A stretch of DNA of 64,000 nucleotides. It comes from an uncultured Chloroflexia bacterium. Its GTDB lineage: Bacteria; Chloroflexota; Anaerolineae; Aggregatilineales; Aggregatilineaceae. The notes under the pieces are model-generated. The model was not told the origin of the DNA. It saw nothing but the letters and a program-made list of their open reading frames with translations, and searched no databases. Of the stretch, positions 1 through 64,000 are shown piece after piece. The stretch spans positions 354,406 to 418,405 of the forward strand of contig CAWGXG010000001.1 of NCBI GenBank assembly GCA_963826505.1, in the 5' to 3' direction. The position numbers were made by a program, and so were the translations under genes. Position 1 is the first letter of the stretch. The number at the start of each line of letters is the position of its first letter.

Positions 1-156
1 AATGTCTTCCTTCAGGCGACTCACCAGAATATCGCCCATCGAGAACAGCGCGACGACGCCCAGCACGCCGATAAAGATGCTCAGCGATACCAGGGCGGTG
101 CGTCCTTTGCGGGACTGTACGTCTCCGAGAATTTTGCGCCGACGTGTTTTTTGCAT
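1..156 (-). CDS. ABC transporter permease, FtsX-like (MacB-type); N-terminal part only, continues past window start
   Basis: Minus-strand ATG at 156-154 preceded by AGGGAGGG SD. Translation MQKTRRRKILGDVQSRKGRTALVSLSIFIGVLGVVAL is typical of an FtsX/MacB permease N-terminus and first TM helix. It lies directly downstream of the ATPase gene. Confidence 0.5.
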   Translation of the reverse strand, partial: MQKTRRRKILGDVQSRKGRTALVSLSIFIGVLGVVALFSMGDILVSRLKEDI

Positions 157-174
157 CGCATTCCCTCCCTATGA

Positions 175-925
175 TCAGTTCTGAATACGGGACAAGCGCA
201 GGGCTCCCCGTTCCTGAGTCTGACGGCGGGCCGCGGCGACCAGTGTCGTCTGGCCGATCAACCCGTCGCTGATTTCGTAGACGTGCGGTACGTCCTTCGC
301 GAGTTCGCGGTCGTGGGTCACAATGATGACCGTGGTTCCCCGCTCGCTAAGCTGTCGGAAGGCATCGAAGACGCGGCCGGCGCTCATGCGGTCCAGGTTG
401 CCGGTAGGTTCATCGGCGATGATCAGAGCCGGGTTATTGGCCAGGGCGCGCGCCAGGGCAACGCGCTGTTGCTGACCGCCGGACAGCATATCCGGCATCT
501 TATCAGCCTGATCGGCGATGCCGAAGTATTCCAGCAGTTTGAGCGCGCGTTGGGGGCGCTCGGCGGATTTCCACACATTGGCGAAATCCATCGGGGCGAT
601 GACGTTGGCCGCCACGGACAAGGTCGGCAGCAGTTGGAAGAACTGGAACACAATGCCCACATTCCGGGCGCGCCATTTGGTCAATCGGCGGGCATTGACT
701 TCTCGAGATTTCGAGATCGTCAATGGTGAGTGAGCCGCTGGTGGGCGTGTCGATCGCCGTGAGCATGTTGAGAAACGTGGTCTTGCCGCTGCCCGATGGG
801 CCAACCAGGGCGACGAAATCGCCTTTGCAGATATCCAGGTTGAGGCCGCGCAGCACGTTAAGCGGTCCGGCTGGGGTATTATACGTCTTGACAAGGTCGC
901 GGACGGTGACAAAAGGTGCTTCCAT
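175..925 (-). pseudogene. ABC transporter ATP-binding protein (MacB/LolD-like), interrupted by a 1-nt frameshift near 700
   Basis: The N-terminal frame carries Walker A GPSGSGKTT (ORF 503..925). The C-terminal frame carries Q-loop, signature LSGGQQQRVALARAL, Walker B IIADEPTGNLD and H-loop (ORF 175..1092). Total span is 751 nt (3n+1), consistent with a +1 insertion. Confidence 0.8.
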
Positions 926-1136
926 GTGCGTTTTCCTTTCCTCTGTGCCTGGTTTACAGGATAGGGGAAAGAGCGCGCGCGGTCATCAGGCAGATGGCTA
1001 GACTTCGTTATCACATGGCTTGGCCAGATGGCCAGGGTGGGGCAAACAGAACCGGACTGTCTGGCCAGGGCATGCAATCTTGACGCAATCACATCACAGA
1101 TTGCTTGACTCCGATCTGAGAGTATGTTACAAATAG

Positions 1137-1149
1137 TAAAACGTTTTCA
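1137..1149. promoter_or_regulatory. candidate LacI-family operator (perfect 10-bp palindrome AAAACGTTTT)
   Basis: TAAAACGTTTTCA resembles LacI/GalR/cre-type operators (TGNAAACGNTTNCA). It sits in the divergent region between the ABC ATPase gene and the lacI-like gene. Confidence 0.35.
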
Positions 1150-1255
1150 CATCCTGTGATCTGGGTTGTGCGCGATTGCTGCCTGATGAGATCGTTTGCG
1201 CGGGAACCCAAAACGATATACAGGTTGGTTTCTGCGAAAAAACGGAACTGATTTA

Positions 1256-1269
1256 TGAATACGTTTTCA
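1256..1269. promoter_or_regulatory. candidate LacI-family operator TGAATACGTTTTCA (13/14 palindromic)
   Basis: Near-perfect palindrome sharing ACGTTTTCA with the first site. It lies about 10 bp upstream of the LacI start codon, suggesting autoregulation. Confidence 0.4.
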
Positions 1270-1279
1270 TGTTGGCGTT

Positions 1280-2333
1280 GTGATGGATAAGAAATCGGGC
1301 TCGGTCACTATCAAGCATCTGGCAGCGCTGGCGCAACGTTTCTCCGGCGACGGTATCGCGCGTGATCAACAACAGCGGTTATGTCAGCGAAAAAACGCGC
1401 CAGCGGGTCGAAGCTGTGATCAAGGAATTGGACTTCCGGCCCGATGCCCACGCCCGCGGCTTGCGCGGTATGCCCTCCGGTTTGGTGGCGCTGGTCATCC
1501 CCAGCATTTTGAATGTGTTCTACACGGCTCTCGCGGAAAGCATCGAGAATAAACTGCACCAGCTTGGCTATACCATGCTGCTCGGCGTCACCAAAGACGA
1601 TTCCGATCTGTACCTCAATTACCTTGAACAGTTCCGCGACCTGAAGGTCGATGGCATCATCTGCGTGCCGCCTCCCCATGATAAGTGCCTGCCCGTGATT
1701 CAGGACATGGTCGACCAGGGGATTCCGATGGTTGAGGTCAACCGGCGGCACGAAAACTGCATCCTGGATGCGGTCTTGGCGGACAACTTCCAGGGCGTGA
1801 AGCTGGGGACCGAATACCTGCTCGATCTTGGACACCAGCGGATCGCGCTCGTGGTCGGCTCCCTGGAAACCAGCACCGGCAGGAACCGGCTGGAGGGTTT
1901 CCGTTGGACGATGGCGAATGCTGGGCTGGAGATCGATCCTGACCTCATCAAAATCGGTCATTTCAGCAAAGAGTACGGCATCCAGGCGGCGGAAGAACTG
2001 CTGCGCGTCGAGCCGCGGCCCACGGCCATTTTTACCACGAGCAACCGCCTGCTCGTCGGCGCGATGACAGTCTTGATGCAGCAGCAGGTGCGCGTGCCGG
2101 ACGACATCTCGATTTTGTCCTTTGACGACTCTGAATGGCTGAGTTTCTGGCAGCCGCCGATCACGGCGGTTGATATTGCAGTGGACGAAATGGGAACGTT
2201 AGCCGTCGAGCTGCTGATGCGTTGGATCAGCAGCGGCACATCCCCTGAAACGGCGCGGACCTATACGCTGAGTACCGCGCTCATCGAACGGCAGTCGTGC
2301 AAGCGGCTGAAGGCCGGGCCGAGAACGCCCTGA
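1280..2333 (+). pseudogene. LacI family transcriptional regulator with a +1 frameshift in the HTH region (~1334)
   Basis: Frame A reads MMDKKSGSVTIKHLAALA and frame B reads NVSPATVSRVINNSGYVSEKTRQRV, followed by a periplasmic-binding-protein-like effector domain (ORF 1362..2333). Deleting one base joins them into a canonical LacI HTH. Confidence 0.8.
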
Positions 2334-2371
2334 CGTCACCGCCTGCACCCACTCACTTGAGGAAAACCACT

Positions 2372-3001
2372 ATGAAAATCGCTATCATCAACGAAACCAG
2401 CGCAGCCGACCGCAACGCCGATATTGTGGCGGCGTTAGAAGGGCGGGGCCACACCATCATCAACGCCGGTATGACGAAGAATTACGCCAAACCCGAGCTG
2501 ACGTATATCAACACCGGACTGCTGTCGGCTCTGCTCTTGAACCTTAAACGGGTCGATTTTGTGGTGGGCGGCTGCGGCACCGGCCAGGGCTATCTGAACT
2601 CGGTGATGCAGTATCCGGGCGTGTTCTGCGGGCACATCATGAATTCGATGGATGCCTGGCTGTTTACCCAGATCAACGGCGGCAACTGCATTTCGCTGAT
2701 GCTCAACCAGGGCTACGGCTGGGCCGCCGACGTCAATCTGCGCTTCATCTTTGATCGCATTTTCAGCGTGGAATCCGGGGCAGGCTACCCGGCCCACCGC
2801 CAGGAGTTGCAGCGCCAATCGCGGCAAACCCTGAGCCAGGTGTCCGCTATGACGCACTGCTCGATGGCGGAGATCGTCGCCACGCTGCCCGATGATATCG
2901 TCCGTCCAACGCTGGAATACCCCGGCGTGTGGGACCTGATCGAGGTCGATTCGGTTGAGGACGCGGCTCTCAAGACTGTTCTCCTCAAACGCATGGCATA
3001 A
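2372..3001 (+). CDS. RpiB/LacA/LacB-family sugar-phosphate isomerase-like protein with ~60-aa C-terminal extension
   Basis: Starts [11 protein letters not shown] and carries [19 protein letters not shown], matching the RpiB CGTGIG/VPG architecture. SD GAGGAAAACC upstream of ATG 2372. Confidence 0.55.
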
Positions 3002-3018
3002 GATTACGAGAGAAGACG

Positions 3019-4492
3019 ATGACCAATACACTATCCAATTACATTAACGGCACATGGCAAAAATCTGCGGCGGACAATTATCAACCCGTCGTCAACCCGG
3101 CTACCGGCGAAACGATCGCCGAAGTCCCGCTGTCGTCTCCATCCGTAGTCGATCAGGCGGCTGAAGCTGCCGTCGCGGCGGCGGATTCCTGGCGGCGCGT
3201 CCCGCCCGTTGAGCGCGTGCAATACCTGTTCAAGCTCAAAGGGCTGCTCGAAGAGAACATCGACGAGCTGTCGCGCGCGATCACCAACGAGAACGGCAAG
3301 ACGTTCGGCGAGGCCAAAGGCGAGATGCAGCGCGCTATCGAAAACGTGGAAGTCGCGTGCGGTATTCCGACCCTGATGCAGGGCACCATCTCCGAAGACA
3401 TCGCGTCGGGCATTGACGAGCTGATGATCCGCCAGCCGGTCGGCGTGGCGGCCATCATCGCGCCCTTCAATTTTCCCGGGATGATCCCGTTCTGGTTCCT
3501 GCCCTACGCAGTGGCGACCGGCAATACCGTGATCGTAAAACCGTCCGAACGCTGCCCGCTCACGATGCACATCGCGTTCGAGCTGCTGGAAGCGGCGGGC
3601 TTTCCGCCCGGCGTGGTCAACAGCGTCAACGGCGGGACCGGACTGCGTCAACGCGATCCTCGATCATCCGTCCATCAACGCCGTGAGCTTCGTGGGATCA
3701 ACCCCGGTGGCGCGCCACATCTACTCACGCGCCTCGGCCAGCGGCAAGCGCGTCCAGGCGCAGGGTGGGGCGAAGAACCCGATCGTCGTCCTGCCGGACG
3801 CCGATCTCGACATGACGACGCGCATCGTCGCCGACAGCGCCTTTGGCAACGCCGGACAGCGCTGCCTGGCCGCCTCGCTGGCGATCACCGTCGGCAGTGT
3901 GCGCCACGAATTCACGCAAGCTGTAGCCGATGCCGCGTCGCAGCGCGTCGTCGGATATGGGCTGGATGCAGGCGTCACGATGGGGCCGGTGATCACGCCT
4001 CAGAGCAAGGCACGCATCCAGGGTCTCATCCAGACCGGGCTGGACGAAGGGGCCAAAGCCCTGCTTGACGGGCGGGAGGCTACCATCAAGGGCTATGAGA
4101 AGGGTTACTTCATGCGCCCGACCATTCTTGAGGATGTGAAACCGGGCGGCACCATCGCGCGCACGGAGATTTTCGGGCCAGTGTTGGGCATGATGCACGT
4201 CGATACTATCGACGAAGCGATCGCCCTGGTGAATAGCGGTGAGTATGGCAACATGGCCTGCCTGTTCACGAACAGCGGCTCGGCGGCGCGCAAATTCCGT
4301 TACGAAGCCATGGCGGGCAATATCGGCATCAATATTGGCGTGGCGGCCCCGATGGCCTTCTTCCCGTTCAGCGGTTGGAAGTCGAGCTTCTTCGGCGTGC
4401 TGCACGGCCAGAGTCATCACGCGGTCGAGTTCTTCACGCAGACCAAAGTCGTCGTGGAGCGCTGGCCGAAAGAGTGGACGCGGCAGTTTTAG
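3019..4492 (+). pseudogene. mmsA: methylmalonate-semialdehyde dehydrogenase-like (CoA-acylating ALDH, MmsA/IolA-like) with 1-nt insertion near 3640
   Basis: N-terminal 3019..~3640 and C-terminal 3683..4492 are both ALDH. VNGGTG|LRQ reads [26 protein letters not shown] if one g is removed from accggactg. Catalytic Cys is present in AGQRCLA. Confidence 0.75.
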
Positions 4493-4509
4493 GATCTGTT
4501 TGCCCTGAT

Positions 4510-4543
4510 CTCCGGCTCTCCCGCCAACGCGCGGAGAGCCGGA
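4510..4543 (+). terminator. hairpin after mmsA-like gene (11-bp stem TCCGGCTCTCC/GGAGAGCCGGA), weak U-tract
   Basis: Inverted repeat seen directly in the sequence 17 nt after the stop codon. Followed by GTTAATG, so it is a weak intrinsic terminator at best. Confidence 0.35.
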
Positions 4544-4629
4544 GTTAATGCGCTGCGCCGGGATTCAATTCTGTGATTGCGCATAGTGCAACCATGATTG
4601 CCTATTATCAACAAAATCGGTCCGAGTCG

Positions 4630-4658
4630 TTGACTCTGCCTCACCGGCATTGTATAAT
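4630..4658 (+). promoter_or_regulatory. sigma70-like promoter (TTGACT - 17 nt - TATAAT) for the iclR-headed operon
   Basis: -35 at 4630-4635, -10 at 4653-4658, 17-nt spacer. This lies about 40 nt upstream of the TTG start at 4696. Confidence 0.45.
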
Positions 4659-4695
4659 GCTCAACAAATCAACGCAGCATGGCAAAGGATCGATC

Positions 4696-5442
4696 TTGTC
4701 GGAAATTCAGTCACTAGCGCGTGGACTTCGTATCATGGAGCTGATGGCCGCCAGCGATAACGGCGTCGGTGTCACCGAGCTGGCCAATGATCTGGGAATT
4801 GATAAGAGCAGCGCGTCCCGCCTGGTTCAGACGCTGGTCAATCACGGCTTTGCTGAGCAGGTCACGGTGAGCCGCCGTTACCGTCTCGGCCCGCAGTTGG
4901 TGCGGCTCAGCCGCAGTTTGCTGACGCGCATGCCGCTGCGCGATGAAGCGAAGCCCTTCTTGCGCCAGCTCGTCGATCGTACCGGGGAATGCGCCCATCT
5001 GGCCATTCTGACCCAGGGGCAGGCGCTGTATATCGATCAGGTCGAATCACCGGCCAGCCTGCGCGTGACCACGGGTGTGGGCACGCTGGCTCCCTTGCAT
5101 TGCACGGCGCTGGGCAAATGCCTGCTCGCCTTCAACCCTGACGCGGTGCTGCCGGACGACCTGCCCGCCTTCACGCCGCGCACTATCACCGACCCGGAGA
5201 CGCTGTCCATTCACCTGGAACAGACGCGCCAGCGTGGGTATGCAGTGGACGATGAGGAATACGATTACGGTGTGCGCTGTCTGGCCGCGCCGGTCTATGA
5301 TTTTCGCGGAAAAGTGATCGGAGCAGTGGGGGTGTCTGGTCCAGCGGGCCGCATGGGGCTTGATCGCGTCTCGGAATTCGCGTCGATCGTGATGCAGGCC
5401 AGCCAGGCGTTGTCGGACCGGATGAGCTTTAAGAAAGCCTGA
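4696..5442 (+). CDS. IclR family transcriptional regulator (TTG start with AAAGGA SD; alternative ATG 4657 lies inside the predicted -10)
   Basis: N-terminal HTH (LSEIQSLARGLRIMELMAAS..GVTELANDLGIDKSSASRLVQTL) plus a C-terminal IclR effector domain. Confidence 0.8.
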   Translation: MSEIQSLARGLRIMELMAASDNGVGVTELANDLGIDKSSASRLVQTLVNHGFAEQVTVSRRYRLGPQLVRLSRSLLTRMPLRDEAKPFLRQLVDRTGECAHLAILTQGQALYIDQVESPASLRVTTGVGTLAPLHCTALGKCLLAFNPDAVLPDDLPAFTPRTITDPETLSIHLEQTRQRGYAVDDEEYDYGVRCLAAPVYDFRGKVIGAVGVSGPAGRMGLDRVSEFASIVMQASQALSDRMSFKKA

Positions 5443-5535
5443 GAATCCTACCAGGGCGGTTTCCGCATCCTGGTATTTTAATAGATTGATGTCGCAACAT
5501 AGTTGTATTATACGCAACCTCAGGAGATTATTTAT

Positions 5536-6597
5536 ATGGACGAACTCAGAGTTGGGTTTATTGGCGCGGGTCGCATCTCCGATCTGCACGCGCTGGAATA
5601 CCTGGCCAATGACCGCGCCCGCATCGTCGCCGTGTGTGACGTCGATCCCGAGATCGCCCGGCGGCGCGGGGAAAAATGGGGCGTGGCCGCCGACCACATT
5701 TTCACGGACTATCACGACTTACTCGCCCTGCCCGAAGTCGATCTCGTCGAAATCCTGCTGCCGCACCATCTCCACCATCAAGCCACGCTCGACGCTGCCG
5801 CCGCCGGTAAGCATATCTCACTGCAAAAACCGATGGCGCTCAGCGTGAAAGAGGCCGACGAGATGATCGCCGCCGCCGAAAAGGCCGGGGTGATCTTCAA
5901 GGTCTTCGAGAATTTCATCTTCTACCCGCCCGTCTTGCGCGCCAAAGCCTTGATCGAAGCCGGGGAGATCGGCGATCCGCTCACGATCCGCATCAAGAGC
6001 AATTCCGGCACCAGCCCCAACATGTGGGACGTGCCCAACGCGGCCTGGGCCTGGCGTTTTACCGAGGAGCAGTGCGGCGGGGGGCCGCTGGTCTTCGACG
6101 ATGGGCACCATAAATTCTCGCTGGCGTGGTATTTCATGGGGCTGGCGGAAGAAGTGCACGCCTGGATCGGAGAGACTGAAATTCAGCCCGGTTTCCTGCT
6201 GGATTCGCCCGCGATCGTCTCGTGGAAGTTCCCCAACAACCGCTTCGGCTCGCTGGAAGCGGTTAGCTCGCCCGAGCTGGTGCTGGACACCAATCATTAC
6301 GCCCAGGATGACCGGATCGAAGTCACGGGCACGAAAGGCGTGCTGTGGATCACACGCGGGCACGGCAAGATGATGGATGTCCCGCCGGTGGTCGTCTACC
6401 GCGACCGCAAAGTCTACGCCCATTCGGATATGCCAACCGGTTGGGAACACAGCTTCATCAACTCGACGCGCCATTTCATTGACGCGTATTTCGCGGGCAA
6501 GGCCCCCAGTCTCACCGCGTGGGAAGGCCGCGAGATCCTGCGCTTTGCGCTGGCGGCGCAGGAATCGGCGCGTAGTGGTCTGTCCGTCAAACTATAG
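5536..6597 (+). CDS. Gfo/Idh/MocA family NAD(P)-dependent oxidoreductase
   Basis: Rossmann N-terminus VGFIGAGRISDLHALEY and EKPMALS motif. SD AGGAG 9 nt upstream of ATG. Confidence 0.85.
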   Translation: MDELRVGFIGAGRISDLHALEYLANDRARIVAVCDVDPEIARRRGEKWGVAADHIFTDYHDLLALPEVDLVEILLPHHLHHQATLDAAAAGKHISLQKPMALSVKEADEMIAAAEKAGVIFKVFENFIFYPPVLRAKALIEAGEIGDPLTIRIKSNSGTSPNMWDVPNAAWAWRFTEEQCGGGPLVFDDGHHKFSLAWYFMGLAEEVHAWIGETEIQPGFLLDSPAIVSWKFPNNRFGSLEAVSSPELVLDTNHYAQDDRIEVTGTKGVLWITRGHGKMMDVPPVVVYRDRKVYAHSDMPTGWEHSFINSTRHFIDAYFAGKAPSLTAWEGREILRFALAAQESARSGLSVKL

Positions 6598-6639
6598 CGG
6601 AGCACGGCTTACGGTTCACAGGAAAGAAGGGTGTTTGAA

Positions 6640-8442
6640 ATGAAACTTACCGGCTCCGAAATCGTCACTGAAATGCTGGTGCGCGAAGGAGTCCCTTACG
6701 CGATCGGCATTCCGGGGCATGGCAATCTTGGGCTGATCGATGCGCTGCGGCGCTACCAGGACCGCATCAAAGTGATTATGCCGCGCCACGAACAGGCGGC
6801 CGTCCATATGGCCGATGGGTATTACCGCGTCACAGGCGAGCCGCTGGCCGTCTTCACGTCGATCGGCGCGGGCGCGTCGAATACCGCGATCGGTCTGGCG
6901 ACGGCTTACGTCGATTCGATCCCGCTGCTGCTGTTGATTGGCGAAACGCATACCTACATGCGCGGCGTGGGCGTGCTGCAAGAAATCGAGCGCCAATACT
7001 GGTCCGACATGCCGCGCATGCTCTATCCGACCGTCAAGCGCGCCTGGCACATCGACTCCGCTGTGCAAATTCAGCGCGCGGTTGGGCAGGCGTTCAACGC
7101 CATGCGCACCGGTCGTCCTGGTCCGACGCTGGTCACGCTGCCGATGGATGTCCAGGCGGACGCGGTGGACCTGCCCGAAGCGCCCGAACCACGTACACGC
7201 CGTCCGCACGACCGTCCCGCTGGGGACCCGGCCGCGCTGGCCCAGGCCGCCGACCTGCTGATCCAGGCCAAACGCCCGGTGATCGTCGCCGGGGGCGGGG
7301 TCATTTTATCCGAGGGCTGGGAAGCACTGAAGGCGGTTGCCGAGCACCTGGGGGCGTGCGTCGTCACTACGATGCAGGGCAAGAGCGCCTTCCCCGAGGA
7401 TCATCCGTTGTATGCGTGGCACATGGGCAGCAACGCCACCACCTGCGGTAACTACATGACCGCCCACGCGGATGTGCTGCTGGCCGTGGGCGTGCGTTTT
7501 GCTGACAAGGCCGCGTCGTCCTACAAGCCGGGCGCGTCGTTCAGCATTCCGCCCACCAAACTGATCCACGCCGACATTGATCCCGCCGAAATCGGCAAGA
7601 ATTACCCGGTCGAGGTCGGCATCGTGGGCGATGCCAAAGCGATCCTGGAAGGCTTGCTCGAAGCGCTGCGCGCCCGCACCGCCGCCCGTGACTGGACGGA
7701 CGCGCCCTACACGCGCGAAATCGCTGAGCGGGTAGCCGGGTGGTGGCAGCAGAACCACGAGCTGCGCCATTCCGATCACACGCCGGTCACGATGGGCCGT
7801 GTCATCACCGAGCTGCGCAAAGGGCTGCCGCCGGAAGCGGTCATTTTCACCTCGTCGGGCAACATCCAGGCACAGGTCTTTCAGGAGATGGCGTTCAGCC
7901 AGCCGCGCACCTATGTGTCGGCGGGCGGCTTCAGCACGATGGGCTGGTCCTTCCCGGCGGCGATGGGTGCCAAGCTGGCCCTGCCCGGCGCGCCCGTCCT
8001 GGCGCTGGTAGGCGATGGCGATTTCCTGATGACCATTCAGGAACTGGCGACCGCCGTGCAGTACAACATCCCGGTGATCGTGGTTGTCCTCAATAACGTC
8101 GGCTGGCAGGCCATCCGCGACTTGCAGGTGATCGCCTACGGCGAAGAGTCGGTCTATTCGACCATGTTCGAGGACGGCGACCAGCCGGTCACGCCCGACA
8201 TTACGGCGATCGCGAAGGGGTTCGGCGCGCATGCCGTGCGCATCAACTGCCCGGACGAGGTCGGACCCGCTCTTAAGGAAGCCTTGAGCCTGGGCAAACC
8301 GAGCGTGATCGAGGTCATGGTCGACGACCGGCTCGGCACTTCTGGCGGGTTGGCCCCGGGGTGGTGGGACGTGCCCGTGCCGGAATATATGCAGTTACGG
8401 CGCGCGCAGTACAACCAGGAACGCAGCGACGAACGCATCTAG
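6640..8442 (+). CDS. thiamine-diphosphate-dependent enzyme, acetolactate synthase large-subunit-like (candidates: IolD, Xsc or sugar-specific ThDP lyase)
   Basis: About 600 aa with the three-domain ALS-like layout: N-terminal Pyr domain (GIPGHGNL), central domain, C-terminal PP domain with GDGDF..NN motif. Intact ORF. Confidence 0.8.
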   Translation: MKLTGSEIVTEMLVREGVPYAIGIPGHGNLGLIDALRRYQDRIKVIMPRHEQAAVHMADGYYRVTGEPLAVFTSIGAGASNTAIGLATAYVDSIPLLLLIGETHTYMRGVGVLQEIERQYWSDMPRMLYPTVKRAWHIDSAVQIQRAVGQAFNAMRTGRPGPTLVTLPMDVQADAVDLPEAPEPRTRRPHDRPAGDPAALAQAADLLIQAKRPVIVAGGGVILSEGWEALKAVAEHLGACVVTTMQGKSAFPEDHPLYAWHMGSNATTCGNYMTAHADVLLAVGVRFADKAASSYKPGASFSIPPTKLIHADIDPAEIGKNYPVEVGIVGDAKAILEGLLEALRARTAARDWTDAPYTREIAERVAGWWQQNHELRHSDHTPVTMGRVITELRKGLPPEAVIFTSSGNIQAQVFQEMAFSQPRTYVSAGGFSTMGWSFPAAMGAKLALPGAPVLALVGDGDFLMTIQELATAVQYNIPVIVVVLNNVGWQAIRDLQVIAYGEESVYSTMFEDGDQPVTPDITAIAKGFGAHAVRINCPDEVGPALKEALSLGKPSVIEVMVDDRLGTSGGLAPGWWDVPVPEYMQLRRAQYNQERSDERI

Positions 8443-8487
8443 CCCTCGGATTGGCAGGTTGGCGGGGCATGGTATTGGGAGCCGGAT

Positions 8488-9327
8488 ATGCATCATCACT
8501 CTGAAGCTTTGATTTATGACCTCCAGGAGAAGGCGCGCCAGATCAGGCTCGACGTGCTGGATATGGTCTACCGGCGCGGGGCCGGGCATCCGGGCGGGTC
8601 ATTTTCCTGCGCGGAGATCCTGGCCGCGCTGTACTTCCATCACATGAAGATCGATCCGGAGCGTCCGCGCTGGCCTGAACGCGATCGCTTCTTGCTGAGC
8701 AAAGGGCATGCGGCGGCAGCGCTCTATTCGGTGTTGGCGCGGCGCGGCTTCTTCCCGGTGGAGGATCTGGAACGCTGGGGCCACCTGGGCGCGCATCTCC
8801 AGGGCCACCCCGATCGCATCAAGACGCCGGGCGTGGAGATGTCGTCGGGCTTTTTGGGACACGGGCTGTCGATCGCGGTCGGGCTGACGCTGGCCCAACG
8901 CTTGAAAGGACCGCATTTCCACACCTACGCCCTGATGAGCGACGGCTGCATGCAATCCGGAGTCGCGTGGGAAGGTGCGCTGACCGCCTCGAAGTTCCGC
9001 ACGAGCGAGCTGACCGTCATCATGGATTTCAACGACGTCCAACTTGACGGCGCGGCCCACGACATCATGCCGTTGGAGCCGCTGCTGGACAAGTGGCGCG
9101 CGTTTGGATTCGCTACGCTCGAAATCAACGGGCACAACATGCGCCAGGTGCTCGAGGCGCTCGACACCGCGTTGGAGATTCACAGCCTGCCCACCGTCAT
9201 CGTCGCGCATACGACCAAGGGCAAGGGCGTTTCGTTCATGGAAAACACGGCCAAGTGGCATGGCGCGGTCCCCAATGACACCGAGTACGCGCTGGCCCAG
9301 GCTGAACTGAAAGGATACGAGGCATGA
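8488..9327 (+). CDS. transketolase, N-terminal (PP-domain) subunit of a split transketolase
   Basis: GHPGGSFSCAEILAALY, SKGHAAAALYS and ThDP-binding GDG-like MSDGCMQSG motifs. 279 aa. Confidence 0.9.
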   Translation: MHHHSEALIYDLQEKARQIRLDVLDMVYRRGAGHPGGSFSCAEILAALYFHHMKIDPERPRWPERDRFLLSKGHAAAALYSVLARRGFFPVEDLERWGHLGAHLQGHPDRIKTPGVEMSSGFLGHGLSIAVGLTLAQRLKGPHFHTYALMSDGCMQSGVAWEGALTASKFRTSELTVIMDFNDVQLDGAAHDIMPLEPLLDKWRAFGFATLEINGHNMRQVLEALDTALEIHSLPTVIVAHTTKGKGVSFMENTAKWHGAVPNDTEYALAQAELKGYEA

Positions 9328-10268
9328 GCCAGATTCCGCAGCGACAGGCTTACGGCATGGCCCTGGCCGACTACGGCGACGTGAACTCGGATGTCGTGGT
9401 GCTGGACGCCGACGTATCCTCTTCTACCCTGACGAAGTTTTTCGCCGAGCGATTTCCTGCGCGCTTTTTCAACCTGGGCGTGACCGAAGCGTCGATGGTC
9501 GATGTCGGGGTGGGGTTGGCGCTGGGCGGCGCGATCCCGTTCGTCAACACCTTCGCCGCCCTGCTGACGCTGCGCGCCTGCGAGCAGATTCGCACCTGCG
9601 TGGCCTATGCCCATACCAACGTCAAGCTGGTGGGCGGCTATTCGGGACTGTCGGATTACAAAGACGGTCCGACGCACTTCGCGCTCAACGATGTGGCGCT
9701 CATGCGCGCCATGCCGGGGATGCTGGTCGTCACGCCCGCCGATAACGTCGAAGCGGCCAAAATGGTCGCGGCCATCGCTGAGTATGACGGCCCGGTCTAC
9801 ATGCGCATCAGCCGCGCCGTCGTGCCGGACGTGTTCGACAATTCGCACGTGATCACACTGGGTAAGGGCGTGACAGTGTGCCAGGGCAGTGACGCGACCA
9901 TCATCGGATCGGGCAACATGGTCGGGCGCTGCGTTCAAGCGGCGGATGCTCTGGCCCGCGAAAATATCCACGCCCGCGTGCTGTCGCTGCATACGCTCAA
10001 GCCACTGGATGTCGATCTGATTCGTCAGGCGGCGGAAGAAACCGGCGCGCTGGTCACTGCCGAGGATCACTCGATTATCGGCGGAGTGGGCAGCGCGGTG
10101 GCCGAGGCGCTGGCCGGGCACTGTCCGGCTCCGGTGGAGTTTATCGGACTGAACGACACATTTGCCGAAACCGGTCCCGACACCGAAACGCTGATGGATG
10201 CGTGCGGGCTGTCGGTGGCCGACATCGTCGCGGCGACAAAGCGCGCCATGCAGCGCAAAACGCGCTGA
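9324..10268 (+). CDS. transketolase, C-terminal (Pyr/TKC-domain) subunit
   Basis: 4-bp overlap with the N-terminal subunit gene. Pyr-domain and C-terminal TKC-domain similarity. 314 aa. Confidence 0.9.
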   Translation: MSQIPQRQAYGMALADYGDVNSDVVVLDADVSSSTLTKFFAERFPARFFNLGVTEASMVDVGVGLALGGAIPFVNTFAALLTLRACEQIRTCVAYAHTNVKLVGGYSGLSDYKDGPTHFALNDVALMRAMPGMLVVTPADNVEAAKMVAAIAEYDGPVYMRISRAVVPDVFDNSHVITLGKGVTVCQGSDATIIGSGNMVGRCVQAADALARENIHARVLSLHTLKPLDVDLIRQAAEETGALVTAEDHSIIGGVGSAVAEALAGHCPAPVEFIGLNDTFAETGPDTETLMDACGLSVADIVAATKRAMQRKTR

Positions 10269-10295
10269 CGCGGCGAGAGAGTGGATTGAGAGATA

Positions 10296-12014
10296 ATGGC
10301 ACCGCGTGGTCTGGCTAACCGGCTGACAGAATACGGCGACTCTGAGATGGCGCTGTATTTGCGGCGTTCGTTTGCCCGTTCGATGGGCTTCAGCTGTCAC
10401 GCCCTGGGCAAGCCGGTCGTCGGCATCGTGAATACCTTCAGCGAGCTGAACAACTGTCACCGTGGGCTGCGCGAGTTGGCCGAAGCCGTCAAGCGCGGCG
10501 TGTGGCAGGCCGGGGGTCTGCCGCTGGAATTCCCGGTGATCTCGCTGGGCGAAATGTTTCTCCATCCCACGAGCATGATGTATCGCAATCTGATGGCGAT
10601 GGACGTCGAAGCCATGCTGCGCGCCCAGCCGTTGGACGCGGTGGTGCTGTTGGGCGGCTGCGATAAGACGCTGCCCGCTCTGCTGATGGGAGCCGCCAGC
10701 GCGGGACTGCCCGCGATCGTGGTCGCCGCCGGGCCGATGCTGCCCGGCGATTACCAGGGGGAACGCGTCGGCGCGTGCACGGACTGTCGCCGTTTCTGGG
10801 CGCAGTACCGCCAGGGCACGATGGATGCCAGCACCATTCACCAGGTCGAGGGCGAGCTAGTCCCCACGGCTGGGACATGCGGTGTGATGGGCACGGCCAG
10901 CACCATGGCGTGCCTGGTCGAAGCCCTGGGCATGATGCTGCCCGGCGGGGCGAGTGTGCCCGCCGTTTACGCGGGCCGCCTGCGACACGGCGAGCTGAGC
11001 GGCTACCGGGCGGTCGAATTGGCGCACGAAAATCTGACGCCGGACCAGATCATGACGCCCGCCGCCTTCGATAATGCGCTGGTGGTCTTGCAGGCCATCG
11101 GCGGCTCGACCAACGCCATCATCCACCTGACGGCCCTGGCGGGGCGTCTCGGCCAGCGGCTCGACCTGGGGCGGCTGGATGCTTTCAGTGAGACGGTGCC
11201 GCTGCTGGTCGATCTCAAACCGTCCGGCCAGCATTACATGGCCGATTTCCACCGCGCGGGCGGAATGCCGGTCGTGCTGCAGGAACTCAAGCCGCACCTC
11301 CAGCCCGACGTCTGCACCGTGTCTGGCCTGATGCTCGGCGAAGTGATGGATCCGGCATACCAATACCCGGATTGGCAGGATGTGATCCGGCCCGCCGCGA
11401 ATCCGTTCCAACCGCGCGGCTCGCTGGTGGTGCTCAAGGGCAGCCTGTGCCCGGATGGGGCCGTGCTCAAACGCTCGGCGGCCAGCCCGGACCTGCTCAA
11501 AACGACCGGGCGGGCGGTAGTCTTCACCTCGCTGCAGGATCTCGCGGATCGCATCGACGCGCCCGATCTCGACGTGACTCCGCAGGATATTCTCGTCCTG
11601 CAAAACGCGGGGCCAATCGGCGCACCGGGCATGCCGGAAGCGGGCTGCCTGCCGATCCCCAAGAAACTGGCGGGCGTGCGCGACATGGTCCGCATTTCGG
11701 ACGCGCGTATGAGCGGCACGGCGTTTGGCACGGTGGTGCTGCATGTATCGCCCGAGGCCGCCGTCCAGGGACCATTGGGATTGGTGCGCGATGGCGATTC
11801 GATCACGCTGGATGTAGAACACCGCTCGCTCGATCTGCTGGTGACGGAGAGCGAGCTAGCGAGGCGGCGGGCAGATCATTCGCCCAGCCCTGCGCGGTTC
11901 ACGCGGGGTTATGAGCGGCTGTACGTCCAACACGTGCAGCAAGCCCATCTGGGCGCGGATTTTGACTTTTTGCAGCACGACGCGCTGTTGGCCAGCGCGG
12001 ACGAGGCACCTTGA
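10296..12014 (+). CDS. IlvD/EDD-family dehydratase (sugar-acid or dihydroxy-acid dehydratase type)
   Basis: 572 aa with CDKTLP, cluster-ligating Cys pattern and the TCGVMGTASTM region, typical of arabonate/xylonate/6-phosphogluconate dehydratases. Confidence 0.85.
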   Translation: MAPRGLANRLTEYGDSEMALYLRRSFARSMGFSCHALGKPVVGIVNTFSELNNCHRGLRELAEAVKRGVWQAGGLPLEFPVISLGEMFLHPTSMMYRNLMAMDVEAMLRAQPLDAVVLLGGCDKTLPALLMGAASAGLPAIVVAAGPMLPGDYQGERVGACTDCRRFWAQYRQGTMDASTIHQVEGELVPTAGTCGVMGTASTMACLVEALGMMLPGGASVPAVYAGRLRHGELSGYRAVELAHENLTPDQIMTPAAFDNALVVLQAIGGSTNAIIHLTALAGRLGQRLDLGRLDAFSETVPLLVDLKPSGQHYMADFHRAGGMPVVLQELKPHLQPDVCTVSGLMLGEVMDPAYQYPDWQDVIRPAANPFQPRGSLVVLKGSLCPDGAVLKRSAASPDLLKTTGRAVVFTSLQDLADRIDAPDLDVTPQDILVLQNAGPIGAPGMPEAGCLPIPKKLAGVRDMVRISDARMSGTAFGTVVLHVSPEAAVQGPLGLVRDGDSITLDVEHRSLDLLVTESELARRRADHSPSPARFTRGYERLYVQHVQQAHLGADFDFLQHDALLASADEAP

Positions 12015-12291
12015 AAACAGTCTGAACGCGGCACGGGCTGATGCCTGTATAACGCGCTTAGTGACGTCGCAGCACGCGCATAGTCGATGATCGGATTGGC
12101 TGGTGTTTCTCTGGCAGGCTGCCCGGCAACGGGTGACCGGCCCTGGTAGAAGGAGGTGGCATTAGCGACAGCCGGTAGCAGGCTCTAGTCGTGCGAGGAC
12201 CGTACACCGGCAGCCCAAAAGGTGTTACAAACCCGTTCAGGCAGGTAGAGCTACCCAAACGAATGATAAGTTCCAGGAGAGAAAAAACATA

Positions 12292-13551
12292 ATGTCCAAG
12301 AAACGCCTCATTCATTTAGTGATTTTGACCGCGATCTTGTTGTCGTTCAATGCTATGGCCGTCAGCGCGCAGAGCGGGATCAGCATCGTACACTACTTCA
12401 GCGATGCTCTCGGCCAGCAGACTATGGGCGAAATCCTCGATGGTTTCAACGCCGCCAATCCGGATTATAAAGTCGAGGACAACTCCGCCGGGCACGAGGA
12501 CTTCAAGACGCAAATCCTGGTGACGATTGCCGGTGATAATCCTCCGGACATCTTCTCCTACTGGGCCGGTGCCCGCACGCAGTTCATCGTGGATGCTGAT
12601 CGCCTGATGCCGCTGGATGATTTCTGGGCCGCGAACAATCTGGACGACTTCATTCCGGCTGGCGTCAAGTCTGCCGCCGTCTACAACGACCATATCTACA
12701 ACATCCCGATGAACGTCCACATCATCGGCTTCTTCTATAACCCCAAAGTCATGGAAGCGGCTGGAATCATGGCCATGCCCACCACCTGGGACGACTTCAT
12801 CGCCATGTGCGAAACCCTGAAGGCGTCCGGCGTGACCCCGATCGCGCTCGGCTCGAGCAATCGCTGGCCCGCGCAATACTGGTTTGACTACACCATCTCG
12901 CGCACCGCTGGCCCCGAATATCGCCAGAAACTGATGGCCGGTGAAGCCAAATACACCGATCCCGAAGTTGAGACCGCGATGGGCTACTGGAAACAACTGA
13001 CGGACGCCGGGTACTTTGTCCCGGATGCCAATGCCTATGACTGGGACGTGGCCGCCAACATGGTCGCGAACGGCGATGCCGCTATGACCCTGATGGGCAC
13101 CTGGATCACCGGTCTGTGGAACGGCAACGGCCTGGAGCCGATCACCGATTACGACTTCTTCCCGTTCCCGGTCATCAACCCTGATGTGCCGATGGTCGCG
13201 CATGGCTCGATCGACGGCTGGGTTGTCCCGCAGAGCGCCAAGAATCCTGCGGGCGCGGAAGCCCTGTTGAACTGGTTCCTCAGCCCTGAGATTCAGCAGA
13301 AGTGGGCGTTGGGCCAGGGTGCACTCGCGGCCTCGACCGCCATCGACACGTCGGCTTACTCGCCGGTGATGGCGAAGGCAGCGCAGCACCTGTCTGAGGT
13401 CGAGTTCCTGAGCGGCTATGATCTTTCGACCACGCCGCCCATGGCCGAAGGTGGCCTGGACATGTTCGCCATGTTCATGAACGATCCTTCTGGCTTCAAG
13501 GATTACCTGCAGGAAACGCAGGCGATTGCTGACGACGTGTTCGGAAGCTAA
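12292..13551 (+). CDS. ABC transporter substrate-binding protein (family-1 sugar SBP), secreted
   Basis: Signal peptide MSKKRLIHLVILTAILLSFNAMAVSAQS and strong SD AGGAGAGAAAAAAC. 419 aa. Confidence 0.85.
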   Translation: MSKKRLIHLVILTAILLSFNAMAVSAQSGISIVHYFSDALGQQTMGEILDGFNAANPDYKVEDNSAGHEDFKTQILVTIAGDNPPDIFSYWAGARTQFIVDADRLMPLDDFWAANNLDDFIPAGVKSAAVYNDHIYNIPMNVHIIGFFYNPKVMEAAGIMAMPTTWDDFIAMCETLKASGVTPIALGSSNRWPAQYWFDYTISRTAGPEYRQKLMAGEAKYTDPEVETAMGYWKQLTDAGYFVPDANAYDWDVAANMVANGDAAMTLMGTWITGLWNGNGLEPITDYDFFPFPVINPDVPMVAHGSIDGWVVPQSAKNPAGAEALLNWFLSPEIQQKWALGQGALAASTAIDTSAYSPVMAKAAQHLSEVEFLSGYDLSTTPPMAEGGLDMFAMFMNDPSGFKDYLQETQAIADDVFGS

Positions 13552-13574
13552 CGTTTGATCGTATACTGAGCGTA

Positions 13575-13610
13575 CCTGGGGCAGGGCTTGTCCTGCCCCA
13601 GGTACTTTTG
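13575..13610 (+). terminator. intra-operon hairpin/attenuator after SBP gene (12-bp perfect stem ACCTGGGGCAGG/CCTGCCCCAGGT + ACTTTT)
   Basis: Seen directly in the sequence. Attenuators after SBP genes commonly elevate SBP transcript relative to the permease genes. Confidence 0.45.
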
Positions 13611-13664
13611 AGTTATGCCGTTAACACGCTCTGGACCTCTCTGGGCGGCTGGGAGACATAATAG

Positions 13665-14546
13665 GTGACCCGAGAACGACGGATGTGGGCTTTTCTATTC
13701 CTGGTAGTGCCGGTCAGTATCTATCTGATCGTGGTGATCTACCCGCTGCTGTCCTCGTTTTACTTCAGCTTCACCGATTGGAATGGATTTAGCGCACATT
13801 ACAAATTTGTAGGTTTAGATAACTTTAAGCGGATGAAGACTGATCGCTTGTTTCGCAACGCCATCGAAAATACGGTTGTGTGGACGATCGCCGCGGTGGT
13901 TCTGCCGACGGTGGGTGGGCTGCTGCTCGCGCTGGCACTCCACGAACGGGGCATTTTGTCCCGACTATACAAGTCGCTGTTTTACCTCCCGATCTGCCTG
14001 TCGCTGGTGGTGATCGGCCAGGTGTGGATTTGGATTTACCAACCCGGGTTCGGGCTGTTGAACGTCTTTCTGGATAACGCCGGGTTGAGCAGTCTGTCGC
14101 GCGCCTGGTTGGCCAAACCCGATACCGCCCTGGGGTCGGTCATCGCGGCCTGGACATGGCAGCAAATCGCGCTGGCGATGGTCATCTTTCTGGCCGGGCT
14201 CACGGCTGTGCCCAAGGAACTGACCGAGGCCGCCGAGATTGACGGGGCGGGATATTGGCGGACGGTCCGTCACATCGTGATTCCGCTGCTGCGCCCGGCG
14301 TCGATCGTCGTGATCGCGCTGGCGGTGATTAACTCGCTCAAAAGCTTCGACATTCTTTACATGATGACCAAAGGTGGCCCGTTCCACTCGTCCGACAATC
14401 TGGCCATGATGATGTACAACGAATCATTTCAGAAATACCGCATGGGCTACGGCAGCGCGGTCGCGGTGGTGCTGTTCATAATCACGCTGGTGGTCATCAC
14501 GTTCTATTTCCGTCAACAACGTGGGCTGGAGCAACTCTATGACTGA
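13665..14546 (+). CDS. ABC sugar transporter permease (MalF/UgpA-like)
   Basis: Six TM helices and EAA-like loop AAEIDGAGYWRT. GTG start. Confidence 0.8.
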   Translation: MTRERRMWAFLFLVVPVSIYLIVVIYPLLSSFYFSFTDWNGFSAHYKFVGLDNFKRMKTDRLFRNAIENTVVWTIAAVVLPTVGGLLLALALHERGILSRLYKSLFYLPICLSLVVIGQVWIWIYQPGFGLLNVFLDNAGLSSLSRAWLAKPDTALGSVIAAWTWQQIALAMVIFLAGLTAVPKELTEAAEIDGAGYWRTVRHIVIPLLRPASIVVIALAVINSLKSFDILYMMTKGGPFHSSDNLAMMMYNESFQKYRMGYGSAVAVVLFIITLVVITFYFRQQRGLEQLYD

Positions 14547-15426
14547 AGCAACACGCGCCGCAGCGCTGCACGCGCCTTCGAACGCGGCTCGCGTACCGGC
14601 TTCGCGTCGGATACGTACGGTGGTCTTGTATGTCTTGCTCACGCTGCTGTTGGTGATCTATTCACTGCCCAGCCTGGGCGTTGTACTGACGTCACTGAAA
14701 TCCAACGCGGAGATCGCACGCGAGGGCGTGTGGAATCTGCCGGACAACGTGAGTTTCCAGAACTTCCACGATGCCTGGGTAGAAGGCAAGGCAGGGAAGT
14801 ACATCGTCAACTCGCTCAAGGTCACGATCCCGGCCACGCTCGTGTCGATCATGCTCGGCATTCTGACCGGCTATACCCTGGCCAAGCTGGCCTTTCGCGG
14901 CAGCGAGTACCTGTTTATTTTCCTGGTGGCCGGGCTGTTCATCCCGCCGCAAGTCGTGATGATCCCGCTGTTCCGCCTGTTCAACAGTTGGGGGCTGTAC
15001 GACACGCTGTGGCCGATGATTATCGTGCATATTGGGTTCGGAATCCCGATCTGCACGCTGGTGATGAAGAACTTTTTCGCCACGATCCCGACCGCGATCC
15101 GCGAGGCGGCCATCATCGACGGCGCGAACGAGCTGATGGTCCTGGTGCGGGTGATGGTCCCGCTGTCCCTGCCGTCGATGGCGGTCCTGGCGACGCTTCA
15201 GTTCACGTGGATTTGGAACGATTTCCTGTGGCCGGTCATCTTCACCCGCTCGGACTCGGCGCGGACGATCATGTTCGGGCTGGCGTCATTGCGCGGGCAG
15301 TACAGCGTGGCTTATGGCACGCAGTCGGCGATGGCGGTGTTTGCCAGCATCCCGACGCTGCTCATTTTCATCTTCTTCCAGAAGTATTTCATCCGCGGCC
15401 TGACGCTTGGCTCGGTGAAGGGCTAA
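14539..15426 (+). CDS. ABC sugar transporter permease (MalG/UgpE-like)
   Basis: 8-bp overlap with the preceding permease gene. EAA loop AAIIDGANELMVLVRVMVP. Confidence 0.8.
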   Translation: MTEATRAAALHAPSNAARVPASRRIRTVVLYVLLTLLLVIYSLPSLGVVLTSLKSNAEIAREGVWNLPDNVSFQNFHDAWVEGKAGKYIVNSLKVTIPATLVSIMLGILTGYTLAKLAFRGSEYLFIFLVAGLFIPPQVVMIPLFRLFNSWGLYDTLWPMIIVHIGFGIPICTLVMKNFFATIPTAIREAAIIDGANELMVLVRVMVPLSLPSMAVLATLQFTWIWNDFLWPVIFTRSDSARTIMFGLASLRGQYSVAYGTQSAMAVFASIPTLLIFIFFQKYFIRGLTLGSVKG

Positions 15427-15431
15427 GCCCC

Positions 15432-15848
15432 TCAGGTCAGGAACAGGCGCAGATCGCCGTCGCTATCCTCTTCGACGCGCAGGGCGGGCAGTGCTTGCTT
15501 GGCGGGGCCGTGTAGGAGGTTGCCGGACGAGTCGTAGCGCGAGCCGTGACACGGGCAGACGAACCCGCTGCCCTTCTGTTCGACGGTGCAGCCCAGGTGG
15601 GTACACACCAAACTCACTGCGGAAAAACCGTCTTCGTCGTGGATCAGCACGGCTGGGACGTCCGGCAGCAGCGTATGCGTCCCGAGCGGGTACTCCTGGG
15701 CAGCACCCAGGTCGATATCGGTTGGGGCGCTCAATTCCGCCTGAAACCCCAGGAAGCGGACCAATCCATCCAGGCTGAGCAGACCGCTCACCGCTAGCAG
15801 GGCGGTGGTGGTCATCTTCAAAACATCACGGCGGCGATATTCAGACAT
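15432..15848 (-). CDS. Rieske [2Fe-2S] protein with Tat signal (subunit of a cytochrome bc-type complex)
   Basis: RRRDVL twin-arginine motif. Rieske boxes CTHLGC and CPCHGS. Confidence 0.85.
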   Translation of the reverse strand: MSEYRRRDVLKMTTTALLAVSGLLSLDGLVRFLGFQAELSAPTDIDLGAAQEYPLGTHTLLPDVPAVLIHDEDGFSAVSLVCTHLGCTVEQKGSGFVCPCHGSRYDSSGNLLHGPAKQALPALRVEEDSDGDLRLFLT

Positions 15849-15901
15849 AAGCGCTCACATCATCCTTCGAACTGTCCCAAGTTAACGATTTCCATCAACT
15901 C

Positions 15902-17149
15902 CTAGCGTTCCACGGCATGGCATGCATGGCAATACTGCGAATTCTGCTGCTGCGGGTCCTGCTGGCATTGCGTACCCATCACCGGGCGGAAGGTGAACGT
16001 CTGACCGGTGGCTTTGCCGGTGAGCGTGTAGGTGCCGTCCGGCAGAACGCGCGTGTTCCACAGCGGCTCGCCCTGCTCGGTGGCGAGGATCACGTCGCCG
16101 ACCTGGAGCTCCACGACTGGGTTGAGAAAGGCCAGCTTGACGGCGAGCTCGTCCTCGCTGGCGATGGTGTAGGTTTGCGGCAGCTCGGTCAGCGTGCCGT
16201 GACACGTTTTGCACTGCACATATTGGATGTCGCCCATGCTGGAATGAATATCGCCGTCGCCCATGACCTCGACGCGCGTGTGGCAGTCGATGCAGTCCAG
16301 CGTCCATTCGCAGCGGGTGAACTGGGCGATCGGCTGGTAATAGTCGTGCAAGCGATCGGTGGGCGTGTCGCTGCGTGGCTCAAAGGTCATCGAGCGCAAA
16401 TCATAGTTGCCCCGGTTGTGGCACGTGTTGCACTGTGTGTACGGAATGGCGGTCGTCAGGTGGTGGATCTGACCTTCGGGCGCGCTGGTGATGTCGGGCG
16501 TGTGGCAAGCCGCGCAGCCGGTCAGACGCGCGAACGCGTCGCCATCCGGAGGTTCAGCGCCGATGTGGCAGGTGAGGCAGTTTTCGCCAAACAGGTGGAC
16601 CGATGGGTTGGACATTTGTGAGACATCAAGCGCGGCGAGTGCGGCGACACCGGTGCTCGTCGTGACGTCATCATCGGCCACAGCGTAAACGCCGAATTGG
16701 GCGGTCAGGCTGGGCTGCGCGCCGAACGTGTACAGTATATTTGCGATCGCCCCGGCGTAAGTCGCCTGGACGCTGGTCGTCACGCGCTGGATGTGATCCT
16801 GATACTCCTGTGGGCTGCCGCTGTGACAGTTGCCGCCGCCACAGGATTGTTCGACCACGGTCAGATCGGAGGGATTCGCGCCGCCGCGCAGGGTGCTGTG
16901 CGCCAGATCGGCGTTGAGCGCCAGCCGTTCGCCGCCGTGACACACCACGCAGCCAAAGGTCTCGACCGGATGCGCGGCGCTGATTTCGGGTAGATCGCCG
17001 TGACAGGTGAGGCAGTATTCGGCTTCGCCGGTCAGCGTGGGAGTCAGCGCCACCGGCCGGGTGCGCCGCGCCTCGACCCACCAGGCCAGTAGCAAGGCTC
17101 CCAACAGCAGGGCGGCAGCGAGTACGATCGAGCGGCGCGGCGTCATCAT
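15902..17149 (-). CDS. membrane-anchored multiheme c-type cytochrome (nine heme-binding motifs incl. one CX4CH)
   Basis: Eight CXXCH motifs plus CGGGNCH. N-terminal signal anchor MMTPRRSIVLAAALLLGALLLAWW. The ATGA start overlaps the cytochrome b stop. Confidence 0.8.
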   Translation of the reverse strand: MMTPRRSIVLAAALLLGALLLAWWVEARRTRPVALTPTLTGEAEYCLTCHGDLPEISAAHPVETFGCVVCHGGERLALNADLAHSTLRGGANPSDLTVVEQSCGGGNCHSGSPQEYQDHIQRVTTSVQATYAGAIANILYTFGAQPSLTAQFGVYAVADDDVTTSTGVAALAALDVSQMSNPSVHLFGENCLTCHIGAEPPDGDAFARLTGCAACHTPDITSAPEGQIHHLTTAIPYTQCNTCHNRGNYDLRSMTFEPRSDTPTDRLHDYYQPIAQFTRCEWTLDCIDCHTRVEVMGDGDIHSSMGDIQYVQCKTCHGTLTELPQTYTIASEDELAVKLAFLNPVVELQVGDVILATEQGEPLWNTRVLPDGTYTLTGKATGQTFTFRPVMGTQCQQDPQQQNSQYCHACHAVER

Positions 17150-18183
17150 GCTCCACCTGACAGCCAGGCGAGCAGCGTCAAGGCCAGCACCAGCACGCCG
17201 ATCGCGGACAGAATCAACTGCGCCAACCGGTTTGACTTGGGAAACCAGCGCCCCAGCTCGCGTTCGTCGGGCGGGGGGAGCAGGTAAGGAATAGCCGCCA
17301 GCACGGCCAGCACGGCCAGCGGAGCCAGCACGCCCCACACGAACGGATCGCCCCAGGTGAGCATGCGCTGCACCCACAGAAAAAACCACGGGGCGCGCAC
17401 GTCGCCGGAAACGGCGGAAAGCTCCGTGATCGGCGCGGCAATTGGGGCGGGGGCGAAGCTGGCCGTGAGAATCAGCGCGGCGCTGGTCATCAACATGGCG
17501 AATGCTTCGCGGCGCACCAGCTCGACGCGCGTGATCCGCGCGCGATCGGAGCGCAGCGCCGGGGGCGGCACGGCGATTCCGCCGTCACGCCGCACGCGGA
17601 ACAGGTGCCAGCCCATGATCAGCACGGCGATTAGCATCAGGCCGAAGATGTGCCAGGCGTAGAAGCGGGTCAACGTGGCAGGGCCGGGCCGCGATCCGCC
17701 CACGACAATGGCATGCAGGCTGTCGCCGATAGCGGGAATGGTCTTGAGCAGATTGGTGCCGACCACCAGCGCCCACTGAATACCCTGGTCCCAACGCAGA
17801 ACGTAACCGGTGAAATTCAGCAGAACGGCCAGCACGAACAGCGCCAGTCCTAACAGCGCGTTGAAGCGGCGCGGCGGACCGTACGCGCCGGTGAACACGA
17901 CCCGCACCAGATGAACCGCCATCACGATCATCAGGAATTGGGCCGCCCAGTAGTGCAGGTTGCGCACCAGTCCGCCCAGGGCCACGTGATAGGTGATGGT
18001 CTGGATCGAGAGCGCGGCCTGATCGGGCGTGGGCGTGTAATAGAACATCTCCAGCGCGCCCGTGACGATCAGCACCAGCACCAGAAAGACGGCGATCCCG
18101 CCCGCGCCCAGAGTGTAACGCCACCGCGCTTGTTGGGCTGGGAGAGTGGGTGGGTGCAGGTGATAGAAGAAGTTTGGGCGCAT
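17146..18183 (-). CDS. cytochrome b (b6 + subunit IV fused type) of a Rieske/cyt b complex
   Basis: Four conserved heme-ligand His in helices B and D (HYWAAQF..AVHLVRV; FYAWHIFG..GWHLF). 345 aa polytopic membrane protein. Confidence 0.8.
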   Translation of the reverse strand: MRPNFFYHLHPPTLPAQQARWRYTLGAGGIAVFLVLVLIVTGALEMFYYTPTPDQAALSIQTITYHVALGGLVRNLHYWAAQFLMIVMAVHLVRVVFTGAYGPPRRFNALLGLALFVLAVLLNFTGYVLRWDQGIQWALVVGTNLLKTIPAIGDSLHAIVVGGSRPGPATLTRFYAWHIFGLMLIAVLIMGWHLFRVRRDGGIAVPPPALRSDRARITRVELVRREAFAMLMTSAALILTASFAPAPIAAPITELSAVSGDVRAPWFFLWVQRMLTWGDPFVWGVLAPLAVLAVLAAIPYLLPPPDERELGRWFPKSNRLAQLILSAIGVLVLALTLLAWLSGGA

Positions 18184-18260
18184 GGTGACCGCGTATGGTG
18201 AACGGGGTGGTGAAGACCCCCGTCCCGTTGGAACGAGGGTCTTTTCAGGTAGTGGGTGGA

Positions 18261-19466
18261 TCAGCCCGCAGTCGGTGCTTCGACCGCCGCGCGGATGTCT
18301 TCGCGCGGTGTGGGCTGCGCCAGGGATTTCCTGGCGGCGACGGTTTCTTCATAAACCGGGAAGTAGCGTGCCACCAGACTATACACGGTGACCAGTCCGG
18401 ACACAACGCCCAACAGGATCGCCACTTCCATCCAGTGGGGGTGATAGGTCTGGCCGTCGACCGGTTTCATACCGAACCAGGTCACGTCAAAGCGGTTCAG
18501 GATCACGCCGCCCATGACCAGGAACGCGCCCAACATCGACGCCAGCCGGTTGTGCCGCACATAGTCCAGCGCGAACAGGCTGATCGGGATCATGACCCCA
18601 ATCACCAACTCGGTCCAGAACAGGACGCTGTACGTCCCGCTGTTGAACAACAGGTCTAGCTCGTTCGCGATGATCAACTCACCGAATTTCAGGACGAGAT
18701 AGAAGCCCAAAATCCAGGGCAGGAACCAGCCCAACGTCGCGAGCGTTTTGGTGCTCAGCGTGCGCCCAAACATCCAATAGCTGACCGTTGCTCCCGCGAT
18801 GACCATCGAAATCCCGGCGGCCAGCGAGCTGATCAGGAAGAAGACCGGCAGCAGCATCGAATGCCACAAAGGGTGCAGGCGGGGTGACATGATTACAAAC
18901 ATCGTGCCCAGCGAGGACTGGTGCATGGTGGACAGTGTCACGCCCACGATGACGATCGGAATGACATATTTCTTGATGGTGGGTAGCAGCCAGCTCCAAC
19001 GCGATTTTTCCAGCAGCACCGGGCTCAGCTCATATGTCAGGATCATCGAGTAGGCGGCGATGCACCAGCTCACTTCGAGCAGGGCGGAGCTGAAGTTGGG
19101 GTGGAAGAACACGTTGTAGAAGCGGTCCCAGCGCCCCAGGTCGAATAGCAAAATCACCAGCACGGAGCTGTAGCCCAGCAGCCCGGCCAGCACCGTCGGG
19201 CGAACCGCCGCGTGCAGGCTCTCGAACTGGAAGACATAGACCAGCGCGGCCAGCGTGAAGGCGCCGCCAGACAGCGCCACCGTCGCCAGGTCGAAGCTAA
19301 TCCAGATGCCCCACGGAAAAGCTTTGCTCAGGTTGGTGGTCGAGCCCAACCCGGCATACATACGATAAAGGCCGATGCCCAGGCCGAAGGCGGTGAACGC
19401 CACCAACACATAGATGAACTTCGGCATGGTACGCAGTTCGTGAGATAGTTTTCTCAGCGTAGTCAT
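18261..19466 (-). CDS. NrfD/PsrC-family quinol-interacting membrane anchor of a molybdopterin oxidoreductase
   Basis: 401-aa polytopic membrane protein with NrfD/PsrC/DmsC-like topology. Immediately downstream of the FeS subunit (4-bp overlap). Confidence 0.8.
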   Translation of the reverse strand: MTTLRKLSHELRTMPKFIYVLVAFTAFGLGIGLYRMYAGLGSTTNLSKAFPWGIWISFDLATVALSGGAFTLAALVYVFQFESLHAAVRPTVLAGLLGYSSVLVILLFDLGRWDRFYNVFFHPNFSSALLEVSWCIAAYSMILTYELSPVLLEKSRWSWLLPTIKKYVIPIVIVGVTLSTMHQSSLGTMFVIMSPRLHPLWHSMLLPVFFLISSLAAGISMVIAGATVSYWMFGRTLSTKTLATLGWFLPWILGFYLVLKFGELIIANELDLLFNSGTYSVLFWTELVIGVMIPISLFALDYVRHNRLASMLGAFLVMGGVILNRFDVTWFGMKPVDGQTYHPHWMEVAILLGVVSGLVTVYSLVARYFPVYEETVAARKSLAQPTPREDIRAAVEAPTAG

Positions 19467-20263
19467 TCGTTGTCCTCTTCGGCAGAGTGCCCGTTTTTGC
19501 CCTGGATGGCCTCTTCGTGCTCTTTGGCGGCTTCTTGCTTGAAGTGCTTAATCGTCAGGTACGCGCCCGACAGGCCAACCAGCATCGCACCGGCAACCAT
19601 AGGCGTGCCTTCGGTCACCAGCCGGTTGGAATAGGCGGGTGAGGTGGTGTCCGCCACCGGGAAGCCCAGGTCTTCAAACGGAACAGGCGATATGTACAGT
19701 GTGGCCGTGCCACCGTTTTCTTCTTCGCCGTAAACGTGTTGAATGTATTTGTCGGGCCGCGCCGCGATCAGGCGGTGCGCCAGGGCTAGCATGTCCTCGT
19801 ATTTGCCGAACTTGATGGCGCTGGTCGGGCAGGTGGCCGCGCACGCGGGCTGTCCACCTTCTTCCAGCCGCGAAAAACACATGTCACATTTGACGACCAG
19901 TGGGAAACGCTCGTTCCATTCGTAATTGGGAACCTTGAACGGACAGGCGTACATGCAGTAACGGCAGCCGATACAAATGTCCTTGTCGTATTCCACGACG
20001 CCGCTTTCGTTGCGAGTCAGCGCGCTGACGGTGCAGGCCGAGACGCACGAAGGGTCTTTGCAGTGCATGCAGTGATAGGGCGCGGTGTAGCGGGACAGGT
20101 CCGGATAGGTTCCCGTGATCCCGGTCTCTTTAATCCAAATGCGCGTGCTGTCCATCGGCACTTCGTTTTGGACGCTGCACGCCACCATGCACGTGCGACA
20201 GTCGATGCACAGTGTGGCGTCAATCAAAAAACCGTAACGCGGAGTTGATGCGTGTTCAGCCAC
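19463..20263 (-). CDS. 4Fe-4S ferredoxin-type subunit (PsrB/PhsB/DmsB-like) with C-terminal TM helix
   Basis: Four Cys clusters (CIDCRTCMVAC, CMHCKDPSCVSAC, CIGCRYCMYACP, CDMCFSRL..CAATCP). GTG start 7 nt after the catalytic-subunit stop. Confidence 0.8.
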   Translation of the reverse strand: MAEHASTPRYGFLIDATLCIDCRTCMVACSVQNEVPMDSTRIWIKETGITGTYPDLSRYTAPYHCMHCKDPSCVSACTVSALTRNESGVVEYDKDICIGCRYCMYACPFKVPNYEWNERFPLVVKCDMCFSRLEEGGQPACAATCPTSAIKFGKYEDMLALAHRLIAARPDKYIQHVYGEEENGGTATLYISPVPFEDLGFPVADTTSPAYSNRLVTEGTPMVAGAMLVGLSGAYLTIKHFKQEAAKEHEEAIQGKNGHSAEEDNE

Positions 20264-20267
20264 GATG

Positions 20268-22439
20268 TTATGCCTTTCTGACGGTGACGAACGTCTGACT
20301 GAGTGCCTGGCTGCCGCTGACCGGATCGGTATAAGTGACGTGCAGCACCGAATCGTTCGCGCCAACGCCGAAGGCTGTTGTCAGGCCCTTCGAGAGATGG
20401 CCGTAGCCGGGAGTCAGATAGACACAGTCGGGGCGAATGCCGGGGGTGACGTGCAGGCGGGTGTTCACAGTGCCAATGTCGCTGGTGACGGACACCCATT
20501 CGCCGTCTTTGAATTCGCGTTCGGCGGCGACGGTTTCGTTCATCCACAGGCGCGGCTCGTCCGCGTATTTGTGCAGCAGTTGGTTATTTTGGGACGCGAA
20601 CTGGGTCGCCTGGGCCACTTTGCCGGTGAGCAGATAGAACTGTCCTTGCGGCGGGGCGGGCGGCTCCTGCCAGATCGGCACGCCGGGGAAGCCCACTCTG
20701 TCGAGCGTGTCGGAGAAAATTTCGACTTTGCCGCTGGGCGTATTCCATGTGAAGCCGGGGTCTTCAGCCGCCGGGAGCGATGCGTAGCCCCTGGCGCGGA
20801 CATCTTCCAGGCTGACGCCGAGCGGCGCCAACTGCTGGCGGATGTAGTCTTCCTCGTCTTCATACTGGAAGTAATCACCCAAACCCAGACGCTCGCCCAA
20901 CTGCTTGTAAATCCAGAGCGCCGAGCGGGCCTCGCCCTGCGGCTCGATCACCGGCTGGCGGAGGAACGCGCGGTCCCCGACCGGCAGCACCGGATCATAG
21001 CGTTCGAGGTAAGAAGCTTCCGGCAGGACGACGTCCGAGAACCACGCCGTATCGTTCAGGAAAATGTCGATCGTGGCGATGAAGTCCATCTTTTCGAAGG
21101 CGGCCAGCGTTTTGGCGCGATCGGGCAGGGACATCACCGGGTTCTGACGGGAGATAAACCAGCCGTGCGCCTGGTAGGGCTGGCCGCTGACGATGTTGTC
21201 GCGCAGCTCCTGGAAAACGCCCAGCTTGAGCGGGACGACCGGGTATTTGTAGGGCACGCCGTCCAGCCGCGCCGCTGAGGCACGCGGGTAAGCGGGTTGG
21301 GGTGGTGCGCCTAATGCGCCGCCTGATTCCCCGCCTGAAGCCTTCAGCGTGACGTTCCAGTTACCGACCAGGGCATTCAGGATGGTGATCGCGCGCTGCG
21401 TCTGGAATGAATTCACAAAGTTGGACGTGCGCCAGCCGTTATGGGCCAGGGCATGGGGGGCAGCCGCCGCGAATTCGCGCGCGATGCGCCGGATGGTGTC
21501 CGCCGGGATTTGGGTGATGGCAGCCGCCCATTCGGGTGTGTACGTCTGGATCTCCTGCGCGAGCTGGTCAAAACCGATCGTGTAGCTCTCCACAAAGGCG
21601 TGATCGTAGAGATCCTCGGTGGTGATGACGTTCAACAGCGCCAGATGGAAAGCCAGATCGGTGCCGGGTGTGATCGGCAGCCATTCGGCGGCTTTGGCGG
21701 CGGTCTTGGTGAAGCGCGGATCGAGATACACGACTTTGACGTCGCGCGCGATAGCGTTACTCAAAGCGGACGTCTCGGAGGTGGAGATCGCCTCCATCAG
21801 ATTGCGGCCCGTCAGGATGATGTATTGCAGATCGTCGTCGTAGATGCGATCGGGCTCTTCCATGCCGTACGTCATCAGGTTGGCGACGATCATGGCGTTG
21901 AAGCACAGGCTGCGCTGCGTGCCGTAATTGGGCGAGCCGTAGGCATAAAGCAGGTTCTCAAACTGGACCTGACTCAGGTTATGCGTGGACGAAAAGACCA
22001 TCGCCTCCGGCCCATACGTGTTCTTGATGGCCAGCATCTGGCCGGCGGTCACGTCCAGCGCTTCGTCCCACGACGCTTTGCGGAACTTGCCTTCGCCGCG
22101 ATTCCCGGCGCGGATGAGCGGCGTCAGGACGCGGTCGGGATCGTAGGTATTCATCAGGCCAGACTGCCCGCGCACGCACAGGTGGCCCTTGGAATGGGGA
22201 TGTTCGGGGTTGCCGTCCAGCTTGACGACGCGCCCCTGTTCGACTCTGGCGATCAAGCCGCAGCGCCAGACACACATCTCGCACGTGCTGGGGATGAAAC
22301 CGTCCCCGCGTGCGTTCAAGAGATTGGCATCCCGGGCGGCCTGTGCCACGGCGGGCGGAAGAAACTCCGATACCGCCAACGTGCCCGCGGCAGCAGCGCT
22401 CGCCTTCAGGAAATTGCGCCTTGTCAACGATAGGGTCAT
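20268..22439 (-). CDS. molybdopterin (bis-MGD) oxidoreductase catalytic subunit, Psr/Phs/Sre-like, Tat-exported
   Basis: RRNFLKASAAAAG Tat signal. N-terminal 4Fe-4S motif CEMCVWRCG..C. 723 aa, fitting polysulfide/thiosulfate reductase size. Confidence 0.85.
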   Translation of the reverse strand: MTLSLTRRNFLKASAAAAGTLAVSEFLPPAVAQAARDANLLNARGDGFIPSTCEMCVWRCGLIARVEQGRVVKLDGNPEHPHSKGHLCVRGQSGLMNTYDPDRVLTPLIRAGNRGEGKFRKASWDEALDVTAGQMLAIKNTYGPEAMVFSSTHNLSQVQFENLLYAYGSPNYGTQRSLCFNAMIVANLMTYGMEEPDRIYDDDLQYIILTGRNLMEAISTSETSALSNAIARDVKVVYLDPRFTKTAAKAAEWLPITPGTDLAFHLALLNVITTEDLYDHAFVESYTIGFDQLAQEIQTYTPEWAAAITQIPADTIRRIAREFAAAAPHALAHNGWRTSNFVNSFQTQRAITILNALVGNWNVTLKASGGESGGALGAPPQPAYPRASAARLDGVPYKYPVVPLKLGVFQELRDNIVSGQPYQAHGWFISRQNPVMSLPDRAKTLAAFEKMDFIATIDIFLNDTAWFSDVVLPEASYLERYDPVLPVGDRAFLRQPVIEPQGEARSALWIYKQLGERLGLGDYFQYEDEEDYIRQQLAPLGVSLEDVRARGYASLPAAEDPGFTWNTPSGKVEIFSDTLDRVGFPGVPIWQEPPAPPQGQFYLLTGKVAQATQFASQNNQLLHKYADEPRLWMNETVAAEREFKDGEWVSVTSDIGTVNTRLHVTPGIRPDCVYLTPGYGHLSKGLTTAFGVGANDSVLHVTYTDPVSGSQALSQTFVTVRKA

Positions 22440-22492
22440 GTTGAACTCCGGTCCTCAAAGGTTAGTGTTGCCCAAACTCCGCACCTGACAGG

Positions 22493-23041
22493 CTATTCCC
22501 GCTCTTTACGCTGCAAGCCAGCACGGTCGATCAGATAGAACAGGAAGAGCGCCATAAGCGCAAAACAGAGGACCATCAGAAACGGGCTGAGATCCCACAG
22601 GTCGGGCAGCACGACGCTGCCGTAGTTGGACAGGGACGAGATTTTGGGAAACACCTGCTGGTATGTCAGACCGTAGATTACGGCCCCTACGAAGAAACCG
22701 CCCAAACCGGGGATCAGGTAATCTAGCTTGCCTTCGCCACTGCCTGCGGCACACGTCCCTGGGCAGAAGCCGCTGAGGGCCATCCCCGCGCCGAAAATCA
22801 GGCCACCGATCAGGTTGCCGGTGATATAGGTGGCGGGCACGTTGGGGAACGTGATCAGGCCCAGGCCGCGCAGGGCGTACAAACCGGACATGGACACGAC
22901 CAGCGCGGTCATCATGAATTTGAGCACGGCCATATCGGTGAAGCGGAACACGTTGACGATCTTGTGATACTTCGTCAGGCCCGCCTTGTTGAGCGAAAAC
23001 CCGAAGGCGACACCCAGCACCAACGCGATGATGTTATCCAT
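22493..23041 (-). CDS. YeeE/YedE (sulfur-transport, DUF395) family membrane protein
   Basis: Conserved GFCPG..CAAGSG cysteine motif. 182 aa. Paired with a second half-size homologue. Confidence 0.7.
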   Translation of the reverse strand: MDNIIALVLGVAFGFSLNKAGLTKYHKIVNVFRFTDMAVLKFMMTALVVSMSGLYALRGLGLITFPNVPATYITGNLIGGLIFGAGMALSGFCPGTCAAGSGEGKLDYLIPGLGGFFVGAVIYGLTYQQVFPKISSLSNYGSVVLPDLWDLSPFLMVLCFALMALFLFYLIDRAGLQRKERE

Positions 23042-23043
23042 GC

Positions 23044-23589
23044 CTAATATCTCCTGCGATACACAACGAGCGATGTCACGATGCCCGCCGCAAACATGCC
23101 GCCAATGAACACGTACGCCGAAGGCGCGAGCAGCATCCCGCCCGAAATGGCGAGTCCGCTCGTGCAGCCGCCCGCGATGCCCGCCGCGTATTCAAGGATC
23201 ACCGCGCCGGTGAAGGCGAGCGCCCAGCGTTTCCAGACCTGTGGGCCGAAGATGCTTTTCCACTGCTCATCGCTGTTGGCCGAACCTTTTTTGCCCCACT
23301 GCAGGGTGCCGCTGGTGGCGGCCCCGAGCATGCCCCCGAAGAACATTCCAACCACCAGGATCACGCCCCAGGATATGCCGGGCGGCATGATGTAGTTGAA
23401 ATACAAATTGTTGAAGGTGTCCGGGACGACAGCCTGACCGACTTTTCCGGCGATTCGCTCAAAGGCTCCCGACGCACCCAGCAGATTATTGCTCAGCCAG
23501 ACGGCCAGCACGCCCACGACCCCGAGCAAGGCTCCGGCGATATAGGGCGACCACTCGTCGCGGCGAATGTAATTGATGACGGTTTTCAT
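23044..23589 (-). CDS. YeeE/YedE (sulfur-transport) family membrane protein, second paralogue
   Basis: AGGCTSG motif. Start placed at MKTVINYI; alternative upstream ATGs at 23601 and 23631. Confidence 0.65.
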   Translation of the reverse strand: MKTVINYIRRDEWSPYIAGALLGVVGVLAVWLSNNLLGASGAFERIAGKVGQAVVPDTFNNLYFNYIMPPGISWGVILVVGMFFGGMLGAATSGTLQWGKKGSANSDEQWKSIFGPQVWKRWALAFTGAVILEYAAGIAGGCTSGLAISGGMLLAPSAYVFIGGMFAAGIVTSLVVYRRRY

Positions 23590-23593
23590 GGCG

Positions 23594-24448
23594 CTACCCA
23601 TCCAGTTTGTCGTGTGGGACAACGGCATCAATCAGGCTCAGCACTTTGTCGATCTGAGGATTGGCGATAAGTTTCTTCAACGCGTGACGCGTTTGGACTT
23701 TCAGACCGCTCAGGGCGGGCAGCATGGCGACGACGTCTTCGGGATATTCGCCCGCGACCTGGCGGGTTTTGCCGCTCAGCTTATTCCTGCGCAGCTCGTT
23801 CACCACGACGAACGCGCCACCGCCCACGACCAGCAGCTCGATGATGATGATCAGGGCGATGTTGCCCCAGTTGACCGGGCGCTCGCCCAACACGATCTCG
23901 TTGTAGCGCTGGGTGTAATCGACTACGTTGGGATCGTCCACCGACAATTTAGCGGTGAAAGGTGAAGCCGCGACCGGTACTGCGGCTGACGACGTGGTGT
24001 TCGTCGTGGAGGTTGTGGTCGTGGTCGATGTGTCGGAGGTTGAACCCGCACCGCCGCTGCTCGCGCTGGCCAGATCGATGCCCAGGGCGTCAGCGTAGAC
24101 CTGAGCGCGCTTCTGGAGATCGTTGGGGTGGCACTGCGCGCAGCCCGCGTCGATATCCGAAAGGGGCGACACCATCCCGGCGTGGGCAGCATTTATCTCT
24201 GTTGCCTGCTGGTTGCCACCATGACAGATATAACAGAAATCGCCGAACGCGTGCGACTTGTGCCAGCCGGTGCCGTCATTGTTGACCGGGTCCTGGCCCT
24301 GCACTTCGTGACAGTTCTTGCAAGACGAGGCTTGCGAGCCGCACTGGGCTTCTGACGTGTGGGCCGTCATCAGCCACAGGGTGGCCCCGATGACGAGCAG
24401 CACCAGACCGCCCAACAACCAAAGAAACGGTGTCTTTCGGTATGGCAT
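23594..24448 (-). CDS. membrane-anchored triheme c-type cytochrome with Ser/Thr-rich linker and second TM helix
   Basis: Three CXXCH motifs (CKNCHE, CYICHG, CAQCHP). Perfect SD GAGGAGG before the ATG. TSDTSTTTTTSTTNTTSS linker. Confidence 0.7.
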   Translation of the reverse strand: MPYRKTPFLWLLGGLVLLVIGATLWLMTAHTSEAQCGSQASSCKNCHEVQGQDPVNNDGTGWHKSHAFGDFCYICHGGNQQATEINAAHAGMVSPLSDIDAGCAQCHPNDLQKRAQVYADALGIDLASASSGGAGSTSDTSTTTTTSTTNTTSSAAVPVAASPFTAKLSVDDPNVVDYTQRYNEIVLGERPVNWGNIALIIIIELLVVGGGAFVVVNELRRNKLSGKTRQVAGEYPEDVVAMLPALSGLKVQTRHALKKLIANPQIDKVLSLIDAVVPHDKLDG

Positions 24449-24490
24449 GTATTCCTCCTCAAAGGAATGGTGTGTGGACCGCGCCACGAA

Positions 24491-24829
24491 CTAAGTGCCA
24501 GTTTCTTCGATCAAACTGGCGCGATGGACAATCCGATCGCGCAGGACAGATCTCAATATATTGAGTGCCTCGATCAGGCGAGCGTCAGCTAACTGGTATT
24601 GGACGTTCTGCCCTTGCCGGACCGCAATCACCAGCCCTCGATCGCGCAGAATCTTGAGATGGCGCGAAGTCGTGGACTGAGGGATCTCGAGCACCTCGAC
24701 CAGTTCCGCGACATTGCACGGTTTTTCGTCCAGGGCGTACAGAATCAGAATCCGGGTTGAATCTGACAGGGCAAAACACAGATCGGCTTCCATGAGTGAG
24801 ATTTCGCGTGCGAGCTCACGTGTGTTCAT
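24491..24829 (-). CDS. ArsR/SmtB family transcriptional regulator
   Basis: Winged-HTH STRILILYAL..CNVAELVEVLEIPQSTTSRHLKIL. Single Cys where arsenite-sensing ArsR has CVC, so probably not an As(III) sensor. Confidence 0.85.
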   Translation of the reverse strand: MNTRELAREISLMEADLCFALSDSTRILILYALDEKPCNVAELVEVLEIPQSTTSRHLKILRDRGLVIAVRQGQNVQYQLADARLIEALNILRSVLRDRIVHRASLIEETGT

Positions 24830-24850
24830 GTGGTTTCTCCCTGGTGTAAT

Positions 24851-24872
24851 ACATATCCGGATAATAGGATAT
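24851..24872. promoter_or_regulatory. inverted repeat ATATCC-N8-GGATAT just upstream of arsR-like gene (candidate ArsR-family operator)
   Basis: Palindrome seen directly in the sequence, 22 bp upstream of the regulator start codon. Confidence 0.3.
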
Positions 24873-25041
24873 ATTGATGAGTGGACATTCTAGAAGTGGG
24901 GAACGAGTCGGGTCAGTGACATAGCTCATGGCAGTTAATGAAATTTGTCACAATCGCGAACGAATGGTGCACGCATTGATCAGGGGGTCAGGAGTGGGGC
25001 GGAAATGGAAGGGGGCAGCGCACCCTATCCGACAGGGATTT

Positions 25042-25671
25042 TCAAGCCAGGGCGGCTAACTCGGACACGAGGCTGATGGGGGTCATCACCTGATAATAGG
25101 GGCCTTCAGCGCAGGAGCGGCACAGCGTTTCACCGTTGAGGACCACCTCGCGCTCGTTGCTGATTTCCTCCCCGCACCGCGCGCACACCGCGCGCAGACC
25201 GGGCTGGCTGATCAGCTCGGCCAGGGGCAGTGTCACGCACACGTCCTGCACGTTGAACAATTCCGCGAACGGCATGATCTGATAGCCTTCCAACTGCGCG
25301 TGCCAGCGGCTGCTGGCCTCCGGCATTATCTCCACGGCGCGCTGGCGCGAGAAGTCCGTCGGCCAGATACGCACGGCGCAGTGGGTTTGTGTGTCGACGA
25401 TCGTCGCGGCGATTTTGCCGAAATCCATCAGGCGCAGCGTGCGGTGGCCCAGCGTGCAGCCCGTAGCGACCGACAGCCCGTCGACGAAACAGCCGTCCGT
25501 CTCGACAAACGTGAACAGCCGCTTGTCGGTCTGCGGGAGGGGCAGACCAAACAGGTGGGCCGCGTACATCCCCATGCGTACCCCTAGGACCTGGCGCGGG
25601 CACAGGTGGCTGTGCAGTGCCGCGGATTGGTCCAGCAGGCTTTTCAGATCGGGTTCGATATAGGCCAGCAT
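25042..25671 (-). CDS. FmdE-family protein with C-terminal CxxC..CxxC zinc ribbon
   Basis: HLCPRQVLGVRMG signature of the FmdE domain. Terminal CARCGEEI..CRSC. SD AAAGGAAG before ATG 25671. Confidence 0.6.
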   Translation of the reverse strand: MLAYIEPDLKSLLDQSAALHSHLCPRQVLGVRMGMYAAHLFGLPLPQTDKRLFTFVETDGCFVDGLSVATGCTLGHRTLRLMDFGKIAATIVDTQTHCAVRIWPTDFSRQRAVEIMPEASSRWHAQLEGYQIMPFAELFNVQDVCVTLPLAELISQPGLRAVCARCGEEISNEREVVLNGETLCRSCAEGPYYQVMTPISLVSELAALA

Positions 25672-25994
25672 GATGAACTTCCTTTGATGTGAGCTTCTGA
25701 GGCTGGGGCTGCTCACATAGATGGCCAGCGGCGGATGACTTGCCGAGCGCCGTGGCGGGTCGGGTTGATTTCCATTACAGACGGTATCTCGCCCACCACG
25801 CCAGCGCCACATCCTGACACAGACAGTATGATAGTGCGTTCGTCATTCGCGCGAACGTAGTGATAATTGTCACAAGTTGGACATCCGAGTGTCAAGTGAT
25901 CGCCGTGCCGGGGAGTGAAAATCGCATGTCAGTCGATCGGGGCAGTAGCCGCGGTTCTTCCATACCGGATGGGAATTTGCCGGACATTCGTTGT

Positions 25995-26022
25995 TTGCAT
26001 AATAACAGACAATAATTATAAT
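25995..26022 (+). promoter_or_regulatory. candidate sigma70 promoter (TTGCAT - 16 nt - TATAAT) for the cox operon
   Basis: AT-rich island in the divergent region, about 110 nt upstream of coxII ATG. Confidence 0.35.
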
Positions 26023-26134
26023 CTTTATACCAAGAATAAGTCACTGTCAGGTTTCCAACTCTCGGGCCGCGCCGCGCGACAGTCCTTGATCGTGGCAAGA
26101 GAGCTCTACGACTGGACGCCAGAAAGCTGAGGAA

Positions 26135-27129
26135 ATGAAGAGGGGTATTCGACTTCTAACAGGACCGGCGCTGGTCCTTCTTTTATCTGGCTGTTCAAAC
26201 CAACAAAACTTCCTCGACCCCGCCTCACCTACTTCTCAAAAAGAAGCCAATCTGACCTGGATCGTATTGGGCATGTCCCTGGTCGTGTTCCTGCTGGTGG
26301 AGGGACTGCTCGTTGTCAACATTCTGCGCTTTCGCCATAACGAGCATGTTCACGAGCTGTCCCGCTCCCGCGAAATCATGTTGGAGGTCATTTGGACGGG
26401 CATTCCGTTGATCCTGGTGACAATCCTGTTCTTCCTCACCGTGCGCACCATGAACGCCGTCTCCGCGCCTGAACCTGCTCAAAGTGACGTGAACGTGCAT
26501 GTGGTGGCGCACCTGTGGTGGTGGGAGTTCGAATATCCGGACCTGGGCATCGATACCGCCGACGAACTGCACATCCCGGTTAACACAAACGTCCAGATCA
26601 CGCTGGATTCGGCGGATGTCGTGCACAGTTTTTGGGTGCCCGCGTTGGCGGGCAAAACGGATGCGGTCCCCGGGGTGAGCAACAGCATGTGGCTGCACGG
26701 CGACCAGATCGGCATGTATGAGGGACAGTGCGCGGAATTCTGCGGGCTGAACCACGCGGCGATGCGCTTCAAGGTGTTCGTAGATTCGCCAAGACGATTT
26801 CGATGCCTGGGTCAACAACCAGCAGCAGCCCCCGCCCGATCCGCAAACCGATCTTGAGAAAACAGGTTACGACCTCGTGGCGCACGGCATGTGCGCGGGC
26901 TGCCATACCATCGGGGATCACCCGGCGCCGCAGCCGATCGGCCCCAATCTGACGCACCTTTATTCTCGTTCGTCCTTTGCGGGGGCCACGTATCGATCTC
27001 AACGACGCTAATTTGCGTCGGTGGATTCAGGATTCGGGCGCGATGAAACCCGGGAACCTGATGCAAGACATGCGCGTCAAGCCCGAGGATGTTGACGCGG
27101 TGATGGCCTATCTTTCGACGCTGAAATGA
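26135..27129 (+). pseudogene. ctaC: cytochrome c oxidase subunit II fused to cytochrome c (caa3-type CtaC/CaaB), two 1-nt insertions (~26791, ~26991)
   Basis: CuA site HSFWVP..CAEFCGLNHAAM. Frame shifts to DDFDAWVNN..CAGCHTIG, then to IDLNDANLRRWIQD..KPGNLMQ. Both breaks are repaired by removing one base. Confidence 0.8.
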
Positions 27130-27141
27130 ACTAGGCAGGTT

Positions 27142-29366
27142 ATGACTACTCAACCACAGGTTCAAAGCGGCCCGCTGCCTCGCGCGCATGCGCTAGGCGA
27201 AAGCGGCGTGTTAAGCTGGCTGATGACGGTCGATCACAAGCGTATCGGGATCATGTACATCGTCTCGGCCTTCGTGTTTTTTGTGATCGGCGGCGCGCTC
27301 GCGCTGCTGATGCGCCTTCAGCTCGCCCAGCCCAACGGGAAAATTCTGGATAACGCCACCTACGACCAGGTCTTCACCATGCACGGCACGACCATGATCT
27401 TCCTGGTCGTGATGCCGCTCTCGGTCGGGCTGGCGAATTATATCGTTCCGCTGATGATCGGCGCGCGCGATATGGCGTTTCCCAAGGTGAACGCGCTGGG
27501 ATTCTGGCTGTTTGGCTTTGGGGCGCTATTTCTCTACAGCAGTTTTCTGTTCGGCGGCGCGCCGGACAAAGGTTGGTTCAGCTATGCGCCGATGACGGAG
27601 CTGCCCTATTCGCCGGGCAGCGGCATGGATTTCTGGGCGCTGTCGATCCTGGTGCTGACGGCGTCGACGACGGTTTCGTCGATCAACTTCATCGTCACGG
27701 TGGCCCAACTGCGCGCGCCGGGCATGACGTTGGAGCGCATCCCACTGTTTGCCTGGATGATGGTCGTGACGTCGGTGTTATCGGTTTTCGCGTTTCCTTC
27801 GCTGGCTGTGTCGGCGGGTTTGCTGTTGACCGACCGGCAGATAGGCACGCACTTTTTCGACGTGGCGAACGGGGGCAGCGCGCTGCTGTGGCAGCATCTG
27901 TTCTGGTTCTTCGGCCACCCGGAAGTGTATATCCTGATCCTGCCCGCCTTCGGGATCATCTCGGAGGTCGTGCCGGTGTTCTCCGGCAAGCCGCTGTTCG
28001 GCGCGAAGACGGTGATCCTGTCGGGCATGCTGATCGGCATCCTGGGCTTTACGGTCTGGGCGCACCACATGTTCGCGGTGGGCATGCCGGACGTGTCGAT
28101 GCTGTTCTTCTCGGCGGACAGCTTTCTGATCGGCGTGCCGACCGGCATCAAGATCTTCGCGTGGCTGGCGACCATGTGGGGCGGACAGACTGCGCCTCAA
28201 AACGCCGATGCTGTTCGCCATCGGGCATATTGCGCTGTTCACGATCGGCGGGCTGAGCGGAATCATGCAGGCCGTGATCCCGATTGACTGGCAGGTGACG
28301 GACAGCTATTTCATCGTCGCGCACCTGCATTACGTGCTGTTTGGCGGGGCGCTGTTCGGGCTGTTCGCCGGGTTTTATTACTGGTTCCCCAAGTTCAGCG
28401 GGCGCATGCTGGACGAACGGATCGGCAAGTGGCATTTCTGGACGATGTTCATCGGCATGAACGTGCTGTATTTCCCGATGCACATCCTGGGCCTTATGGG
28501 CATGCCGCGCCGCATCTACACCTACAGCCCCGGATTCGGGGTGGGGCGATCTGAATCTGCTGTCGTCGATCGGCGGCTTCGTCGTCGCGGTGTCGGTGCT
28601 GATTTTCCTGTACAACCTGGCGGTGTCGCTGCGCCAACCGGCCACCGCCGAAGACGATCCCTGGGATGCCAACACGTTGGAATGGGGCACCAGCTCGCCG
28701 CCTCCGGCCTACAATTTCGCCGAGATCCCGGAAGTCAGCAGCCCGCGCCCGCTGTGGGATCGGAAACATGAGGCACCAGCCGAGGAGCGCACGGTCATGA
28801 ACCCCAGCCTGCCCTCGCGCAGAAACCCGGATGACCTTGCGCGCACGACGCTGCTGGTGGTGCTCGCGTCCGAATCGACGCTGTTCAGCACGCTGCTGAT
28901 GGCTTACCTGTACCTGCGCACGGGCGCGGGTCAGGCGGCATTCGTCCAGGTGGCGGGGTCGGACTGGCTGATCGCCGCTGCCAACACGGGTGTGCTGCTG
29001 CTCAGCGCATGGGTGGTGGGGCAGGCGGCGACTGCCATCCGGAACGGGGACCGGCGCGGACTGGTCAGCCGGTTGGTGATCAGGCTGGCGCTGGGACTGG
29101 TCTTCGTGGGCGGGCAGGTCTTCGAGTTCAACCGGTCAGGTATGGCGCCCGACGATCCGGCTTTTGGCGGCGTGTATTTCGCGCTAATGGGCTTTCACGC
29201 ACTGCACGTGTTGGCGGGTATCGTAATCCTGAGTGTGAACGCGGCCCGCGCCTGGCTGGGTGATTTCACGGCGCGGCGGCACACGGCGGTGAAAGCCGGG
29301 GCGTGGTTCTGGTATTACGTCACGGGCGTGTGGGTCGTGCTGTTCGTGGGGCTGTACCTCCTATGA
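27142..29366 (+). pseudogene. ctaD: cytochrome c oxidase subunit I fused with subunit III (caa3-type CaaA-like), two 1-nt insertions (~28189, ~28541)
   Basis: Canonical CoxI motifs (WFFGHPEVY, HHMF). WGGQ|LRLKTPMLF and PGFG|WGDLNLL are restored by deleting one base each. The C-terminal 170 aa are CoxIII-like (FYFALMGFHALHV). Confidence 0.85.
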
Positions 29367-30196
29367 TCATACTCGCACACACGGATGTGGCGCTCAGTTG
29401 GGAATGGGCGCCCAGCATTCTGATCGGGTTGGCGCTGCTGACGGTTGGCTATGCGCTGGCGGTGGGTCCGCTGCGCCGCCGCTACGCGTGGGGGCCGCCG
29501 GTCGAAGGCTGGCGACAGGCCGCGTTTCATCTGGGTACCCTGGCCGTATTTATCGCGCTGGTCAGCCCGCTCGATGGGTTGGGCGACGAATATCTGTTCA
29601 GCGCGCACATGAGCCAGCACATGCTGCTGATGTTTGTCGGACCGCCCTTGTGGCTGCTGGGCACGCCCGCCTGGCTGGTCGACCGGTTGGTAATGCCGGA
29701 GCGCGCGCGGCGCGTGCTCGGGTTGGCGATTCAACCGGTGGCCGCCTTTGTGGTGTTCAACGTCACGATGTGGCTGTGGCACTGGCCGCGCTTCTACGAT
29801 CTGGCGCTGGAATACGAGAACCTGCATATCATGGAGCACTTGATGTTCATGGCTGCGGCGGTGATCGGCTGGTGGCCGGTCGTGGGCGCGTGGCACGGTG
29901 CGAACGTACCCATCTCCAATTTGGCGCGCGTGTTGTATCTGCTGCCGATGATTGGCGCGTGCAGCGCCCTGGCGGCCCTGATCACGCTCTCGCCGGACGT
30001 GCTGTACCCCTTTTATGCTGCACACTCACAGCCGTGGGGATTTACACCGCAGATCGATCAGCAGGTCGGCGGGCTGGTCATGTGGTTGGGAGGCGATATG
30101 ATTTTTATGACGGCGTTCATCTTCGTGATGAGGCGCGTGCTTACACCATCGTCCACATTGGCGGCTGAGCTGCTGCCGGGGGAGCGTGTGCCATGA
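29363..30196 (+). CDS. ctaG: caa3-type cytochrome oxidase assembly factor CtaG-like membrane protein
   Basis: Seven-TM protein with the SAHMSQHMLLM..PPLWLLGTP motif typical of Bacillus-type CtaG. ATGA overlap with the upstream stop. Confidence 0.55.
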   Translation: MIILAHTDVALSWEWAPSILIGLALLTVGYALAVGPLRRRYAWGPPVEGWRQAAFHLGTLAVFIALVSPLDGLGDEYLFSAHMSQHMLLMFVGPPLWLLGTPAWLVDRLVMPERARRVLGLAIQPVAAFVVFNVTMWLWHWPRFYDLALEYENLHIMEHLMFMAAAVIGWWPVVGAWHGANVPISNLARVLYLLPMIGACSALAALITLSPDVLYPFYAAHSQPWGFTPQIDQQVGGLVMWLGGDMIFMTAFIFVMRRVLTPSSTLAAELLPGERVP

Positions 30197-30417
30197 GCGC
30201 GCATCCTCCCGAACCCTCAGACATTCACCTGCCGGGGCCGAGCTTCTGGCCGATCGTGATGGCGGCAGGTGTCATGCTGATCGCGGCGGGCGTGCTGTTG
30301 ACGCCGGTGATCAGCGGGTTGGGCCTGGTTGTGGTCCTGACATCGGTCGGCGGGTGGACGCAGGAAAACCGCCTGGAGGCTCCGTCCGACGCGGAGGAGG
30401 ATGAAGAGCATGTCTGA
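30193..30417 (+). CDS. small hydrophobic protein (candidate caa3 oxidase small subunit)
   Basis: 74 aa with one to two TM helices and an acidic C-terminus. Translationally coupled on both sides within the cox operon. Confidence 0.4.
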   Translation: MSAHPPEPSDIHLPGPSFWPIVMAAGVMLIAAGVLLTPVISGLGLVVVLTSVGGWTQENRLEAPSDAEEDEEHV

Positions 30418-30986
30418 AACCGGGCTGAGGATGGTGCCGCACCGCCAAACGGATAAGCTGGGCGTCTGGATTTTTCTGGGGGGCGAGGCTGTCCTGTTCA
30501 GCAGTCTGATCCTGGTCTATGGCTTCTTCCGAATCCGCTACGCCTCCTCCTATTCAGCCTTCAGGGATCACCTGAGCATCCCCCTGGTAGGGCTCAACAC
30601 GTTTATTTTGGTTCTGAGCAGTTTTCTGGTGGTGCGCGCGCTGGAAGCGGCACGGCAGGGCGAGCGCAGGCAGTTGATTTACCGCCTGCTGGGAGTGTTG
30701 GTCTTAGGCGCGCTCTTTGTCAGCGGGCAGGCGATCGAGTGGTCGGAACTGTTCGACGCGGGGATCACCGCCAGCAGCCTGTTCGGGTCGCCGTTTTTCA
30801 CTGTCACGGGCATTCACGGCACGCACGTCATGATCGGCCTGACCTGGGATGCCTTCGTGATCGTGCAGGCGCTCAACGGTGCCTATTCCGAGCCGGGAGT
30901 CGCACGGGGTGGAAGTGTTCGGCCTGTACTGGCATTTCGTCGATATTGTATGGATCGTGCTCTTCAGCCTGATCTATCTATTCTAG
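30410..30986 (+). pseudogene. cytochrome c oxidase subunit III-like protein, 1-nt insertion near 30903
   Basis: Canonical C-terminus [25 protein letters not shown] is read in the +1 frame after YSEPGVA. SD GGAGGAGG upstream. Confidence 0.7.
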
Positions 30987-30999
30987 GGAGGGGCACACG

Positions 31000-31243
31000 A
31001 TGGATCAAACCCTGGCAATCACTTTGTGGGTGATGAGCGGCGCGGCGGTGGGTGGCATCGTGACGCCGCTGGTCGTGCAGCGCAAACCACTGAACAACTG
31101 GGCGGCCATGTTGACCGGTATTGTCGTGGGCATGGTGGGCAACGTGATCGCGTTGGTGCCGATGTGGCTGCTGCTTTCGCAGGGTCTGCCAGATAGCCCT
31201 GGTCAACTGTCGTGGCAGAGCGACACGGCCGATCTGGCTGACA
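31000..31243 (+). CDS. hypothetical two-TM membrane protein; 3' end unresolved (frame runs on out of register over the next gene, implying an indel or a fusion)
   Basis: ATG 31000 with SD GGGAGGGG. Two clear TM helices. No in-frame stop until 31710. Confidence 0.25.
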
Positions 31244-31309
31244 GTGCGGGCCCCGACCTCGCTGTCGCTGCCCGACCTGAGTCCGCTGCGGGCCAGGGCG
31301 GCACAGTGG

Positions 31310-31933
31310 ATGGCGCAGCCGTCGCCGTATATGGTCGTATTCCTGATCCTGGCGCTGTTCACGGTGATGGAAGCCGGTATCTCTTACCTGCCCGATCTGC
31401 CCGAGGGCGTTCGGATCGGCGTGCTGGGCTTTCTGGCCGCGACCAAAGCCTCGCTGGTGCTGCTATATTTCATGCATCTGAAATCGGACTACCGCATCTT
31501 CACCCTACCGTTGACGCTGGGGCTGGTCCTGGTGATCCCGCTTATTCTGATCGTCGGCCTGACGACCGGCGAAGCGAGTCCGCCGCCATCCGGCAACGGA
31601 CCACCACCTGCCGCGGGTGTGGGCGAGAGCGGTCAGGTCGGTCAGGACGAGCTGATCTCGGACGGCAAGCAGTTGTTCGAGGACAACTGCGCGATGTGTC
31701 ACGGCGCTGAGTCCGGTATGGGGCCGGCCTTCGACGGCATGGCGTCCCGTGCGGCGAGCCGCGTCAGCGGGCAGACCGCCCAGCAGTATATTCACCAGTC
31801 GATTGTGAACCCCAGCGCCTTTGTGGTGCCGGGTTACTCGAACATGATGCCCGAGAATTTCGGCCAAACGCTGGACGCCGAGCAGATCAATTCCCTGGTG
31901 GACTACATCATGGCGGAATCCGGCAGCGGCTAG
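31310..31933 (+). CDS. cytochrome c oxidase subunit IV (COX4_pro family) fused to a class-I cytochrome c domain
   Basis: Three TM helices with the LVLLYFMHLKSD motif as in CtaF/CyoD. C-terminal CAMCHG heme site with Met ligand region. Start could be GTG 31244. Confidence 0.55.
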   Translation: MAQPSPYMVVFLILALFTVMEAGISYLPDLPEGVRIGVLGFLAATKASLVLLYFMHLKSDYRIFTLPLTLGLVLVIPLILIVGLTTGEASPPPSGNGPPPAAGVGESGQVGQDELISDGKQLFEDNCAMCHGAESGMGPAFDGMASRAASRVSGQTAQQYIHQSIVNPSAFVVPGYSNMMPENFGQTLDAEQINSLVDYIMAESGSG

Positions 31934-31972
31934 CGGGCCGGACGCCCCGACCATGACTCCGCAAATGCGAAC

Positions 31973-32008
31973 CGCCCGTGCTGCAACCTGCCGGGCGGAT
32001 TTCATTTT
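31973..32008 (+). terminator. rho-independent terminator after the cox operon (CCGCCCG..CGGGCGG + ATTTCATTTT)
   Basis: Stem-loop plus T-rich tail 40 nt after the stop codon. Confidence 0.5.
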
Positions 32009-32116
32009 CGGGGAAGAAGCTACACTGGGTAGGACGCACAGAGCGTATTCACAAAACGTCTTTCGTCCTCCTTGCTTGTCACGCCCCACCCCCTGCTTCT
32101 GACTCGACACGAGTGG

Positions 32117-32146
32117 TTGTCCAGGTTCTGACTTTATCACTATAAT
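32117..32146 (+). promoter_or_regulatory. sigma70-like promoter (TTGTCC - 18 nt - TATAAT) upstream of deoC
   Basis: -10 hexamer is a perfect TATAAT at 32141-32146, 36 nt upstream of the ATG. Confidence 0.45.
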
Positions 32147-32181
32147 TAACAACAAAATATCCGTGTAATGTATCGATTGGC

Positions 32182-33147
32182 ATGCTTGCGATGACAGCTA
32201 TTGAACGCAATCAACCCGCTCCTTTTGACCTCGGTTATGTCTTGGACACCCGCGTGAATCCGAGTGCCAGCGAGCGGCGCGCGGCTACACTCGGCCAGCG
32301 GCGCTCCATCAAGAAGAACTGGCAGGCCGCCTGGCTGCTGCGCGCGGTGACCTGTATCGATCTCACCACGCTGGCCGGCGACGACACGCCCGGCAACGTA
32401 CAGCGGCTGGCCGCCAAAGCGCGCCAACCCGTCCGGCAGGATATTCTGGACGCGCTGGGCGTGGGCGAAAGTGGTATCACCACGGCGGCGGTATGCGTGT
32501 ATCACGCGCGCGTGGCGGACGCGGTCGCGGCACTGCGCGGCACGTCGATCCCTGTGGCGGCGGTCTCGACAGGGTTCCCCGCCGGGCAGAGTCCCTACCA
32601 ACAGCGCATCGCCGAAATTCGCGAGTCTGTCGCGGCGGGTGCTGGCGAGATCGACATTGTGATCTCGCGCGAGCACGTCTTGCGCGGCAACTGGCGGGCG
32701 CTCTATGACGAGGTGTGCGAGATGCGCCAGATGTGCGGCGACGCCCACATGAAGACCATCCTCGCCACGGGCGACCTGGGTCCGCTGTGGAACGTCGCGA
32801 TGGCCAGCAAGGTGTGCATGATGGCCGGGGCGGACTTCATCAAAACCTCGACCGGCAAAGAATCGGTGAATGCCACGCTGCCGGTCGGCCTGACCATGAC
32901 GCGCGCCATTCGCGACTACTACCAGCGTACGGGATACACCATCGGATTCAAACCCGCCGGGGGCATTCGCACGGCCAAGCAGGCCCTCGAATGGCTGATC
33001 CTGATCAAAGAAGAGTTGGGCGATACGTGGCTCGATCCGTCTCTGTTCCGGATCGGAGCCAGCAGCTTGTTAGGTGATATCGAGCGCCAGTTATCCCATC
33101 ACGTTACGGGCCATTATGCCGCTCAGCACCACATGCCGATGGCCTAA
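32182..33147 (+). CDS. deoC: deoxyribose-phosphate aldolase, long (class II-type) form
   Basis: Schiff-base region FIKTSTGK and GGIRT motif. 321 aa. Confidence 0.85.
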   Translation: MLAMTAIERNQPAPFDLGYVLDTRVNPSASERRAATLGQRRSIKKNWQAAWLLRAVTCIDLTTLAGDDTPGNVQRLAAKARQPVRQDILDALGVGESGITTAAVCVYHARVADAVAALRGTSIPVAAVSTGFPAGQSPYQQRIAEIRESVAAGAGEIDIVISREHVLRGNWRALYDEVCEMRQMCGDAHMKTILATGDLGPLWNVAMASKVCMMAGADFIKTSTGKESVNATLPVGLTMTRAIRDYYQRTGYTIGFKPAGGIRTAKQALEWLILIKEELGDTWLDPSLFRIGASSLLGDIERQLSHHVTGHYAAQHHMPMA

Positions 33148-33162
33148 AAAGGAGATTCAGAC

Positions 33163-35607
33163 GTGAGTGTCGCCGATTTGCTTAACACCCTGGAGTATGG
33201 TCCGGCTCCCGAAGCGCCGGATACCGCGTTAGCGTGGCTGGAAAGCCACCAGCGCCAGTTCGATCTATTCGTCAATAACCAGTGGCGCGCGCCCGAAAAC
33301 GACGCCTACATGGACGTGCATAACCCGGCCACCGGGCAGAAGCTCGCCCGGGTGGCGTCGGCAGGCGCAGCGGATGTTGACGCCGCCGTCGCGGCGGCGC
33401 GTCAGGCGTTCGAAACCTGGAGCCAGACCAGCGGCCACGCCCGCGCCCGCCATCTGTACGCGCTGGCACGCAATCTTCAAAAACATGCGCGTCTGTTTGC
33501 CGTGCTGGAGTCGATGGACAACGGCAAACCCATTCGCGAATCGCGCGACATCGATATTCCGCTGGTCGTGCGCCACTTCTATCACCACGCGGGCTGGGCG
33601 CAGCTCATGCCAAGCGCGCTGGCCGAGTACCAGCCGTTGGGCGTGGTCGGGCAGATCATCCCCTGGAATTTCCCATTGTTGATGCTGGCCTGGAAGATTG
33701 CTCCCGCGCTGGCGATGGGCAACACGGTCGTACTCAAACCCGCGCCCTACACGCCGCTGACCGCGCTGCTATTCGCGGAGGTGGTCGCCGAGGCTGGGCT
33801 GCCGCCTGGAGTCGTTAATATCGTGACGGGCGGCGATGAAAGCGGGGCGCTGATCGTGGCGCATCCCGACATCGACAAGATCGCGTTCACCGGTTCCACG
33901 TCGGTGGGCCGCATCTTGCGGCGGGTGACAGCGGGCACCGGCAAGCGGCTGTCGCTCGAATTGGGCGGAAAATCGCCGTTTGTGGTGTTCGACGATGCCG
34001 ATCAGGACGGTGCGGTCGAAGGGCTGGTGGATGCTATCTGGTTCAACCAGGGGCAGGTCTGCTGCGCGGGATCGCGTTTGCTCGTGCAGGAGAGTATCGC
34101 GGAGGGCTTCCTGGAGAAAGTGCGCCGCCGGATGGCCCTGTTGCGGACCGGCGATTCCCTGGATAAAGGCATCGACCTGGGCGCGGTAGTCGATCCGGTG
34201 CAATACGCGACGATCGATCGCTGGGTCAAGCGCGGCGTGGAAGAAGGCGCGGATATCTTCCAACCGGACGGTCCGCTGCCAGGGCAAGGCTGTTTCTACC
34301 CGCCCACGCTGCTCAGCAATGTCAACCCGGCCTCTATCGTCGCGCAAGAGGAGATTTTCGGGCCGGTGCTGGTGGCGATGTCCTTCCGCACGCCTGCCGA
34401 AGCGATCCAGCTCGCGAACAATACGCGCTATGGGTTGGCAGCGAGCGTGTGGAGCGAAAATATCAATCTGGCGTTGGAAGTGGCGCATAAGATCAAAGCG
34501 GGCAGCATCTGGGTCAATTCCACCAACCTGTTTGACGCGGCCTCCGGCTTCGGCGGTTATCGCGAAAGCGGCTACGGGCGCGAGGGTGGTCGAGAGGGGC
34601 TGATGGAATATGTACGCCCGGTGTGGCAGTCTCGACCGCGTCCCAAGCTGGCGGTCGATCCCCAGAAGGGGCTCGACGCGCTCAAGAGCATGATACGGGA
34701 TGATCTGCGGCCCAGTTATCCGCTGCCGCTCAATTCACACACGTCTGGCACCGGGCTGCCCCCGCTGGATCGCACCGCCAAGCTGTATATCGCGGGCAAG
34801 CAGAAACGCCCGGATGGCAATTACAGCCGCCCGATCCTCGATCCGGACGGGCACGAGATTGGGCAGGTGGGCGAGGGGAATCGCAAGGATATTCGCGACG
34901 CGGTGGAAGCGGCGCACCGCGCTAAAGGCTGGGCGGATCGCTCGCCCTACAACCGCGCGCAAATTCTGTATTACATCGCCGAGAATCTGGCGATCCGGTC
35001 CGGTGAGTTTGCGCAGCGCCTGCGCGCCATGACCGGCTGTACCCTGAAAGCGGGTCAGCAAGAGGTGGATCTGTCCGTCGATCGCCTGTTCACGTACGCG
35101 GCCTGGGCCGATAAATATGGCGGGACGGTGCAGGAAACCCCGTTACGCGGCGTGGTCGTGGCGGTGCATGATTACGTGGGCGTGATCGGCATCGCGTGCC
35201 CGGACGAGTCCCCGCTCTTGGCGTTCGTATCGCTGGTCGCGCCTGCCATCGCCCGGGGCAACACCGTGATCGTCATCCCCTCTGAAGTCTACCCGCTGTG
35301 CGCAACGGATTTCTACCAGATTCTCGAAACGTCCGACCTGCCGCCGGGCGTGGTGAATATTGTGACGGGGTCGCGCGACACGCTGACCAAAACGCTGGTC
35401 GAGCACGAAGATGTTGATGCCCTGTGGTATTTTGGGAGTGCCGAAGGCAGCGCCATGGTGGAGCTGCTGTCGGTGTCCAACCTGAAACGCACCTGGGTCA
35501 ACTATGGCGAGCCGCTTGATTGGTCCGATCCCGCCCAGGGGGCCGGCGAAAAATCGCTGCATGAGTCGGTCCAGGTCAAGAACATCTGGATTCCAACCGG
35601 CGTGTGA
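33163..35607 (+). CDS. ALDH16-like tandem aldehyde dehydrogenase (active N-terminal ALDH + degenerate C-terminal ALDH-fold domain)
   Basis: N-domain has ELGGKSP and QGQVCCAGSR catalytic motifs. C-terminal ~330 aa are ALDH-like but lack the catalytic Cys/Glu. 814 aa with GTG start and AAGGAG SD. Confidence 0.8.
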   Translation: MSVADLLNTLEYGPAPEAPDTALAWLESHQRQFDLFVNNQWRAPENDAYMDVHNPATGQKLARVASAGAADVDAAVAAARQAFETWSQTSGHARARHLYALARNLQKHARLFAVLESMDNGKPIRESRDIDIPLVVRHFYHHAGWAQLMPSALAEYQPLGVVGQIIPWNFPLLMLAWKIAPALAMGNTVVLKPAPYTPLTALLFAEVVAEAGLPPGVVNIVTGGDESGALIVAHPDIDKIAFTGSTSVGRILRRVTAGTGKRLSLELGGKSPFVVFDDADQDGAVEGLVDAIWFNQGQVCCAGSRLLVQESIAEGFLEKVRRRMALLRTGDSLDKGIDLGAVVDPVQYATIDRWVKRGVEEGADIFQPDGPLPGQGCFYPPTLLSNVNPASIVAQEEIFGPVLVAMSFRTPAEAIQLANNTRYGLAASVWSENINLALEVAHKIKAGSIWVNSTNLFDAASGFGGYRESGYGREGGREGLMEYVRPVWQSRPRPKLAVDPQKGLDALKSMIRDDLRPSYPLPLNSHTSGTGLPPLDRTAKLYIAGKQKRPDGNYSRPILDPDGHEIGQVGEGNRKDIRDAVEAAHRAKGWADRSPYNRAQILYYIAENLAIRSGEFAQRLRAMTGCTLKAGQQEVDLSVDRLFTYAAWADKYGGTVQETPLRGVVVAVHDYVGVIGIACPDESPLLAFVSLVAPAIARGNTVIVIPSEVYPLCATDFYQILETSDLPPGVVNIVTGSRDTLTKTLVEHEDVDALWYFGSAEGSAMVELLSVSNLKRTWVNYGEPLDWSDPAQGAGEKSLHESVQVKNIWIPTGV

Positions 35608-35624
35608 GCCTGAGGAGCGTGGGA

Positions 35625-36584
35625 GTGAGCACACACCAGGCTTGGGCCATCGGCGTGGACATTGGCGGCACGAATACGCAGGCGGCGGTCATTCAGCGCC
35701 ACAGCGGCCAGATCCGTGCGCGTGCCAGCCAACCGACCCAGGCCGACCAGGGACCGGCGCGCGGGTTGCCACGCATCGGCGATCTGATCGCGCAGGTGAT
35801 CCGGCAGGCCGATCTGCCGATCTCCGAGGTAGCCGGGATCGGAATCGGGTGTACCGGGCCGCTGGATATCGAGCGCGGGTTGATCATGGAGCCGTGGACG
35901 ATGATCGGCTGGTGCGAAGTGCCGGTCGTGCCGACGCTGCGCGAACGCTTCGGGCTGCCCGTCTGGCTGGATAATGACTGCAACGTGGCCGCGCTCGGTG
36001 AGCACTGGCTGGGCGCGGGACAGGGTCACGCCGACATGCTGTATCTGACTGTCAGCACGGGGATCGGGGCAGGCATCATTATCGACAACGTGCTGCGTCA
36101 GGGGTTCGGCCACAACATGGGCGAGGTCGGCCTGATGACGATCGATATGCACGGTCCGCCGTGCTTTGAGGGCAGCTCCGGCTGTTGGGAATATCTTGCC
36201 GCCGGGCCAGCGATTGCGCGTCAGGCGAGCGCTGCGGCGGATGAGACACTGCTCGCCGCCGCCAACGGCGATCCCGGTGCGATCACGGCGGAAATGGTGG
36301 CCCGGCTGGCGCGGGCAGGGCACGCGCTTTCGCTGGACATCATGCAGCGCGAAGCGTTCGCGTTGGGCGTGGGGCTGGCGAATCTGATGGTGATCCTGGC
36401 GCCTGAGATCGTCGTGATGGGCGGGGGCGTAATGAACAGTTGGGATCTGCTCCACCCGCTCATGGAACGCACTGTCCGCGAGCGCACCCGCTTAATCCCC
36501 TCCGCGCAGACGATCCCGATCGTCCGCGCGCAGTTGGGGTCCTCCGCAGGAGTGGTAGGGGCTGCCCGTCTGGTGAGTGGTTAG
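35625..36584 (+). CDS. ROK family sugar kinase (glucokinase-like); alternative GTG start 35604
   Basis: GVDIGGT ATP-binding N-terminus. ROK signature with a zinc motif (H..PPCFEGSSGCWE). Confidence 0.8.
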   Translation: MSTHQAWAIGVDIGGTNTQAAVIQRHSGQIRARASQPTQADQGPARGLPRIGDLIAQVIRQADLPISEVAGIGIGCTGPLDIERGLIMEPWTMIGWCEVPVVPTLRERFGLPVWLDNDCNVAALGEHWLGAGQGHADMLYLTVSTGIGAGIIIDNVLRQGFGHNMGEVGLMTIDMHGPPCFEGSSGCWEYLAAGPAIARQASAAADETLLAAANGDPGAITAEMVARLARAGHALSLDIMQREAFALGVGLANLMVILAPEIVVMGGGVMNSWDLLHPLMERTVRERTRLIPSAQTIPIVRAQLGSSAGVVGAARLVSG

Positions 36585-36619
36585 GATCGAGCGCTGTGCG
36601 GGTTTGCCCCACCCCCAAA

Positions 36620-36648
36620 TCCCCTCCCCACGTTATATAGAGAGGGGA
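36620..36648. terminator. candidate bidirectional terminator hairpin between convergent genes (TCCCCTC / GAGGGGA, 15-nt loop)
   Basis: Inverted repeat between the ROK-kinase stop and the glycoside-hydrolase stop. The loop is long, so confidence is low. Confidence 0.3.
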
Positions 36649-36691
36649 CATATACAATTGTTATCTTCCCAGTTCGGACACTGTGCCCGCG

Positions 36692-38356
36692 TCAGCGCGT
36701 CCAGTACATCACCTGACGCAGATAGACCAGCCCGCACGCCCAGCCGCCCGCATGCGGAATCCAGTCTTCGTCGGAATAGCGCAGCGGGATGTCGTGTTCG
36801 ACAGTCGGCTCCAGCTCCATGTGGAACTGGCGATTGGTGCACAGGCCGTTGCCGATGCTGCCGGGAATCTTCGACCACGTGTCGACGGCGTTGTGCCCGA
36901 TGCCGTGGATGAAACTGTAGGGCACCGCTTCGCCCGCCGGGATGTCCTCGTACCACATGACCGAGCCCTCGAACGACTCGGCGGTGATGCCGCTGTTTAG
37001 GCCCGCAATCCATTGCATGTTGCCGACGGCAATTTCACGGAACTGGGGATCGTCGAAGAAGTATTCGAGCTGTACCGCCAGCGCCGCTGCATAGCCATAA
37101 ACGACATTGAAGCCGTGCCACGGTCCGGCGAAGGTCAGCAGGCCCTGCCCGGCGTAATAGCCCTGTGGCAGCAGGAAAAACGGATTCTTCCGGCAGGCGG
37201 GCAGGAAGTACCCGTAAGCGAAGTCGTGGACAGCCTGCCGCCAGCGCGGCACGTCGGGATGTTCCGGCAGGCGCTGGCACAGCGCCATCAGCGGGACGAT
37301 GTAGTGATTGAACATGGTGCTGGTATCGTGCCCAATATGATGGTGGATGAACGCCTTCTCGGTGAAATCGCTGTCGTCGAACGTGTAGAAATGCCCGTAG
37401 AACTCGCCTTCCGGGTGGTCTTTGGGCACCTGACGGCGCAGCACCTCGCGGGCGCGGCGGACGGCTTCATCGAGATAGTCGGGCCGCCCCGATCGCGCCA
37501 GCTCCACACCACCCCAGACCATCATCATCAGGTCGCCCGTCATGAAGGAGCGCGGGACGTATTCTTCCGGCGCGCCATGCAGCAGCGCCGAGAAATTCGG
37601 CATGCTGGAGGGGCGACACTCGCGCGTGTAATACTCGTAGGCTTGCACGGCGCGGTTCAGATAATCGAGACTGCGCTCGGGGTCGAGTTCGTACAACAGG
37701 CGGGAAGCGATGGCCAGCGCGACGACCGACTGCCCTTGATCCTGGGGAATATACAGGGCATCGTTGGGGAGTTCGTGGGCGATCGCGCCGGTCGGGCCGC
37801 CCAGGTCGCTGGCGCGCTGCTGGCACGAGACGATGTAGTCGCAGCCGTGCATGATCTGCGCGGCCAGACGCTGAGTCTTCTCCGGGCCCAGCCAGCTGTG
37901 ACCCCAATAGAACAGGTCGAGCATGCCGATCAACGCCCCGGTGTGACTGCCCACTTCGCGCCAATCAGCGCCGCAGTCCTTCCAGCCCTTGCCATAGCGC
38001 GCTTGCTCGGCGCGGCGCTCGAACTGCCCGATCACCACGTCTTCGACGGTGGCGTCCCACAGCACGTATTCACCTACCTTGAACGGCGGGCAGGTGATCG
38101 GCGCGTGACCCTCGGCTTCAAGCGTCAGGGTGAATTCGCCAGCGCGCGCAAGCTCCGAAAAGTCGGCAATCCACCACTCGCTTTGCCAGCATTGGCCCCA
38201 ATGCACGAGCGGTTTTTGCAGGAGAATTTCCCCGCTGACCGCTTCTTGCAGGCGGAAGGTGGCCCCCTCGGGCAGCTCACCGCGATAAAGGCCGCGCATG
38301 GGAGCGCGGAGATCGTAACCAATTTGAGAAACGAGCAGGCCAGTGGGTTGCATCAT
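36692..38356 (-). CDS. putative glycoside hydrolase with N-terminal Ig-like (CelD_N-like) domain and six-hairpin catalytic domain
   Basis: N-terminus SQIGYDLRAP..WWIADFSELARAGEFTL resembles the GH9-associated Ig-like domain. The long antisense ORF 37013..38386 is judged spurious. Confidence 0.5.
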   Translation of the reverse strand: MMQPTGLLVSQIGYDLRAPMRGLYRGELPEGATFRLQEAVSGEILLQKPLVHWGQCWQSEWWIADFSELARAGEFTLTLEAEGHAPITCPPFKVGEYVLWDATVEDVVIGQFERRAEQARYGKGWKDCGADWREVGSHTGALIGMLDLFYWGHSWLGPEKTQRLAAQIMHGCDYIVSCQQRASDLGGPTGAIAHELPNDALYIPQDQGQSVVALAIASRLLYELDPERSLDYLNRAVQAYEYYTRECRPSSMPNFSALLHGAPEEYVPRSFMTGDLMMMVWGGVELARSGRPDYLDEAVRRAREVLRRQVPKDHPEGEFYGHFYTFDDSDFTEKAFIHHHIGHDTSTMFNHYIVPLMALCQRLPEHPDVPRWRQAVHDFAYGYFLPACRKNPFFLLPQGYYAGQGLLTFAGPWHGFNVVYGYAAALAVQLEYFFDDPQFREIAVGNMQWIAGLNSGITAESFEGSVMWYEDIPAGEAVPYSFIHGIGHNAVDTWSKIPGSIGNGLCTNRQFHMELEPTVEHDIPLRYSDEDWIPHAGGWACGLVYLRQVMYWTR

Positions 38357-38438
38357 AATCCCTTTTCACAAGCTATCGCTAAGTAACTCGCATCGGCGCA
38401 TCTGCGGCCCAGTATATCCCCGGACATTTGAGCCGTCA

Positions 38439-39536
38439 TCACGCGCCGGACTGTGCCCGGCACCAATCGGCCACCAGCTTGACGCGCTCCATCGCCTCCT
38501 GGCCCGCCCCTTCCGGCACCTCGTCCGACACGCCCAGCACCAGCCGCGGATGAAACAGGCGCACGACCTCTTCCACTGTCTGCATTAGCTGCTCGCGCGA
38601 AAAGGTGGGCAGAAAGAGTACGGCGGGAATCCCGTCCAGCAGCACTTTGTCGCCGATATGCTCCTTGATGGTTTCGAGCGTCACATCGCCCTGAGGCTGC
38701 GGCGTCAGCGCTTCGATGCCGTCAAACGGCAGATCGGCCAGGTAGTTGAGCAGACCGCTCAGCGCGCCGTCAATGTGGATGTGAGTGAAGCGGCCCGCCG
38801 CGCGCAGTTGGCCGGAGCGCCGCGTGTAGAACGGCAGCAGGTAGCGCTCGAAATAGCGCGGGGAGATCAGGTGCGAATGCAGGTTTTCCCCAAAATTCAC
38901 AATGCGCACTTGTTCACAGGCCACAATGCCCTCGTAGAGCACATCGTACGCCGCGTCAATCGCGCGGAACGTGTTTTCAATCTCGTGCGGGTAATCGGCC
39001 AGGGCATACACAAAATCCTGATAGCGCATCCAGTCGAGCGCCAGCGCCTGATAGGGGCTGCGGGCAACCCAGAACTGCGGCTCGCCGCGCTCGCCCATGA
39101 AGCGGCTGCCCTCGTCGAAATACTCCCCGGAGAAAAGCGTCTCCCGGTGATCGTACAGCCAGCGCAGTTTGCGCAGGTCGTCGGGCGCGCGTACGGCGAA
39201 GTCGACCGTGCGCCACGTGTTATCGGGCGTGCGGTGTAACTGTTCGGTGAGGTCACCGTAGGGTGTCTCGTAAACGCGCGTGCAGCTCTGTGCCGTGAAG
39301 CGCTCGTGGATCGTCACTTCGGGGCTGTAGCGCTCAATCAGCGGGCTGGGCAGGTCGGTGTAATAATGCACATAGCGAATCGAGGCTCCCAGCCGGTCGA
39401 ACAGGTCCAGCAGGCTGAGATCGCGGTAAGCCTCCGGCATCTCGCCGAAGTCGCGGTGCCAGGCGTACCACGGCTCGATGCGCGGTTGAAAGAGGACCTG
39501 TGGCACAGGTGCCCCGGAAAATATCGCGAGGTTCAT
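38439..39536 (-). CDS. uroporphyrinogen decarboxylase (URO-D)-family protein of unknown substrate
   Basis: C-terminal half matches the URO-D TIM-barrel pattern (NFGENLHSHL..HIHIDG..LLDGIPAVLF). Weak SD; start uncertain. Confidence 0.5.
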   Translation of the reverse strand: MNLAIFSGAPVPQVLFQPRIEPWYAWHRDFGEMPEAYRDLSLLDLFDRLGASIRYVHYYTDLPSPLIERYSPEVTIHERFTAQSCTRVYETPYGDLTEQLHRTPDNTWRTVDFAVRAPDDLRKLRWLYDHRETLFSGEYFDEGSRFMGERGEPQFWVARSPYQALALDWMRYQDFVYALADYPHEIENTFRAIDAAYDVLYEGIVACEQVRIVNFGENLHSHLISPRYFERYLLPFYTRRSGQLRAAGRFTHIHIDGALSGLLNYLADLPFDGIEALTPQPQGDVTLETIKEHIGDKVLLDGIPAVLFLPTFSREQLMQTVEEVVRLFHPRLVLGVSDEVPEGAGQEAMERVKLVADWCRAQSGA

Positions 39537-39756
39537 TTCACGCAAATTCACAGATCTCGATCTCCTCTTGGTTTGGCGACATACGCTACAGCACCCTGGT
39601 ATTGTATCCCCGGATGGCTTTGTGGGCTGTGATTCATTTTTGGACGCCAACAGAATACGCGCCCGACCATGCCGCGCGGGGCGCAGGCAGGGCAGGCGCG
39701 ATCGACGGCCGAATACAGGGCCGATCTCACTATGTGGTTGGAGGTGCCGTGTCACT

Positions 39757-42054
<2,298 letters not shown>

Positions 42055-42079
42055 TGCGGGTATCCTCTCTTATTGACGC

Positions 42080-43255
42080 TCAGTAAGCGGCAAACTGGCG
42101 GGCGGTCTCTACATACGCCGCCACGTTTTCGGGCGGCGTGCCATATTCCAGGAAATCAGCCGATTGCAGGATGAACCGGCCGCGCTGCTGATCTTGTTTC
42201 CCGGCCCGGATCGTCTGTTCCGTGGCGCGCCGGACCTCGTCCACGCTGCCATTTTTCAAAACGTTCACCTGATCGACGCCGCCGATCACGGCATAATCGC
42301 CCTGAATCAGGTCTAGCGCGCGACCAAGGTCAGCATCACCCAAGGTAGGCGGCGGCGAGAACGGCTCGATGATGCGCGCGCCTAACGCTTTGTAGGACTC
42401 GACCAGACCCATGATCTGGCCGCAGTTGTGATACATGGCGGGCGTGCCGTGCTGCTGAAACTGATCGATGCACTGCTTCTCGAACGGCAGCACGTACCGG
42501 TCATACACACGGCGACCCAGGAATCCGCCGGGTACGTTGCCCCCCACGATGAATACGTCAACGCCAGCCGGGGCCGCGAGCTCGTAGAAGGCGCGAATGC
42601 GGCGCAGGGCATACGTCATCAATTGTTCGTAAAACTCATAGTCGGTCAGAAATAAGGTGTATAGAGTCTCTAATTTCACCAGCCGCGAAGCATAGTTGAA
42701 GGGACCGCCGAGGGTCCACAGGCCGACCATGCCATCGTCGCCCACCAGGGAGCGCATCGCCTGCACGCGTGTCTTGATCTGCTGCGCCCATCGCTCTGGC
42801 AGCGGCGGCTCGTATTCCATCACCAGCGCCAGATCGCGCGGGGATTCGATGGCGGGTTTGGTGCAGGCCGTCACATACGTGCCGGGGCCGATCTGTTGAA
42901 GCGCCAGGTGTTGGGTGAGCACACCGGACGGCGTCGTGATCGTGGCCACCTGCGTCTGGCCGATCTGCTCGATCTTCACCTGCCATGTGTCGGTCTGCTG
43001 CTCTGTGTCCAGTTCTCCCCGCGTCATGAAGCCCGGGCTGTCGACGTAGTTCGCCAGCCGCACGAACACATCACAACCAAGCTGTTTTTGCAGTTCGACC
43101 ACCTTCGCCTGGCGGGCGGCCCAATCCCATGGATCGAGATCGGGATACATCTGGCTGAGGAAGTGGCCGTGATCGTGGATGAACAATGTTACGGGCACAC
43201 GATCCGGCTTCTCGCCATTAATGACCTTCAGAAACCGCTCACGAGGCGTTGGCAT
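42080..43255 (-). CDS. uroporphyrinogen decarboxylase (URO-D)-family protein
   Basis: N-terminus MPTPRERFLKVINGEKPDRVPV is typical of URO-D/MtaA-like enzymes. 391 aa. Confidence 0.7.
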   Translation of the reverse strand: MPTPRERFLKVINGEKPDRVPVTLFIHDHGHFLSQMYPDLDPWDWAARQAKVVELQKQLGCDVFVRLANYVDSPGFMTRGELDTEQQTDTWQVKIEQIGQTQVATITTPSGVLTQHLALQQIGPGTYVTACTKPAIESPRDLALVMEYEPPLPERWAQQIKTRVQAMRSLVGDDGMVGLWTLGGPFNYASRLVKLETLYTLFLTDYEFYEQLMTYALRRIRAFYELAAPAGVDVFIVGGNVPGGFLGRRVYDRYVLPFEKQCIDQFQQHGTPAMYHNCGQIMGLVESYKALGARIIEPFSPPPTLGDADLGRALDLIQGDYAVIGGVDQVNVLKNGSVDEVRRATEQTIRAGKQDQQRGRFILQSADFLEYGTPPENVAAYVETARQFAAY

Positions 43256-43322
43256 GGGTTCTCCGGCACTGCCTGTTCAGGACGTTGGAGTTTGCTGTTG
43301 TATGCTAGAATTTGCGGTGGGT

Positions 43323-43394
43323 GGGAGACATGCCGCGTGGCATGTCTCCCGGTAGTGCTGCTCAGGCCGCTTTTGGTCGAAAGGCGGCCTGAGG
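43323..43394 (-). other. two tandem stable hairpins downstream of SBP gene (12-bp and 10-bp stems), intra-operon attenuator/RNA-stability element
   Basis: GGGAGACATGCC-gcgt-GGCATGTCTCCC and CTCAGGCCGC-N13-GCGGCCTGAG. No U-tract on the coding strand. Confidence 0.35.
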
Positions 43395-43406
43395 TGTTGC
43401 ATGCGC

Positions 43407-44651
43407 TTAGTCCATCAAGTCGCTGATCTCGCTGTGGGCTTCGGCCATGGCATCCTTGGCGCTCATATCGCCAGTCAGCACAGCCTGGACCTGCTCGGTC
43501 AGGGCGTTTTCCATAGCGGCGGCCTGGGTGTAGGGCCAGAATGGGTTGGTGCGGGCAGTCGCCGTGATCTCAGATGACCACTTCGCCACGTAGTCGTTAT
43601 TCTGCACGGTGTCCGAGTCCAGCGCCGACTGGGTGGTCGGGGGCAGGGCGAGCTGTTCGAAGTAATTCAGAACGGTGTCCTGATCGCTCGTGATGTACTT
43701 CGCGAAAGCGGCAGCGGCGTCGGCGTTCTTGTCGTCTACTACCACGATGATATGACCCCACAGCAGGGCCTGGGGCGCATCACCAGCAGCCAGCACGGGG
43801 CGCGGCACCGGGACTACGAACTGATCCAGGCCAGAATCCGGGGCGGCTGAGGTGACGAGGCCGCGGGCGACGATGGCGTCATCGTAGAAACCGACGCGAC
43901 CCTGGGCGAACAGTTGACGCGCGTCGAAACGATCCGTGTCCGCCGCGATCAAACCGCGATCCAGCAGGCTCTTGTACCATTCCACAGCGGCGATAGTGCC
44001 GTCGTCGTTGAGCACGACATTGCCATCTGCATCGATGACCGTGCCGCCAAACGTCCAGATCCAGGGGATGATGTCCTTCAACTGAGCGGTGTCGGTCATG
44101 CCCGCGTAAGGGATCACATCCGGATCGTAGGCTTTGAGAGCTTCGAGATCGGCCTCAAACTCGTCGATGGTCGTGGGCAGATCCATGATTCCGGCGGCGT
44201 TCAGCAGCTGCATGTTGGCCACCATGCCGATCGAGGCAGTGGTCCAGGGCAAGCCATACTGCACGCCATTCACCTGACCGCTGCTGAGCGCGGCGGCAGT
44301 GTAGTCGGTGCCTTCGGCCACCGGGCCGAGGTCCTTCAACACGCCCATCGCGGCCAGCGGGGCCAGCCACGCGATGTCAAGCTGTACCGCGCCGCTCAGG
44401 TTGCCACCACGGGCCTGGAGCAGAACCTGGTTGAGGTATTCGTTGTACGGGTAGGACACGTCGCTGATTTCGGCGCCGGTGGCCTGGCTGTACTCGTTCA
44501 CGACGCCGAGGATCACATCACGCGTGGCGCCTTCTTGCAGTGACCAGCCGGTGAAGGTGAACTTGCCGCCGTCTTGTGCCAGCACGGGCGCGATCCCCAG
44601 CAGTAACACAAGGGTCATAATGAGCAAGGTCGTTAAGGATTTACGGGACAT
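43407..44651 (-). CDS. ABC transporter substrate-binding protein (sugar SBP), secreted
   Basis: Signal peptide MSRKSLTTLLIMTLVLLLGIAPVLAQD. SD GGAGG 5 nt before ATG 44651. Confidence 0.85.
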   Translation of the reverse strand: MSRKSLTTLLIMTLVLLLGIAPVLAQDGGKFTFTGWSLQEGATRDVILGVVNEYSQATGAEISDVSYPYNEYLNQVLLQARGGNLSGAVQLDIAWLAPLAAMGVLKDLGPVAEGTDYTAAALSSGQVNGVQYGLPWTTASIGMVANMQLLNAAGIMDLPTTIDEFEADLEALKAYDPDVIPYAGMTDTAQLKDIIPWIWTFGGTVIDADGNVVLNDDGTIAAVEWYKSLLDRGLIAADTDRFDARQLFAQGRVGFYDDAIVARGLVTSAAPDSGLDQFVVPVPRPVLAAGDAPQALLWGHIIVVVDDKNADAAAAFAKYITSDQDTVLNYFEQLALPPTTQSALDSDTVQNNDYVAKWSSEITATARTNPFWPYTQAAAMENALTEQVQAVLTGDMSAKDAMAEAHSEISDLMD

Positions 44652-44712
44652 TCTTTCCTCCAATGATTAATCTAGACATGCGAACTAACGGTAGGTAATC
44701 CACCGCATACGA

Positions 44713-45585
44713 CTAACCTTTGACGGCTCCTGCCGTGATGCCGCCCGCGATATAACGCTGCATGAACAGGAAGGCGATCACAATCGGCAGCGAGACGATG
44801 AACGACGACGCCATCAGGCTGGGCCAGGACGTCTGGAACTCCCCGATATAGGTCAGGACGAGGCCGGGGGGAAGCGTCATTTTGTGCGGTCCGGCGAGCG
44901 TCAGCGCGTAAATGTAATCGTTCCAGCCGCGGATGAAGGCGAACAGCGCGGTCGATACCAGCGCGGGCGCGGCGACGGGCATCAGAATTCGATGGATGAT
45001 CTGAAGCTGGTTGGCCCCGTCCACTTTGGCGGCTTCGATCAGATCGTCGGGGATGGTGTCGAAGTAGCTTTTCAGCATCCAGATGCACAGCGGCAACGTG
45101 AACGTGGTGAAAGCCAGGATCATCGACCAGTACGAATTGAGCAGGCCGAGATCGTCGAACATCAGGTAGAGCGCGATCAGCAGCAGCGCCTGCGGGAACA
45201 TCTGCGCGGAGAGGATCAGGAACATCAGCGCGCGCCGCCCGGCGTAACGGAACTTAGAAAACGAGTACGCGGCGTACGTCGATACCACGATGCTCCCGAC
45301 CGCGGTCGAAATCGAGACGATCAGGCTGTTTTTGAAATAGCGCAGCAGGGACGGGTTATCGAAAAAGGAGCGGTAATGATCCAGCGTCAGACTGCTGGGG
45401 AACAGGCGCGGCGGGAACTTGAAGACCTGGCTGGCCGGGGTCAGCGACGTGACGAGCATCCAGTAGATCGGGAAGAAGGCGAACAGACCGACGACGGCGA
45501 ACGACACATACAGGCCGATCTTGTCGAGACGTTTCTGGCGCTGCGAGGCGGCCATTATGGTGGTTTCAACATAGTGAGTCGTCAC
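44713..45585 (-). CDS. ABC sugar transporter permease (MalG-like)
   Basis: EAA loop AAKVDGANQLQIIHRILMP. GTG start with GGAGAAG SD. Confidence 0.8.
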   Translation of the reverse strand: MTTHYVETTIMAASQRQKRLDKIGLYVSFAVVGLFAFFPIYWMLVTSLTPASQVFKFPPRLFPSSLTLDHYRSFFDNPSLLRYFKNSLIVSISTAVGSIVVSTYAAYSFSKFRYAGRRALMFLILSAQMFPQALLLIALYLMFDDLGLLNSYWSMILAFTTFTLPLCIWMLKSYFDTIPDDLIEAAKVDGANQLQIIHRILMPVAAPALVSTALFAFIRGWNDYIYALTLAGPHKMTLPPGLVLTYIGEFQTSWPSLMASSFIVSLPIVIAFLFMQRYIAGGITAGAVKG

Positions 45586-45596
45586 GGCGGCTTCTC

Positions 45597-46484
45597 CTAA
45601 TCGTTATCGGTCGCGAAGCGCAGATACAGCGCGACGATCACCGACAGCAGGCCCATCCACAGGATGCCGATCGCGCCCGCCTGGCCCAGGTCGAATTTCT
45701 GAAAGGCAGCCTTGTACACGGCCACGGAAAACGTGGTCGTCGCTTTGGCGGGTCCGCCGGTCGTCATGACGTAGATCGTCTCGAAATGCTGGAAATTCCA
45801 GATGAAGCTGAGCAGGAGCACTGTCCCGGTGATGCCGCTCAACTGGGGCACCGTGATATGGCGGAAGACCTGCGCGCGGTTCGCGCCGTCGATGGCGGCG
45901 GCCTCGTTGAGCTCGCTGGGGATGGTCTGGAGTCCGGCCAGGAGCATCACCGCCATCCAGGGGAAGGTGTTCCACGATTTGGCGATGATCACGGCGAACA
46001 TGGCGCGATCACGCTGGCCGAGCCAGTTGATATTCTTCGCGATGAGTCCCGTTTGCCGCAGAAACCCATTCAGCACGCCGTAGTTCGCGTTGAAGATCCA
46101 CATCCACAAAAACGAGACGACCACCGCCGGGATCAGCCAGGGCAGCAGGAACAGGCTGCGCAGCAACCCCTGACCGGGAATGGACGAGTTGAGGATCATC
46201 GCCACCCCGAAGCCTACCACAAAGGGGAGCAGCGTCGCGTAGATGGTGAAGGTGAGCGTGGTGCGCAGCAGCGGCTCGAAATCTTTGTTGAGCACGGCCT
46301 GAATGTTGTCCAGACCAACGTATTTCTGGCCGGGGAACAGCAGGCTTTTGTCAAACAGCCCCTGGTACATCGACGTGAACAGCGGGTAGATGGTAATGGC
46401 GGCGAACAGCGCCAGCGCGGGCATCGCCAGCAAAATGCCGAACTGCGTATCGGACAGTCTGAAGCGAGTTTGTAAAGCGCTCAT
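45597..46484 (-). CDS. ABC sugar transporter permease (MalF-like)
   Basis: Start at MSALQTRFRLSD. EAA loop AAAIDGANRAQVFRHITVP. Confidence 0.8.
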   Translation of the reverse strand: MSALQTRFRLSDTQFGILLAMPALALFAAITIYPLFTSMYQGLFDKSLLFPGQKYVGLDNIQAVLNKDFEPLLRTTLTFTIYATLLPFVVGFGVAMILNSSIPGQGLLRSLFLLPWLIPAVVVSFLWMWIFNANYGVLNGFLRQTGLIAKNINWLGQRDRAMFAVIIAKSWNTFPWMAVMLLAGLQTIPSELNEAAAIDGANRAQVFRHITVPQLSGITGTVLLLSFIWNFQHFETIYVMTTGGPAKATTTFSVAVYKAAFQKFDLGQAGAIGILWMGLLSVIVALYLRFATDND

Positions 46485-46527
46485 GCTCGTAGCAGTCCTT
46501 AAAAAAGCCTTCGGTAAATAGTTGCTT

Positions 46528-47538
46528 CTACCCGGTTGAGTCGCGAATGATGAGCGTAGTCGGCACGCGCACCAACCAGGGAAAATCATCAGGATCGTCG
46601 AATAACATGCACAGCCGCCGCGCCGCGATGATGCCCATGGTGTGCATATCGAAATGCACGGACGTGAGCGACGGCGTGGTGAAACGCGACAGCTCGTAGT
46701 CGCCAAACCCGACCACGGCGAGATCGTGCGGGACGTCGTAGCCGTGCTCGCGAATGGCGCGCATCCCGCCCAGCGCGATGATATCGTCGGCAAAGATCAC
46801 GGCGTCCAGGTCCGAGCGCTGTTCCAGCAGGCGGAGCGTCTGCTGGTAGCCGGACTGGGCATTGAAATCGCTGACCACGACCTGATCGGGCGTGAAGCTG
46901 AGATCATGCAAGCACAGTGCCAGGCGATAGGCGTCGAGTTTTTCGCCGCTGGTCGTGGTCGTCGATGGGCCGTTGACGAAGCCGATGCGCTGGCGTCCGG
47001 TGGCGACGAGATGCTGCATGGCCTGGGTGATGCCCTGTCTCACGTCCGCCATCACGCAGTTGACTTCCATAGGCCGCAAGTGCGCCCCGGCGATCACAAA
47101 GGGCAGTTCGAGCGACTGCAACTCCGTGACGAACGCGCGCTCGCGCACGCCGCCCAGCAGGACCAGCCCGGACACGCCAATATCGCTGGCGTGCAGGCGC
47201 GCTTCTTCCGGCGAGACGGTCGAATGCTGTAAGCGGGTGGCGATGCCTTGTTGTTCCAGGTAGGAATGCACGCCTGCCCACACGCGCCGTTCAAATTCGC
47301 CCCCGGCCTGAGTCGCGGTGGCCTGTGTTTCGGGCGCTTCTTCGCGCGTCAGCACCAGCACCGATCGCGATACCTGCGGAACGCTGCGTAAGCGTTCCAG
47401 CGGATAGCCGAGGTCGCGTGCGGCTTGCCAGACGATCAGGCGGGTTTCTTCGCTAACGCGGGGATGATCGTTGAGGACCCGTGAAACGGTGGCGATGGAA
47501 ACATGGGCGCGTTTGGCGATGGCGCGTACGGTAGTCAT
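46528..47538 (-). CDS. LacI family transcriptional regulator (intact)
   Basis: HTH TVRAIAKRAHVSIATVSRVLN plus sugar-binding domain. Heads the minus-strand glycan operon. Confidence 0.9.
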   Translation of the reverse strand: MTTVRAIAKRAHVSIATVSRVLNDHPRVSEETRLIVWQAARDLGYPLERLRSVPQVSRSVLVLTREEAPETQATATQAGGEFERRVWAGVHSYLEQQGIATRLQHSTVSPEEARLHASDIGVSGLVLLGGVRERAFVTELQSLELPFVIAGAHLRPMEVNCVMADVRQGITQAMQHLVATGRQRIGFVNGPSTTTTSGEKLDAYRLALCLHDLSFTPDQVVVSDFNAQSGYQQTLRLLEQRSDLDAVIFADDIIALGGMRAIREHGYDVPHDLAVVGFGDYELSRFTTPSLTSVHFDMHTMGIIAARRLCMLFDDPDDFPWLVRVPTTLIIRDSTG

Positions 47539-47775
47539 AACGGATCTTTTTTCACTAAGAATTGAAGTCCAGGTGAAAACTCTTTACATGAACAATGTAA
47601 CACGATGTCATATTCCAGGTCAATGATTTTGTGAAAAAATGAAACTTGTTACATGATTGAAGAATTGTGTAAGGCTGTTAGAAGCGTGGATGTGCGACGT
47701 GCGCCAAGCCATGTCGGCGCTGCTTTTGTTACAATCTCAACACCTTTTGCCCAATCAGACCCCAGGACACGCCTC

Positions 47776-48732
47776 ATGCGACGCTCATTGATCCCAATCT
47801 TGCTGTTGGCTCTCTTGCTACTCTTGCCCATCGCCGCGCCCGCCCAAACGAACGCCCAAACCAATCCCCAGACCAGCGACCAGCTCGGTGAATTCCTGTT
47901 CACGACGGACAGCATCGTGTTTGGCATCAATGCGGACGGGTCAAACAGCCGCGAGTTGGTCCCGGAATCCGGTTACGGTTATGACAATGACGCGAAGTGG
48001 TCACCGGACGGCTTGTACGTGGCGTTCAATTCTTATCGTTATCAGGGGGATGGCGACGCCCTGTATATCGGCAACACGCGCGACCAGTCCTTGCAGCGCC
48101 TGATTCCTTCTTCCAAGCTGAAGCTTTATTCCGCGCCGCGGTGGGCCCCGGATGGATCGGGGCTGGTGTTTGTGGCGAGCCCCGTGGGCGAAAGCGACAC
48201 ACAAAGCACAATCTATATCATCGGTCGTGACGGCAGCGGTCTGCATGCTGTGCGCCAATCGGGCGACGATGGGTTTATGCTGGCCGCGCCGGTATTTTCG
48301 CCCGACGGCACGCAGATTATGTTCGCAGAAATAGATATGGAGCGGTCCGGGCAGGATCGCCTGCCTACCCGTATCATGACTATGGACACGGACGGCTCCA
48401 ACGCGCGCCAACTGTTCACGATCGAGTCCGCAATCCAGGAACTCTCCGTGTCGCCGGACGGGACCCAACTGGGGTTTACGGTGAATAGGGGATCCTTCTT
48501 AGGGTATGACGACGTGCCGAGCCTCTACGTTACTTCTCTCGACGGCAGCGATCTGCATGCGCTCACGGCCTATAACCCGACCTCGGCCGCGCCGGTGTGG
48601 TCGCCGGACGGCAGCTTGATCGCGTATGTTGGCTATCGCTCGCAGGACGAGCGCGGCATCTTCATCACCGATCTGGAGGGCACCATCGAGCGCCTGGTGC
48701 CCCAAACCTATGGCATTAACCAGTTTGACTGA
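47776..48732 (+). CDS. secreted TolB-like PD40 beta-propeller repeat protein
   Basis: Signal peptide plus repeated SPDG motifs (WSPDG, FSPDG, VSPDG). Confidence 0.7.
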   Translation: MRRSLIPILLLALLLLLPIAAPAQTNAQTNPQTSDQLGEFLFTTDSIVFGINADGSNSRELVPESGYGYDNDAKWSPDGLYVAFNSYRYQGDGDALYIGNTRDQSLQRLIPSSKLKLYSAPRWAPDGSGLVFVASPVGESDTQSTIYIIGRDGSGLHAVRQSGDDGFMLAAPVFSPDGTQIMFAEIDMERSGQDRLPTRIMTMDTDGSNARQLFTIESAIQELSVSPDGTQLGFTVNRGSFLGYDDVPSLYVTSLDGSDLHALTAYNPTSAAPVWSPDGSLIAYVGYRSQDERGIFITDLEGTIERLVPQTYGINQFD

Positions 48733-48771
48733 ACTCCAGGGGCGGTCGAATCGCAGATCACCGGGATCAAA

Positions 48772-49314
48772 GTGGTTGATCGCAATCTCTCCACCGTCAT
48801 CGACTCGGATGAGTACGTGCTCAACAACTGCGGCAGTCCCGCTGAGCGCACGGACTCCTGGAGCATTGAGCACCAGTTGAAGCGCACTTTTTCGTTCTTG
48901 ACCAGCGTCAGCGGCGGGACAGAAACGACGACCTGCAATGGCACGAACAACACGTCGACATGGGATGTCGGCGGCGAGATCGGCCCCATCAAAGAGTTGA
49001 TCAACATATCCGGAGGCTACAGCCATTCCACCGAGGTGTCGTCGGAAACGTGCACGGCTGTCAGCAGCGAGCTAACGAGCGCCTACCGGCTCGACGCGGA
49101 AACCACCGTGTCCGAGAGCCGCGAGTTTTCGGTCACGGTGCCGTCCGACAAGATTGTGAAATACGAGATCACGGTGTACGAAGTTTCTCTGCAAGGGTAT
49201 GTCACGGTCGATCGGTCAAACAACTACTACACGGAGTTCATTCAGATTCCGTTTCTGCTGCACGACCGGATTCGCATCGACGCGACTCCCGTTCCGGTGG
49301 TGTGCCCTGGTTAA
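48772..49314 (+). CDS. hypothetical protein (Ser/Thr-rich, no internal Met; GTG start)
   Basis: 180-codon ORF opening immediately after the TolB-like stop. Composition is not typical of antisense artefacts. No homolog recognised. Confidence 0.3.
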   Translation: MVDRNLSTVIDSDEYVLNNCGSPAERTDSWSIEHQLKRTFSFLTSVSGGTETTTCNGTNNTSTWDVGGEIGPIKELINISGGYSHSTEVSSETCTAVSSELTSAYRLDAETTVSESREFSVTVPSDKIVKYEITVYEVSLQGYVTVDRSNNYYTEFIQIPFLLHDRIRIDATPVPVVCPG

Positions 49315-49321
49315 CACATGC

Positions 49322-50359
49322 CTACGGAAAGGCAGTGAACAGATCGCTCAGATCGGCGGAGTCGGCGGCATCGCCCAACAACGGAGTCACGCCGAAGATT
49401 TCCTGCACGGTGCGCAGGGTGGCGCTGTGCGTGTAGGGCAGCGCGTTAGCGTAGCCGTGGCCCTTGGCGTTAGGCGATAATACAATCAAGCCGATCGGGC
49501 CATCGCTGTTGAGCGCGCCCTCGTCCCAGGTGATGATCAGCACGCCGCCGTCCGCGTAGGCGGCTGACGCGAGGATCGGCGGAATGGCCTGGGCCAGCCA
49601 GTCGTCGCCATTCTTCACGCGGTCGACGCTCTGGCAGCCGAGGATATTGTGCATGTCGTTGCACTGATTGGGGATGATCAGGTTGTAGCGCGCCACTGTG
49701 TTGTCTTGCAGGTCGGCGGCCAGTTCCGCATAGGGGCGCACGTGAGCGATACAAGTCGCTGACTGCGGATCGTTGCCGCCGGTCACGTCATCGAAATAAA
49801 CCATAGGGTTGTGCTTGGGCGCATACAGCCCGCTGCCCTTTAACGGGCAGTCCGTGCCGTCGATGCCCTCCTGGTAGCTTTTCCACGTAATCCCCGCCTG
49901 ATCGAGCAGCGTCACGAGGTGCAGGGGCGTGCTCTGATGGTTGGCGCTCGGATCCTTGTCATCCCTGATACCGAAATCGGTGCCCGCTTCCAGCCAGAGA
50001 TAATTCGGCTCGCTGGGATGCACGCCCGGCGGGTTGTAGTACGCCTGGGCATAGGATGCCATCGGGAGCAGGGTTGTGTTGATGTACGGGGCGGACGAAT
50101 TGCCGGAGATGCTGGCCCAGTTCGTATTTTCCATGACGATCAGGAACACGGTGCGGTTGGCGTGTCCGGCTACCAGCGCCTGCTGCGTGGCGATCACTTC
50201 AGGTGCGGCGGTCGGATGGGGGGTCGGGCTGGCAGCCGCTGGCTCGGAAGACGTGAAAACGTCCGAAATGGTCCGCAGTACCGCATACCGGCCGCCCAGC
50301 ATGCCGACGATCGCGCCAAGTATCGCGAGAAGAAAAATGACCCGAGTCTTGTGAGTCAT
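49322..50359 (-). CDS. phosphoesterase-family protein (acid phosphatase/phospholipase C-like, PF04185-like), membrane-anchored
   Basis: Motifs IVMENTNWASISG and SEPNYLWLEAGT. N-terminal TM anchor. GGTGG SD. Confidence 0.7.
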   Translation of the reverse strand: MTHKTRVIFLLAILGAIVGMLGGRYAVLRTISDVFTSSEPAAASPTPHPTAAPEVIATQQALVAGHANRTVFLIVMENTNWASISGNSSAPYINTTLLPMASYAQAYYNPPGVHPSEPNYLWLEAGTDFGIRDDKDPSANHQSTPLHLVTLLDQAGITWKSYQEGIDGTDCPLKGSGLYAPKHNPMVYFDDVTGGNDPQSATCIAHVRPYAELAADLQDNTVARYNLIIPNQCNDMHNILGCQSVDRVKNGDDWLAQAIPPILASAAYADGGVLIITWDEGALNSDGPIGLIVLSPNAKGHGYANALPYTHSATLRTVQEIFGVTPLLGDAADSADLSDLFTAFP

Positions 50360-50428
50360 GCCCTGCCACCTCGCCTGCTGCCTGTTCCGGAGATTGGTCG
50401 GAGACCCGCGTCGCCGACCGCACGACAA

Positions 50429-51427
50429 TCACAATTGCACTTCGCCGCGCACCTCATTTGATCGCGTAGCCGCCCACACCAGATCCAAGGCTTTCGCGCC
50501 CTCGCGGATCGGCGTGCGGGTTTCGCCGCCGGTGCGGATCGCGTTCAGCCAGTCCTCTACGACCCTTTGTCTGAAATCGCGCTCTGAGGCGATCACCAAC
50601 GGCGGGCGCTGCGGTTCACCCGTGAAGGTGAACGTGGCGTGGTTGGCATCGGCGAAATCTGCCGTCAGGTGGCGGGTTACCACGCGATAGTCGTTGATCC
50701 ACTTACCGGGGATGGCGTTGTTGGTCGCGTAGACCACGCCCAGCGCCCGGCTTTTGAAGCTGATCACGGTAGCGCTCACATCTTCGACGGTGTAACGCGG
50801 CACGTCCTGATGAAACAAGTTTTCCTGACGGCTGTAGACCTCTACGGCATCGCCTGCGAGGAAGCGCAGCAGGTCGAACATGTGGATGACCTGCTCAAAC
50901 AGTTGGCCGCCGGATTTGGAGCGATCGCGCCACCAATCGGCGTGCAGCGCGTTGCAGAAATAGCGCGCGCTGATCAGCGCGACCGGCCCGGCTTCGCCGG
51001 AAGCGATCATGTCATGCAGCCGTTCTACCGCTTCGCCAAAGCGGAACATGAAGCCCACCTGTGTCTTGATCCCGGCTTTTTCGGCGGCTTCCACCATGCG
51101 CCAGCCGTGATCAGGCGTCAGGGCGATCGGTTTCTCGATCAGGACGTGGATGCCGCGTTCTGCTGCGCGCTCGACCTCGTCAGTGTGCCCATAGGGGGGC
51201 AGGGCGATCACAAGGGCGTCCAGGTCCACCTGATCGAACAGCGCCCGATGATCGGAGAACACCTGCGCCTGACCGCTGGCATACTGCTGTGAAAAGGCGC
51301 GGGCTTTGTCGTCGTGCCGGTCGCAAAACGCGACCAGCTCAAAGGCGTCAGGCAATTGGGCGATAACCTGCGCATGGCGGTGGGCATAGTTCCCGCAGCC
51401 TAGAATCGCAGTGCGAAGACGGCTCAT
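50429..51427 (-). CDS. Gfo/Idh/MocA family oxidoreductase
   Basis: Starts AILGCGNYAHRHA and carries EKPIALT. Confidence 0.85.
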   Translation of the reverse strand: MSRLRTAILGCGNYAHRHAQVIAQLPDAFELVAFCDRHDDKARAFSQQYASGQAQVFSDHRALFDQVDLDALVIALPPYGHTDEVERAAERGIHVLIEKPIALTPDHGWRMVEAAEKAGIKTQVGFMFRFGEAVERLHDMIASGEAGPVALISARYFCNALHADWWRDRSKSGGQLFEQVIHMFDLLRFLAGDAVEVYSRQENLFHQDVPRYTVEDVSATVISFKSRALGVVYATNNAIPGKWINDYRVVTRHLTADFADANHATFTFTGEPQRPPLVIASERDFRQRVVEDWLNAIRTGGETRTPIREGAKALDLVWAATRSNEVRGEVQL

Positions 51428-51459
51428 CAGCGTATCGGCTCCTTGCTAAAGCATAATCG

Positions 51460-52497
51460 CTAGAATTCCATGACCGCCAGCACGACGTCGTTGGGCCGCT
51501 GATCGAGGGTCTCAAACAGATCGGCGGCCTGTGTGAAGGGGGCGCGGTGCGTGATGATCGGGCGCAGATCGAGCACACCCTCGGCTTGCAGACGCACGGC
51601 GCTCTGCCACAGGCGCATTTTGTTCCAGCGGTGTTGCAGCTCGGGCGCTACGCCCGAAATCTGCGAGCACACCAGGTTGATGCGGTTGTGATGAAATTCC
51701 TCGCCGAGCGTGAGATGGCTGGCCTCGCCTTGAAAGAAGCCCAGCGCGACGACGCGCGACGAATACGCCACCGCGCGGATCGCTTCGTTGAGCGCCGCCG
51801 TGGACCCGGAGACTTCGATGCATACATCCGCGCCGCGTCCGCCGGTCAGGTCTTTGATGCGTTCGGCCACGGGCTCGCGTCCGGCGTTCAGCGTGACGCT
51901 GGCCCCTAACGCTCTCGCCATTTCCAGCCGCGAGTCGTGAAGATCCACCGCGATGACGCTGGCGCCGGAGCGCCGCGCCATCAGCGCGACGATCTGGCCG
52001 AGCGCGCCCATCCCGAACACGGCGACCGTGTCACCCAGGCGCAGGGCGGCATCGTGCACGCCGTTGAGCGCGATCGCGCCCAAATGGGAGAAAATCCCAA
52101 AGATCGGATCGGCTCCCGGTGGCATCAGGCGCGGCAGGACATAGTCCAGCGGGGCGACGTGGTGCGTGCGGTGCCCCCAGGTTCCGAACACCTGCGCGCC
52201 AACTGCTACGTCCTGCACGTCGGCTCCCACTTCGACAATTTCGCCGACTTCTTCATAGCCCAGGTTGGTCACCGGGTAATGCAGCGAGCTTTCGGCGTCG
52301 GACAAGAACAGCCGCCGGGTCTCGTCCCATCGTTTAGAGAGATAGGGGTTGGTTCCCCGGTAAAGCGTCAGTTCCGTGCCCGCGCTGATGCCCGAATACA
52401 AAGTGCGGATGCGCACCTCATCCGGTTTGAGGGGCACGTCATCATAGGATTGATAGCCGGGCGTGCGGGGTGCCGTTAACACCAATACTTGGCCCAT
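51460..52497 (-). CDS. zinc-binding medium-chain alcohol/polyol dehydrogenase (MDR family)
   Basis: GHE-like catalytic region and Rossmann motif VFGMGALGQ. AGGAG SD before ATG 52497. Confidence 0.8.
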   Translation of the reverse strand: MGQVLVLTAPRTPGYQSYDDVPLKPDEVRIRTLYSGISAGTELTLYRGTNPYLSKRWDETRRLFLSDAESSLHYPVTNLGYEEVGEIVEVGADVQDVAVGAQVFGTWGHRTHHVAPLDYVLPRLMPPGADPIFGIFSHLGAIALNGVHDAALRLGDTVAVFGMGALGQIVALMARRSGASVIAVDLHDSRLEMARALGASVTLNAGREPVAERIKDLTGGRGADVCIEVSGSTAALNEAIRAVAYSSRVVALGFFQGEASHLTLGEEFHHNRINLVCSQISGVAPELQHRWNKMRLWQSAVRLQAEGVLDLRPIITHRAPFTQAADLFETLDQRPNDVVLAVMEF

Positions 52498-52666
52498 AGT
52501 GCTCCTGTAGGCAGCGCGCGCCTGTGGCTTCAAGCACAGCGCGCTGTACGAACTTCGTGATGCTTCAGACTCAAGGGAAGACAATAGCAGTGGATGGTAA
52601 TTTTCACAACGTTCGGCTTGGGGAGAAACCGTTCAACGGGCGGTCAGGGAATGCGGTCTCAAACGT

Positions 52667-52704
52667 CAGAACGTGCTGGTCCATCCAGCGACCAGCACGT
52701 TCTG
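52667..52704. promoter_or_regulatory. perfect 15-bp inverted repeat (CAGAACGTGCTGGTC-N8-GACCAGCACGTTCTG): transcription-factor site or terminator
   Basis: Seen directly in the sequence. Lies between the monooxygenase stop (52811) and the ADH operon start (52497). Confidence 0.35.
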
Positions 52705-52810
52705 GTAAATTGGGGAGGGGTACGAGCACGGGTCACCACCGGTATTCTGTCTACCACGATTGGAGCAGCGAACAACCGTATGTCCTGACCTGCACGCTTT
52801 CACCCGCCTC

Positions 52811-53982
52811 TCACACGGACACCGCCGCCGAAATATCATAGCCGACTACCGCACTGAGGCTGCGATCGCGCACGCGTTCCGGGGTCATTTTGAGGGCCAC
52901 ATTGCGGGCCAAACAAAGAATCGGGTTATGAAGCTGGCCCGCGGCGCCGATCCTTCGCGACTGCCGCACAATGGATTGTGCCCGAGGCAGACGGATCGCT
53001 TGATAGTGCGCGAAGGCCGCCTCAATGTCCGCCACGGACGCAAGATAATAGGCTAGCGCGTAAGCGTCCTCGATGGCCTGACACGCGCCCTGACCCAAAT
53101 TGGGAGTCATGGCGTGCGCGGCATCGCCCAACATTACCACGCAGCCCTTGTACCACTGCGCGATGGGCTCAACGTCGTAGATATCATTGTGCAGAATGTC
53201 TGAGGCGGGCGTTTCGTCGATGAGCGTGGGATCGGTGTGTGCCAACGTGCAAACAACGTTTGGAGATGGGCTTTGGTGGCTTCTGGCGTCGGCAAGTGCT
53301 GATCTTTGGGCGTGTTTTCAGTCCCAAACCAGTAGACGCGTCCCTGGGAAAGCGGCGCCAACCCAAAACGGGAGCCGCGCCCCCAGCTTTCGCCCCAACC
53401 GTGTGCCACGCGCGCATGGTCGAAGGGCAGAACGGCCCGGTAGGCCGTATACCCGGAGTACACTGGGCGAACCTGTGGACTGATTTGCTTCCGCACTGTG
53501 GAATGGATGCCGTCGGCGGCAATCAACACATCGCCTTGCGCGGTCGTGCCGTTGGCGAAATGCGCGATGATTCCGTCCGGGGTCTCTTCGTAGTGGGTGA
53601 AATCCGATCCCAATTGAATCGGTGTGTGGATCTGAGCGCACAGTAGCTTGTGCAGTTCGGCGCGATGCACGATCGTCGCGTCGATGACCGAATGCTGGTT
53701 CGGATCGTTCATTTTTGCAGCGGTCAGGATAGCGCCGGTCGAGCTTCGAACCGAGCCTTGTCCCTCGTAGGTGCCCAGGTTGAGCAGGGCGTCACGCATT
53801 CCCAGTGCTTTGAACACCGCGATAGCGTTCGCCCACAAGGTAATGCCAGCTCCAACCGCCTGCACCTCGGCTGTACGTTCGTAGATTTCGACTTCGATGG
53901 CACGCTGCTCCAAAGCGATGGCAGCGGTTAGCCCGCCGATCCCGGCCCCGATAACAATTGCTTTCATGATGAGTGTCTCCAA
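52811..53982 (-). pseudogene. FAD-dependent monooxygenase (UbiH/salicylate-hydroxylase type), 1-nt deletion near 53243
   Basis: N-terminus KAIVIGAGIGGLTAAI. The C-terminal frame carries GDAAHAMTPNLGQGACQAIEDA. Span is 3n+2. Confidence 0.75.
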
Positions 53983-54581
53983 AGGCTAACGTCGTCGCCG
54001 CGACTGATAATGGCGCGGCTTAGATGTCGTGTGCTGCCGACCGAGGCAGTCGCCGGTGCACGGCTGGGCGACTCGACGGCAAGCCTTGACCGCAGTGCCG
54101 TGCCGCTACGAGATCCCTGGATGCGGACCCATGCTCTAGACAAGATGCCAGACTCTGGCGGGGCGAATGTGTGCGGAATCACACGCGTGCTTGTTGGGCG
54201 TTTTTGCGTGGCCTGCAGGACGGGGTCGACGAATGAGCGCCGTTCTACGCTGTAATGCTTAACTTTCGCCAACTGGTGAAGCAACATTCTCTTCGCTCGG
54301 AGCAACTCTCTTGAACAAAAACTGTTTTCCACCGGAAAGAATACAGATGGCTGTATTTCATAAAGATCACAATTATCATAATAATAGTATAAATTGTCAA
54401 ATTTCGAAACGATGTGACGATCTCGGCCACGCGGGGAATAGGGGGTCCTCAAACGGCCCGCCAGAGCGGTAAACAACGATGTTCTCAACAGGCAAATACA
54501 GCAGACGCGCGGGTGCCGAAGAACGCATGCACTCGCGCGTCTGGCGCGCTATTCATATATTTGTCTATTGCTTGGCGGTAC

Positions 54582-56560
54582 CTAGCTCAAGAAATCATCC
54601 GCCAGATCGAGCACGGTCCGCAGCGGCAGCGCGCCCAGCACCGGGTTATCCACGATGCGTTGCAGCGTCTCGCGCTGGGCGGCGTCCAGACCGCTTTCGC
54701 GCTCCAGGAGCGTCTCCGCCAGTTCGCCCAGGCCCACATTCTGCTTGACGGCGTCCGCATAGTCCTGCGCGACGAGGCGCAGCAGCGCTTGGATGCTGCC
54801 CCGGCCTTGGTCGCTCTTGCCACCACCGAGCGCGTCCGCAAACTGATCGACCACGCGGCGCGCGCCAGTGGGCAGCGCATCGTACACGCCCTGCGTCGCT
54901 TGCGCCGCCGTGACGAGCTGCAACACGCGGTGCGCGGTGTTGGTGTCGCCGTACAAATTCATCTTCATGCCCTTGATCGCTTCGCCCAGGGCTTCGGCGC
55001 GCGCCACTTCCACCGCTTTCTGTACGTCCGCGTTCAGGCGCGCCAGCTCCAGGTCCTTGCCGACGGCGTCATGCGAGGCCAGAGCTTCGGCGCGGGCTTT
55101 CTCGCCTTCGGCTTCGGCCAGCAGCTTCTGACGGGTCGCTTCGGTCTCCTGCTGCAAGACTTTGACCCGCTCCAACGCGACCTGGACATCCGCCAGACCT
55201 GGCGGCGCTGGCGCGCTCGCGCTCGCCTAACGCGGCCATGCGCGCGCGTATCGAGATCGGCTTCGGCGCGCGTGCGGGCTGCCTCGGACTCCGAGATCGC
55301 GATCTTGCGATCCGATTCGGCTATTTCCTGGCGGCGCAGTGATTCGATCTCGACTTCGCCGCGCGTTTCGATCACACGCCGGTCCACGTCCAGGCGGGCA
55401 TTCAGCAGATCGATCTCGGCTTCGCGCTCAGCAGCGGCTTTCTCGGTGACCAGCAGCGCCTCTTGCAGCGCGCGTTCCCGCTCGCGGTCCGCTTCGATCT
55501 GCGCCAGCGTGGCGTTCAGCTTCTTCACCGTCGCTTCGAGGATGTGCGTTTCGCGTTCCTGTTCGGCCAGCGCCAACGCTTCTTCGCGCAGCACTTTTTC
55601 CAGCTCAATCGCTTTCTGCATCTGCTCGCGCAGCAGCACGAGCATGCGCTCGTTTTCCACGCGCTCTTCTTCCAGCGAGCGATCAGCCAGCAGCTTGGCG
55701 CGTTCGGCTTCTTCGCGGCGTTGTTCCTGCGCGATGCGCGCGGCGGTTTCCTCTTCGGCGCGCACCACGGCGATATTGCGCGTGCGCTGCGCGCGTTCCA
55801 CGTCGATTTCTTCCTGGATGCTCATTTGCTGGCGTTCGGCATCGGCATCGAGCCGGGTACGTTCCAGCGTCCCCAGGCGCTCCAGGCGGGTTTTCTCGGT
55901 GAGCGCTTCTTCGATCACGGCGGCGTTTGCCCGCGCCACCTGCGCGCCGAGGATATCGTCCGTCGAAAACTGGCCTTGCAGCGTGGGGCGCAAGACCAGG
56001 ATGCTGACGCTTTCCAGCACCAGCCCGTTTTCGGCCAGATCGTCGCGCAGACGTGCCTGCACCTGTTGGATGAACTCCATGCGGCGTTCGAGCAGACCGC
56101 GCTGCTCGAAGGTGACGGCCACGTCGCGCACGGCACCGTTAATTTTGGGTTCGACCAACCGGCGCACGCTGGACTCGCTGACCATGTCGCCGCCGATCGT
56201 CCGCGCGGCGATGCTGATATGGTCGGCGTCGTGCGCGACTTTCACAAAAAAGCGTGCTTCAAAATCAACATATTGGGGATCGCGCGTGATGAGGGCGTTT
56301 TCTTCCAGGTGGCGCACTTCGATCGACATCGTTTCGAGCGACACCCACTTGATGCGGTGCAGAAAGCCGAAGACCCACGCCGCGCCGTTCATGACCACCG
56401 TCGGCGTGGAGGCCCGCGCGCCGCGCAGCCCGCCCGTCCGCACAAAGGCTGTCGTCGCTGTCGTCTTCACGTAGGAGCGTGACAGCAGCCGGATGATCAG
56501 CCAGCCCACGCCTGCCACTATCAATACAAGTACGATCAGACTCGCCAAATTCTCAAGCAT
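54582..56560 (-). pseudogene. flotillin / SPFH (band-7) domain protein, two 1-nt insertions in a GCGCGC-rich stretch (~55205 and ~55250)
   Basis: N-terminal TM plus SPFH domain, then a long EA-rich coiled coil. Three frames are needed to read through 55200-55260. GAGGTG SD. Confidence 0.75.
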
Positions 56561-56595
56561 GGTTCACCTCATTAAGTTCAACGCGCGCGCCGGCC

Positions 56596-56910
56596 TCACT
56601 GCCTGCTGCGCAGCGACGATCGCAAATAAGAAATCTCGTCCGCCAGTTCGCGGACCATCGCCCGCAGTTCGCCGACCTCGTCGCCGGGCGCGACTTTCGC
56701 CGGGCGCGACCCGCCGCTGCCCAGCGCGCCTTCGCCGGCGCTCAGAAATTCGTCCACCCACCGATCGATCTCAGCGCGATCGACGTTCAGGCGCAGCGCC
56801 ACGACCGAGGGCGACGTTTCGCCCCGCAAGATACTCAGCACGGTCTCGGCTTTGTCGCCGGGCCGGACGCGCCTCCGTGCGACGCGGCTCGGGCTGCGCC
56901 GCCGGCGCAC
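56596..56910 (-). CDS. small HTH protein (IS3-OrfA-like fold, no transposase partner); start uncertain, overlaps extended tail of hyuB
   Basis: ETVLSILRGETSPSVVALRLNVDRAEIDRWVDEFLSAGEGAL followed by the leucine-zipper-like segment ELRAMVRELADEISYLRS. Confidence 0.3.
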   Translation of the reverse strand: MRRRRSPSRVARRRVRPGDKAETVLSILRGETSPSVVALRLNVDRAEIDRWVDEFLSAGEGALGSGGSRPAKVAPGDEVGELRAMVRELADEISYLRSSLRSRQ

Positions 56911-58645
56911 CGACTGCGCCCCGGGTCCGCACGCTGCGCGCCGCGCCGCCGCGCGCATCCACCACGATGCCATATTCTTTTTCGGCCATGTCCGGCGTCA
57001 CGTAGCCGTTTTGCACGTCGCTCAGCACTTCTTCTTCCGGGCGCAGGTGCGGATCGCCGTAGCCGCCGCCGGTACCCGTCACCAGCCGGGCCACTTCGCC
57101 GCGCTTGAGCGGATATTGCGCCGTCTTGCCGAAAACCTTGTGCGAGCCGTCGGCGTGGATCATCTCCATGTAATTGCGCGAGCCCTGTTGTCCGCCCTTC
57201 AGCCCCCAGGGCAGGTATTTGAAGCGCCCAAAGGTCCCGGTCACCAGCGCTTCCTCGGACGTCATGCGGTAGTCGCGCACCAGCCCGCGCCCACCCCGGA
57301 AACGCCCCGCGCCGCCCTCGGCGATATTGAGCGAAAATTGGTCGACCATGACGCCGTAGCGCGTCTCGCCGACTTCGACCGGGACCACGTAGGTTTCGCC
57401 GTCGCCGATGCAGACCAGCGCGTTCTCGCCGTCGCGGTCGACGCCCGCGCCCCAGCCGCCCGCCTGCGGCTCGACCAGGATGAACAGCTCGCCGGTGTCG
57501 GGGTGGATGCCCGATACGACTGTGCCGCACACGCTGAGGAAATGGCCCATCGTCAGCCGATCCGGCAGCACGGGAGCCAATGCCTGCCACACCAGATCGG
57601 ACGCGAAGATCATCGTCTCCCAATAGGTCGAGACGGGCGCGGGACGGTGCGCGGTGATGATGGTGCGCTCCGGGCAGATGATTTCCAGCGGGCGGAAACA
57701 GCCGTCGTTGGCCGGGATGGCCGGATCGGTCAGCGCCTTGAAGACGACGCGCACGGCGGATTCCAGGCCGGTGCGCCCGGCGTTGATCGGTCCCGGCACC
57801 TGATCGTGCGAGCCGGTGAAATCGCAGATGAATTTCTCCCCGGTGACGGTGACCTTGACGCGCATCTCGAACGGCCCGTTGCCGACCCCGTCATCATCGA
57901 TGTAATCGACCGCCTCGTAGACGCCTTTGGGAATTTTGGCGAGCTGCTGGCGCGTCATCTCCTCGCCGTAATCCATCAGGGCTTCGATGCTGTACAGCAT
58001 GGTATCCAGGCCGTAGCGGTCGCACAGATCGACGAAGCGCCGTTCGGCGATGCGCAGCGAAGCCGCTTGCGCCTGCATATCGCCAATGCTCATATCCGGC
58101 GTGCGCACGTTGACGCGGATCAGGTCGATCAGCGCCTGGTTGACGACACCCTTGTCGAAGAGCTTCATGCACGGGAATTGCAGCCCTTCCTGCCAGACGT
58201 CGGTCGAGTTGGTCGTCCAGCTTCCCGCGGCCATCCCGCCGACCTCGGTCCAGTGGGCTTTGTTGGCGGCAAAGGCGACCAACTGCCCCTGGTAAAAGAT
58301 CGGCATGACCAGCGACACGTCCGACAGGTGCGTGCCGCCGCCCGTATACGGGTCGTTGGTGATGATGATGTCGTTGGGCGCGATGTTCTCGCGACCAAAC
58401 TTATCGAGCACGCTCTTGGCGGCGAAGGTCAGCGTACCCAGAAAACCGGCCACGCCGTTGCCCTGTGTGATCAGGTCGCCGTTGGCGTCGAGCAAGCCGG
58501 ACGCGTAGTCCAGGACCTCGTAAATGATCGTGCTCATGCTGGTGCGCTGCATGGCGATGAACATCTCGTCCCCAATCGCGACCAGCGATTCCTTGATGAT
58601 TTCCAGCGTAAAGGGGTCTACCTGCTCGTGTCCATTGTTTGCCAT
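56771..58645 (-). CDS. hyuB: hydantoinase B/oxoprolinase-family protein (HyuB); ~50-aa low-complexity C-terminal extension relative to paralogue (possible stop loss)
   Basis: Conserved HyuB blocks throughout. AAGGAG SD before ATG 58645. No hyuA partner in the window. Confidence 0.75.
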   Translation of the reverse strand: MANNGHEQVDPFTLEIIKESLVAIGDEMFIAMQRTSMSTIIYEVLDYASGLLDANGDLITQGNGVAGFLGTLTFAAKSVLDKFGRENIAPNDIIITNDPYTGGGTHLSDVSLVMPIFYQGQLVAFAANKAHWTEVGGMAAGSWTTNSTDVWQEGLQFPCMKLFDKGVVNQALIDLIRVNVRTPDMSIGDMQAQAASLRIAERRFVDLCDRYGLDTMLYSIEALMDYGEEMTRQQLAKIPKGVYEAVDYIDDDGVGNGPFEMRVKVTVTGEKFICDFTGSHDQVPGPINAGRTGLESAVRVVFKALTDPAIPANDGCFRPLEIICPERTIITAHRPAPVSTYWETMIFASDLVWQALAPVLPDRLTMGHFLSVCGTVVSGIHPDTGELFILVEPQAGGWGAGVDRDGENALVCIGDGETYVVPVEVGETRYGVMVDQFSLNIAEGGAGRFRGGRGLVRDYRMTSEEALVTGTFGRFKYLPWGLKGGQQGSRNYMEMIHADGSHKVFGKTAQYPLKRGEVARLVTGTGGGYGDPHLRPEEEVLSDVQNGYVTPDMAEKEYGIVVDARGGAARSVRTRGAVGAPAAQPEPRRTEARPARRQSRDRAEYLAGRNVALGRGAAPERRSR

Positions 58646-58663
58646 ATCGTTCTCCTTACCCGG

Positions 58664-60100
58664 TTAGCTGCCAGGGTGCGCCCGTGTGAGCGCCCCGGTG
58701 TGTGCATTCATAACCGCCCCGTAATCGCGCGCGGCCATCTCGGCTGTGATCAGACCGTCGCGCAGATCGCGGCTGATCTCGTCCAGCGGGCGAGAGTGCG
58801 GATCGCCATAGCCGCCGCCCGTGCCGGTGACCATACGCGCCACGTCGCCGCGCGCCAGCCGGTATTGGGCCACTTTGCCAAAGGTGTGCGAAGTTCCGTC
58901 GGCGTGGAGCATCACCATCTGGTTGGGCGATCCGGATTGGCCGCCCGCCATGCCCCACGGCACAAATTTCGAGCGTCCGAACGTCCCGGTGACGTAGGCT
59001 TCGTCCGCCGTGATGCGATAATCGCGCAGCAGGCCGCGCCCGCCCCGGTAGCGTCCCGCGCCGCCATCACAGATGTTCAGCGCGAACTGATCGACTCGCA
59101 CGCCGTAGCGCGTCTCGCAAATTTCGACCGGAATAGTATACGTTTCGCCGTCGCCCATCGACGACCAGCGCGTTCTCACCGTCCCGATCGACGCCTGCGC
59201 CCCAGCCGCCCGCCTGCGGCTCCACCAGGATGAACAGCTCGCCCGTGTCGGGATGGATGCCCGAAATCACCGTGCCGCACACGCTCAGAAAATGGCCCAT
59301 CGTCAGACGGTCGGGCAGCACCGGGGCCAGCGCCCGCCATACCAGATCGGCGGCGAAATCCATCGACTCCCAGTAGATCGACGTCGGCGCGGGACGCGCC
59401 GCCGTGACCAGCGTGCCGTCCGGACAGATCACCTCCAGCGGGCGGAAACAGCCCTCGTTGGCCGGGATGGCCGGGTCGGTCAGCGCTTTGAAAATGACGC
59501 GCACCGCCGCTTCCAGCCCGGAACGCCCGGAGTTGATCGGGCCAGGGACCTGGGGGTGCGAGCCGGTGAAATCGCAGCGAAAGCGGTCCTCCGTGACGGT
59601 CACCTCGCACGCACATCTCGAACGGCCCGTTGCCCAGCCCATCATCGTCCACGTAATCCACCGCCTCGATACACGCCGTTCGGGATGCGAGCCAACTGCT
59701 GGCGGGTCATCTTCTCGCCATAGTCCATCAGGGCGCCGATGCCGTCCAACACGCCGTCCACCCCGTAGCGCTCGCACAACTCGACGAAACGCCGCTCGGC
59801 CATGCGCAGCGACGCCGCCTGCGCCATCATGTCGCCGATGCTCATGTCCGGCGTGCGCACGTTGGCGCGGATCAGGTCGACCAGCTTCGGATCCAGCTCC
59901 CCACGCTCGTAGAGCTTGATGCACGGGAATTGCATGCCCTTCCTGCCACACGTCGCGCGAGTTCGTCGTCCAACTGCCCGCCGATCCGCCGCCGACCTCG
60001 GTCCAATGCGCCTTGTTGGCGGCAAACGCGACCAGCTGGTCCGCGTAAAAGAACGGCTTGACCAGCGTCACGTCCGACAGGTGCGTCCCGCCGCCGGAGC
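58664..60100 (-). pseudogene. decayed tandem duplicate of hyuB (N-terminally truncated, several frameshifts)
   Basis: About 85% aa identity to the adjacent copy across three ORF fragments (58664..59179, 59067..60140, 59642..60025). Homology stops abruptly near 60100. Confidence 0.7.
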
Positions 60101-60285
60101 ATCGGCATCGTTTTCGACAGTGAATTTGGCGGCGACGCACGCTTTCGCACGATCGAGGTGAGTGACGCAGACCTGACTGTTGGCGAATATGTCGTCTGCC
60201 TACAAGAACGGCGGCGCCTGGCTTTGGTGCGGGCGTTTCTAGATATCGCGCGCGAGTCTTCGCTCAAGCAGCGATAGTCTGAGCT

Positions 60286-61131
60286 CTATTGCAAACGGAT
60301 CAATACAAGGCCGAAGACGACTACCGCGGCCGCGATAATGCGCGGAGCATGCGGCGGCTCCTTGAGAAATGCGATCGCGATGACTGCGCCGAACAACACG
60401 CTGGTCTCTCGCAACGCCGCGACGATCGCGATCGGCGCAACCGTCATCGCCCAGATGACAATCCAGTACGCGCCGAAAGAGAGCGCGCCACCGAGCAAGC
60501 AGACCCGCCATTGGCGGCCGGCGACCGTGACGAAGGCCCTGCCCCGCCGTGCCAAGGCGAACAGAATCATGCAGCCGGCATCGACAACGGATAGGTCGGC
60601 AACATAGGCATGCGGGTTGTGGGAAACCCGCGCGCCAATGCCATCGACCAGAGAATAGCCGCAGATCGTTGCCGCCGTGAAAAAGGCAAAGCCCAATGCG
60701 CGCCGGTCAATGCGGACGAGGTCGCGGCCGCCGCGCGCCGAGAGCAGGAACACTCCGCCGGCCAGCGTCACCACGCCGATCCAGCTCAATACATTTAGAT
60801 GTTCGCCAACCACCGTGGTCGAGATCACCGCCGTCATCAGCGGGGCCGACCCGCGCGCGATCGGATAGACCTGGCCCATGTCGCCGGTCCGGTAGGCTTC
60901 GCTCAGGCCGATATAATAAGCCTGATGCAGCGCCACCGAACCGAGCACCCAGGGCCACGACGAAAGCGGCAGGACGCCGACAAAGGGCAACAGCGGCAGC
61001 GCGACCACGCCACAGCCGATCACGATAATCGCGGTTGTCGCAAACGGATCGAGCCGTCGTTTAATCAGCGCATTCCAGGTGGCATGGCAGGCGGCTGCGA
61101 AAAGGACGGCCGCAAAGACAAAAGGGTCCAT
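60286..61131 (-). CDS. EamA/DMT-family transporter
   Basis: Ten-TM protein with two EamA repeats. 281 aa. Confidence 0.8.
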   Translation of the reverse strand: MDPFVFAAVLFAAACHATWNALIKRRLDPFATTAIIVIGCGVVALPLLPFVGVLPLSSWPWVLGSVALHQAYYIGLSEAYRTGDMGQVYPIARGSAPLMTAVISTTVVGEHLNVLSWIGVVTLAGGVFLLSARGGRDLVRIDRRALGFAFFTAATICGYSLVDGIGARVSHNPHAYVADLSVVDAGCMILFALARRGRAFVTVAGRQWRVCLLGGALSFGAYWIVIWAMTVAPIAIVAALRETSVLFGAVIAIAFLKEPPHAPRIIAAAVVVFGLVLIRLQ

Positions 61132-61132
61132 T

Positions 61133-63577
61133 TCACCCTTTCACTTTCGTGCCAGCCGGGTCGTAAGCCGCCTTGAGACTGGCTTGCACCGGCACACGAT
61201 CCCCCGCGATATCGAGTTCGAAATTCGCGTCGAGCAGATCGGGGCCAGCGCCGTTGGTCACCACAAAGCCGAGCGCAACAATGGCGTTGAGTGTGTGGCC
61301 GTAAGCTGCGGACGTCACCTCGCCAACGGGTGCGCCATTGCGCAGGATCAGTTCTCCGCCATGCGCCAGCGGGGTATCGGGGGTCAAGCCGACGAAACTG
61401 AGTAGCCGTTTTGCGAGCGGCTTTGTTTTCGCGGCCACGAGCGCCTCGCGTCCGATGAAATCACCCTTGTCGAACTTGACCGCAAAGCCAAGACCCGCCT
61501 CGAATGGCGTAATATCGGGCGTGAGTTCACGACCCCAGGCGCGATAGCCTTTTTCCAGCCGCAACGACTCGATGGCGTAATAGCCGGCATCGCGCACAGC
61601 GAGGTCGTGGCCGGCTTGCATGATGGCGTCGTAGACGCCGGTCGCGAGTTCGACCGGCACGAACAATTCCCAACCCAGTTCGCCGACATAGGTGCGCCGC
61701 GCGGCCAGAACATTGGCGGGCCCAATGCCGGTTTCACGCACGGCCCCGAACGGAAATGCGTCGTTGTCGAGCGGCGCCTTGGTCAGCCGCTCGAGCAACT
61801 CGCGCGAGCGCGGCCCCATGACGGCAAGTACGGCATAGGCCGAGGTGACGTCGGTGAGATAGGCGTGAGCATCCAGCGGAAGATTGCGGGTGATCCAGTC
61901 GGCGTCGCGCGTCGCCTGTGCCGTTCCGGTGACGATGAGGAAGCGGTCATGCGCAATGCGCGAAATCGTCACGTCGCTCTCGCAGGTGCCGCGATGATTG
62001 AGCATCCCGGTGTAGACGCTGGCGCCGACCGGCACATTCATGTCATTGGCGCACAGATGTTGCAGCACGCTTTGAGCGTCGCGGCCCTGCAGCAGCAATT
62101 TCGCAAATGACGTCAGATCGAACAGCGCGACGGCCTCGCGCGTAGCCTGGTGCTCGGCGGCGGCGAACGGAAACCAGTTCTGCCGTCCGAGCGAATAGTC
62201 GATCTTGGCGTCGGCTTTCGACGGCGCAAAGAAGTTCGGCCGCTCCCAGCCCATCTTGGAGCCAAACACCGCATGCTTGTCGGCCAGCCGATCATAGAGC
62301 GGCGAGCGGCGAAATGGCCGCACCGAGGCAAATTCGCGGTTCGGCCATGGCATCATGTAATGCAGGCCCAGCACTTCCTTGACGCGGTCGTGCAGCAGCG
62401 CGTCATTGTCGTGGAAGCGCGCGAAGCGGCGAATATCGACCGGCCACAAATCGAGCGTAGGCTCACCTTCGACGATCCATTCGGCCAGCGCCCGGCCGGC
62501 ACCACCGCCGGAAGCAATGCCGATCGAATTAAACCCCGCGCCAACAAAGAAGTTTTTCAGTTCCGGCGCCTCGCCCATGATGAAGTTGTTGTCAGGCGTG
62601 AAGCTTTCCGGCCCGTTCATGAAAGTCTTGATCTCGGCCGTCTCCAGCGCCGGTAGCCGGACGAGCGCGTTCTGCATCAGGATTTCGAATTGGTCCCAGT
62701 CGTCCGGCAGTATGCCGAATTCGAAATTCTCAGGGATGCCGTCCATCGCCCAGGGCTTGGCCTCTGGCTCGAAGCCGCCCATCAGCAGGCCGCCGACTTC
62801 TTCCTTGATGTAGATGTAGCCGTCCGGATCGCGCAGGACCGGCAAGTCCGGATGCACGCCCTCGATGCGGCCAGCGACGATATACATATGCTCGGCCGAA
62901 TGCAGCGGCACGGAAACGCCGCACATGCGGCCAACTTGTTTGGCCCATTGTCCGGCGCAGTTGACGACGATGTCGGCTTTGATATCGCCTTTGGCGGTCG
63001 CAACACCGGTCACCGCGCCGTCGCGGGTATGGATTGCCGTCACCCGCGTCTGCTCAAAGATTTTAGCGCCGCCCATACGGGCGCCTTTCGCCAGCGCCTG
63101 CGTGACATCGGTTGGGTTGACCTTGCCGTCGAGCGGCAGCCAAAGCGCACCGACCAGATCGTCGGTACGCATGATCGGATAGCGCTCCGCCGCCTCTTTG
63201 ATCGAAATTAATTCGCAGGCGACGCCTTGCGCGGTGGCGGTCGACGCGATGCGCTTGAACAACACCAGCCGTTCAGCTGTGCGGGCGACCAGAACCGAGC
63301 CGCATTGCTTCCATCCGGTCGCTAGACCGGTTTCAGCCTCAAGCCGCGAATAGAGCTCTGCGGAATATTGAACAAGACGCGTCATGTTCTGATGCGCGCG
63401 CAACTGGCCTACCAGACCCGCGGCATGCCAGGTCGTGCCGCAGGAAAGCCGACCTTGCTCCAGCAAGACGACATCGCGCCAGCCGTGCTTCGTGAGGTGA
63501 TAGGCGACCGAACAGCCCATGACGCCGCCGCCGATGATGACGACCCGCGCGGAATCCGGAATGTCCGATTTGGTCAT
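61133..63577 (-). CDS. dimethylglycine/sarcosine dehydrogenase-family protein (FAD oxidoreductase + GcvT-like folate-binding domain); alternative start 63601
   Basis: VVIIGGGVMGCSVAYHL FAD motif. C-terminal aminomethyltransferase-like domain. Roughly 815 aa. Confidence 0.85.
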   Translation of the reverse strand: MTKSDIPDSARVVIIGGGVMGCSVAYHLTKHGWRDVVLLEQGRLSCGTTWHAAGLVGQLRAHQNMTRLVQYSAELYSRLEAETGLATGWKQCGSVLVARTAERLVLFKRIASTATAQGVACELISIKEAAERYPIMRTDDLVGALWLPLDGKVNPTDVTQALAKGARMGGAKIFEQTRVTAIHTRDGAVTGVATAKGDIKADIVVNCAGQWAKQVGRMCGVSVPLHSAEHMYIVAGRIEGVHPDLPVLRDPDGYIYIKEEVGGLLMGGFEPEAKPWAMDGIPENFEFGILPDDWDQFEILMQNALVRLPALETAEIKTFMNGPESFTPDNNFIMGEAPELKNFFVGAGFNSIGIASGGGAGRALAEWIVEGEPTLDLWPVDIRRFARFHDNDALLHDRVKEVLGLHYMMPWPNREFASVRPFRRSPLYDRLADKHAVFGSKMGWERPNFFAPSKADAKIDYSLGRQNWFPFAAAEHQATREAVALFDLTSFAKLLLQGRDAQSVLQHLCANDMNVPVGASVYTGMLNHRGTCESDVTISRIAHDRFLIVTGTAQATRDADWITRNLPLDAHAYLTDVTSAYAVLAVMGPRSRELLERLTKAPLDNDAFPFGAVRETGIGPANVLAARRTYVGELGWELFVPVELATGVYDAIMQAGHDLAVRDAGYYAIESLRLEKGYRAWGRELTPDITPFEAGLGFAVKFDKGDFIGREALVAAKTKPLAKRLLSFVGLTPDTPLAHGGELILRNGAPVGEVTSAAYGHTLNAIVALGFVVTNGAGPDLLDANFELDIAGDRVPVQASLKAAYDPAGTKVKG

Positions 63578-63610
63578 CACGCGCCTATCCAGCAGCAACA
63601 ACCCGAGCTT

Positions 63611-64000
63611 TTAGCGCGCGAACGACAAAAAGGCGCTAACGACTTTTACATATACATCTCTTTTAAACGGAACGACAAGTTGCGGAACCACAACGAGCCG
63701 TTCCCAGCGCCACATATCAAATTCCGGTTGCTGGCCATCCCGCATAGCGGTCACATCAATTACATGATCCGCGCCGCTAAACCGAAAGGCGAACCATTTT
63801 TGCTTTTGGCCGCGGAACTTGTTGAGCCGGTGAACTGCCTGGCCAGAATACGGAGGGAAATCGTAGGTCATCCAATTTGTTTCAGCGAGAAATTCCGCTT
63901 TCGATACCCCGGTCTCTTCGAAGAGTCACGCCGCGCCGCCTTGAGGGGTTCCTCGCCCTTATCGATGCCACCTTGTGGCATCTGCCATTCGAACCCTGGC
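63611..64000 (-). pseudogene. rppH: RNA pyrophosphohydrolase (NUDIX, RppH-like), 5' end outside window, 1-nt deletion near 63925
   Basis: C-terminus GQKQKWF..EFDMWRW..FKRDVY matches RppH. Upstream frame reads WQMPQGGIDKGEEPLKAARR with the NUDIX box RELFEETGV restored by adding one base. Confidence 0.65.

Follow-up and report, generated by a model that had tools for sequence, protein, structure and literature searches.

Single-base frame breaks in conserved genes of an uncultured Chloroflexia contig are most probably consensus errors

Conserved genes in a 64,000-nucleotide stretch of a metagenome-assembled contig from an uncultured Chloroflexia bacterium (GCA_963826505.1, CAWGXG010000001.1:354406-418405; hereafter, the window) were found to be interrupted by 17 one-base indels, comprising 15 extra and 2 missing bases, and by one premature stop codon. 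The contig, 418 kb long, belongs to an Aggregatilineaceae-like member of the Anaerolineae (Chloroflexi); an alphaproteobacterial source, at which initial BLAST hits hinted, was rejected. One-base coding indels are far more numerous in the window than chance expects, and, judged from the sequence, the frame breaks are very probably errors in the deposited consensus, lying in patchily supported stretches of the contig. We favor consensus errors because extra bases exceed missing bases by 15 to 2, the changes are 1 nt in size wherever measured, the repaired genes show no sign of decay, relatives are intact, and the breaks cluster independently of gene identity. The original prediction had reached the same preference, and its 12 listed coordinates all proved to be real frame breaks by Pfam domain splits, tblastn, or DNA alignment; its count of at least 14 indels was sound but slightly understated the total. 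Sites near 56869 (full-length hyuB) and at 59163, ~59612, ~59672, and ~59936 (partial hyuB) are added here, together with a TGA codon at 48730-48732.

When intact homologues were used as tblastn queries, the query residues remained contiguous while the reading frame changed at the sites. The first three sites lie within 1-3.7 kb. An ABC-transporter ATPase gene (minus strand) carries an extra base at 697-703, where the frame changes from -1 to -2 and the Pfam ABC_tran match is split into profile positions 1-53 and 48-136; the repaired segment crosses the junction without a gap. In a LacI-family regulator (plus strand), an extra base at 1331-1334 falls in the helix-turn-helix (HTH) at about codon 18 of 349; DNA alignment placed it at 1333 (GGC[G]CAAC versus GGC-... 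in relatives L002 and L091), and the Pfam HTH match lacks its first 9 profile positions. An MmsA-type aldehyde dehydrogenase (methylmalonate-semialdehyde dehydrogenase, ALDH; plus strand) has an extra base at 3635-3640, aligned to 3637 (GGCGGG[A]CCGGA versus GGCGGG-CCGGA in L001, L002, and L091), which splits the Aldedh match into 1-193 and 192-461.

The second group, at 26.7-31 kb, affects a caa3-type cytochrome oxidase operon on the plus strand, and each of its five sites carries one extra base. Subunit II (COX2, a cytochrome c fusion) is shifted at 26786-26792 (frame 2 to 3 by tblastn), where the repaired 145-aa segment aligned without gaps to L013, and again in its cytochrome c domain at 26985-26992 (frame 3 to 1 by tblastn), where the repaired alignment was likewise gapless. 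Subunit I (COX1, a I+III fusion) is shifted at 28185-28190, with tblastn query residues 1-303 in frame 1 and 303-420 in frame 2 (junction MWGGQ/LRLKTP), and at 28535-28541, where an extra G moves the frame from 2 to 3 by tblastn and the G run at 28538-28541 reads TTCGGGGTGGGG in place of the expected GGG; the COX1 Pfam match accordingly falls into pieces (1-304, 301-415, and the remainder). A separate subunit III gene (COX3) is shifted at 30896-30903 (frame 2 to 3 by tblastn), and 70 repaired residues aligned without gaps to four homologues. The stop codon is found in a Tricorn_N/PD40-like gene (510 aa, 47776-49314, plus strand), in which an in-frame TGA at 48730-48732 replaces the TGG (Trp) of the L092 orthologue. 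This result, from translation and codon comparison, overturned the earlier statement that no stop codons accompany the indels. The TGA could be either a real mutation or a substitution error with the same cause as the indels.

The third group, at 53.2-64 kb, lies on the minus strand. A FAD-dependent monooxygenase lacks one base at 53225-53246 (frame -2 to -1), and its FAD_binding_3 match is split into 3-235 and 279-349; tblastn with P0276 aligned query residues 3-334 and then 337-463, leaving 5 nt for 2 residues near 53245. A flotillin/SPFH gene has extra bases at 55240-55250 (first shift, frame -1 to -2 by tblastn) and at 55199-55201 (second shift, frame -2 to -3), and alignment to L092 placed them at 55247 (GATAC[G]CGCGCGC versus GACAC-CGCGCG) and 55200 (GCCGCC[A]GGTCTGG versus GCCGCC-GGTCTGG). 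Full-length hyuB (hydantoinase B/oxoprolinase) has an extra base at 56869-56895, in the linker before a C-terminal HTH-like extension; tblastn query residues 17-593 were in frame -1 and 597-679 in frame -2, and an extra C lies at 56869 relative to L092. The second, partial hyuB copy, said earlier to carry several further shifts, has exactly four, all +1. These lie at 59159-59166 (frame -3 to -1; GCTGGT[C]GTCGATG versus GTTGGT-GTCGATG in L092, open there, with the extra base at 59163), at 59605-59615 (~59612; frame -2 to -3 in a three-frame translation compared with copy 1), at 59668-59678 (~59672; frame -1 to -2; NGVY/EAVDY versus KGVYEAVDY in copy 1), and at 59930-59942 (~59936; frame -3 to -1; VWQEG/MQFPC versus VWQEGLQFPC). 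Finally, an RppH-like hydrolase that continues past the window end lacks one base in its Nudix box (AARR-E-LFEETGV) at 63924-63928; the two frames read KAARRD.. and ..LFEETGV, and with one base inserted after 63926 the sequence reads AARRELFEETGV. Both deletions that had been listed earlier (~53245 and 63926) were thus borne out.

Several features that resemble further lesions were set aside. Sulf_transp matches over two ORFs (22493-23631) reflect a normal two-gene arrangement, cytochrome b and a multihaem cytochrome at ~17160 are two separate genes, and a weak HTH_29 "transposase" match at 56599-56997 is the HyuB C-terminal extension kept in relatives rather than an insertion sequence (IS) element. 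The second hyuB copy itself, which lacks the first ~108 codons, shares 79.6% identity with copy 1 and has a net gain of 4 nt relative to it. That identity, together with its presence in L092 with an open frame across the covered region, ruled out an assembly duplication artefact. The 5'-truncated copy is a real conserved feature, and error is assigned only to its four frameshifts.

Comparison with relatives supported errors in the window. The closest relative was a short-read Aggregatilineaceae assembly (L091/L092), with orthologues at 86-90% nucleotide identity and dS of ~0.45-0.65. Across ~19 kb aligned to it (79-90% nucleotide identity), coding sequence contained no one-base indels other than six extra bases of the window (1333, 3637, 55200, 55247, 56869, and 59163), each exactly 1 nt in alignments with L091, L092, L001, and L002. 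Orthologues were all intact in these four and in every relative examined, and distant homologues were also in a single frame. Moreover, deletion or insertion of a single base at every repaired site restored an open frame that was gap-free against homologues, with no residue lost. Where a full orthologue was available, repaired and orthologue lengths were 349/349 (LacI), 490/490 (ALDH, 94% identical to P0123 without gaps), 682/683 (full-length hyuB), and 657/658 aa, and the repaired genes had no internal stop; for COX2, COX3, and the ABC ATPase, the comparison covered segments, which crossed the junctions without residue loss. Truncated products in a collection of 15 billion proteins occurred only on the single source contig, as did the 318-aa truncated Tricorn-like product. 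A junction-spanning concatenated query returned mostly ABC ATPase matches, along with the truncated flotillin product of the source itself (P0277), and a metagenome scan with COX1 found relatives at no more than 71% identity. A same-strain Logan contig (L090), from an independent read-set assembly, matched 3145 of 3146 positions at 11797-14942 and contained an intact gene; this span contains no indel site. P0338, looked up as an exact protein, was traced to an archaeal contig with no relation to the window.

The composition and placement of the indels were then considered. Most had been described as +1 insertions, and 15 of 17 are. This ratio departs from 50:50 (P = 0.0012) and from the insertion fraction of 0.43 among leaf-nodule Burkholderia pseudogenes, where deletions outnumber insertions (396:300) and indel sizes are broad (PMC6054270; P = 1.6e-4). 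All 17 lie in the three stretches, amounting to 18.8 kb (~0.9/kb), with none in the other 45.2 kb (spacing-variance P = 0.0007). COX2, COX1, and flotillin are each hit twice and hyuB copy 2 four times, all uncompensated, and catalytic cores of conserved genes are affected (COX1 twice, the Nudix box, the LacI HTH). Such repeated uncompensated hits would require a long period of neutral evolution, yet the window contains a single nonsense codon, which lies outside the genes struck more than once. In this sequence of 61% G+C, no indel site lies within 5 nt of any of the 111 homopolymers of at least 5 bases. The earlier remark that some sites fall in short G/C runs held for one site only, 28538 (G4), the only one of 17 with a run of at least 4 in or adjoining it. 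No k-mer within 6 nt on either side of the sites was enriched after multiple testing (the best, ACG, 11 observed versus 6.1 expected, uncorrected P = 0.015). An association with homopolymers was ruled out by the run survey and this test; a methylation motif (GANTC near 26791, 28541, 30903, and 63925; GTATCGA near 26991 and 55250) was also dropped, the k-mer test not being significant. A description of 3637, 55200, and 59163 as unambiguously non-homopolymer was withdrawn, since at dS of ~0.45-0.65 to the relative a synonymous change combined with a duplicated adjacent base can account for at least 3637 and 55200. All that is claimed on context is that the sites are free of long runs.

In decaying genes one would look for elevated dN/dS and for stop codons. 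Repaired genes had dN/dS of 0.045-0.075, equal to that of intact neighbours (0.046-0.076). Four genes had enough codons on both sides of a shift for comparison, and in three of them there was no rise downstream: LacI (0.075 downstream versus 0.068 upstream, the latter from merely 17 codons; 0.075 for the whole repaired gene), ALDH (0.048 versus 0.058), and hyuB copy 1 (0.047 versus 0.044). Flotillin was the exception (0.155 versus 0.032). A downstream value of 0.122 was obtained for hyuB copy 2, which is under purifying selection relative to its counterpart in the relative (dN/dS 0.09). These raised downstream values count against consensus error, and may reflect only a more variable C-terminus. 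Overall, the raised dN/dS and original-frame stops of relaxed selection after inactivation were not found in the repaired genes, by a measure that is insensitive to very recent events.

It is improbable that the breaks record genuine, very recent pseudogenisation, in which indels and a stop inactivate the caa3 oxidase operon, hyuB, flotillin, LacI, MmsA, and others, for example through decay after a lifestyle change. The deposited sequence does contain the breaks, which are grouped in few operons, a nonsense codon stands alongside them, the truncated hyuB copy speaks of rearrangement at its locus, and flotillin dN/dS is greater downstream of its shifts. As in the decaying Burkholderia genomes (PMC6054270), there are frameshifted ORFs, genes with more than one lesion, and a concentration of lesions in dispensable functions. 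Unlike them, the window shows insertions in excess, indels that are all 1 nt where measured, unchanged dN/dS, and one stop in 64 kb; natural lesions (deletions at least as frequent as insertions, mixed sizes, nonsense codons, IS elements or large deletions) have another spectrum. Natural single-base slippage concentrates in homopolymers, to which the indels show no link, and no IS elements or larger deletions were found in the window, nor any truncation among the disrupted genes. Pseudogenisation would also require that ~12 of ~55 genes be newly dead, each otherwise perfectly preserved, with up to four hits in a gene that has gained neither a stop nor elevated dN/dS, and that hyuB copy 2 be among them despite its low dN/dS and the open frame in the covered region of the relative.

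A recent burst of real, non-homopolymer +1 insertions in a natural Aggregatilineaceae lineage, caused perhaps by mutagenic end-joining or by a polymerase or repair defect, is highly improbable. Mutagenic end-joining repair adds single nucleotides at breaks. Such a burst would have knocked out the caa3 oxidase operon, the hyuB genes, flotillin, and several regulators almost simultaneously, and would constitute an unusual, insertion-biased gene inactivation in a free-living bacterium, a notable mutational phenomenon. An insertion-only, non-homopolymer phenomenon of this kind is unlikely.

There is very little probability in a mixed origin, with most indels errors and a minority of lesions real (the Tricorn-like TGA, the two deletions by short runs, and some in hyuB copy 2). 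The change of TGG to TGA is a substitution, a class apart from indels; hyuB copy 2, truncated at its start, may already be non-functional; and at 53245 and 63926 the missing base may have been lost from a run of 2-4 nt. Against this, copy 2 is under purifying selection and its frame is open in the relative, its four shifts share the +1 direction of the others, and the minority sites are distinguished by type alone.

Programmed frameshift sites have conserved sequence motifs and are themselves conserved across relatives, as in prfB. Conserved frameshifts are also known in Perkinsus mitochondrial cox genes (PMC9550989), and the window resembles these systems in its +1 direction, and in the cox genes among those affected; its downstream frames also keep full coding quality. 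Programmed frameshifting, which had been left open, is nonetheless effectively refuted, whether by +1 shifts of the ribosome or by transcriptional slippage, because the shifts are unconserved in orthologues at 86-90% nucleotide identity and in all distant homologues; moreover, many unrelated genes are involved, one of them with as many as four shifts, two sites move the frame in the other direction, no common slippery or stimulatory motif exists, and the long homopolymeric tract needed for transcriptional slippage is present at none of the sites.

Errors in the consensus therefore remain the favored explanation. Spurious pseudogenes are a well-documented product of low coverage and of hybrid assembly (Cooley & Wright 2024, PMC11017572). 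The window resembles such cases (PMC11017572, PMC12007338) in that single-base indels fragment conserved genes, repair restores length, and relatives are intact; in the literature, their density tracks local read support, and assemblies that are hybrid or of low coverage suffer most. We infer that the consensus of the three stretches rested on few or noisy reads, perhaps long-read sequence uncorrected by short reads. The other 45 kb is clean. On this explanation each extra or missing base splits an intact, functional gene into at least two reading frames. Uncorrected long-read indels, as proposed originally, are a plausible source, though the profile points to no particular platform. Insertion-rich and free of long homopolymers at 61% G+C, it is unlike the errors described for nanopore, whose residual errors are mostly homopolymer deletions (Kastor, PMC12007338), or for PacBio in high-GC genomes, where G/C homopolymer deletions are found (PMC8574707). 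A spectrum in which insertions dominate and 0 of 111 runs are affected, atypical for known long-read consensus, counts against consensus error, as does the one nonsense substitution, which real decay would give. The clustering in the cox and hyuB/flotillin operons also fits relaxed selection on dispensable genes.

The finding is a data-quality flag, not biology. Because the indels are confined to three stretches, the number of frameshifts per kb may serve to locate poorly supported parts of such contigs. Public protein collections already list fragmented products from the source contig. About one gene in five in the window would be miscalled as a pseudogene or split, and with the whole caa3-type cytochrome oxidase operon affected, metabolic reconstruction could wrongly deny this organism aerobic respiration.

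The original prediction placed 12 single-base frameshifts within otherwise conserved genes of the window. These frame breaks were confirmed: a codon-usage Viterbi frame map showed same-strand frame switches at those places. Single Pfam domains were divided over neighbouring frames, the profile coordinates of the parts abutting: ABC_tran was split into 1-53 and 48-136, Aldedh into 1-193 and 192-461, FAD_binding_3 into 3-235 and 279-349, and COX1 into 1-304, 301-415, and a remainder fused to COX3; COX2 was followed by Cytochrom_C, and the LacI HTH domain lacked its first 9 positions. Moreover, when intact homologues were used as tblastn queries, contiguous query residues moved from frame to frame (COX2, frames 2, 3, and 1; COX1, frames 1, 2, and 3; COX3, frames 2 and 3; ABC ATPase, frames -1 and -2; flotillin, frames -1, -2, and -3). 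DNA alignment to relatives revealed single extra bases at 1333, 3637, 55200, 55247, 56869, and 59163. Both predicted deletions were borne out by residue and nucleotide counts: at ~53245, 5 nucleotides stood in place of 2 expected residues, and at 63926 the Nudix box read AARR-LFEETGV, its E codon being one base short. The latter box belongs to an RppH-like Nudix hydrolase (GWQMPQGGIDKGEEP...RELFEETGV; 63611-64000, - strand) resembling the proteobacterial RppH/NudH type. A caa3-type cytochrome oxidase operon occupies 26135-31933 (+ strand) and comprises a subunit II-cytochrome c fusion, a subunit I-subunit III domain fusion, the CtaG assembly factor, a second, separate subunit III, and a subunit IV-cytochrome c domain fusion; the segment 31000-31240 is ORF-sized, with coding-like composition and no family match.

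In the final census, the window contained 15 one-base insertions, 2 one-base deletions, and 1 nonsense codon. Full-length hyuB (copy 1, hyuB1) also had a shift, at about 56869, in the linker that precedes its C-terminal extension; relatives have this extension in one frame with the rest of the gene. Several more shifts had been expected in the partial paralogue, hyuB copy 2; four were located (59163, ~59612, ~59672, and ~59936), and copy 2 exceeded copy 1 by a net 4 nt. The claim that no stop codons accompanied the indels did not hold, given that one in-frame TGA (48730-48732) was found in a Tricorn_N/PD40-like gene, at a codon that is TGG in the orthologue. Between 4.5 and 26.7 kb and between 31 and 53.2 kb, neither Pfam coverage nor alignment to relatives revealed any frameshift. 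A candidate respiratory gene cluster lies at 15432-24829 (- strand); it encodes a Rieske protein, a multihaem cytochrome c, cytochrome b, an NrfD-type membrane subunit, a 4Fe-4S subunit, and a TAT-exported molybdopterin oxidoreductase. A YeeE/YedE-type gene pair for sulphur transport comes next, then genes for a CcmH-like protein and an ArsR regulator. Two single extra bases relative to L091, a locus of the closest relative, are intergenic (1236 and 3002); that at 3002 directly follows the RpiB stop codon, with flanks nearly identical to L091. These may be further consensus errors not detectable by frame analysis, in which case the true error count would exceed 17.

The window has a G+C content of 61%, and plasmid comparison yielded no close match to it. 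Its repaired aldehyde dehydrogenase (one base removed or added per shift site to restore a single frame) had intact 491-aa homologues, at identities reaching 90%; those that carried a name came from Chloroflexi MAGs. In a genome scan, the nearest species representatives were Anaerolineae MAGs with 52-73% protein identity, and thus the source genome is not itself a representative. The closest relative retrieved was ENA ERZ24842098, a short-read SPAdes assembly (contigs 'Aggregatilineaceae_NODE_...', coverage about 6), whose loci L091 and L092 shared 86-90% nucleotide identity with the window across the main blocks of synteny; in one block the value was 79%. Synteny with this relative ends at 54581; just past this end, 668 nt (53923-54590) lack coding signal. 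In the protein collection, the truncated products of the window were found on a single contig only (NCBI and ENA), evidently the source. The same strain was present in an independent assembly of run ERR11571143, a contig of which (L090) matched window 11797-14942 at 3145/3146 positions with no indel; no indel site falls inside this span. The single difference, a synonymous C/T at 14483 (ABC permease codon ATC/ATT), looks like natural strain variation rather than error.

Each shift from frame n to n+1 acted as one added base rather than a 2-nt loss. Repaired COX2, over 145 aa, and repaired COX3, over 70 aa and against four homologues, aligned without a single gap, the alignment of the repaired ABC segment was gap-free at the junction, and repaired LacI, ALDH, hyuB1, and flotillin had the length of their orthologues and no internal stops. 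The dN/dS of repaired genes was 0.045-0.075, compared with 0.046-0.076 for intact neighbours. In LacI, ALDH, and hyuB1, constraint 3′ of the shift equalled that of the 5′ part (only 17 codons in LacI); flotillin was the exception, with dN/dS of 0.155 downstream and 0.032 upstream. A TrmO-like gene follows flotillin in the closest relative but not in the window. Because the repaired genes are constrained like their intact neighbours, the lesions overall are either extremely recent or not real.

As predicted, most indels were insertions (15:2; P = 0.0012 against 50:50). The bias also departed from real bacterial pseudogenes (P = 1.6e-4), whose insertion fraction is 0.43 (PMC6054270) and whose indels are of many sizes, whereas those measured in the window are one base each. 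Placement of some indels in short G/C runs held for 28538 (a G4 run) and for none of the other sites. None of the 111 homopolymers of at least 5 bases in the window was affected, and no k-mer was enriched near the sites. All 17 indels fell within three stretches (1-3.7, 26.7-31, and 53.2-64 kb) totalling 18.8 kb (0.9 per kb), with none in the remaining 45.2 kb (spacing-variance P = 0.0007).

The hyuB copy 2 (60098-58694, - strand) lies directly upstream of full hyuB, with which it shares 79.6% nucleotide identity; it is 5′-truncated, covers residues ~109-574 only, and lacks the N-terminal third. That this copy is a recent duplication or an assembly artefact was considered and rejected: the closest relative has the same arrangement (L092, 3-662), with the frame open up to the contig start, and dN/dS between window and relative was 0.09. 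Copy 2 is therefore a conserved partial gene, apparently under selection. The HyuB C-terminal extension (~85 aa; 56608-56868, - strand), also present in related Anaerolineae MAGs, weakly resembles helix-turn-helix domains (Pfam HTH_29/HTH_28, below threshold) and then continues into a coiled-coil-like tail; an extension of this kind is unusual in a hydantoinase B/oxoprolinase subunit.

Taken together, the 15:2 bias, the missing decay signature, the clustering, and the intact relative support the predicted consensus errors. That the genes are genuine recent pseudogenes is improbable: for hyuB copy 2 to gather four independent hits in 1.4 kb, and COX1, COX2, and flotillin two apiece, would need time, and the many substitutions, stops, and deletions then expected are absent. 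A mixture of errors and real lesions is less probable still. Programmed frameshifting, which the original prediction had left open, is excluded by the lack of a motif at the sites, several shifts within one gene, and non-conservation in the relative at 86-90% identity. Given that real decay lacks its expected marks and programmed frameshifting is excluded, a technical origin of the frame breaks, as an ordinary data-quality artefact, is supported. The consensus in particular stretches would have been built on few or noisy reads, possibly where a hybrid or low-coverage assembly of a metagenome contained segments derived from long reads that accurate reads left uncorrected. Hybrid assemblies in which low short-read coverage produced many spurious pseudogenes (PMC11017572) provide a documented parallel. 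In published work, nanopore residual errors are deletions in homopolymers (PMC12007338), and those of PacBio in GC-rich genomes are deletions in G/C homopolymers (PMC8574707); the spectrum of the window differs from both, which is a difficulty for the technical reading. The frame breaks are of low intrinsic interest, yet they are important to anyone annotating this genome.

Follow-up and report, generated by a model that had tools for sequence, protein, structure and literature searches.

The 64,000-nucleotide stretch of DNA analysed here (the window) carries a nine-gene cluster that, judged by sequence comparison, appears to encode an uncharacterised pathway, a variant of known logic that does not belong with the sulfo-transketolase (sulfo-TK), apiose, iol or ilv routes. 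A trunk of two enzymes, a Gfo/Idh/MocA oxidoreductase and an acetolactate synthase (ALS)-like ThDP enzyme, is combined with downstream modules, and we tentatively favour, though at somewhat less than even chances, a kinase-free catabolic system in which the trunk would convert 4-deoxy-5-hexosulose uronate (DHU/DEH) to a C5 aldehydo-acid that is used by either of two modules (A and B). All nine genes (4696–15426) lie on the + strand, their domain families match those named in an earlier note (Pfam, NCBIfam), and the IclR-controlled cluster and an adjacent LacI operon are present as that note described. The features of the region are as follows.

1283–2333, + strand: LacI-family regulator of the upstream isomerase/ALDH operon (Pfam LacI and Peripla_BP)
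2372–3001, + strand: DhuI-like aldose-ketose isomerase, RpiB/LacAB fold, NCBIfam PRK09273 family, 209 aa
3019–4492, + strand: CoA-acylating (methyl)malonate-semialdehyde dehydrogenase (MMSDH), IolA/MmsA type
4510–4544, + strand: perfect hairpin with a 12-bp stem (inverted repeat, 100% complementary)
4630–4658, + strand: sigma-70-like iclR promoter, TTGACT-17-TATAAT (11/12 consensus matches)
4696–5442, + strand: IclR-family regulator (HTH_IclR and IclR_C)
5494–5518, no strand: candidate IclR operator immediately 5' of the Gfo RBS (GCAAC-N3-GTTG with an additional, third GCAAC half-site)
5536–6597, + strand: Gfo/Idh/MocA NAD(P) oxidoreductase, trunk enzyme 1 (Pfam)
6640–8442, + strand: ALS-like ThDP enzyme, trunk enzyme 2, 600 aa (three TPP_enzyme domains, Pfam)
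8488–9327, + strand: split transketolase (TK) N-terminal (PP) subunit (Transketolase_N; NF004559 score 262)
9324–10268, + strand: split TK C-terminal (Pyr + C) subunit (Transket_pyr and Transketolase_C)
10296–12014, + strand: IlvD/EDD-family sugar-acid dehydratase (NCBIfam profile scores)
12292–13551, + strand: CUT1 (SBP_bac_1) solute-binding protein, SBP (Pfam)
13572–13605, + strand: hairpin with a 15-bp stem and a T-run between the SBP and permease genes, a candidate attenuator or terminator
13665–14546, + strand: ABC permease 1 (BPD_transp_1)
14521–15426, + strand: ABC permease 2 (BPD_transp_1)

The first hairpin lies 3' of the ALDH stop codon, between the LacI operon and iclR. The LacI reading frame has one frameshift, an indel near 1330 with the N-terminal HTH in a different frame, and the MMSDH gene has another near 3640 that splits its coding frame and is probably an assembly indel. 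IclR starts at the in-frame TTG at 4696, giving 248 aa, the length found in its orthologues; the true Gfo start is the ATG at 5536 (353 aa), and the TK-C start overlaps the TK-N stop. No ABC ATPase gene follows permease 2 among the genes next downstream, which are on the - strand and form a respiratory module unrelated to the cluster; the sulfur-transporter and Mo-oxidoreductase genes located there are a separate divergent unit that does not accompany the cluster elsewhere. Another MAG (locus L005) has near-identical synteny, with 81–88% protein identity over seven genes, and, as such synteny recurs in other MAGs, the genes have not come together by chance.

Across 80 species-level loci, drawn from Chloroflexota, Bacillota, Deinococcota and archaea, the Gfo and ThDP genes, adjacent in most of them, are the only conserved core, usually accompanied by an IclR gene (42 of the 80), the conserved operator and a sugar transporter. 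The regulator scores below all NCBIfam equivalog cutoffs. Its candidate operator has no other exact copy in the window, and loci with either kind of downstream module keep it at this position, from which repression is assumed.

Two modules alternate downstream of the core. Module A consists of the split TK, the DhuI-like isomerase and the CoA-acylating MMSDH, the latter two being located in the adjacent LacI operon in the window; module B consists of an SSADH-like ALDH (ALDH') or an aldehyde:ferredoxin oxidoreductase together with an IlvD-type dehydratase. TK is present in 24 loci and ALDH' with IlvD in 16, never both, and MMSDH occurs only with TK and isomerase and is never linked to module B. 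One minimal cluster (L075) has TK-N, TK-C, MMSDH, ThDP, isomerase, IclR, Gfo and an MFS_2 transporter with no other related genes, and another (L085) has SBP and permeases beside IclR, Gfo, ThDP, ALDH' and IlvD. The ThDP tree shows TK-type loci nested within those of the ALDH'+IlvD type. Only three of the loci seen, the window's among them, combine TK with an IlvD dehydratase, about 20 TK-type loci being without any dehydratase; no ALDH' is linked to the window's IlvD, which is 71% identical to the module B dehydratase. The enzymes of the earlier note are therefore all present, and its view that they fit no canonical route is supported, but they are not one fixed operon: the Gfo and ThDP trunk has interchangeable downstream modules, and the dehydratase belongs to the one that normally replaces transketolase. 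Its proposal that the neighbouring RpiB-like isomerase and MmsA-like ALDH serve the same pathway is borne out by about 20 other loci, including those of Firmicutes, in which both are in a single operon with Gfo, ThDP and TK. Some loci also contain CUT2 systems or a BKACE/SDR/M24 module with no explained role; an SDR, BKACE, M24 and Gfo2 module extends some module B operons, and the BKACE module is also found with the TK type (L021).

The trunk enzymes are remote from characterised families. The best NCBIfam model for Gfo is IolG (129.7 against a cutoff of 355), and the ThDP enzyme misses every curated NCBIfam cutoff. Its top-scoring models are ALS large subunits, but as the earlier note had anticipated it is not a biosynthetic ALS: it scores 424.7 with TIGR00118 against a cutoff of 538, has no small subunit, and is syntenic with Gfo and not with ilv genes. 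IolD is the sole model aligned through its C-terminal tail, to residue 597, and IolG and IolD scores reach roughly a third to a half of their cutoffs. The enzyme is 66–89% identical to more than 100 unnamed proteins, the 600-aa length is common to all homologues, and the catalytic Glu51 and the GDG...NN motif are invariant. Identity is 43–89% within the family against ≤37% to annotated ALS/Gcl, and only 27–32% to solved structures. By these sequence criteria this is a distinct new ALS-like family, widespread in uncultured Chloroflexota, gut Firmicutes and some archaea. Within the group of 43–47% identity, haloarchaeal homologues adjoin a true IolM equivalog (555 against a cutoff of 450), and those of R. 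etli and Ensifer adjoin IolE-like or inositol-monophosphatase-like genes; rhizobial homologues are also linked to GMC oxidoreductases. A sister clade has a dehydratase gene that overlaps the ThDP gene start, and this dehydratase is a housekeeping-type ilvD equivalog, unlike that of the window.

The remaining enzymes are more readily placed. The isomerase scores 196 with PRK09273 (cutoff 137), matches S. agalactiae gbs1892/4u8e over its full length (E=6e-43) and is co-located with TK in 15+ loci. The two ALDH ORFs of the window span Aldedh profile positions 1–193 and 209–461, with 482 bits to B. subtilis MSDH 1T90, and intact MMSDH orthologues score 545 and 568 with TIGR01722 (cutoff 448.5). 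These orthologues retain two Arg residues, one of them preceding the catalytic Cys, that in B. subtilis MSDH bind the carboxylate of the substrate. TK-C has 272 bits to the C. hydrogenoformans split TK 6yaj, and the view that the TK pair is cluster-specific is supported. Among the enzymes of the nine genes only the dehydratase reaches a curated family score, at subfamily level (PRK06131, 815.6 against 539); it is below the cutoffs for ilvD TIGR00110 (445 against 618) and L-arabinonate dehydratase (708 against 882), and has 572 bits to 8ej0 and 531 bits to L-arabinonate dehydratase 5j84. The SBP orthogroup (72–80% identity) is linked to both module types; its nearest solved relatives, such as AcbH at about 125 bits, are binders of neutral mono- or oligosaccharides rather than of uronates, which speaks against a uronate substrate.

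The earlier note had pointed to sulfo-TK, apiose/apulose, Xsc, IolD or sulfo-ED systems, and a place in any of these is not supported: all curated cutoffs are missed, and SqvD, apulose kinase, pta, IolE/B/C/J, aldolase and lactonase are absent from the window and the 80 related loci. Since no aldolase, kinase (apulose kinase included), IolE/IolB, SqvD or other enzyme family recurs in the 80 loci, each module must reach central metabolism alone. One intermediate, 3,4-dihydroxy-5-oxopentanoate (OHC-CHOH-CHOH-CH2-COO-), deduced from gene co-occurrence alone, would achieve this for both. In module A the isomerase would convert it to 3,5-dihydroxy-4-oxopentanoate; DhuI acts on the same OHC-CHOH-CHOH-CH2- head of DHU (PMC12838403). 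The transketolase would then pass the C2 ketol to glyceraldehyde-3-P, giving xylulose-5-P and malonate semialdehyde, and MMSDH would convert the latter to acetyl-CoA and CO2. We know of no precedent for transketolase activity on a carboxylated ketose. In module B the aldehyde would be oxidised to 2,3-dihydroxyglutarate, which would be dehydrated to 2-oxoglutarate. The closest relatives of ALDH' are succinate-semialdehyde dehydrogenases, whose substrates are aldehydo-acids, and its replacement by aldehyde:ferredoxin oxidoreductase in one locus (L087) places the aldehyde-to-acid step before the dehydratase.

The origin of the C5 acid is the most speculative part. The imported substrate might be DHU/DEH itself, which lyases free as a monomer from pectin, alginate or glycosaminoglycans, or else a uronate that is turned into DHU/DEH; the ThDP enzyme might decarboxylate the 2-keto-acid end of DHU/DEH and Gfo oxidise the resulting lactol to the carboxylate. 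This decarboxylation and oxidation would be the simplest source of the intermediate. Against it, none of the 80 loci has a linked gene for a polysaccharide lyase, unsaturated glucuronyl hydrolase, KdgF or KduD.

The main rival, which we consider unlikely, is a variant myo- or scyllo-inositol pathway, in which Gfo is IolG, MMSDH is IolA, and the ThDP enzyme opens the inosose ring to 5-deoxyglucuronate, doing the work of IolE and IolD in one; the isomerase would replace IolB and the transketolase IolC and IolJ, and 5-deoxyglucuronate would be the compound that module B oxidises and dehydrates. For Gfo the best full-length model is IolG, and only the IolD model covers the ThDP tail, both of which tell against the DHU/DEH proposal, and MMSDH belongs to the IolA family. 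The SBP resembles monosaccharide binders, CUT2 systems are present in some loci, and the haloarchaeal and rhizobial neighbourhoods also count in favour of this rival and against the DHU/DEH proposal. KduI and IolB form one family, for whose member KduI DhuI is a known non-homologous substitute (PMC12838403). All Iol model scores are nevertheless far under cutoff, and IolE is found in 0 of the 80 loci. IclR effectors are usually carboxylates, a further point against a cyclitol. Transketolase cleavage of 2-deoxy-5-keto-gluconate would moreover yield a C4 aldehydo-acid, not malonate semialdehyde, so that the strictly TK-linked MMSDH would be unexplained, and module B would stop at 4-hydroxy-2-oxoadipate, needing an aldolase that is present in 0 of 16 loci.

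It is rather improbable that the dehydratase acts before the ThDP enzyme in an oxidative sugar route, with Gfo converting an aldose to the aldonate, IlvD forming a 2-keto-3-deoxy acid, the ThDP enzyme decarboxylating this to a 2-deoxy-aldehyde, ALDH giving a 2-deoxy-aldonate, and SDR and BKACE completing breakdown in the style of deoxyribonate catabolism. ALS-like enzymes are typically 2-keto-acid decarboxylases, the sister-clade gene overlap and the extended module B operons would suit this order, and Price et al. in 2019 reportedly described a deoxyribonate route via SDR and BKACE. The TK-type loci without dehydratase do not fit it, however; minimal module B loci without SDR/BKACE would end at the 2-deoxy-aldonate, the BKACE module is not confined to module B, the sister-clade dehydratase is of the other type, and the scheme gives no role to isomerase, TK and MMSDH.

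Sugar 3-dehydrogenases such as DgpA and levoglucosan dehydrogenase are common among the Gfo-family relatives, and the ThDP enzyme might cleave a Gfo-made 3-keto sugar to malonate semialdehyde plus either glyceraldehyde or glycolaldehyde; MMSDH would deal with the first product, ALDH' and IlvD with the second. The rhizobial GMC oxidoreductases, and a path from glyceraldehyde via glycerate to pyruvate through ALDH'/AOR and IlvD, would accord with this, but malonate semialdehyde would be expected in every carrier, whereas MMSDH accompanies only the TK module, and no sensible substrate is left for isomerase and transketolase; we regard this scheme as very unlikely. A sulfonate pathway would resemble sulfo-TK and handle sulfoquinovose or a C4 sulfonate; the ThDP enzyme would desulfonate like Xsc, and the IlvD-type dehydratase would act on sulfogluconate. 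In its favour, the lower sulfo-TK pathway likewise draws on a split TK, a PF02502 isomerase and an acylating ALDH (PMC9594981). MFS_2 and CUT1 importers serve sulfoquinovose elsewhere, and sulfur genes lie downstream in the window. A sulfonate pathway is nevertheless highly improbable, as Xsc models score 313–334 against cutoffs of 620–676, neither SqvD/YihS isomerase, sulfoquinovosidase, pta, SqwF, SqwKL nor a sulfite/sulfonate exporter is present in the window operon or recurs in the 80 loci, module B would end in the non-metabolite 2-oxo-4-sulfobutanoate, and the sulfur genes belong to the separate respiratory unit. Housekeeping acetolactate synthase, dihydroxy-acid dehydratase and transketolase lying by chance beside a sugar transporter are barely credible, for although ALS models rank first and the operon includes an IlvD-family gene, all ALS and ilvD equivalog cutoffs are missed, IlvN and IlvC are missing, Gfo-ThDP synteny under an IclR operator is kept across phyla, and the identity gap to annotated ALS/Gcl is wide.

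The favoured DHU/DEH route, as proposed, recalls several known systems. With the myo-inositol iol pathway (IolG, IolE, IolD, IolB, IolC, IolJ, IolA) it shares the Gfo-family dehydrogenase and, at the end, the IolA-type MMSDH; its ALS-like ThDP enzyme has a C-terminal tail like that of IolD, and in both an aldehydo-acid would be the substrate of an aldose-ketose isomerase. It differs in that IolE, IolB, IolC and IolJ are missing, transketolase or ALDH plus dehydratase stands in place of kinase and aldolase, and the carbon count with transketolase gives no malonate semialdehyde from a C6 cyclitol. The apiose/apulose-4-phosphate transketolase pathway (AptAB) likewise has a split TK in a sugar operon with an ABC importer, but apulose kinase and apiose isomerase occur in no locus here and the logic is kinase-free. 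In DHU/DEH metabolism (KduI/DhuI, KduD/DhuD, KDG, KdgK, KdgA) the isomerase has its full-length relative DhuI, and the proposed substrate would be the same unsaturated-uronate-derived 2-keto-3-deoxy acid; here there is no reductase, KDG kinase or aldolase, and ThDP decarboxylation would shorten the skeleton instead of reduction to KDG. Weimberg-type non-phosphorylative pentose and uronate routes have a dehydratase of the same IlvD/EDD family, here close to L-arabinonate dehydratase though under its cutoff, an ALDH step, no kinase and 2-oxoglutarate as end product, as predicted for module B, in which the ALDH would precede the dehydratase (the reverse order), with no second dehydratase and with ThDP entry.

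The sulfo-TK pathway employs the same three enzyme families as module A on a sulfonate analogue (PMC9594981; PMC12890257), and module A may be viewed as the carboxylate analogue of its lower part (SqwI, SqwGH, SqwD): an RpiB/LacAB-family isomerase, a split TK and a CoA-acylating ALDH, in the same inferred order, would take a short anionic aldose to a ketose and then to a C2-shortened aldehyde. The sulfo-TK pathway lacks a trunk of the kind that supplies the substrate here, and the sulfoquinovose isomerase, sulfoquinovosidase and exporter are lacking here in turn. The terminal ALDH of the present system, by contrast, is a bona fide member of the malonate-semialdehyde dehydrogenase family, and the anionic group is therefore most likely a carboxylate, not a sulfonate.

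Nine co-directional genes occupy positions 4696-15426 of the window, as the earlier note had described, and ORF listing together with Pfam and NCBIfam scans identifies their products as an IclR regulator, a Gfo/Idh/MocA dehydrogenase, a 600-aa acetolactate synthase (ALS)-like ThDP enzyme, two transketolase halves (TK-N and TK-C), an IlvD/EDD dehydratase, and a CUT1 binding protein with two permeases. The stop of one transketolase half overlaps the start of the other, and comparison with orthologues refines the starts of the first genes to TTG 4696 (IclR), ATG 5536 (Gfo) and 6640 (ThDP enzyme). There is no ABC ATPase gene after the second permease, and opposite-strand respiratory genes come next. 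The unit upstream contains the following features:

LacI gene, ahead of the isomerase
2372-3001, RpiB-fold isomerase of 209 aa
3019-4492, aldehyde dehydrogenase (ALDH), a CoA-acylating (methyl)malonate-semialdehyde dehydrogenase (MMSDH)
4510-4544, perfect hairpin that closes the LacI/isomerase/ALDH unit

All nine genes at 4696-15426 have intact reading frames. At least four other window genes are split by single frameshifts, namely LacI (~1330), an ABC ATPase (175-1092, minus strand), COX1 (~28560) and MMSDH, whose reading frame is interrupted once near 3640; because the same kind of break occurs in several genes, these are likely assembly indel errors rather than pseudogenes.

The minus-strand genes at 15432-24487 are a respiratory unit unrelated to the catabolic operon, and their neighbourhood with the sugar cluster is not kept in related loci. 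They encode a Rieske-like ORF, a multihaem cytochrome c (495 aa), cytochrome b, NrfD, a 4Fe-4S protein and a TAT-exported molybdopterin oxidoreductase (723 aa), together with two half-size YeeE/YedE-type sulfur transporters. A second sugar-uptake cluster lies at 36692-47281 (minus strand), with a weak GH9-like protein, a 765-aa FAD_oxidored protein, a URO-D-like protein, and a CUT1 substrate-binding protein (SBP) with permeases; when the 36-52 kb region was examined for uronate or inositol genes, this unrelated cluster was the only one to come up.

More than 100 unnamed homologues share 66-89% identity with the ThDP enzyme. Scanning a single genome for each species yielded 258 relatives, and the best 80 of these, nearly all from MAGs, were analysed; they derive from Anaerolineae and other Chloroflexota, Christensenellaceae/Clostridia, Trueperaceae, Armatimonadota, Poribacteria, Bathyarchaeia and one Asgard archaeon. 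The organism behind the window is therefore of Anaerolineae type; one related locus (L005) is 81-88% identical to the window in seven genes. Recurrence was assessed by tblastn synteny and by clustering 994 neighbouring ORFs all against all, and the sole recurring families are ThDP, Gfo, IclR, two ALDH types, CUT1 components, IlvD, TK-N/TK-C, the isomerase, LacI, an MFS_2 transporter, a CUT2 ATPase and an SDR/BKACE/M24 set. Aldolases, kinases, lactonases, IolE/IolB, lyases and KDG enzymes are not among the recurring families. The SDR/BKACE/M24 set is an accessory module of an M24/creatinase-like hydrolase, a second Gfo, BKACE and a 3-hydroxybutyrate-dehydrogenase-like SDR (L003 14958-18813, L021 3094-6916, L071 4386-8160, L079 779-2496), which joins TK-type and ALDH-plus-IlvD-type clusters alike, with an FAA hydrolase added in the Asgard locus. 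In a sister clade at 55-57% identity (L041, L045-L048 and L061; e.g. L047 8349-11803) the start of the ThDP gene and the stop of a housekeeping-type ilvD equivalog overlap, and there is no Gfo gene near the ThDP gene. A whole-operon DNA search of the plasmid collection gave no meaningful match, and the contig index returned no record for the ThDP protein of the window itself. Plasmids of Ensifer, Rhizobium, Priestia, Arthrobacter, Haloterrigena and Haladaptatus (L088-L094) carry 43-47% identical ThDP homologues in other contexts, the bacterial ones partnered by a HisD-like dehydrogenase (together with GMC oxidoreductases, ThuA, a VOC protein or an aspartase-like lyase) and the haloarchaeal ones by a true IolM scyllo-inosose 3-dehydrogenase; these cultured carriers are tractable hosts for testing the ThDP family.

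The ALS-like ThDP proteins form a family not yet characterised, within a central gene set that is built on known superfamilies. None of the operon enzymes reaches an NCBIfam equivalog cutoff. The ThDP enzyme scores 424.7 with the ALS large subunit model TIGR00118 (cutoff 538.35), less than half of the cutoffs of the remaining ALS models, 312.8 and 333.6 with the Xsc models TIGR03457 and PRK07525 (cutoffs 676.4 and 620), 325.6 with the IolD model TIGR04377 (cutoff 715), and 324 with the Gcl model (cutoff 791), and the Gfo protein scores 129.7 with the IolG model TIGR04380 (cutoff 355). The neighbours of the ThDP gene are Gfo and TK-N, with no ALS small regulatory subunit or ilvC/ilv context, and no such family recurs in the 80 loci; pta and sulfite/sulfonate exporters are likewise absent from the operon and from the recurrent families, as are IolE, IolB, IolC and IolJ. 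The earlier note had set a biosynthetic ALS as the counter-case to its catabolic reading, and both the TIGR00118 score and the missing ilv context speak against that identity; its own suggestions of an Xsc-like or an IolD-like enzyme fail in the same way on model scores and absent partner genes. The enzyme retains Glu51, its catalytic residue, and the GDG...NN ThDP motif, and by sequence and fold it is only 27-32% identical to all solved relatives (HKA synthase, Gcl, AHAS, Cdh and HACL), a PDB fold search returning nothing beyond the sequence-search matches. PDB 8RPH proved to be the carboligase JanthE. For Gfo, an identity with SqgA, the NAD-dependent sulfoquinovosidase, was discarded because the PDB entries of SqgA are missing among the Gfo sequence matches.

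The remaining enzymes can be placed more closely. The isomerase passes the DhuI-type model PRK09273 (196, cutoff 137) and matches S. agalactiae gbs1892 (4u8e), which we take to be DhuI, at full length (E=6e-43 over residues 1-181). DhuI is an RpiB/LacAB-family replacement for KduI, and KduI and IolB belong to one family (PMC12838403). No DhuD/KduD reductase, KdgK or KdgA is linked to the isomerase. MMSDH orthologues at two related loci (L006 and L075) pass TIGR01722 with 545 and 568 (cutoff 448.5), the C-terminal part of the window protein is 78-82% identical to the L006 and L015 orthologues, and the orthologues match B. subtilis MSDH 1T90 with 482 bits and keep the Arg before the catalytic Cys. 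The dehydratase passes a single model, the PRK06131 subfamily (815.6, cutoff 539), and its closest structures are the sugar-acid DHAD 8ej0 and L-arabinonate dehydratase; it falls below the equivalog cutoffs (ilvD, 445 against 618; L-arabinonate dehydratase, 708 against 882; Edd, 197 against 708). In NCBIfam, the transketolase pair matches generic TK models only. Of the two pathways suggested for it, the sulfo-TK trio of split transketolase, PF02502 isomerase and acylating ALDH is present at the family level only, and the SQ isomerase SqvD (PF02952), sulfoquinovosidase, SqwF, SqwKL and an exporter were not found; for the apiose/apulose-4-phosphate pathway, the cluster has neither an apulose kinase nor an apiose isomerase, and no kinase family recurs in the loci.

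The related loci share an invariant trunk of Gfo and ThDP genes, in most cases accompanied by IclR and by a CUT1, CUT2 or MFS_2 transporter, to which one of two modules is attached. Module A (TK-N/TK-C and the isomerase, with or without MMSDH) is present in 24 loci, one of them a self-contained Christensenellaceae operon, and module B (an SSADH-like ALDH and the IlvD-type dehydratase) in 16, one of them a minimal divergon holding nothing else; at one locus an aldehyde:ferredoxin oxidoreductase takes the place of the module B ALDH. TK and the module B ALDH never co-occur, MMSDH is linked to TK/isomerase only, and TK and IlvD are found together only in the window, L005 and L009. In the ThDP tree the Chloroflexota TK-type loci nest among module B loci, and SBP orthogroups are common to both module types. 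Directly upstream of the Gfo ribosome binding site, at least 20 loci of both module types have a candidate palindromic operator, GCAAC-N3-GTTG, with a third, direct half-site; the exact sequence occurs once in the window, at 5494-5518, and among loci L005-L037 some have a second copy upstream of iclR. PcaU/PobR-type IclR regulators have three-repeat operators, which the candidate resembles. An operator-like sequence upstream of iclR in the window (4578-4592) is not significant (5 matches, 2.6 expected). Modules A and B are therefore two alternative ways of processing a single trunk product, controlled by the same regulator.

Each module would then have to reach central metabolism unaided. Because module A ends in a malonate-semialdehyde dehydrogenase, the TK donor would be 3,5-dihydroxy-4-oxopentanoate and the trunk product 3,4-dihydroxy-5-oxopentanoate; module B could convert the latter to 2,3-dihydroxyglutarate and on to 2-oxoglutarate with no further enzymes, which would suit an SSADH-like ALDH. 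The model draws its main support from this meeting of two independent modules at one intermediate. DHU/DEH (4-deoxy-5-hexosulose uronate) belongs to the 2-keto-3-deoxy acids, and DhuI is known to act on its aldehyde head. The most conventional source of the C5 acid would be ThDP-dependent decarboxylation of DHU/DEH, with Gfo then oxidising the lactol. The C3 configuration of the resulting ketose, derived on paper, agrees with transketolase donor specificity. As pure speculation, the window IlvD enzyme might also dehydrate a saturated uronate to DHU.

A cyclitol substrate has real support from an IolG-like Gfo, an IolD-like C-terminal tail of the ThDP enzyme, an IolA-type MMSDH, DhuI as an IolB analogue, and 43-47% identical ThDP homologues that adjoin true IolM in haloarchaea and IolE-like genes in rhizobia, but carbon counting fails for the passage from TK to malonate semialdehyde, and module B would need an aldolase, none of which is ever linked. 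Co-occurrence data or missed cutoffs contradict each of the other readings, namely a dehydratase-first route, cleavage of a 3-keto sugar, a sulfonate pathway, and housekeeping ilv/TK genes. Carbon counting or co-occurrence led to the rejection of this 3-keto-sugar model and of three others: 5-deoxyglucuronate (C6) via transketolase, decarboxylation of 5-keto-4-deoxyglucarate, and a path from pentose through pentonate to 3,4-dihydroxybutanal.

The most far-reaching reading is tentative, and we regard it as possible rather than probable: the new ThDP family with Gfo would remove the keto-acid carbon of DHU/DEH, or open a keto-cyclitol ring without IolE, and the linked split transketolase would be a 'carboxy-transketolase' releasing malonate semialdehyde from a carboxylated pentulose, in a previously undescribed route that needs neither kinase nor aldolase and leads from uronate polymers either to xylulose-5-P and acetyl-CoA or to 2-oxoglutarate. 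Such a route would have a wide distribution across uncultured Anaerolineae, gut Christensenellaceae/Clostridia and some archaea. If it holds, the universal lyase product DHU/DEH would gain a fourth fate, or cyclitols a new route; a function would be assigned to a ThDP family whose unnamed members, in their hundreds, are now auto-annotated 'acetolactate synthase'; transketolase chemistry would widen from phosphate and sulfonate to carboxylate substrates; and metabolic reconstruction would improve for gut Christensenellaceae and for Anaerolineae, which are dominant in digesters and activated sludge. Even without the substrate, the trunk with its alternative modules and conserved IclR operator can be tested directly, with six soluble enzymes and one binding protein.

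In the searchable literature, no paper on this gene combination came up. The lower sulfo-TK pathway proceeds in the order SqwI, SqwGH, SqwD (PMC9594981; PMC12890257), and module A matches it family for family, although module A terminates in a malonate-semialdehyde dehydrogenase. The enzymes are members of known superfamilies, and the logic of their arrangement resembles that of the sulfo-TK and oxidative sugar-acid routes.

Follow-up and report, generated by a model that had tools for sequence, protein, structure and literature searches.

Respiratory enzymes of the PsrABC type work without a bc complex. In the accounts that name them, the characterised members of the PsrA/PhsA/SrrA/aSreA group of molybdenum (Mo) enzymes are all reductases (PMC10100899, PMC12949373). 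Published trees leave PsrA, PhsA, SrrA and the archaeal SreA unresolved from one another (PMC10100899), and a Psr homologue with tetrathionate reduction is known (PMC12949373), so that a phylogeny of the catalytic subunit cannot settle the substrate. The Geobacter homologues ExtO, ExtP, ExtQ and ExtM belong to a cluster that is implicated in selenite/tellurite reduction and includes a rhodanese (PMC5877670). FeS subunits of the HmcB/QrcC type have known multiheme cytochrome partners (PMC8076601), and the characterised Hyb, Hmc and Qrc systems are menaquinone-reducing (PMC8076601; PMC13059093).

Here, we analyzed a stretch of 64,000 nucleotides from an uncultured Chloroflexia bacterium (the window), in which a Mo enzyme resembling polysulfide/thiosulfate reductases is encoded beside a dedicated Rieske/cytochrome b/nine-heme complex. 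This arrangement is apparently undescribed, as an earlier note on this DNA had claimed: no published account of it was found in the full-text literature searched. We tentatively regard the locus as a conserved two-module respiratory unit of Anaerolineae, module 1 running from ArsR to NrfD and module 2 comprising the cytochrome b, nonaheme cytochrome and Rieske genes.

Gene content and conservation of the locus

The locus (15432-24829) consists of ten intact open reading frames that share the minus strand, and no gap between neighbours exceeds 77 nt; in the order from ArsR to Rieske, the gaps are 42, 4, 2, 53, 4, -4, 77, -4 and 53 nt. The single-strand layout with short gaps or overlaps was therefore borne out, and so were the gene content and order claimed earlier, since Pfam/NCBIfam profile searches back the gene assignments; the triheme cytochrome c matched no Pfam/NCBIfam family above cut-off. 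The span first given, 15432-24872, is correct at its start, while its end overshoots the ArsR start codon by 43 nt and falls into the promoter/operator region.

Synteny in related genomes, which the earlier note had proposed as a check, was counted in 56 species-level Anaerolineae loci with sufficient flanking sequence, among about 80 related loci overall. All ten genes are complete and in order in 43/56 loci and a six-gene core is present in 53/56, with the genes for the Mo catalytic subunit (MoA), the FeS subunit and NrfD immediately upstream of those for cytochrome b (cytb) and the multiheme cytochrome. Because the same order recurs in this way, the ten-gene arrangement is not due to chance. 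Cytochrome b identity to the window ranges from 61 to 79% and, between loci, pairwise identity goes down to 57%. The adjacency of Mo and bc-type genes persists where the FeS/NrfD cassette between MoA and cytb was replaced. One locus (L080) contains module 2 without module 1, and the Rieske gene is missing after the multiheme gene in three to four loci.

Beyond the ten genes, only a gene for an FmdE-domain and zinc-ribbon protein (25042-25812, minus strand; PF02663, PF01258) is widespread. It lies beside the cluster in 37 loci, upstream in the window and after the Rieske gene in most relatives, and its product may have a role in Mo/W-enzyme maturation. Regulator-type ORFs come next in frequency (13-26 loci). 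Large rhodanese genes adjoin the cluster in L001 and L003.

The molybdoenzyme and its partner subunits

MoA (20268-22439, 723 aa) is a Tat-exported Mo/W-bisPGD catalytic subunit (PF10518, PF04879, PF00384, PF01568) with a Tat motif, a four-cysteine FS0 motif and a cysteine Mo ligand; Cys53, Cys56, Cys60, Cys88 and Cys179 are conserved among orthologues. It scores 586.6 bits against the NCBIfam PhsA model NF012032, under the cut-off of 694, and at most 263 bits against any non-PhsA model (Arr, Ttr, Dms, Nap and Nar: 59-263 bits). The top PDB match is Thermus PsrA (2vpw, 418 bits), which aligns over the full length including the Mo-ligand Cys179. These scores support a placement in the sulfur/selenium PsrA/PhsA/SrrA lineage, as claimed earlier, rather than in a non-sulfur clade.

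The FeS subunit (19463-20263; PF13247), with four [4Fe-4S] clusters and a hydrophobic C-terminal segment, starts with GTG 4 nt past the MoA stop codon and lacks a signal peptide of its own. With 227 bits for HmcB and 210 for HybA versus 100 for TtrB, 120 for NrfC and 122 for DmsB, it is HmcB/HybA-like. The gene for the NrfD-family quinone-interacting membrane subunit (18261-19466; PF03916; 9-10 TM helices by hydropathy) overlaps the FeS gene by ATGA. This subunit is HybB/HmcC-like (HybB 267, HmcC 245, QrcD 146 bits) and showed no match to PDB sequences at E ≤ 0.001, Thermus PsrC included. The label "PsrABC-like" thus fits the A subunit, whereas the B and C subunits score best with the HmcB/HybA and HybB/HmcC models.

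The cytochrome b, nonaheme cytochrome and Rieske module

Cytochrome b (17146-18183; PF00033 and PF13631; seven TM helices) combines a four-helix core of the b6 type with a fused subunit-IV/ExtQ-like part, scoring 215 bits with ExtP (cut-off 290) and 51 bits with ExtQ on residues 227-341. The four heme-ligand histidines are all invariant, a glycine occupies the heme-cn cysteine position and the Qo motif is APWF. Overlapping this gene by ATGA, the gene for the membrane-anchored, ExtM-like nine-heme cytochrome c (15902-17149) encodes eight CxxCH motifs and one Cx4CH (C104-x4-C109H), which are kept, together with Cys281 and Cys396, in all aligned orthologues (73-77 per position). The protein reaches 149 bits with ExtM (cut-off 800), has no PDB sequence match and would be standing in for cytochrome c1/f. 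The Rieske [2Fe-2S] protein (15432-15848; PF00355; TIGR01416, 63 bits) is of the bc1/b6f type with a twin-arginine N-terminus, and its CTHLGC and CPCHGS boxes are conserved, disulfide cysteines included.

The Rieske/cytochrome b/nonaheme trio is related to Geobacter ExtO, ExtP+Q and ExtM; Geobacter Ext has no Mo enzyme, whereas in the window one lies beside module 2. A second locus in Anaerolineae encodes a cytochrome c-cytochrome b fusion, a Rieske protein and a diheme cytochrome c, and one Brevefilum MAG has both module 2 and the conventional bc locus (L073, L084). Judged by its sequence relations, module 2 is a menaquinol:multiheme-cytochrome oxidoreductase of the Ext/Cbc6 kind, and the second locus sets it apart from the housekeeping bc complex of the same organisms.

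The regulator, triheme cytochrome and channel genes

Module 1 begins with an ArsR/SmtB-family repressor (24491-24829; 112 aa; PF01022, 61.6 bits; NF033788, 78 bits), in which Cys18 is invariant in 52/52 orthologues and Cys38 varies; the BigR model gives only 38.8 bits. The membrane-tethered triheme cytochrome c (23594-24448) contains, from its N-terminus, a signal or anchor, three CxxCH motifs, a Ser/Thr-rich linker and a TM helix (210-228) followed by a roughly 65-aa cytoplasmic tail, as well as an extra invariant Cys49. Its longest ORF extends to 24487, and Met14 of this ORF (24448), a methionine in 49/56 orthologues, is the probable start.

The two following genes had been taken for YeeE/YedE paralogues. 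Based on the PF04143 profile and the alignment with PDB 6leo, they are instead complementary halves of one split YeeE/TsuA-type channel in permuted order. The C-terminal half (23044-23589, longest ORF to 23631; profile positions 167-309) carries an invariant GGC156TSG motif, with Cys156 in 57/57 orthologues. In the N-terminal half (22493-23041; profile positions 10-155), Cys93 aligns with the central Cys91 of S. thermophila YeeE (6leo), and its codon is an in-frame TGA (selenocysteine) in most relatives (43 loci).

Transcription units and regulatory sites

Upstream of ArsR, a consensus scan yielded a promoter-like site, CTGACC-18-TAGAAT (24887-24916, minus strand), whose 9/12 matches are on their own no evidence of function; its position fits the layout of promoter and operator that relatives conserve ahead of ArsR. 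The -10-like box and the ArsR ribosome-binding site flank an operator-like inverted repeat, ATATCC-N8-GGATAT (24853-24872, minus strand). At the corresponding position, 33/49 relatives carry a related 8-6-8 repeat (TATATGCG-N6-CGCATATA type), which is absent from NrfD-cytb gaps (0/60) and coding controls (0/66). Besides the ArsR-type operator, module 1 of relatives has a CRP-like site, whereas module 2 has neither.

The 77-nt NrfD-cytb gap of the window contains a GC-rich 14-bp hairpin (18213-18243, minus strand) with no T-run after it, which is also present in the closest relative (L085); when the gap was folded together with 2 nt of the NrfD stop codon (79 nt), the MFE was -26.5 kcal/mol (z = -2.9). 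Among relatives, a hairpin with T-run was found in 44/68 NrfD-cytb gaps versus 2-4 per control gap, in 25/77 loci the cytb ATG follows 4-12 nt after the end of a -10-like box, and a Shine-Dalgarno sequence precedes cytb in 3/77 loci only. These features suggest that relatives usually have ArsR…NrfD and cytb-MHC-Rieske as two neighbouring units, the latter with an apparently constitutive, leaderless-type promoter in many of them, and the co-transcription of all ten genes as one operon was thus overstated. No recognisable cytb promoter was found in the window or in L085, and read-through from NrfD into cytb is possible in the window.

Electron flow and substrate

The locus probably serves a respiratory chain for a sulfur or selenium compound. 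We lean, with reservations, towards an inducible, outward-facing chalcogen reductase over a chain leading from donor to quinone to bc complex. From the parts, cofactor motifs, export signals, family relations and conserved adjacency observed, we infer a physical or functional coupling of the modules, an electron direction and a type of substrate. The chalcogen compound would be acted on at the outer side of the cytoplasmic membrane. Module 2 would oxidise menaquinol via a Q-cycle, loading the nine-heme subunit; the substrate-induced triheme cytochrome, a reductase-specific adaptor on a flexible Ser/Thr tether, would relay electrons to the FeS chain and then to the Mo site, where the substrate would be reduced. 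NrfD may form a second, direct link to the quinone pool, and the YeeE pair may carry sulfur/selenium substrate or product across the membrane.

A thiosulfate/polysulfide-type reductase with its own bc complex, as first proposed, is at odds with thermodynamics. The menaquinol-type Rieske centre lies far above the polysulfide/thiosulfate couples, so that a menaquinol-oxidising Rieske/cytochrome b complex cannot feed polysulfide or thiosulfate reduction, and the favoured route needs a higher-potential substrate (tetrathionate, selenite). As would be expected of a reductase-specific adaptor, the triheme cytochrome shares its gene location and regulation with the Mo enzyme and not with module 2. 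By analogy, the Geobacter Ext selenite/tellurite cluster (PMC5877670) and the rhodanese neighbours in L001 and L003 would also support the reductase, as would the reductases that make up the characterised lineage and the multiheme cytochrome partners of HmcB/QrcC-type FeS subunits. It is weakened by the redundancy of two quinol-oxidising entries, NrfD and bc, and by analogy with characterised Hyb, Hmc and Qrc members, which reduce menaquinone and may better fit the opposite direction. The modules are not obviously co-regulated (ArsR operator 0/60 and no CRP-like site at module 2), and L080 and the loci without Rieske also count against this reading. Tetrathionate and selenite are, moreover, scarcer than sulfide in the source habitats of these genomes.

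Somewhat less likely is an oxidative chain in which the Mo enzyme would be a dehydrogenase of a reduced sulfur compound, most simply converting sulfide to polysulfide. The HybA/HybB-like pair would reduce menaquinone, the Rieske/cytochrome b complex would re-oxidise the quinol, and electrons would go on from the nonaheme and tethered triheme cytochromes to a terminal oxidase or an N-oxide reductase whose genes lie elsewhere. Sulfane sulfur or thiosulfate would be imported by the YeeE pair, and ArsR would sense sulfur species. This gives each component a non-redundant role, and sulfide is plentiful in the source habitats. ArsR with half-size YeeE/YedE proteins also resembles BigR-type sulfide-detoxification operons, which combine an ArsR-family repressor with such proteins, despite the low BigR score. 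No sequence match between NrfD and Thermus PsrC was detectable, and the models that score highest with the FeS/NrfD pair, HybA/HybB, HmcB/HmcC and QrcD, represent systems that reduce menaquinone or work in both directions (PMC8076601). For some Campylobacterota, a Psr running in reverse has been proposed (PMC6896113), but the characterised PsrA/PhsA/SrrA lineage holds no dehydrogenase (PMC10100899). A cytochrome c oxidase operon adjoins the cluster in this one genome; however, this adjacency is unconserved, the COX1 of the operon is frameshifted, the conserved unit encodes no terminal acceptor, and the triheme gene accompanies the Mo enzyme genes instead of the bc module.

It is improbable that the modules are neighbours by ancestry with no direct electron exchange, module 1 being a quinol-linked reductase of the Psr/Phs type that is self-sufficient and has an accessory cytochrome, and module 2 a general menaquinol:multiheme-cytochrome oxidoreductase, e.g. 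for extracellular or other periplasmic acceptors. PsrABC-type enzymes do not need a bc complex, and the terminator-like hairpins, separate -10 boxes with leaderless-type cytb starts and differing regulatory motifs point the same way. So do module 2 alone in L080 and Geobacter Ext without a Mo enzyme (PMC5877670). Yet the same-orientation adjacency is kept in 53/56 species-level loci though other flanking genes all changed, it outlasts the cassette replacement, and a recognisable cytb promoter is missing from both the window and L085.

A non-chalcogen substrate (arsenate/arsenite, an N-/S-oxide, nitrate or another oxyanion), with "sulfur" as an annotation artefact, is very unlikely. The regulator is of the ArsR family, MoA falls under the PhsA equivalog cut-off and the substrate range of its superfamily is notoriously plastic, but the Arr, Ttr, Dms, Nap and Nar scores stay far below that of PhsA, Thermus PsrA is the closest solved relative by a wide margin, module 1 contains a conserved YeeE/TsuA channel with an essential Cys/Sec, and rhodanese genes adjoin the cluster in some loci. 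Hardly credible is that the bc-type genes serve the neighbouring caa3-type oxidase as its complex III and adjoin the Mo genes only by accident. A divergently transcribed COX2-COX1-COX3-CtaG block does lie upstream of ArsR, 1.3 kb from its start codon, but a frameshift splits COX1, and fewer than three of about 80 related loci have oxidase genes. In L085 (94% MoA identity) the flanks are the same, yet DeoC directly adjoins FmdE and the oxidase is missing, and Anaerolineae have a separate conventional bc locus. A pairing only with this oxidase, raised earlier as an alternative, is contradicted by synteny; the bc-type genes go with the Mo genes.

The pairing of a Mo enzyme with a Rieske/cytochrome b/nine-heme complex is common to dozens of related species. 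If the two modules act in series, either the substrate would be one of higher potential (tetrathionate, selenite) or the Mo enzyme would be a dehydrogenase.

Gene content and borders of the cluster

Ten intact open reading frames on the minus strand (15432-24829) were assigned with Pfam and NCBIfam models, and their start codons were refined by orthologue comparison and by reading the gene junctions. In order, they encode an ArsR/SmtB repressor, a triheme cytochrome c, the C-half and then the N-half of a YeeE channel, a molybdenum subunit (MoA), an iron-sulfur subunit (FeS) and an NrfD subunit, which we refer to as module 1, followed by a cytochrome b (cytb), a nine-heme cytochrome c (MHC) and a Rieske protein, referred to as module 2. 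The successive intergenic gaps measure 42, 4, 2, 53, 4, -4, 77, -4 and 53 nt. The ten genes and their order had been claimed in an earlier note made from the DNA alone, and both were borne out; of the extent given there (15432-24872) the genes hold, but the end at 24872 lies in the promoter region, outside any gene. Database names of the proteins are generic, e.g. ‘hypothetical protein’ for MHC and ‘molybdopterin-dependent oxidoreductase’ for MoA. The regulator showed a weak NCBIfam match to TsoR, and no literature was found on a regulator of that name.

The downstream border is formed by a convergent ABC-permease gene. Upstream, 212 nt separate the cluster from a same-strand FmdE-domain gene, which is followed by a divergent cytochrome oxidase block (26135-31710) with COX2, COX1, COX3, CtaG and a COX3-like gene. 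COX1 is frameshifted near 28208-28287, its profile positions 1-304 and 308-415 being divided between two overlapping ORFs in different frames, and the COX3 part begins at 28590 in a third frame; this reflects either a decaying insertion or assembly indels. Elsewhere in the window, an aldehyde dehydrogenase gene (3019-4492) is broken into two ORFs that overlap in different frames and cover profile positions 1-193 and 209-461, and a hydantoinase-B fragment (59067-60140) appears partial. Taken together with COX1, these cases indicate that frameshifts are not rare in the window, and the ten-gene cluster has none.

Conservation across Anaerolineae

A cytb scan over one genome per GTDB species yielded 388 relatives, of which the best 80 loci were kept; these show 61-79% identity and all belong to Anaerolineae. 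The ten window proteins were compared by tblastn with these 80 loci and with two pairs fetched via MoA. Synteny was counted in the 56 non-redundant loci whose sequence extends from cytb by 7 kb or more upstream and by 2.2 kb or more downstream. All ten genes were present in order in 43 of them, only the ArsR match was missing in four, the Rieske gene in three, and the YeeE pair or the first four genes in another three. The remaining three represent a different paralogue, a conventional bc locus, so that MoA-FeS-NrfD lies directly upstream of cytb-MHC in 53/56 loci; this is the outcome of the synteny search that the earlier note had proposed. The locus is one of the most conserved respiratory gene sets of Anaerolineae.

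Outside the ten genes, FmdE is the only wide recurrence in the flanks (37 loci), followed by regulator-type ORFs, among them an HTH-type and a Crp-like one (13-26 loci), and a MobA-like gene (11 loci). Large multi-domain rhodanese genes lie beside the cluster in two of the related loci for which gene tables were used, L001 (17221-18858, 545 aa) and L003 (1747-3486, 579 aa); L001 also carries a second ArsR-type regulator and a YgaP-like membrane protein. The rhodanese and these further genes are absent from the window.

The earlier note had considered that the bc genes might be paired only with the nearby caa3 oxidase. The oxidase ORFs of the window recur in fewer than three related loci. The closest relative fetched, L085, which is labelled Aggregatilineaceae and has a 94% identical MoA, has its cluster framed by the same genes as in the window, with ABC transporter and dihydroxy-acid dehydratase at one border and FmdE, DeoC aldolase, aldehyde dehydrogenase and ROK kinase at the opposite one, and in this genome DeoC directly adjoins FmdE and the oxidase is absent. 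The oxidase block has therefore either been inserted into the genome of the window or been retained specifically there, and we rejected it as a conserved partner.

The molybdenum subunit

MoA (723 aa) is a Tat-exported protein with a twin-arginine motif (PF10518, residues 5-23), a four-cysteine FS0 motif within PF04879 (residues 49-99) and both cofactor domains. The FS0 cysteines Cys53, Cys56, Cys60 and Cys88 are kept in 57/57 orthologues. Its ‘SLC179’ motif aligns with the ‘SLC’ of Thermus PsrA (2vpw), the cysteine of which we take to be the Mo ligand in that enzyme, and Cys179 is kept in 57/58 orthologues. With this ligand and the cofactor domains intact, the subunit looks catalytically competent.

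Against PDB sequences, Thermus thermophilus PsrA aligned over the full length with 418 bits, compared with 215 bits for the next match and 137 for ArrA. Against NCBIfam, the PhsA model scored 586.6 bits, far above DmsA/YnfE (263), Fdh-alpha (259), ArrA (159), TtrA (82) and NarG (59), so that no model for nitrate, DMSO, arsenate, tetrathionate or formate enzymes exceeded 263 bits. Based on these HMM and PDB score gaps, MoA is placed in the PsrA/PhsA/SrrA lineage of the DMSO-reductase (MopB) superfamily. The affiliation to a non-sulfur clade that the earlier note had named as evidence against its own reading was thus not found. However, the score remains below the PhsA equivalog cut-off of 694 bits (MoA of the related locus L025 reached 589), which makes the name PhsA inappropriate. 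The QrcB model gave 156 bits (cut-off 440). An alternative complex III was considered and rejected because the Mo ligands are intact.

Among the 120 database matches listed, 119 non-identical clusters show 75-94% identity, and all named clusters among them derive from MAGs of Anaerolineae/Chloroflexota. A protein search of a plasmid collection for named enzymes returned at best 35% identity, with generic names. In published phylogenies, polysulfide, thiosulfate, selenite and archaeal sulfur reductases are not separable within this lineage (PMC10100899), and a Psr homologue also reduces tetrathionate (PMC12949373). Since activities are mixed in the Psr/Phs/Srr lineage, phylogeny is unable to name the substrate of MoA.

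The iron-sulfur and NrfD subunits as an exchangeable quinone module

The cluster encodes both a four-cluster FeS subunit and a PF03916 NrfD subunit (18261-20263). The best models were HmcB (227 bits) and HybA (210 bits) for FeS, and HybB (267 bits) and HmcC (245 bits) for NrfD; TtrB, NrfC, DmsB and DsrP models scored far lower in libraries that contain no dedicated PsrB or PsrC model. NrfD had no PDB sequence match at E ≤ 0.001, Thermus PsrC included. The ‘PsrABC-like’ description of the earlier note therefore applies to the A subunit, whereas FeS and NrfD are not obviously Psr-like.

Across the 43 complete loci, the pairwise identities of FeS and NrfD co-vary tightly (Spearman 0.9), and both have two deeply separated types, with 39-48% identity between them (L005-L084). 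MoA, cytb, MHC and Rieske show no such split, with medians of 72, 68, 66 and 58% identity within as well as between types. This combination indicates that the quinone pair was swapped as a cassette within an otherwise stable cluster, always for another Hyb/Hmc-like pair, as the diverged versions in relatives likewise match Hyb/Hmc models best. The neighbourhood of MoA and cytb survived the exchange, which argues that their adjacency itself is under selection.

The Rieske/cytochrome b/nine-heme module

Cytb is b6-like, with His77, His91, His178 and His193 aligning with the cytochrome b6 ligands (kept in 78/78 orthologues) and a glycine at the heme-cn cysteine position. Its fused subunit-IV part carries the Qo motif APWF instead of PEWY, a variant without the acidic residue that is invariant in 78/78 orthologues and also occurs in the housekeeping paralogue. 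The Rieske protein (PF00355, 45 bits) has CTHLGC and CPCHGS boxes, the disulfide cysteines and a twin-arginine N-terminus; Cys82, His84 and Cys87 as well as Cys98, Cys100 and His101 are kept in at least 64/65 orthologues. An assignment to arsenite-oxidase-type Rieske proteins was rejected, as TIGR02694 gave just 32 bits and the boxes are of the bc type.

Where a monoheme cytochrome c1/f or a diheme cytochrome c would be expected as the third redox subunit, the module has the 415-aa MHC. This protein has an N-terminal anchor, eight CxxCH motifs and one Cx4CH motif, all kept in every aligned orthologue (73-77 per position). A PDB sequence search with MHC gave no match, and its AlphaFold2 model, built from a 28-sequence alignment, reached a mean pLDDT of 45 and a pTM of 0.33 and was kept out of the fold search. 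The best NCBIfam matches of module 2 were ExtP with 214.9 bits (cut-off 290), ExtQ with 51.4 (150) and ExtM with 148.9 (800). By these profile scores, Geobacter ExtP/ExtQ/ExtM are the best named relatives of the trio, at a level below family membership; they belong to the ExtM-N-O-P-Q-S set (GSU2930-2935), also called Cbc6.

A second, conventional bc locus of Anaerolineae consists of a cytochrome c-cytb fusion, a Rieske protein and a diheme cytochrome c. It is found in L073 (9326-12478), L072 and L081, where the fusion is a 567-aa protein with monoheme c and shares the unusual APWF Qo motif. One Brevefilum MAG contains both bc types (L073 and L084), so that the Ext-like complex is an additional and not the housekeeping one. 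In L080, cytb-MHC is present and the Mo genes are absent upstream, showing that module 2 is able to exist alone.

The triheme cytochrome c

The triheme cytochrome (23594-24448) matches no known family. It contains three CxxCH motifs, an N-terminal signal/anchor, a Ser/Thr-rich tether of 30 residues and a further transmembrane helix; its cytoplasmic tail, about 65 aa long, is conserved and likewise without a family match. The tether recalls membrane-tethered shuttle cytochromes. Cys49, His76, His79 and His102 are invariant, and Met105 is present in 54/59 orthologues. Cys49 lies two residues past the probable signal-peptidase site and seven before the first CxxCH. This ligand inventory would allow a His/Cys-ligated heme as known in DsrJ, TsdA and SoxA, and the invariant extra cysteine recalls the His/Cys heme of DsrJ; Cys49 is a candidate heme ligand or, alternatively, a candidate persulfide carrier. 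No DsrJ match was obtained even at E = 10, which limits the resemblance to the ligand inventory.

The split YeeE channel

The two YeeE proteins of about 180 aa each cover positions 167-309 (C-half) and 10-155 (N-half) of the YeeE/YedE ‘Sulf_transp’ profile. They belong to the same PF04143 fold family as YeeE/TsuA of Spirochaeta thermophila (6LEO; TsuA-TsuB, 8J4C). The TsuA models gave 36 bits against a cut-off of 400 and 24 bits against one of 645. In contrast to the single polypeptide of about 330-350 aa in YeeE/TsuA, the channel of the window is split, with the C-half encoded first. A YeeD/TusA partner is absent from the cluster, where gaps of at most 77 nt leave no room for a TusA-like ORF.

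The central Cys91 of the solved channel corresponds to Cys93 of the N-half (codon 22763-22765, minus strand), and the other half has a GGCxSG-type cysteine. In 43 related loci the Cys93 codon is an in-frame TGA (e.g. L007, ~5291-5293), and the TGA-type genes carry a conserved CGCCG-loop-CGGCG hairpin 15 nt later, which is degraded in the Cys versions. Unlike in YeeE/TsuA, the central position is therefore a putative selenocysteine codon in most relatives, and the N-half looks like one partner of a selenocysteine/cysteine pair with the motif G-[YF]-U-P-G-T-C. YeeE/YedE selenoproteins already appear in reviews, with the motif GUxSG; that motif resembles a site in the other YeeE half (GGCTSG).

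Predicted regulatory signals of the two modules

In a consensus scan of the window, ArsR was preceded by a promoter-like site (24916-24887), and none of the intergenic gaps showed a hairpin with a T-run behind it. The 77-nt NrfD-cytb gap contains a 14-bp GC-rich hairpin that is retained in L085 and has no T-run after it; a 79-nt stretch, made up of the gap and the adjoining 2 nt of the NrfD stop codon, folds with an MFE of -26.5 kcal/mol (z = -2.9). Upstream of cytb in the window there is neither a Shine-Dalgarno motif nor a recognisable -10 box.

The relatives were scored with crude criteria, so that all counts are approximate: a hairpin with T-run was present in 44/68 NrfD-cytb gaps, compared with 3/51 (ArsR-cytochrome c), 4/58 (YeeE-MoA), 3/66 (MoA-FeS) and 2/66 (MHC-Rieske) control gaps; a -10-like hexamer ending 4-12 nt before the start codon preceded cytb in 25/77 cases, with 2/48 for MoA and 0/33 for the YeeE N-half; and a Shine-Dalgarno-like motif was found in 3/77, 46/48 and 33/33 cases, respectively. 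The large contrast with the controls points to a terminator after NrfD and to a separate, leaderless-type transcript of cytb-MHC-Rieske in most lineages, the end of which may include FmdE. Short tandem repeats occur just upstream of cytb, with GTTACGG-type heptamers in the NrfD-cytb gaps of L003 and L059 and TTTATCC or CATCCTT units in those of L007, L069, L075 and L084.

Upstream of ArsR, an operator-like inverted repeat was detected in 33/49 relatives, compared with 0/60 NrfD-cytb gaps and none of the coding controls. Similarly, a CRP-type TGTGA-N6-TCACA site matching at least 9/10 positions lies upstream of ArsR in 24/49 loci (controls never exceeded 8) and is absent before cytb. In the window itself, a related 6-8-6 repeat (24853-24872), read from the sequence and supported by comparison with the relatives, is located between the -10-like box and the ribosome-binding site. 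In relatives (L007-L083), the region about 120 nt upstream of ArsR combines a CRP site over the -35 region, a TATTAT -10 box and a 20-22-bp inverted repeat; the window has just an 8/10 CRP-like match, further upstream (24937-24952). In 13 loci, the gene of a Crp-family regulator is found close to the cluster.

The two modules carry different predicted regulatory signals, and the co-transcribed ‘ten-gene operon’ of the earlier note is therefore overstated for the family, in which terminator-like hairpins after NrfD and -10-like boxes before cytb recur; for the window itself, it would be one possible reading.

Comparison with known systems

Thermus PsrABC (PDB 2VPW-2VPZ) resembles the window in its catalytic subunit, with a full-length alignment to MoA, Tat signal, FS0 motif and Cys Mo ligand, and in the combination with a four-cluster FeS partner and an NrfD-family membrane subunit. 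The window differs in the C-terminal hydrophobic tail of FeS, which is HmcB/HybA-like, and in its HybB/HmcC-like NrfD, a protein of 9-10 helices that gave no sequence match to PsrC. Furthermore, it adds the triheme cytochrome, the split YeeE channel, the repressor and the following Rieske/cytb complex.

Qrc, Hmc/Nhc and alternative complex III are likewise assembled from multiheme cytochrome c, FeS and NrfD subunits, to which Qrc and alternative complex III add a Mo-like subunit (PMC8076601). Module 1 shares the four parts of Qrc and alternative complex III, namely a cytochrome c, a MopB-family protein, a four-cluster FeS and a 10-helix NrfD, and its FeS and NrfD score against HmcB/HmcC and QrcC/QrcD, well below the cut-offs. 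QrcB and ActB have lost the Mo cofactor, whereas MoA keeps the Cys ligand, FS0 and both cofactor domains.

Module 2 finds its counterpart in the extHIJKLMNOPQS cluster of Geobacter sulfurreducens, which includes the Rieske protein ExtO and the rhodanese ExtH and provides a b6-like cytochrome b, a subunit-IV-like protein and an ExtM-like multiheme cytochrome (PMC5877670). A rhodanese adjoins some Anaerolineae loci, as does ExtH in Geobacter. In the window, however, ExtP and ExtQ are fused and the cytochrome has nine hemes, not twelve; extH, extI, extJ, extKL, extN and extS companions were not found among the window ORFs scanned, and the ext cluster in turn has no Mo enzyme. The nine-heme replacement of cytochrome c1/f is a likeness to Geobacter Ext and to anammox variants.

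In DsrMKJOP, too, one sulfur unit brings together a membrane-anchored triheme cytochrome c (DsrJ), a periplasmic FeS protein (DsrO), the NrfD protein DsrP and a b-type cytochrome, and quinone cycling between its two membrane subunits has been proposed (PMC8076601). In contrast, cytb of the window is of the bc1/b6f type with a Rieske protein and not of the NarI type, and DsrK is missing.

Periplasmic enzymes fed by a menaquinol-oxidising Rieske/cytb complex through c-type cytochromes include Nap and Tor of Campylobacter, via Qcr, and the clade II NosZ of Wolinella; such enzymes sometimes also have their own quinol dehydrogenase. Anammox bacteria have dedicated Rieske/cytb complexes with extra catalytic subunits. 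To our knowledge, outside anammox the bc complex of these systems is a housekeeping one that is not encoded beside the reductase, and we know of no such bc-dependent system with a Psr/Phs/Srr-type enzyme or a YeeE channel. Every building block of the locus has close known relatives; what appears new is the conserved pairing of MoA and Rieske/cytb with a split YeeE channel, a description of which was not found in the full-text literature searched, with its limited coverage of subscription journals.

Possible electron flow and significance

Judging from cofactor motifs, export signals and membrane anchors, the Mo enzyme, FeS, both multiheme cytochromes (three and nine hemes) and the Rieske cluster are located at the outer face of the membrane, and NrfD and the cytochrome b provide two quinone-reactive modules within it. 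A menaquinol-oxidising Rieske/cytb complex delivers electrons at potentials well above the polysulfide/sulfide and thiosulfate/sulfite plus sulfide couples. This output potential is too high for the complex to sit upstream of a polysulfide or thiosulfate reductase, which leaves two coherent chains.

We tentatively favour a reductive chain, as a possibility rather than an expectation. Electrons would pass from menaquinol via Rieske/cytb and the nonaheme cytochrome to the tethered triheme cytochrome, and from there through the FeS chain to the Mo site, where a substrate of higher potential such as tetrathionate or selenite would be reduced; NrfD would be a second link to the quinone pool. This direction is favoured because all characterised members of the lineage are reductases, because the triheme cytochrome shares its coding unit and regulation with the Mo enzyme, which would suit an adaptor specific to a reductase, and because the Geobacter homologues belong to a cluster implicated in selenite and tellurite reduction. 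With tetrathionate as substrate, the product would be thiosulfate, which is the known substrate of YeeE/TsuA channels.

An oxidative chain would make more parsimonious use of the parts, with a reduced sulfur donor feeding Mo, FeS and NrfD to reduce menaquinone, and the quinol being oxidised by Rieske/cytb through the cytochromes towards an acceptor encoded elsewhere. It fits the Hyb/Hmc/Qrc-like quinone module and the abundant sulfide in the source habitats, and we regard it as somewhat less likely than the reductive chain. That the two modules are merely neighbours, with their separate regulatory signals on one side and the adjacency that outlasted the cassette exchange on the other, seems unlikely. 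We consider it improbable that both modules make up a single machine whose three redox termini are the Mo site, the c-type hemes and two different quinone sites (NrfD and Qo/Qi of cytb), in which quinone would cycle locally between NrfD and Rieske/cytb, and the split YeeE with its putative selenocysteine would serve as covalent sulfane-sulfur/selenium relay across the membrane. If true, energy would be conserved from, or membrane potential would drive, the conversion of sulfur compounds of low potential, polysulfide and thiosulfate among them, in a respiratory supercomplex of a kind not described so far.

In sediments, groundwater, soils and anaerobic digesters, few bacteria are as abundant as Anaerolineae, and their respiration is largely uncharted. 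The locus is very widespread in this abundant and poorly understood class, and it joins blocks that have so far been studied separately, i.e. a Psr-type Mo enzyme, a Hyb/Hmc quinone module, an Ext-type Rieske/cytb complex and a YeeE channel. Even if the modules do not cooperate, the locus is a clear marker set for annotating Anaerolineae genomes. If they do, it would add to the small set of Rieske/cytb complexes dedicated to a particular catalytic partner, and would offer a concrete, testable handle on sulfur and selenium cycling by Chloroflexota.
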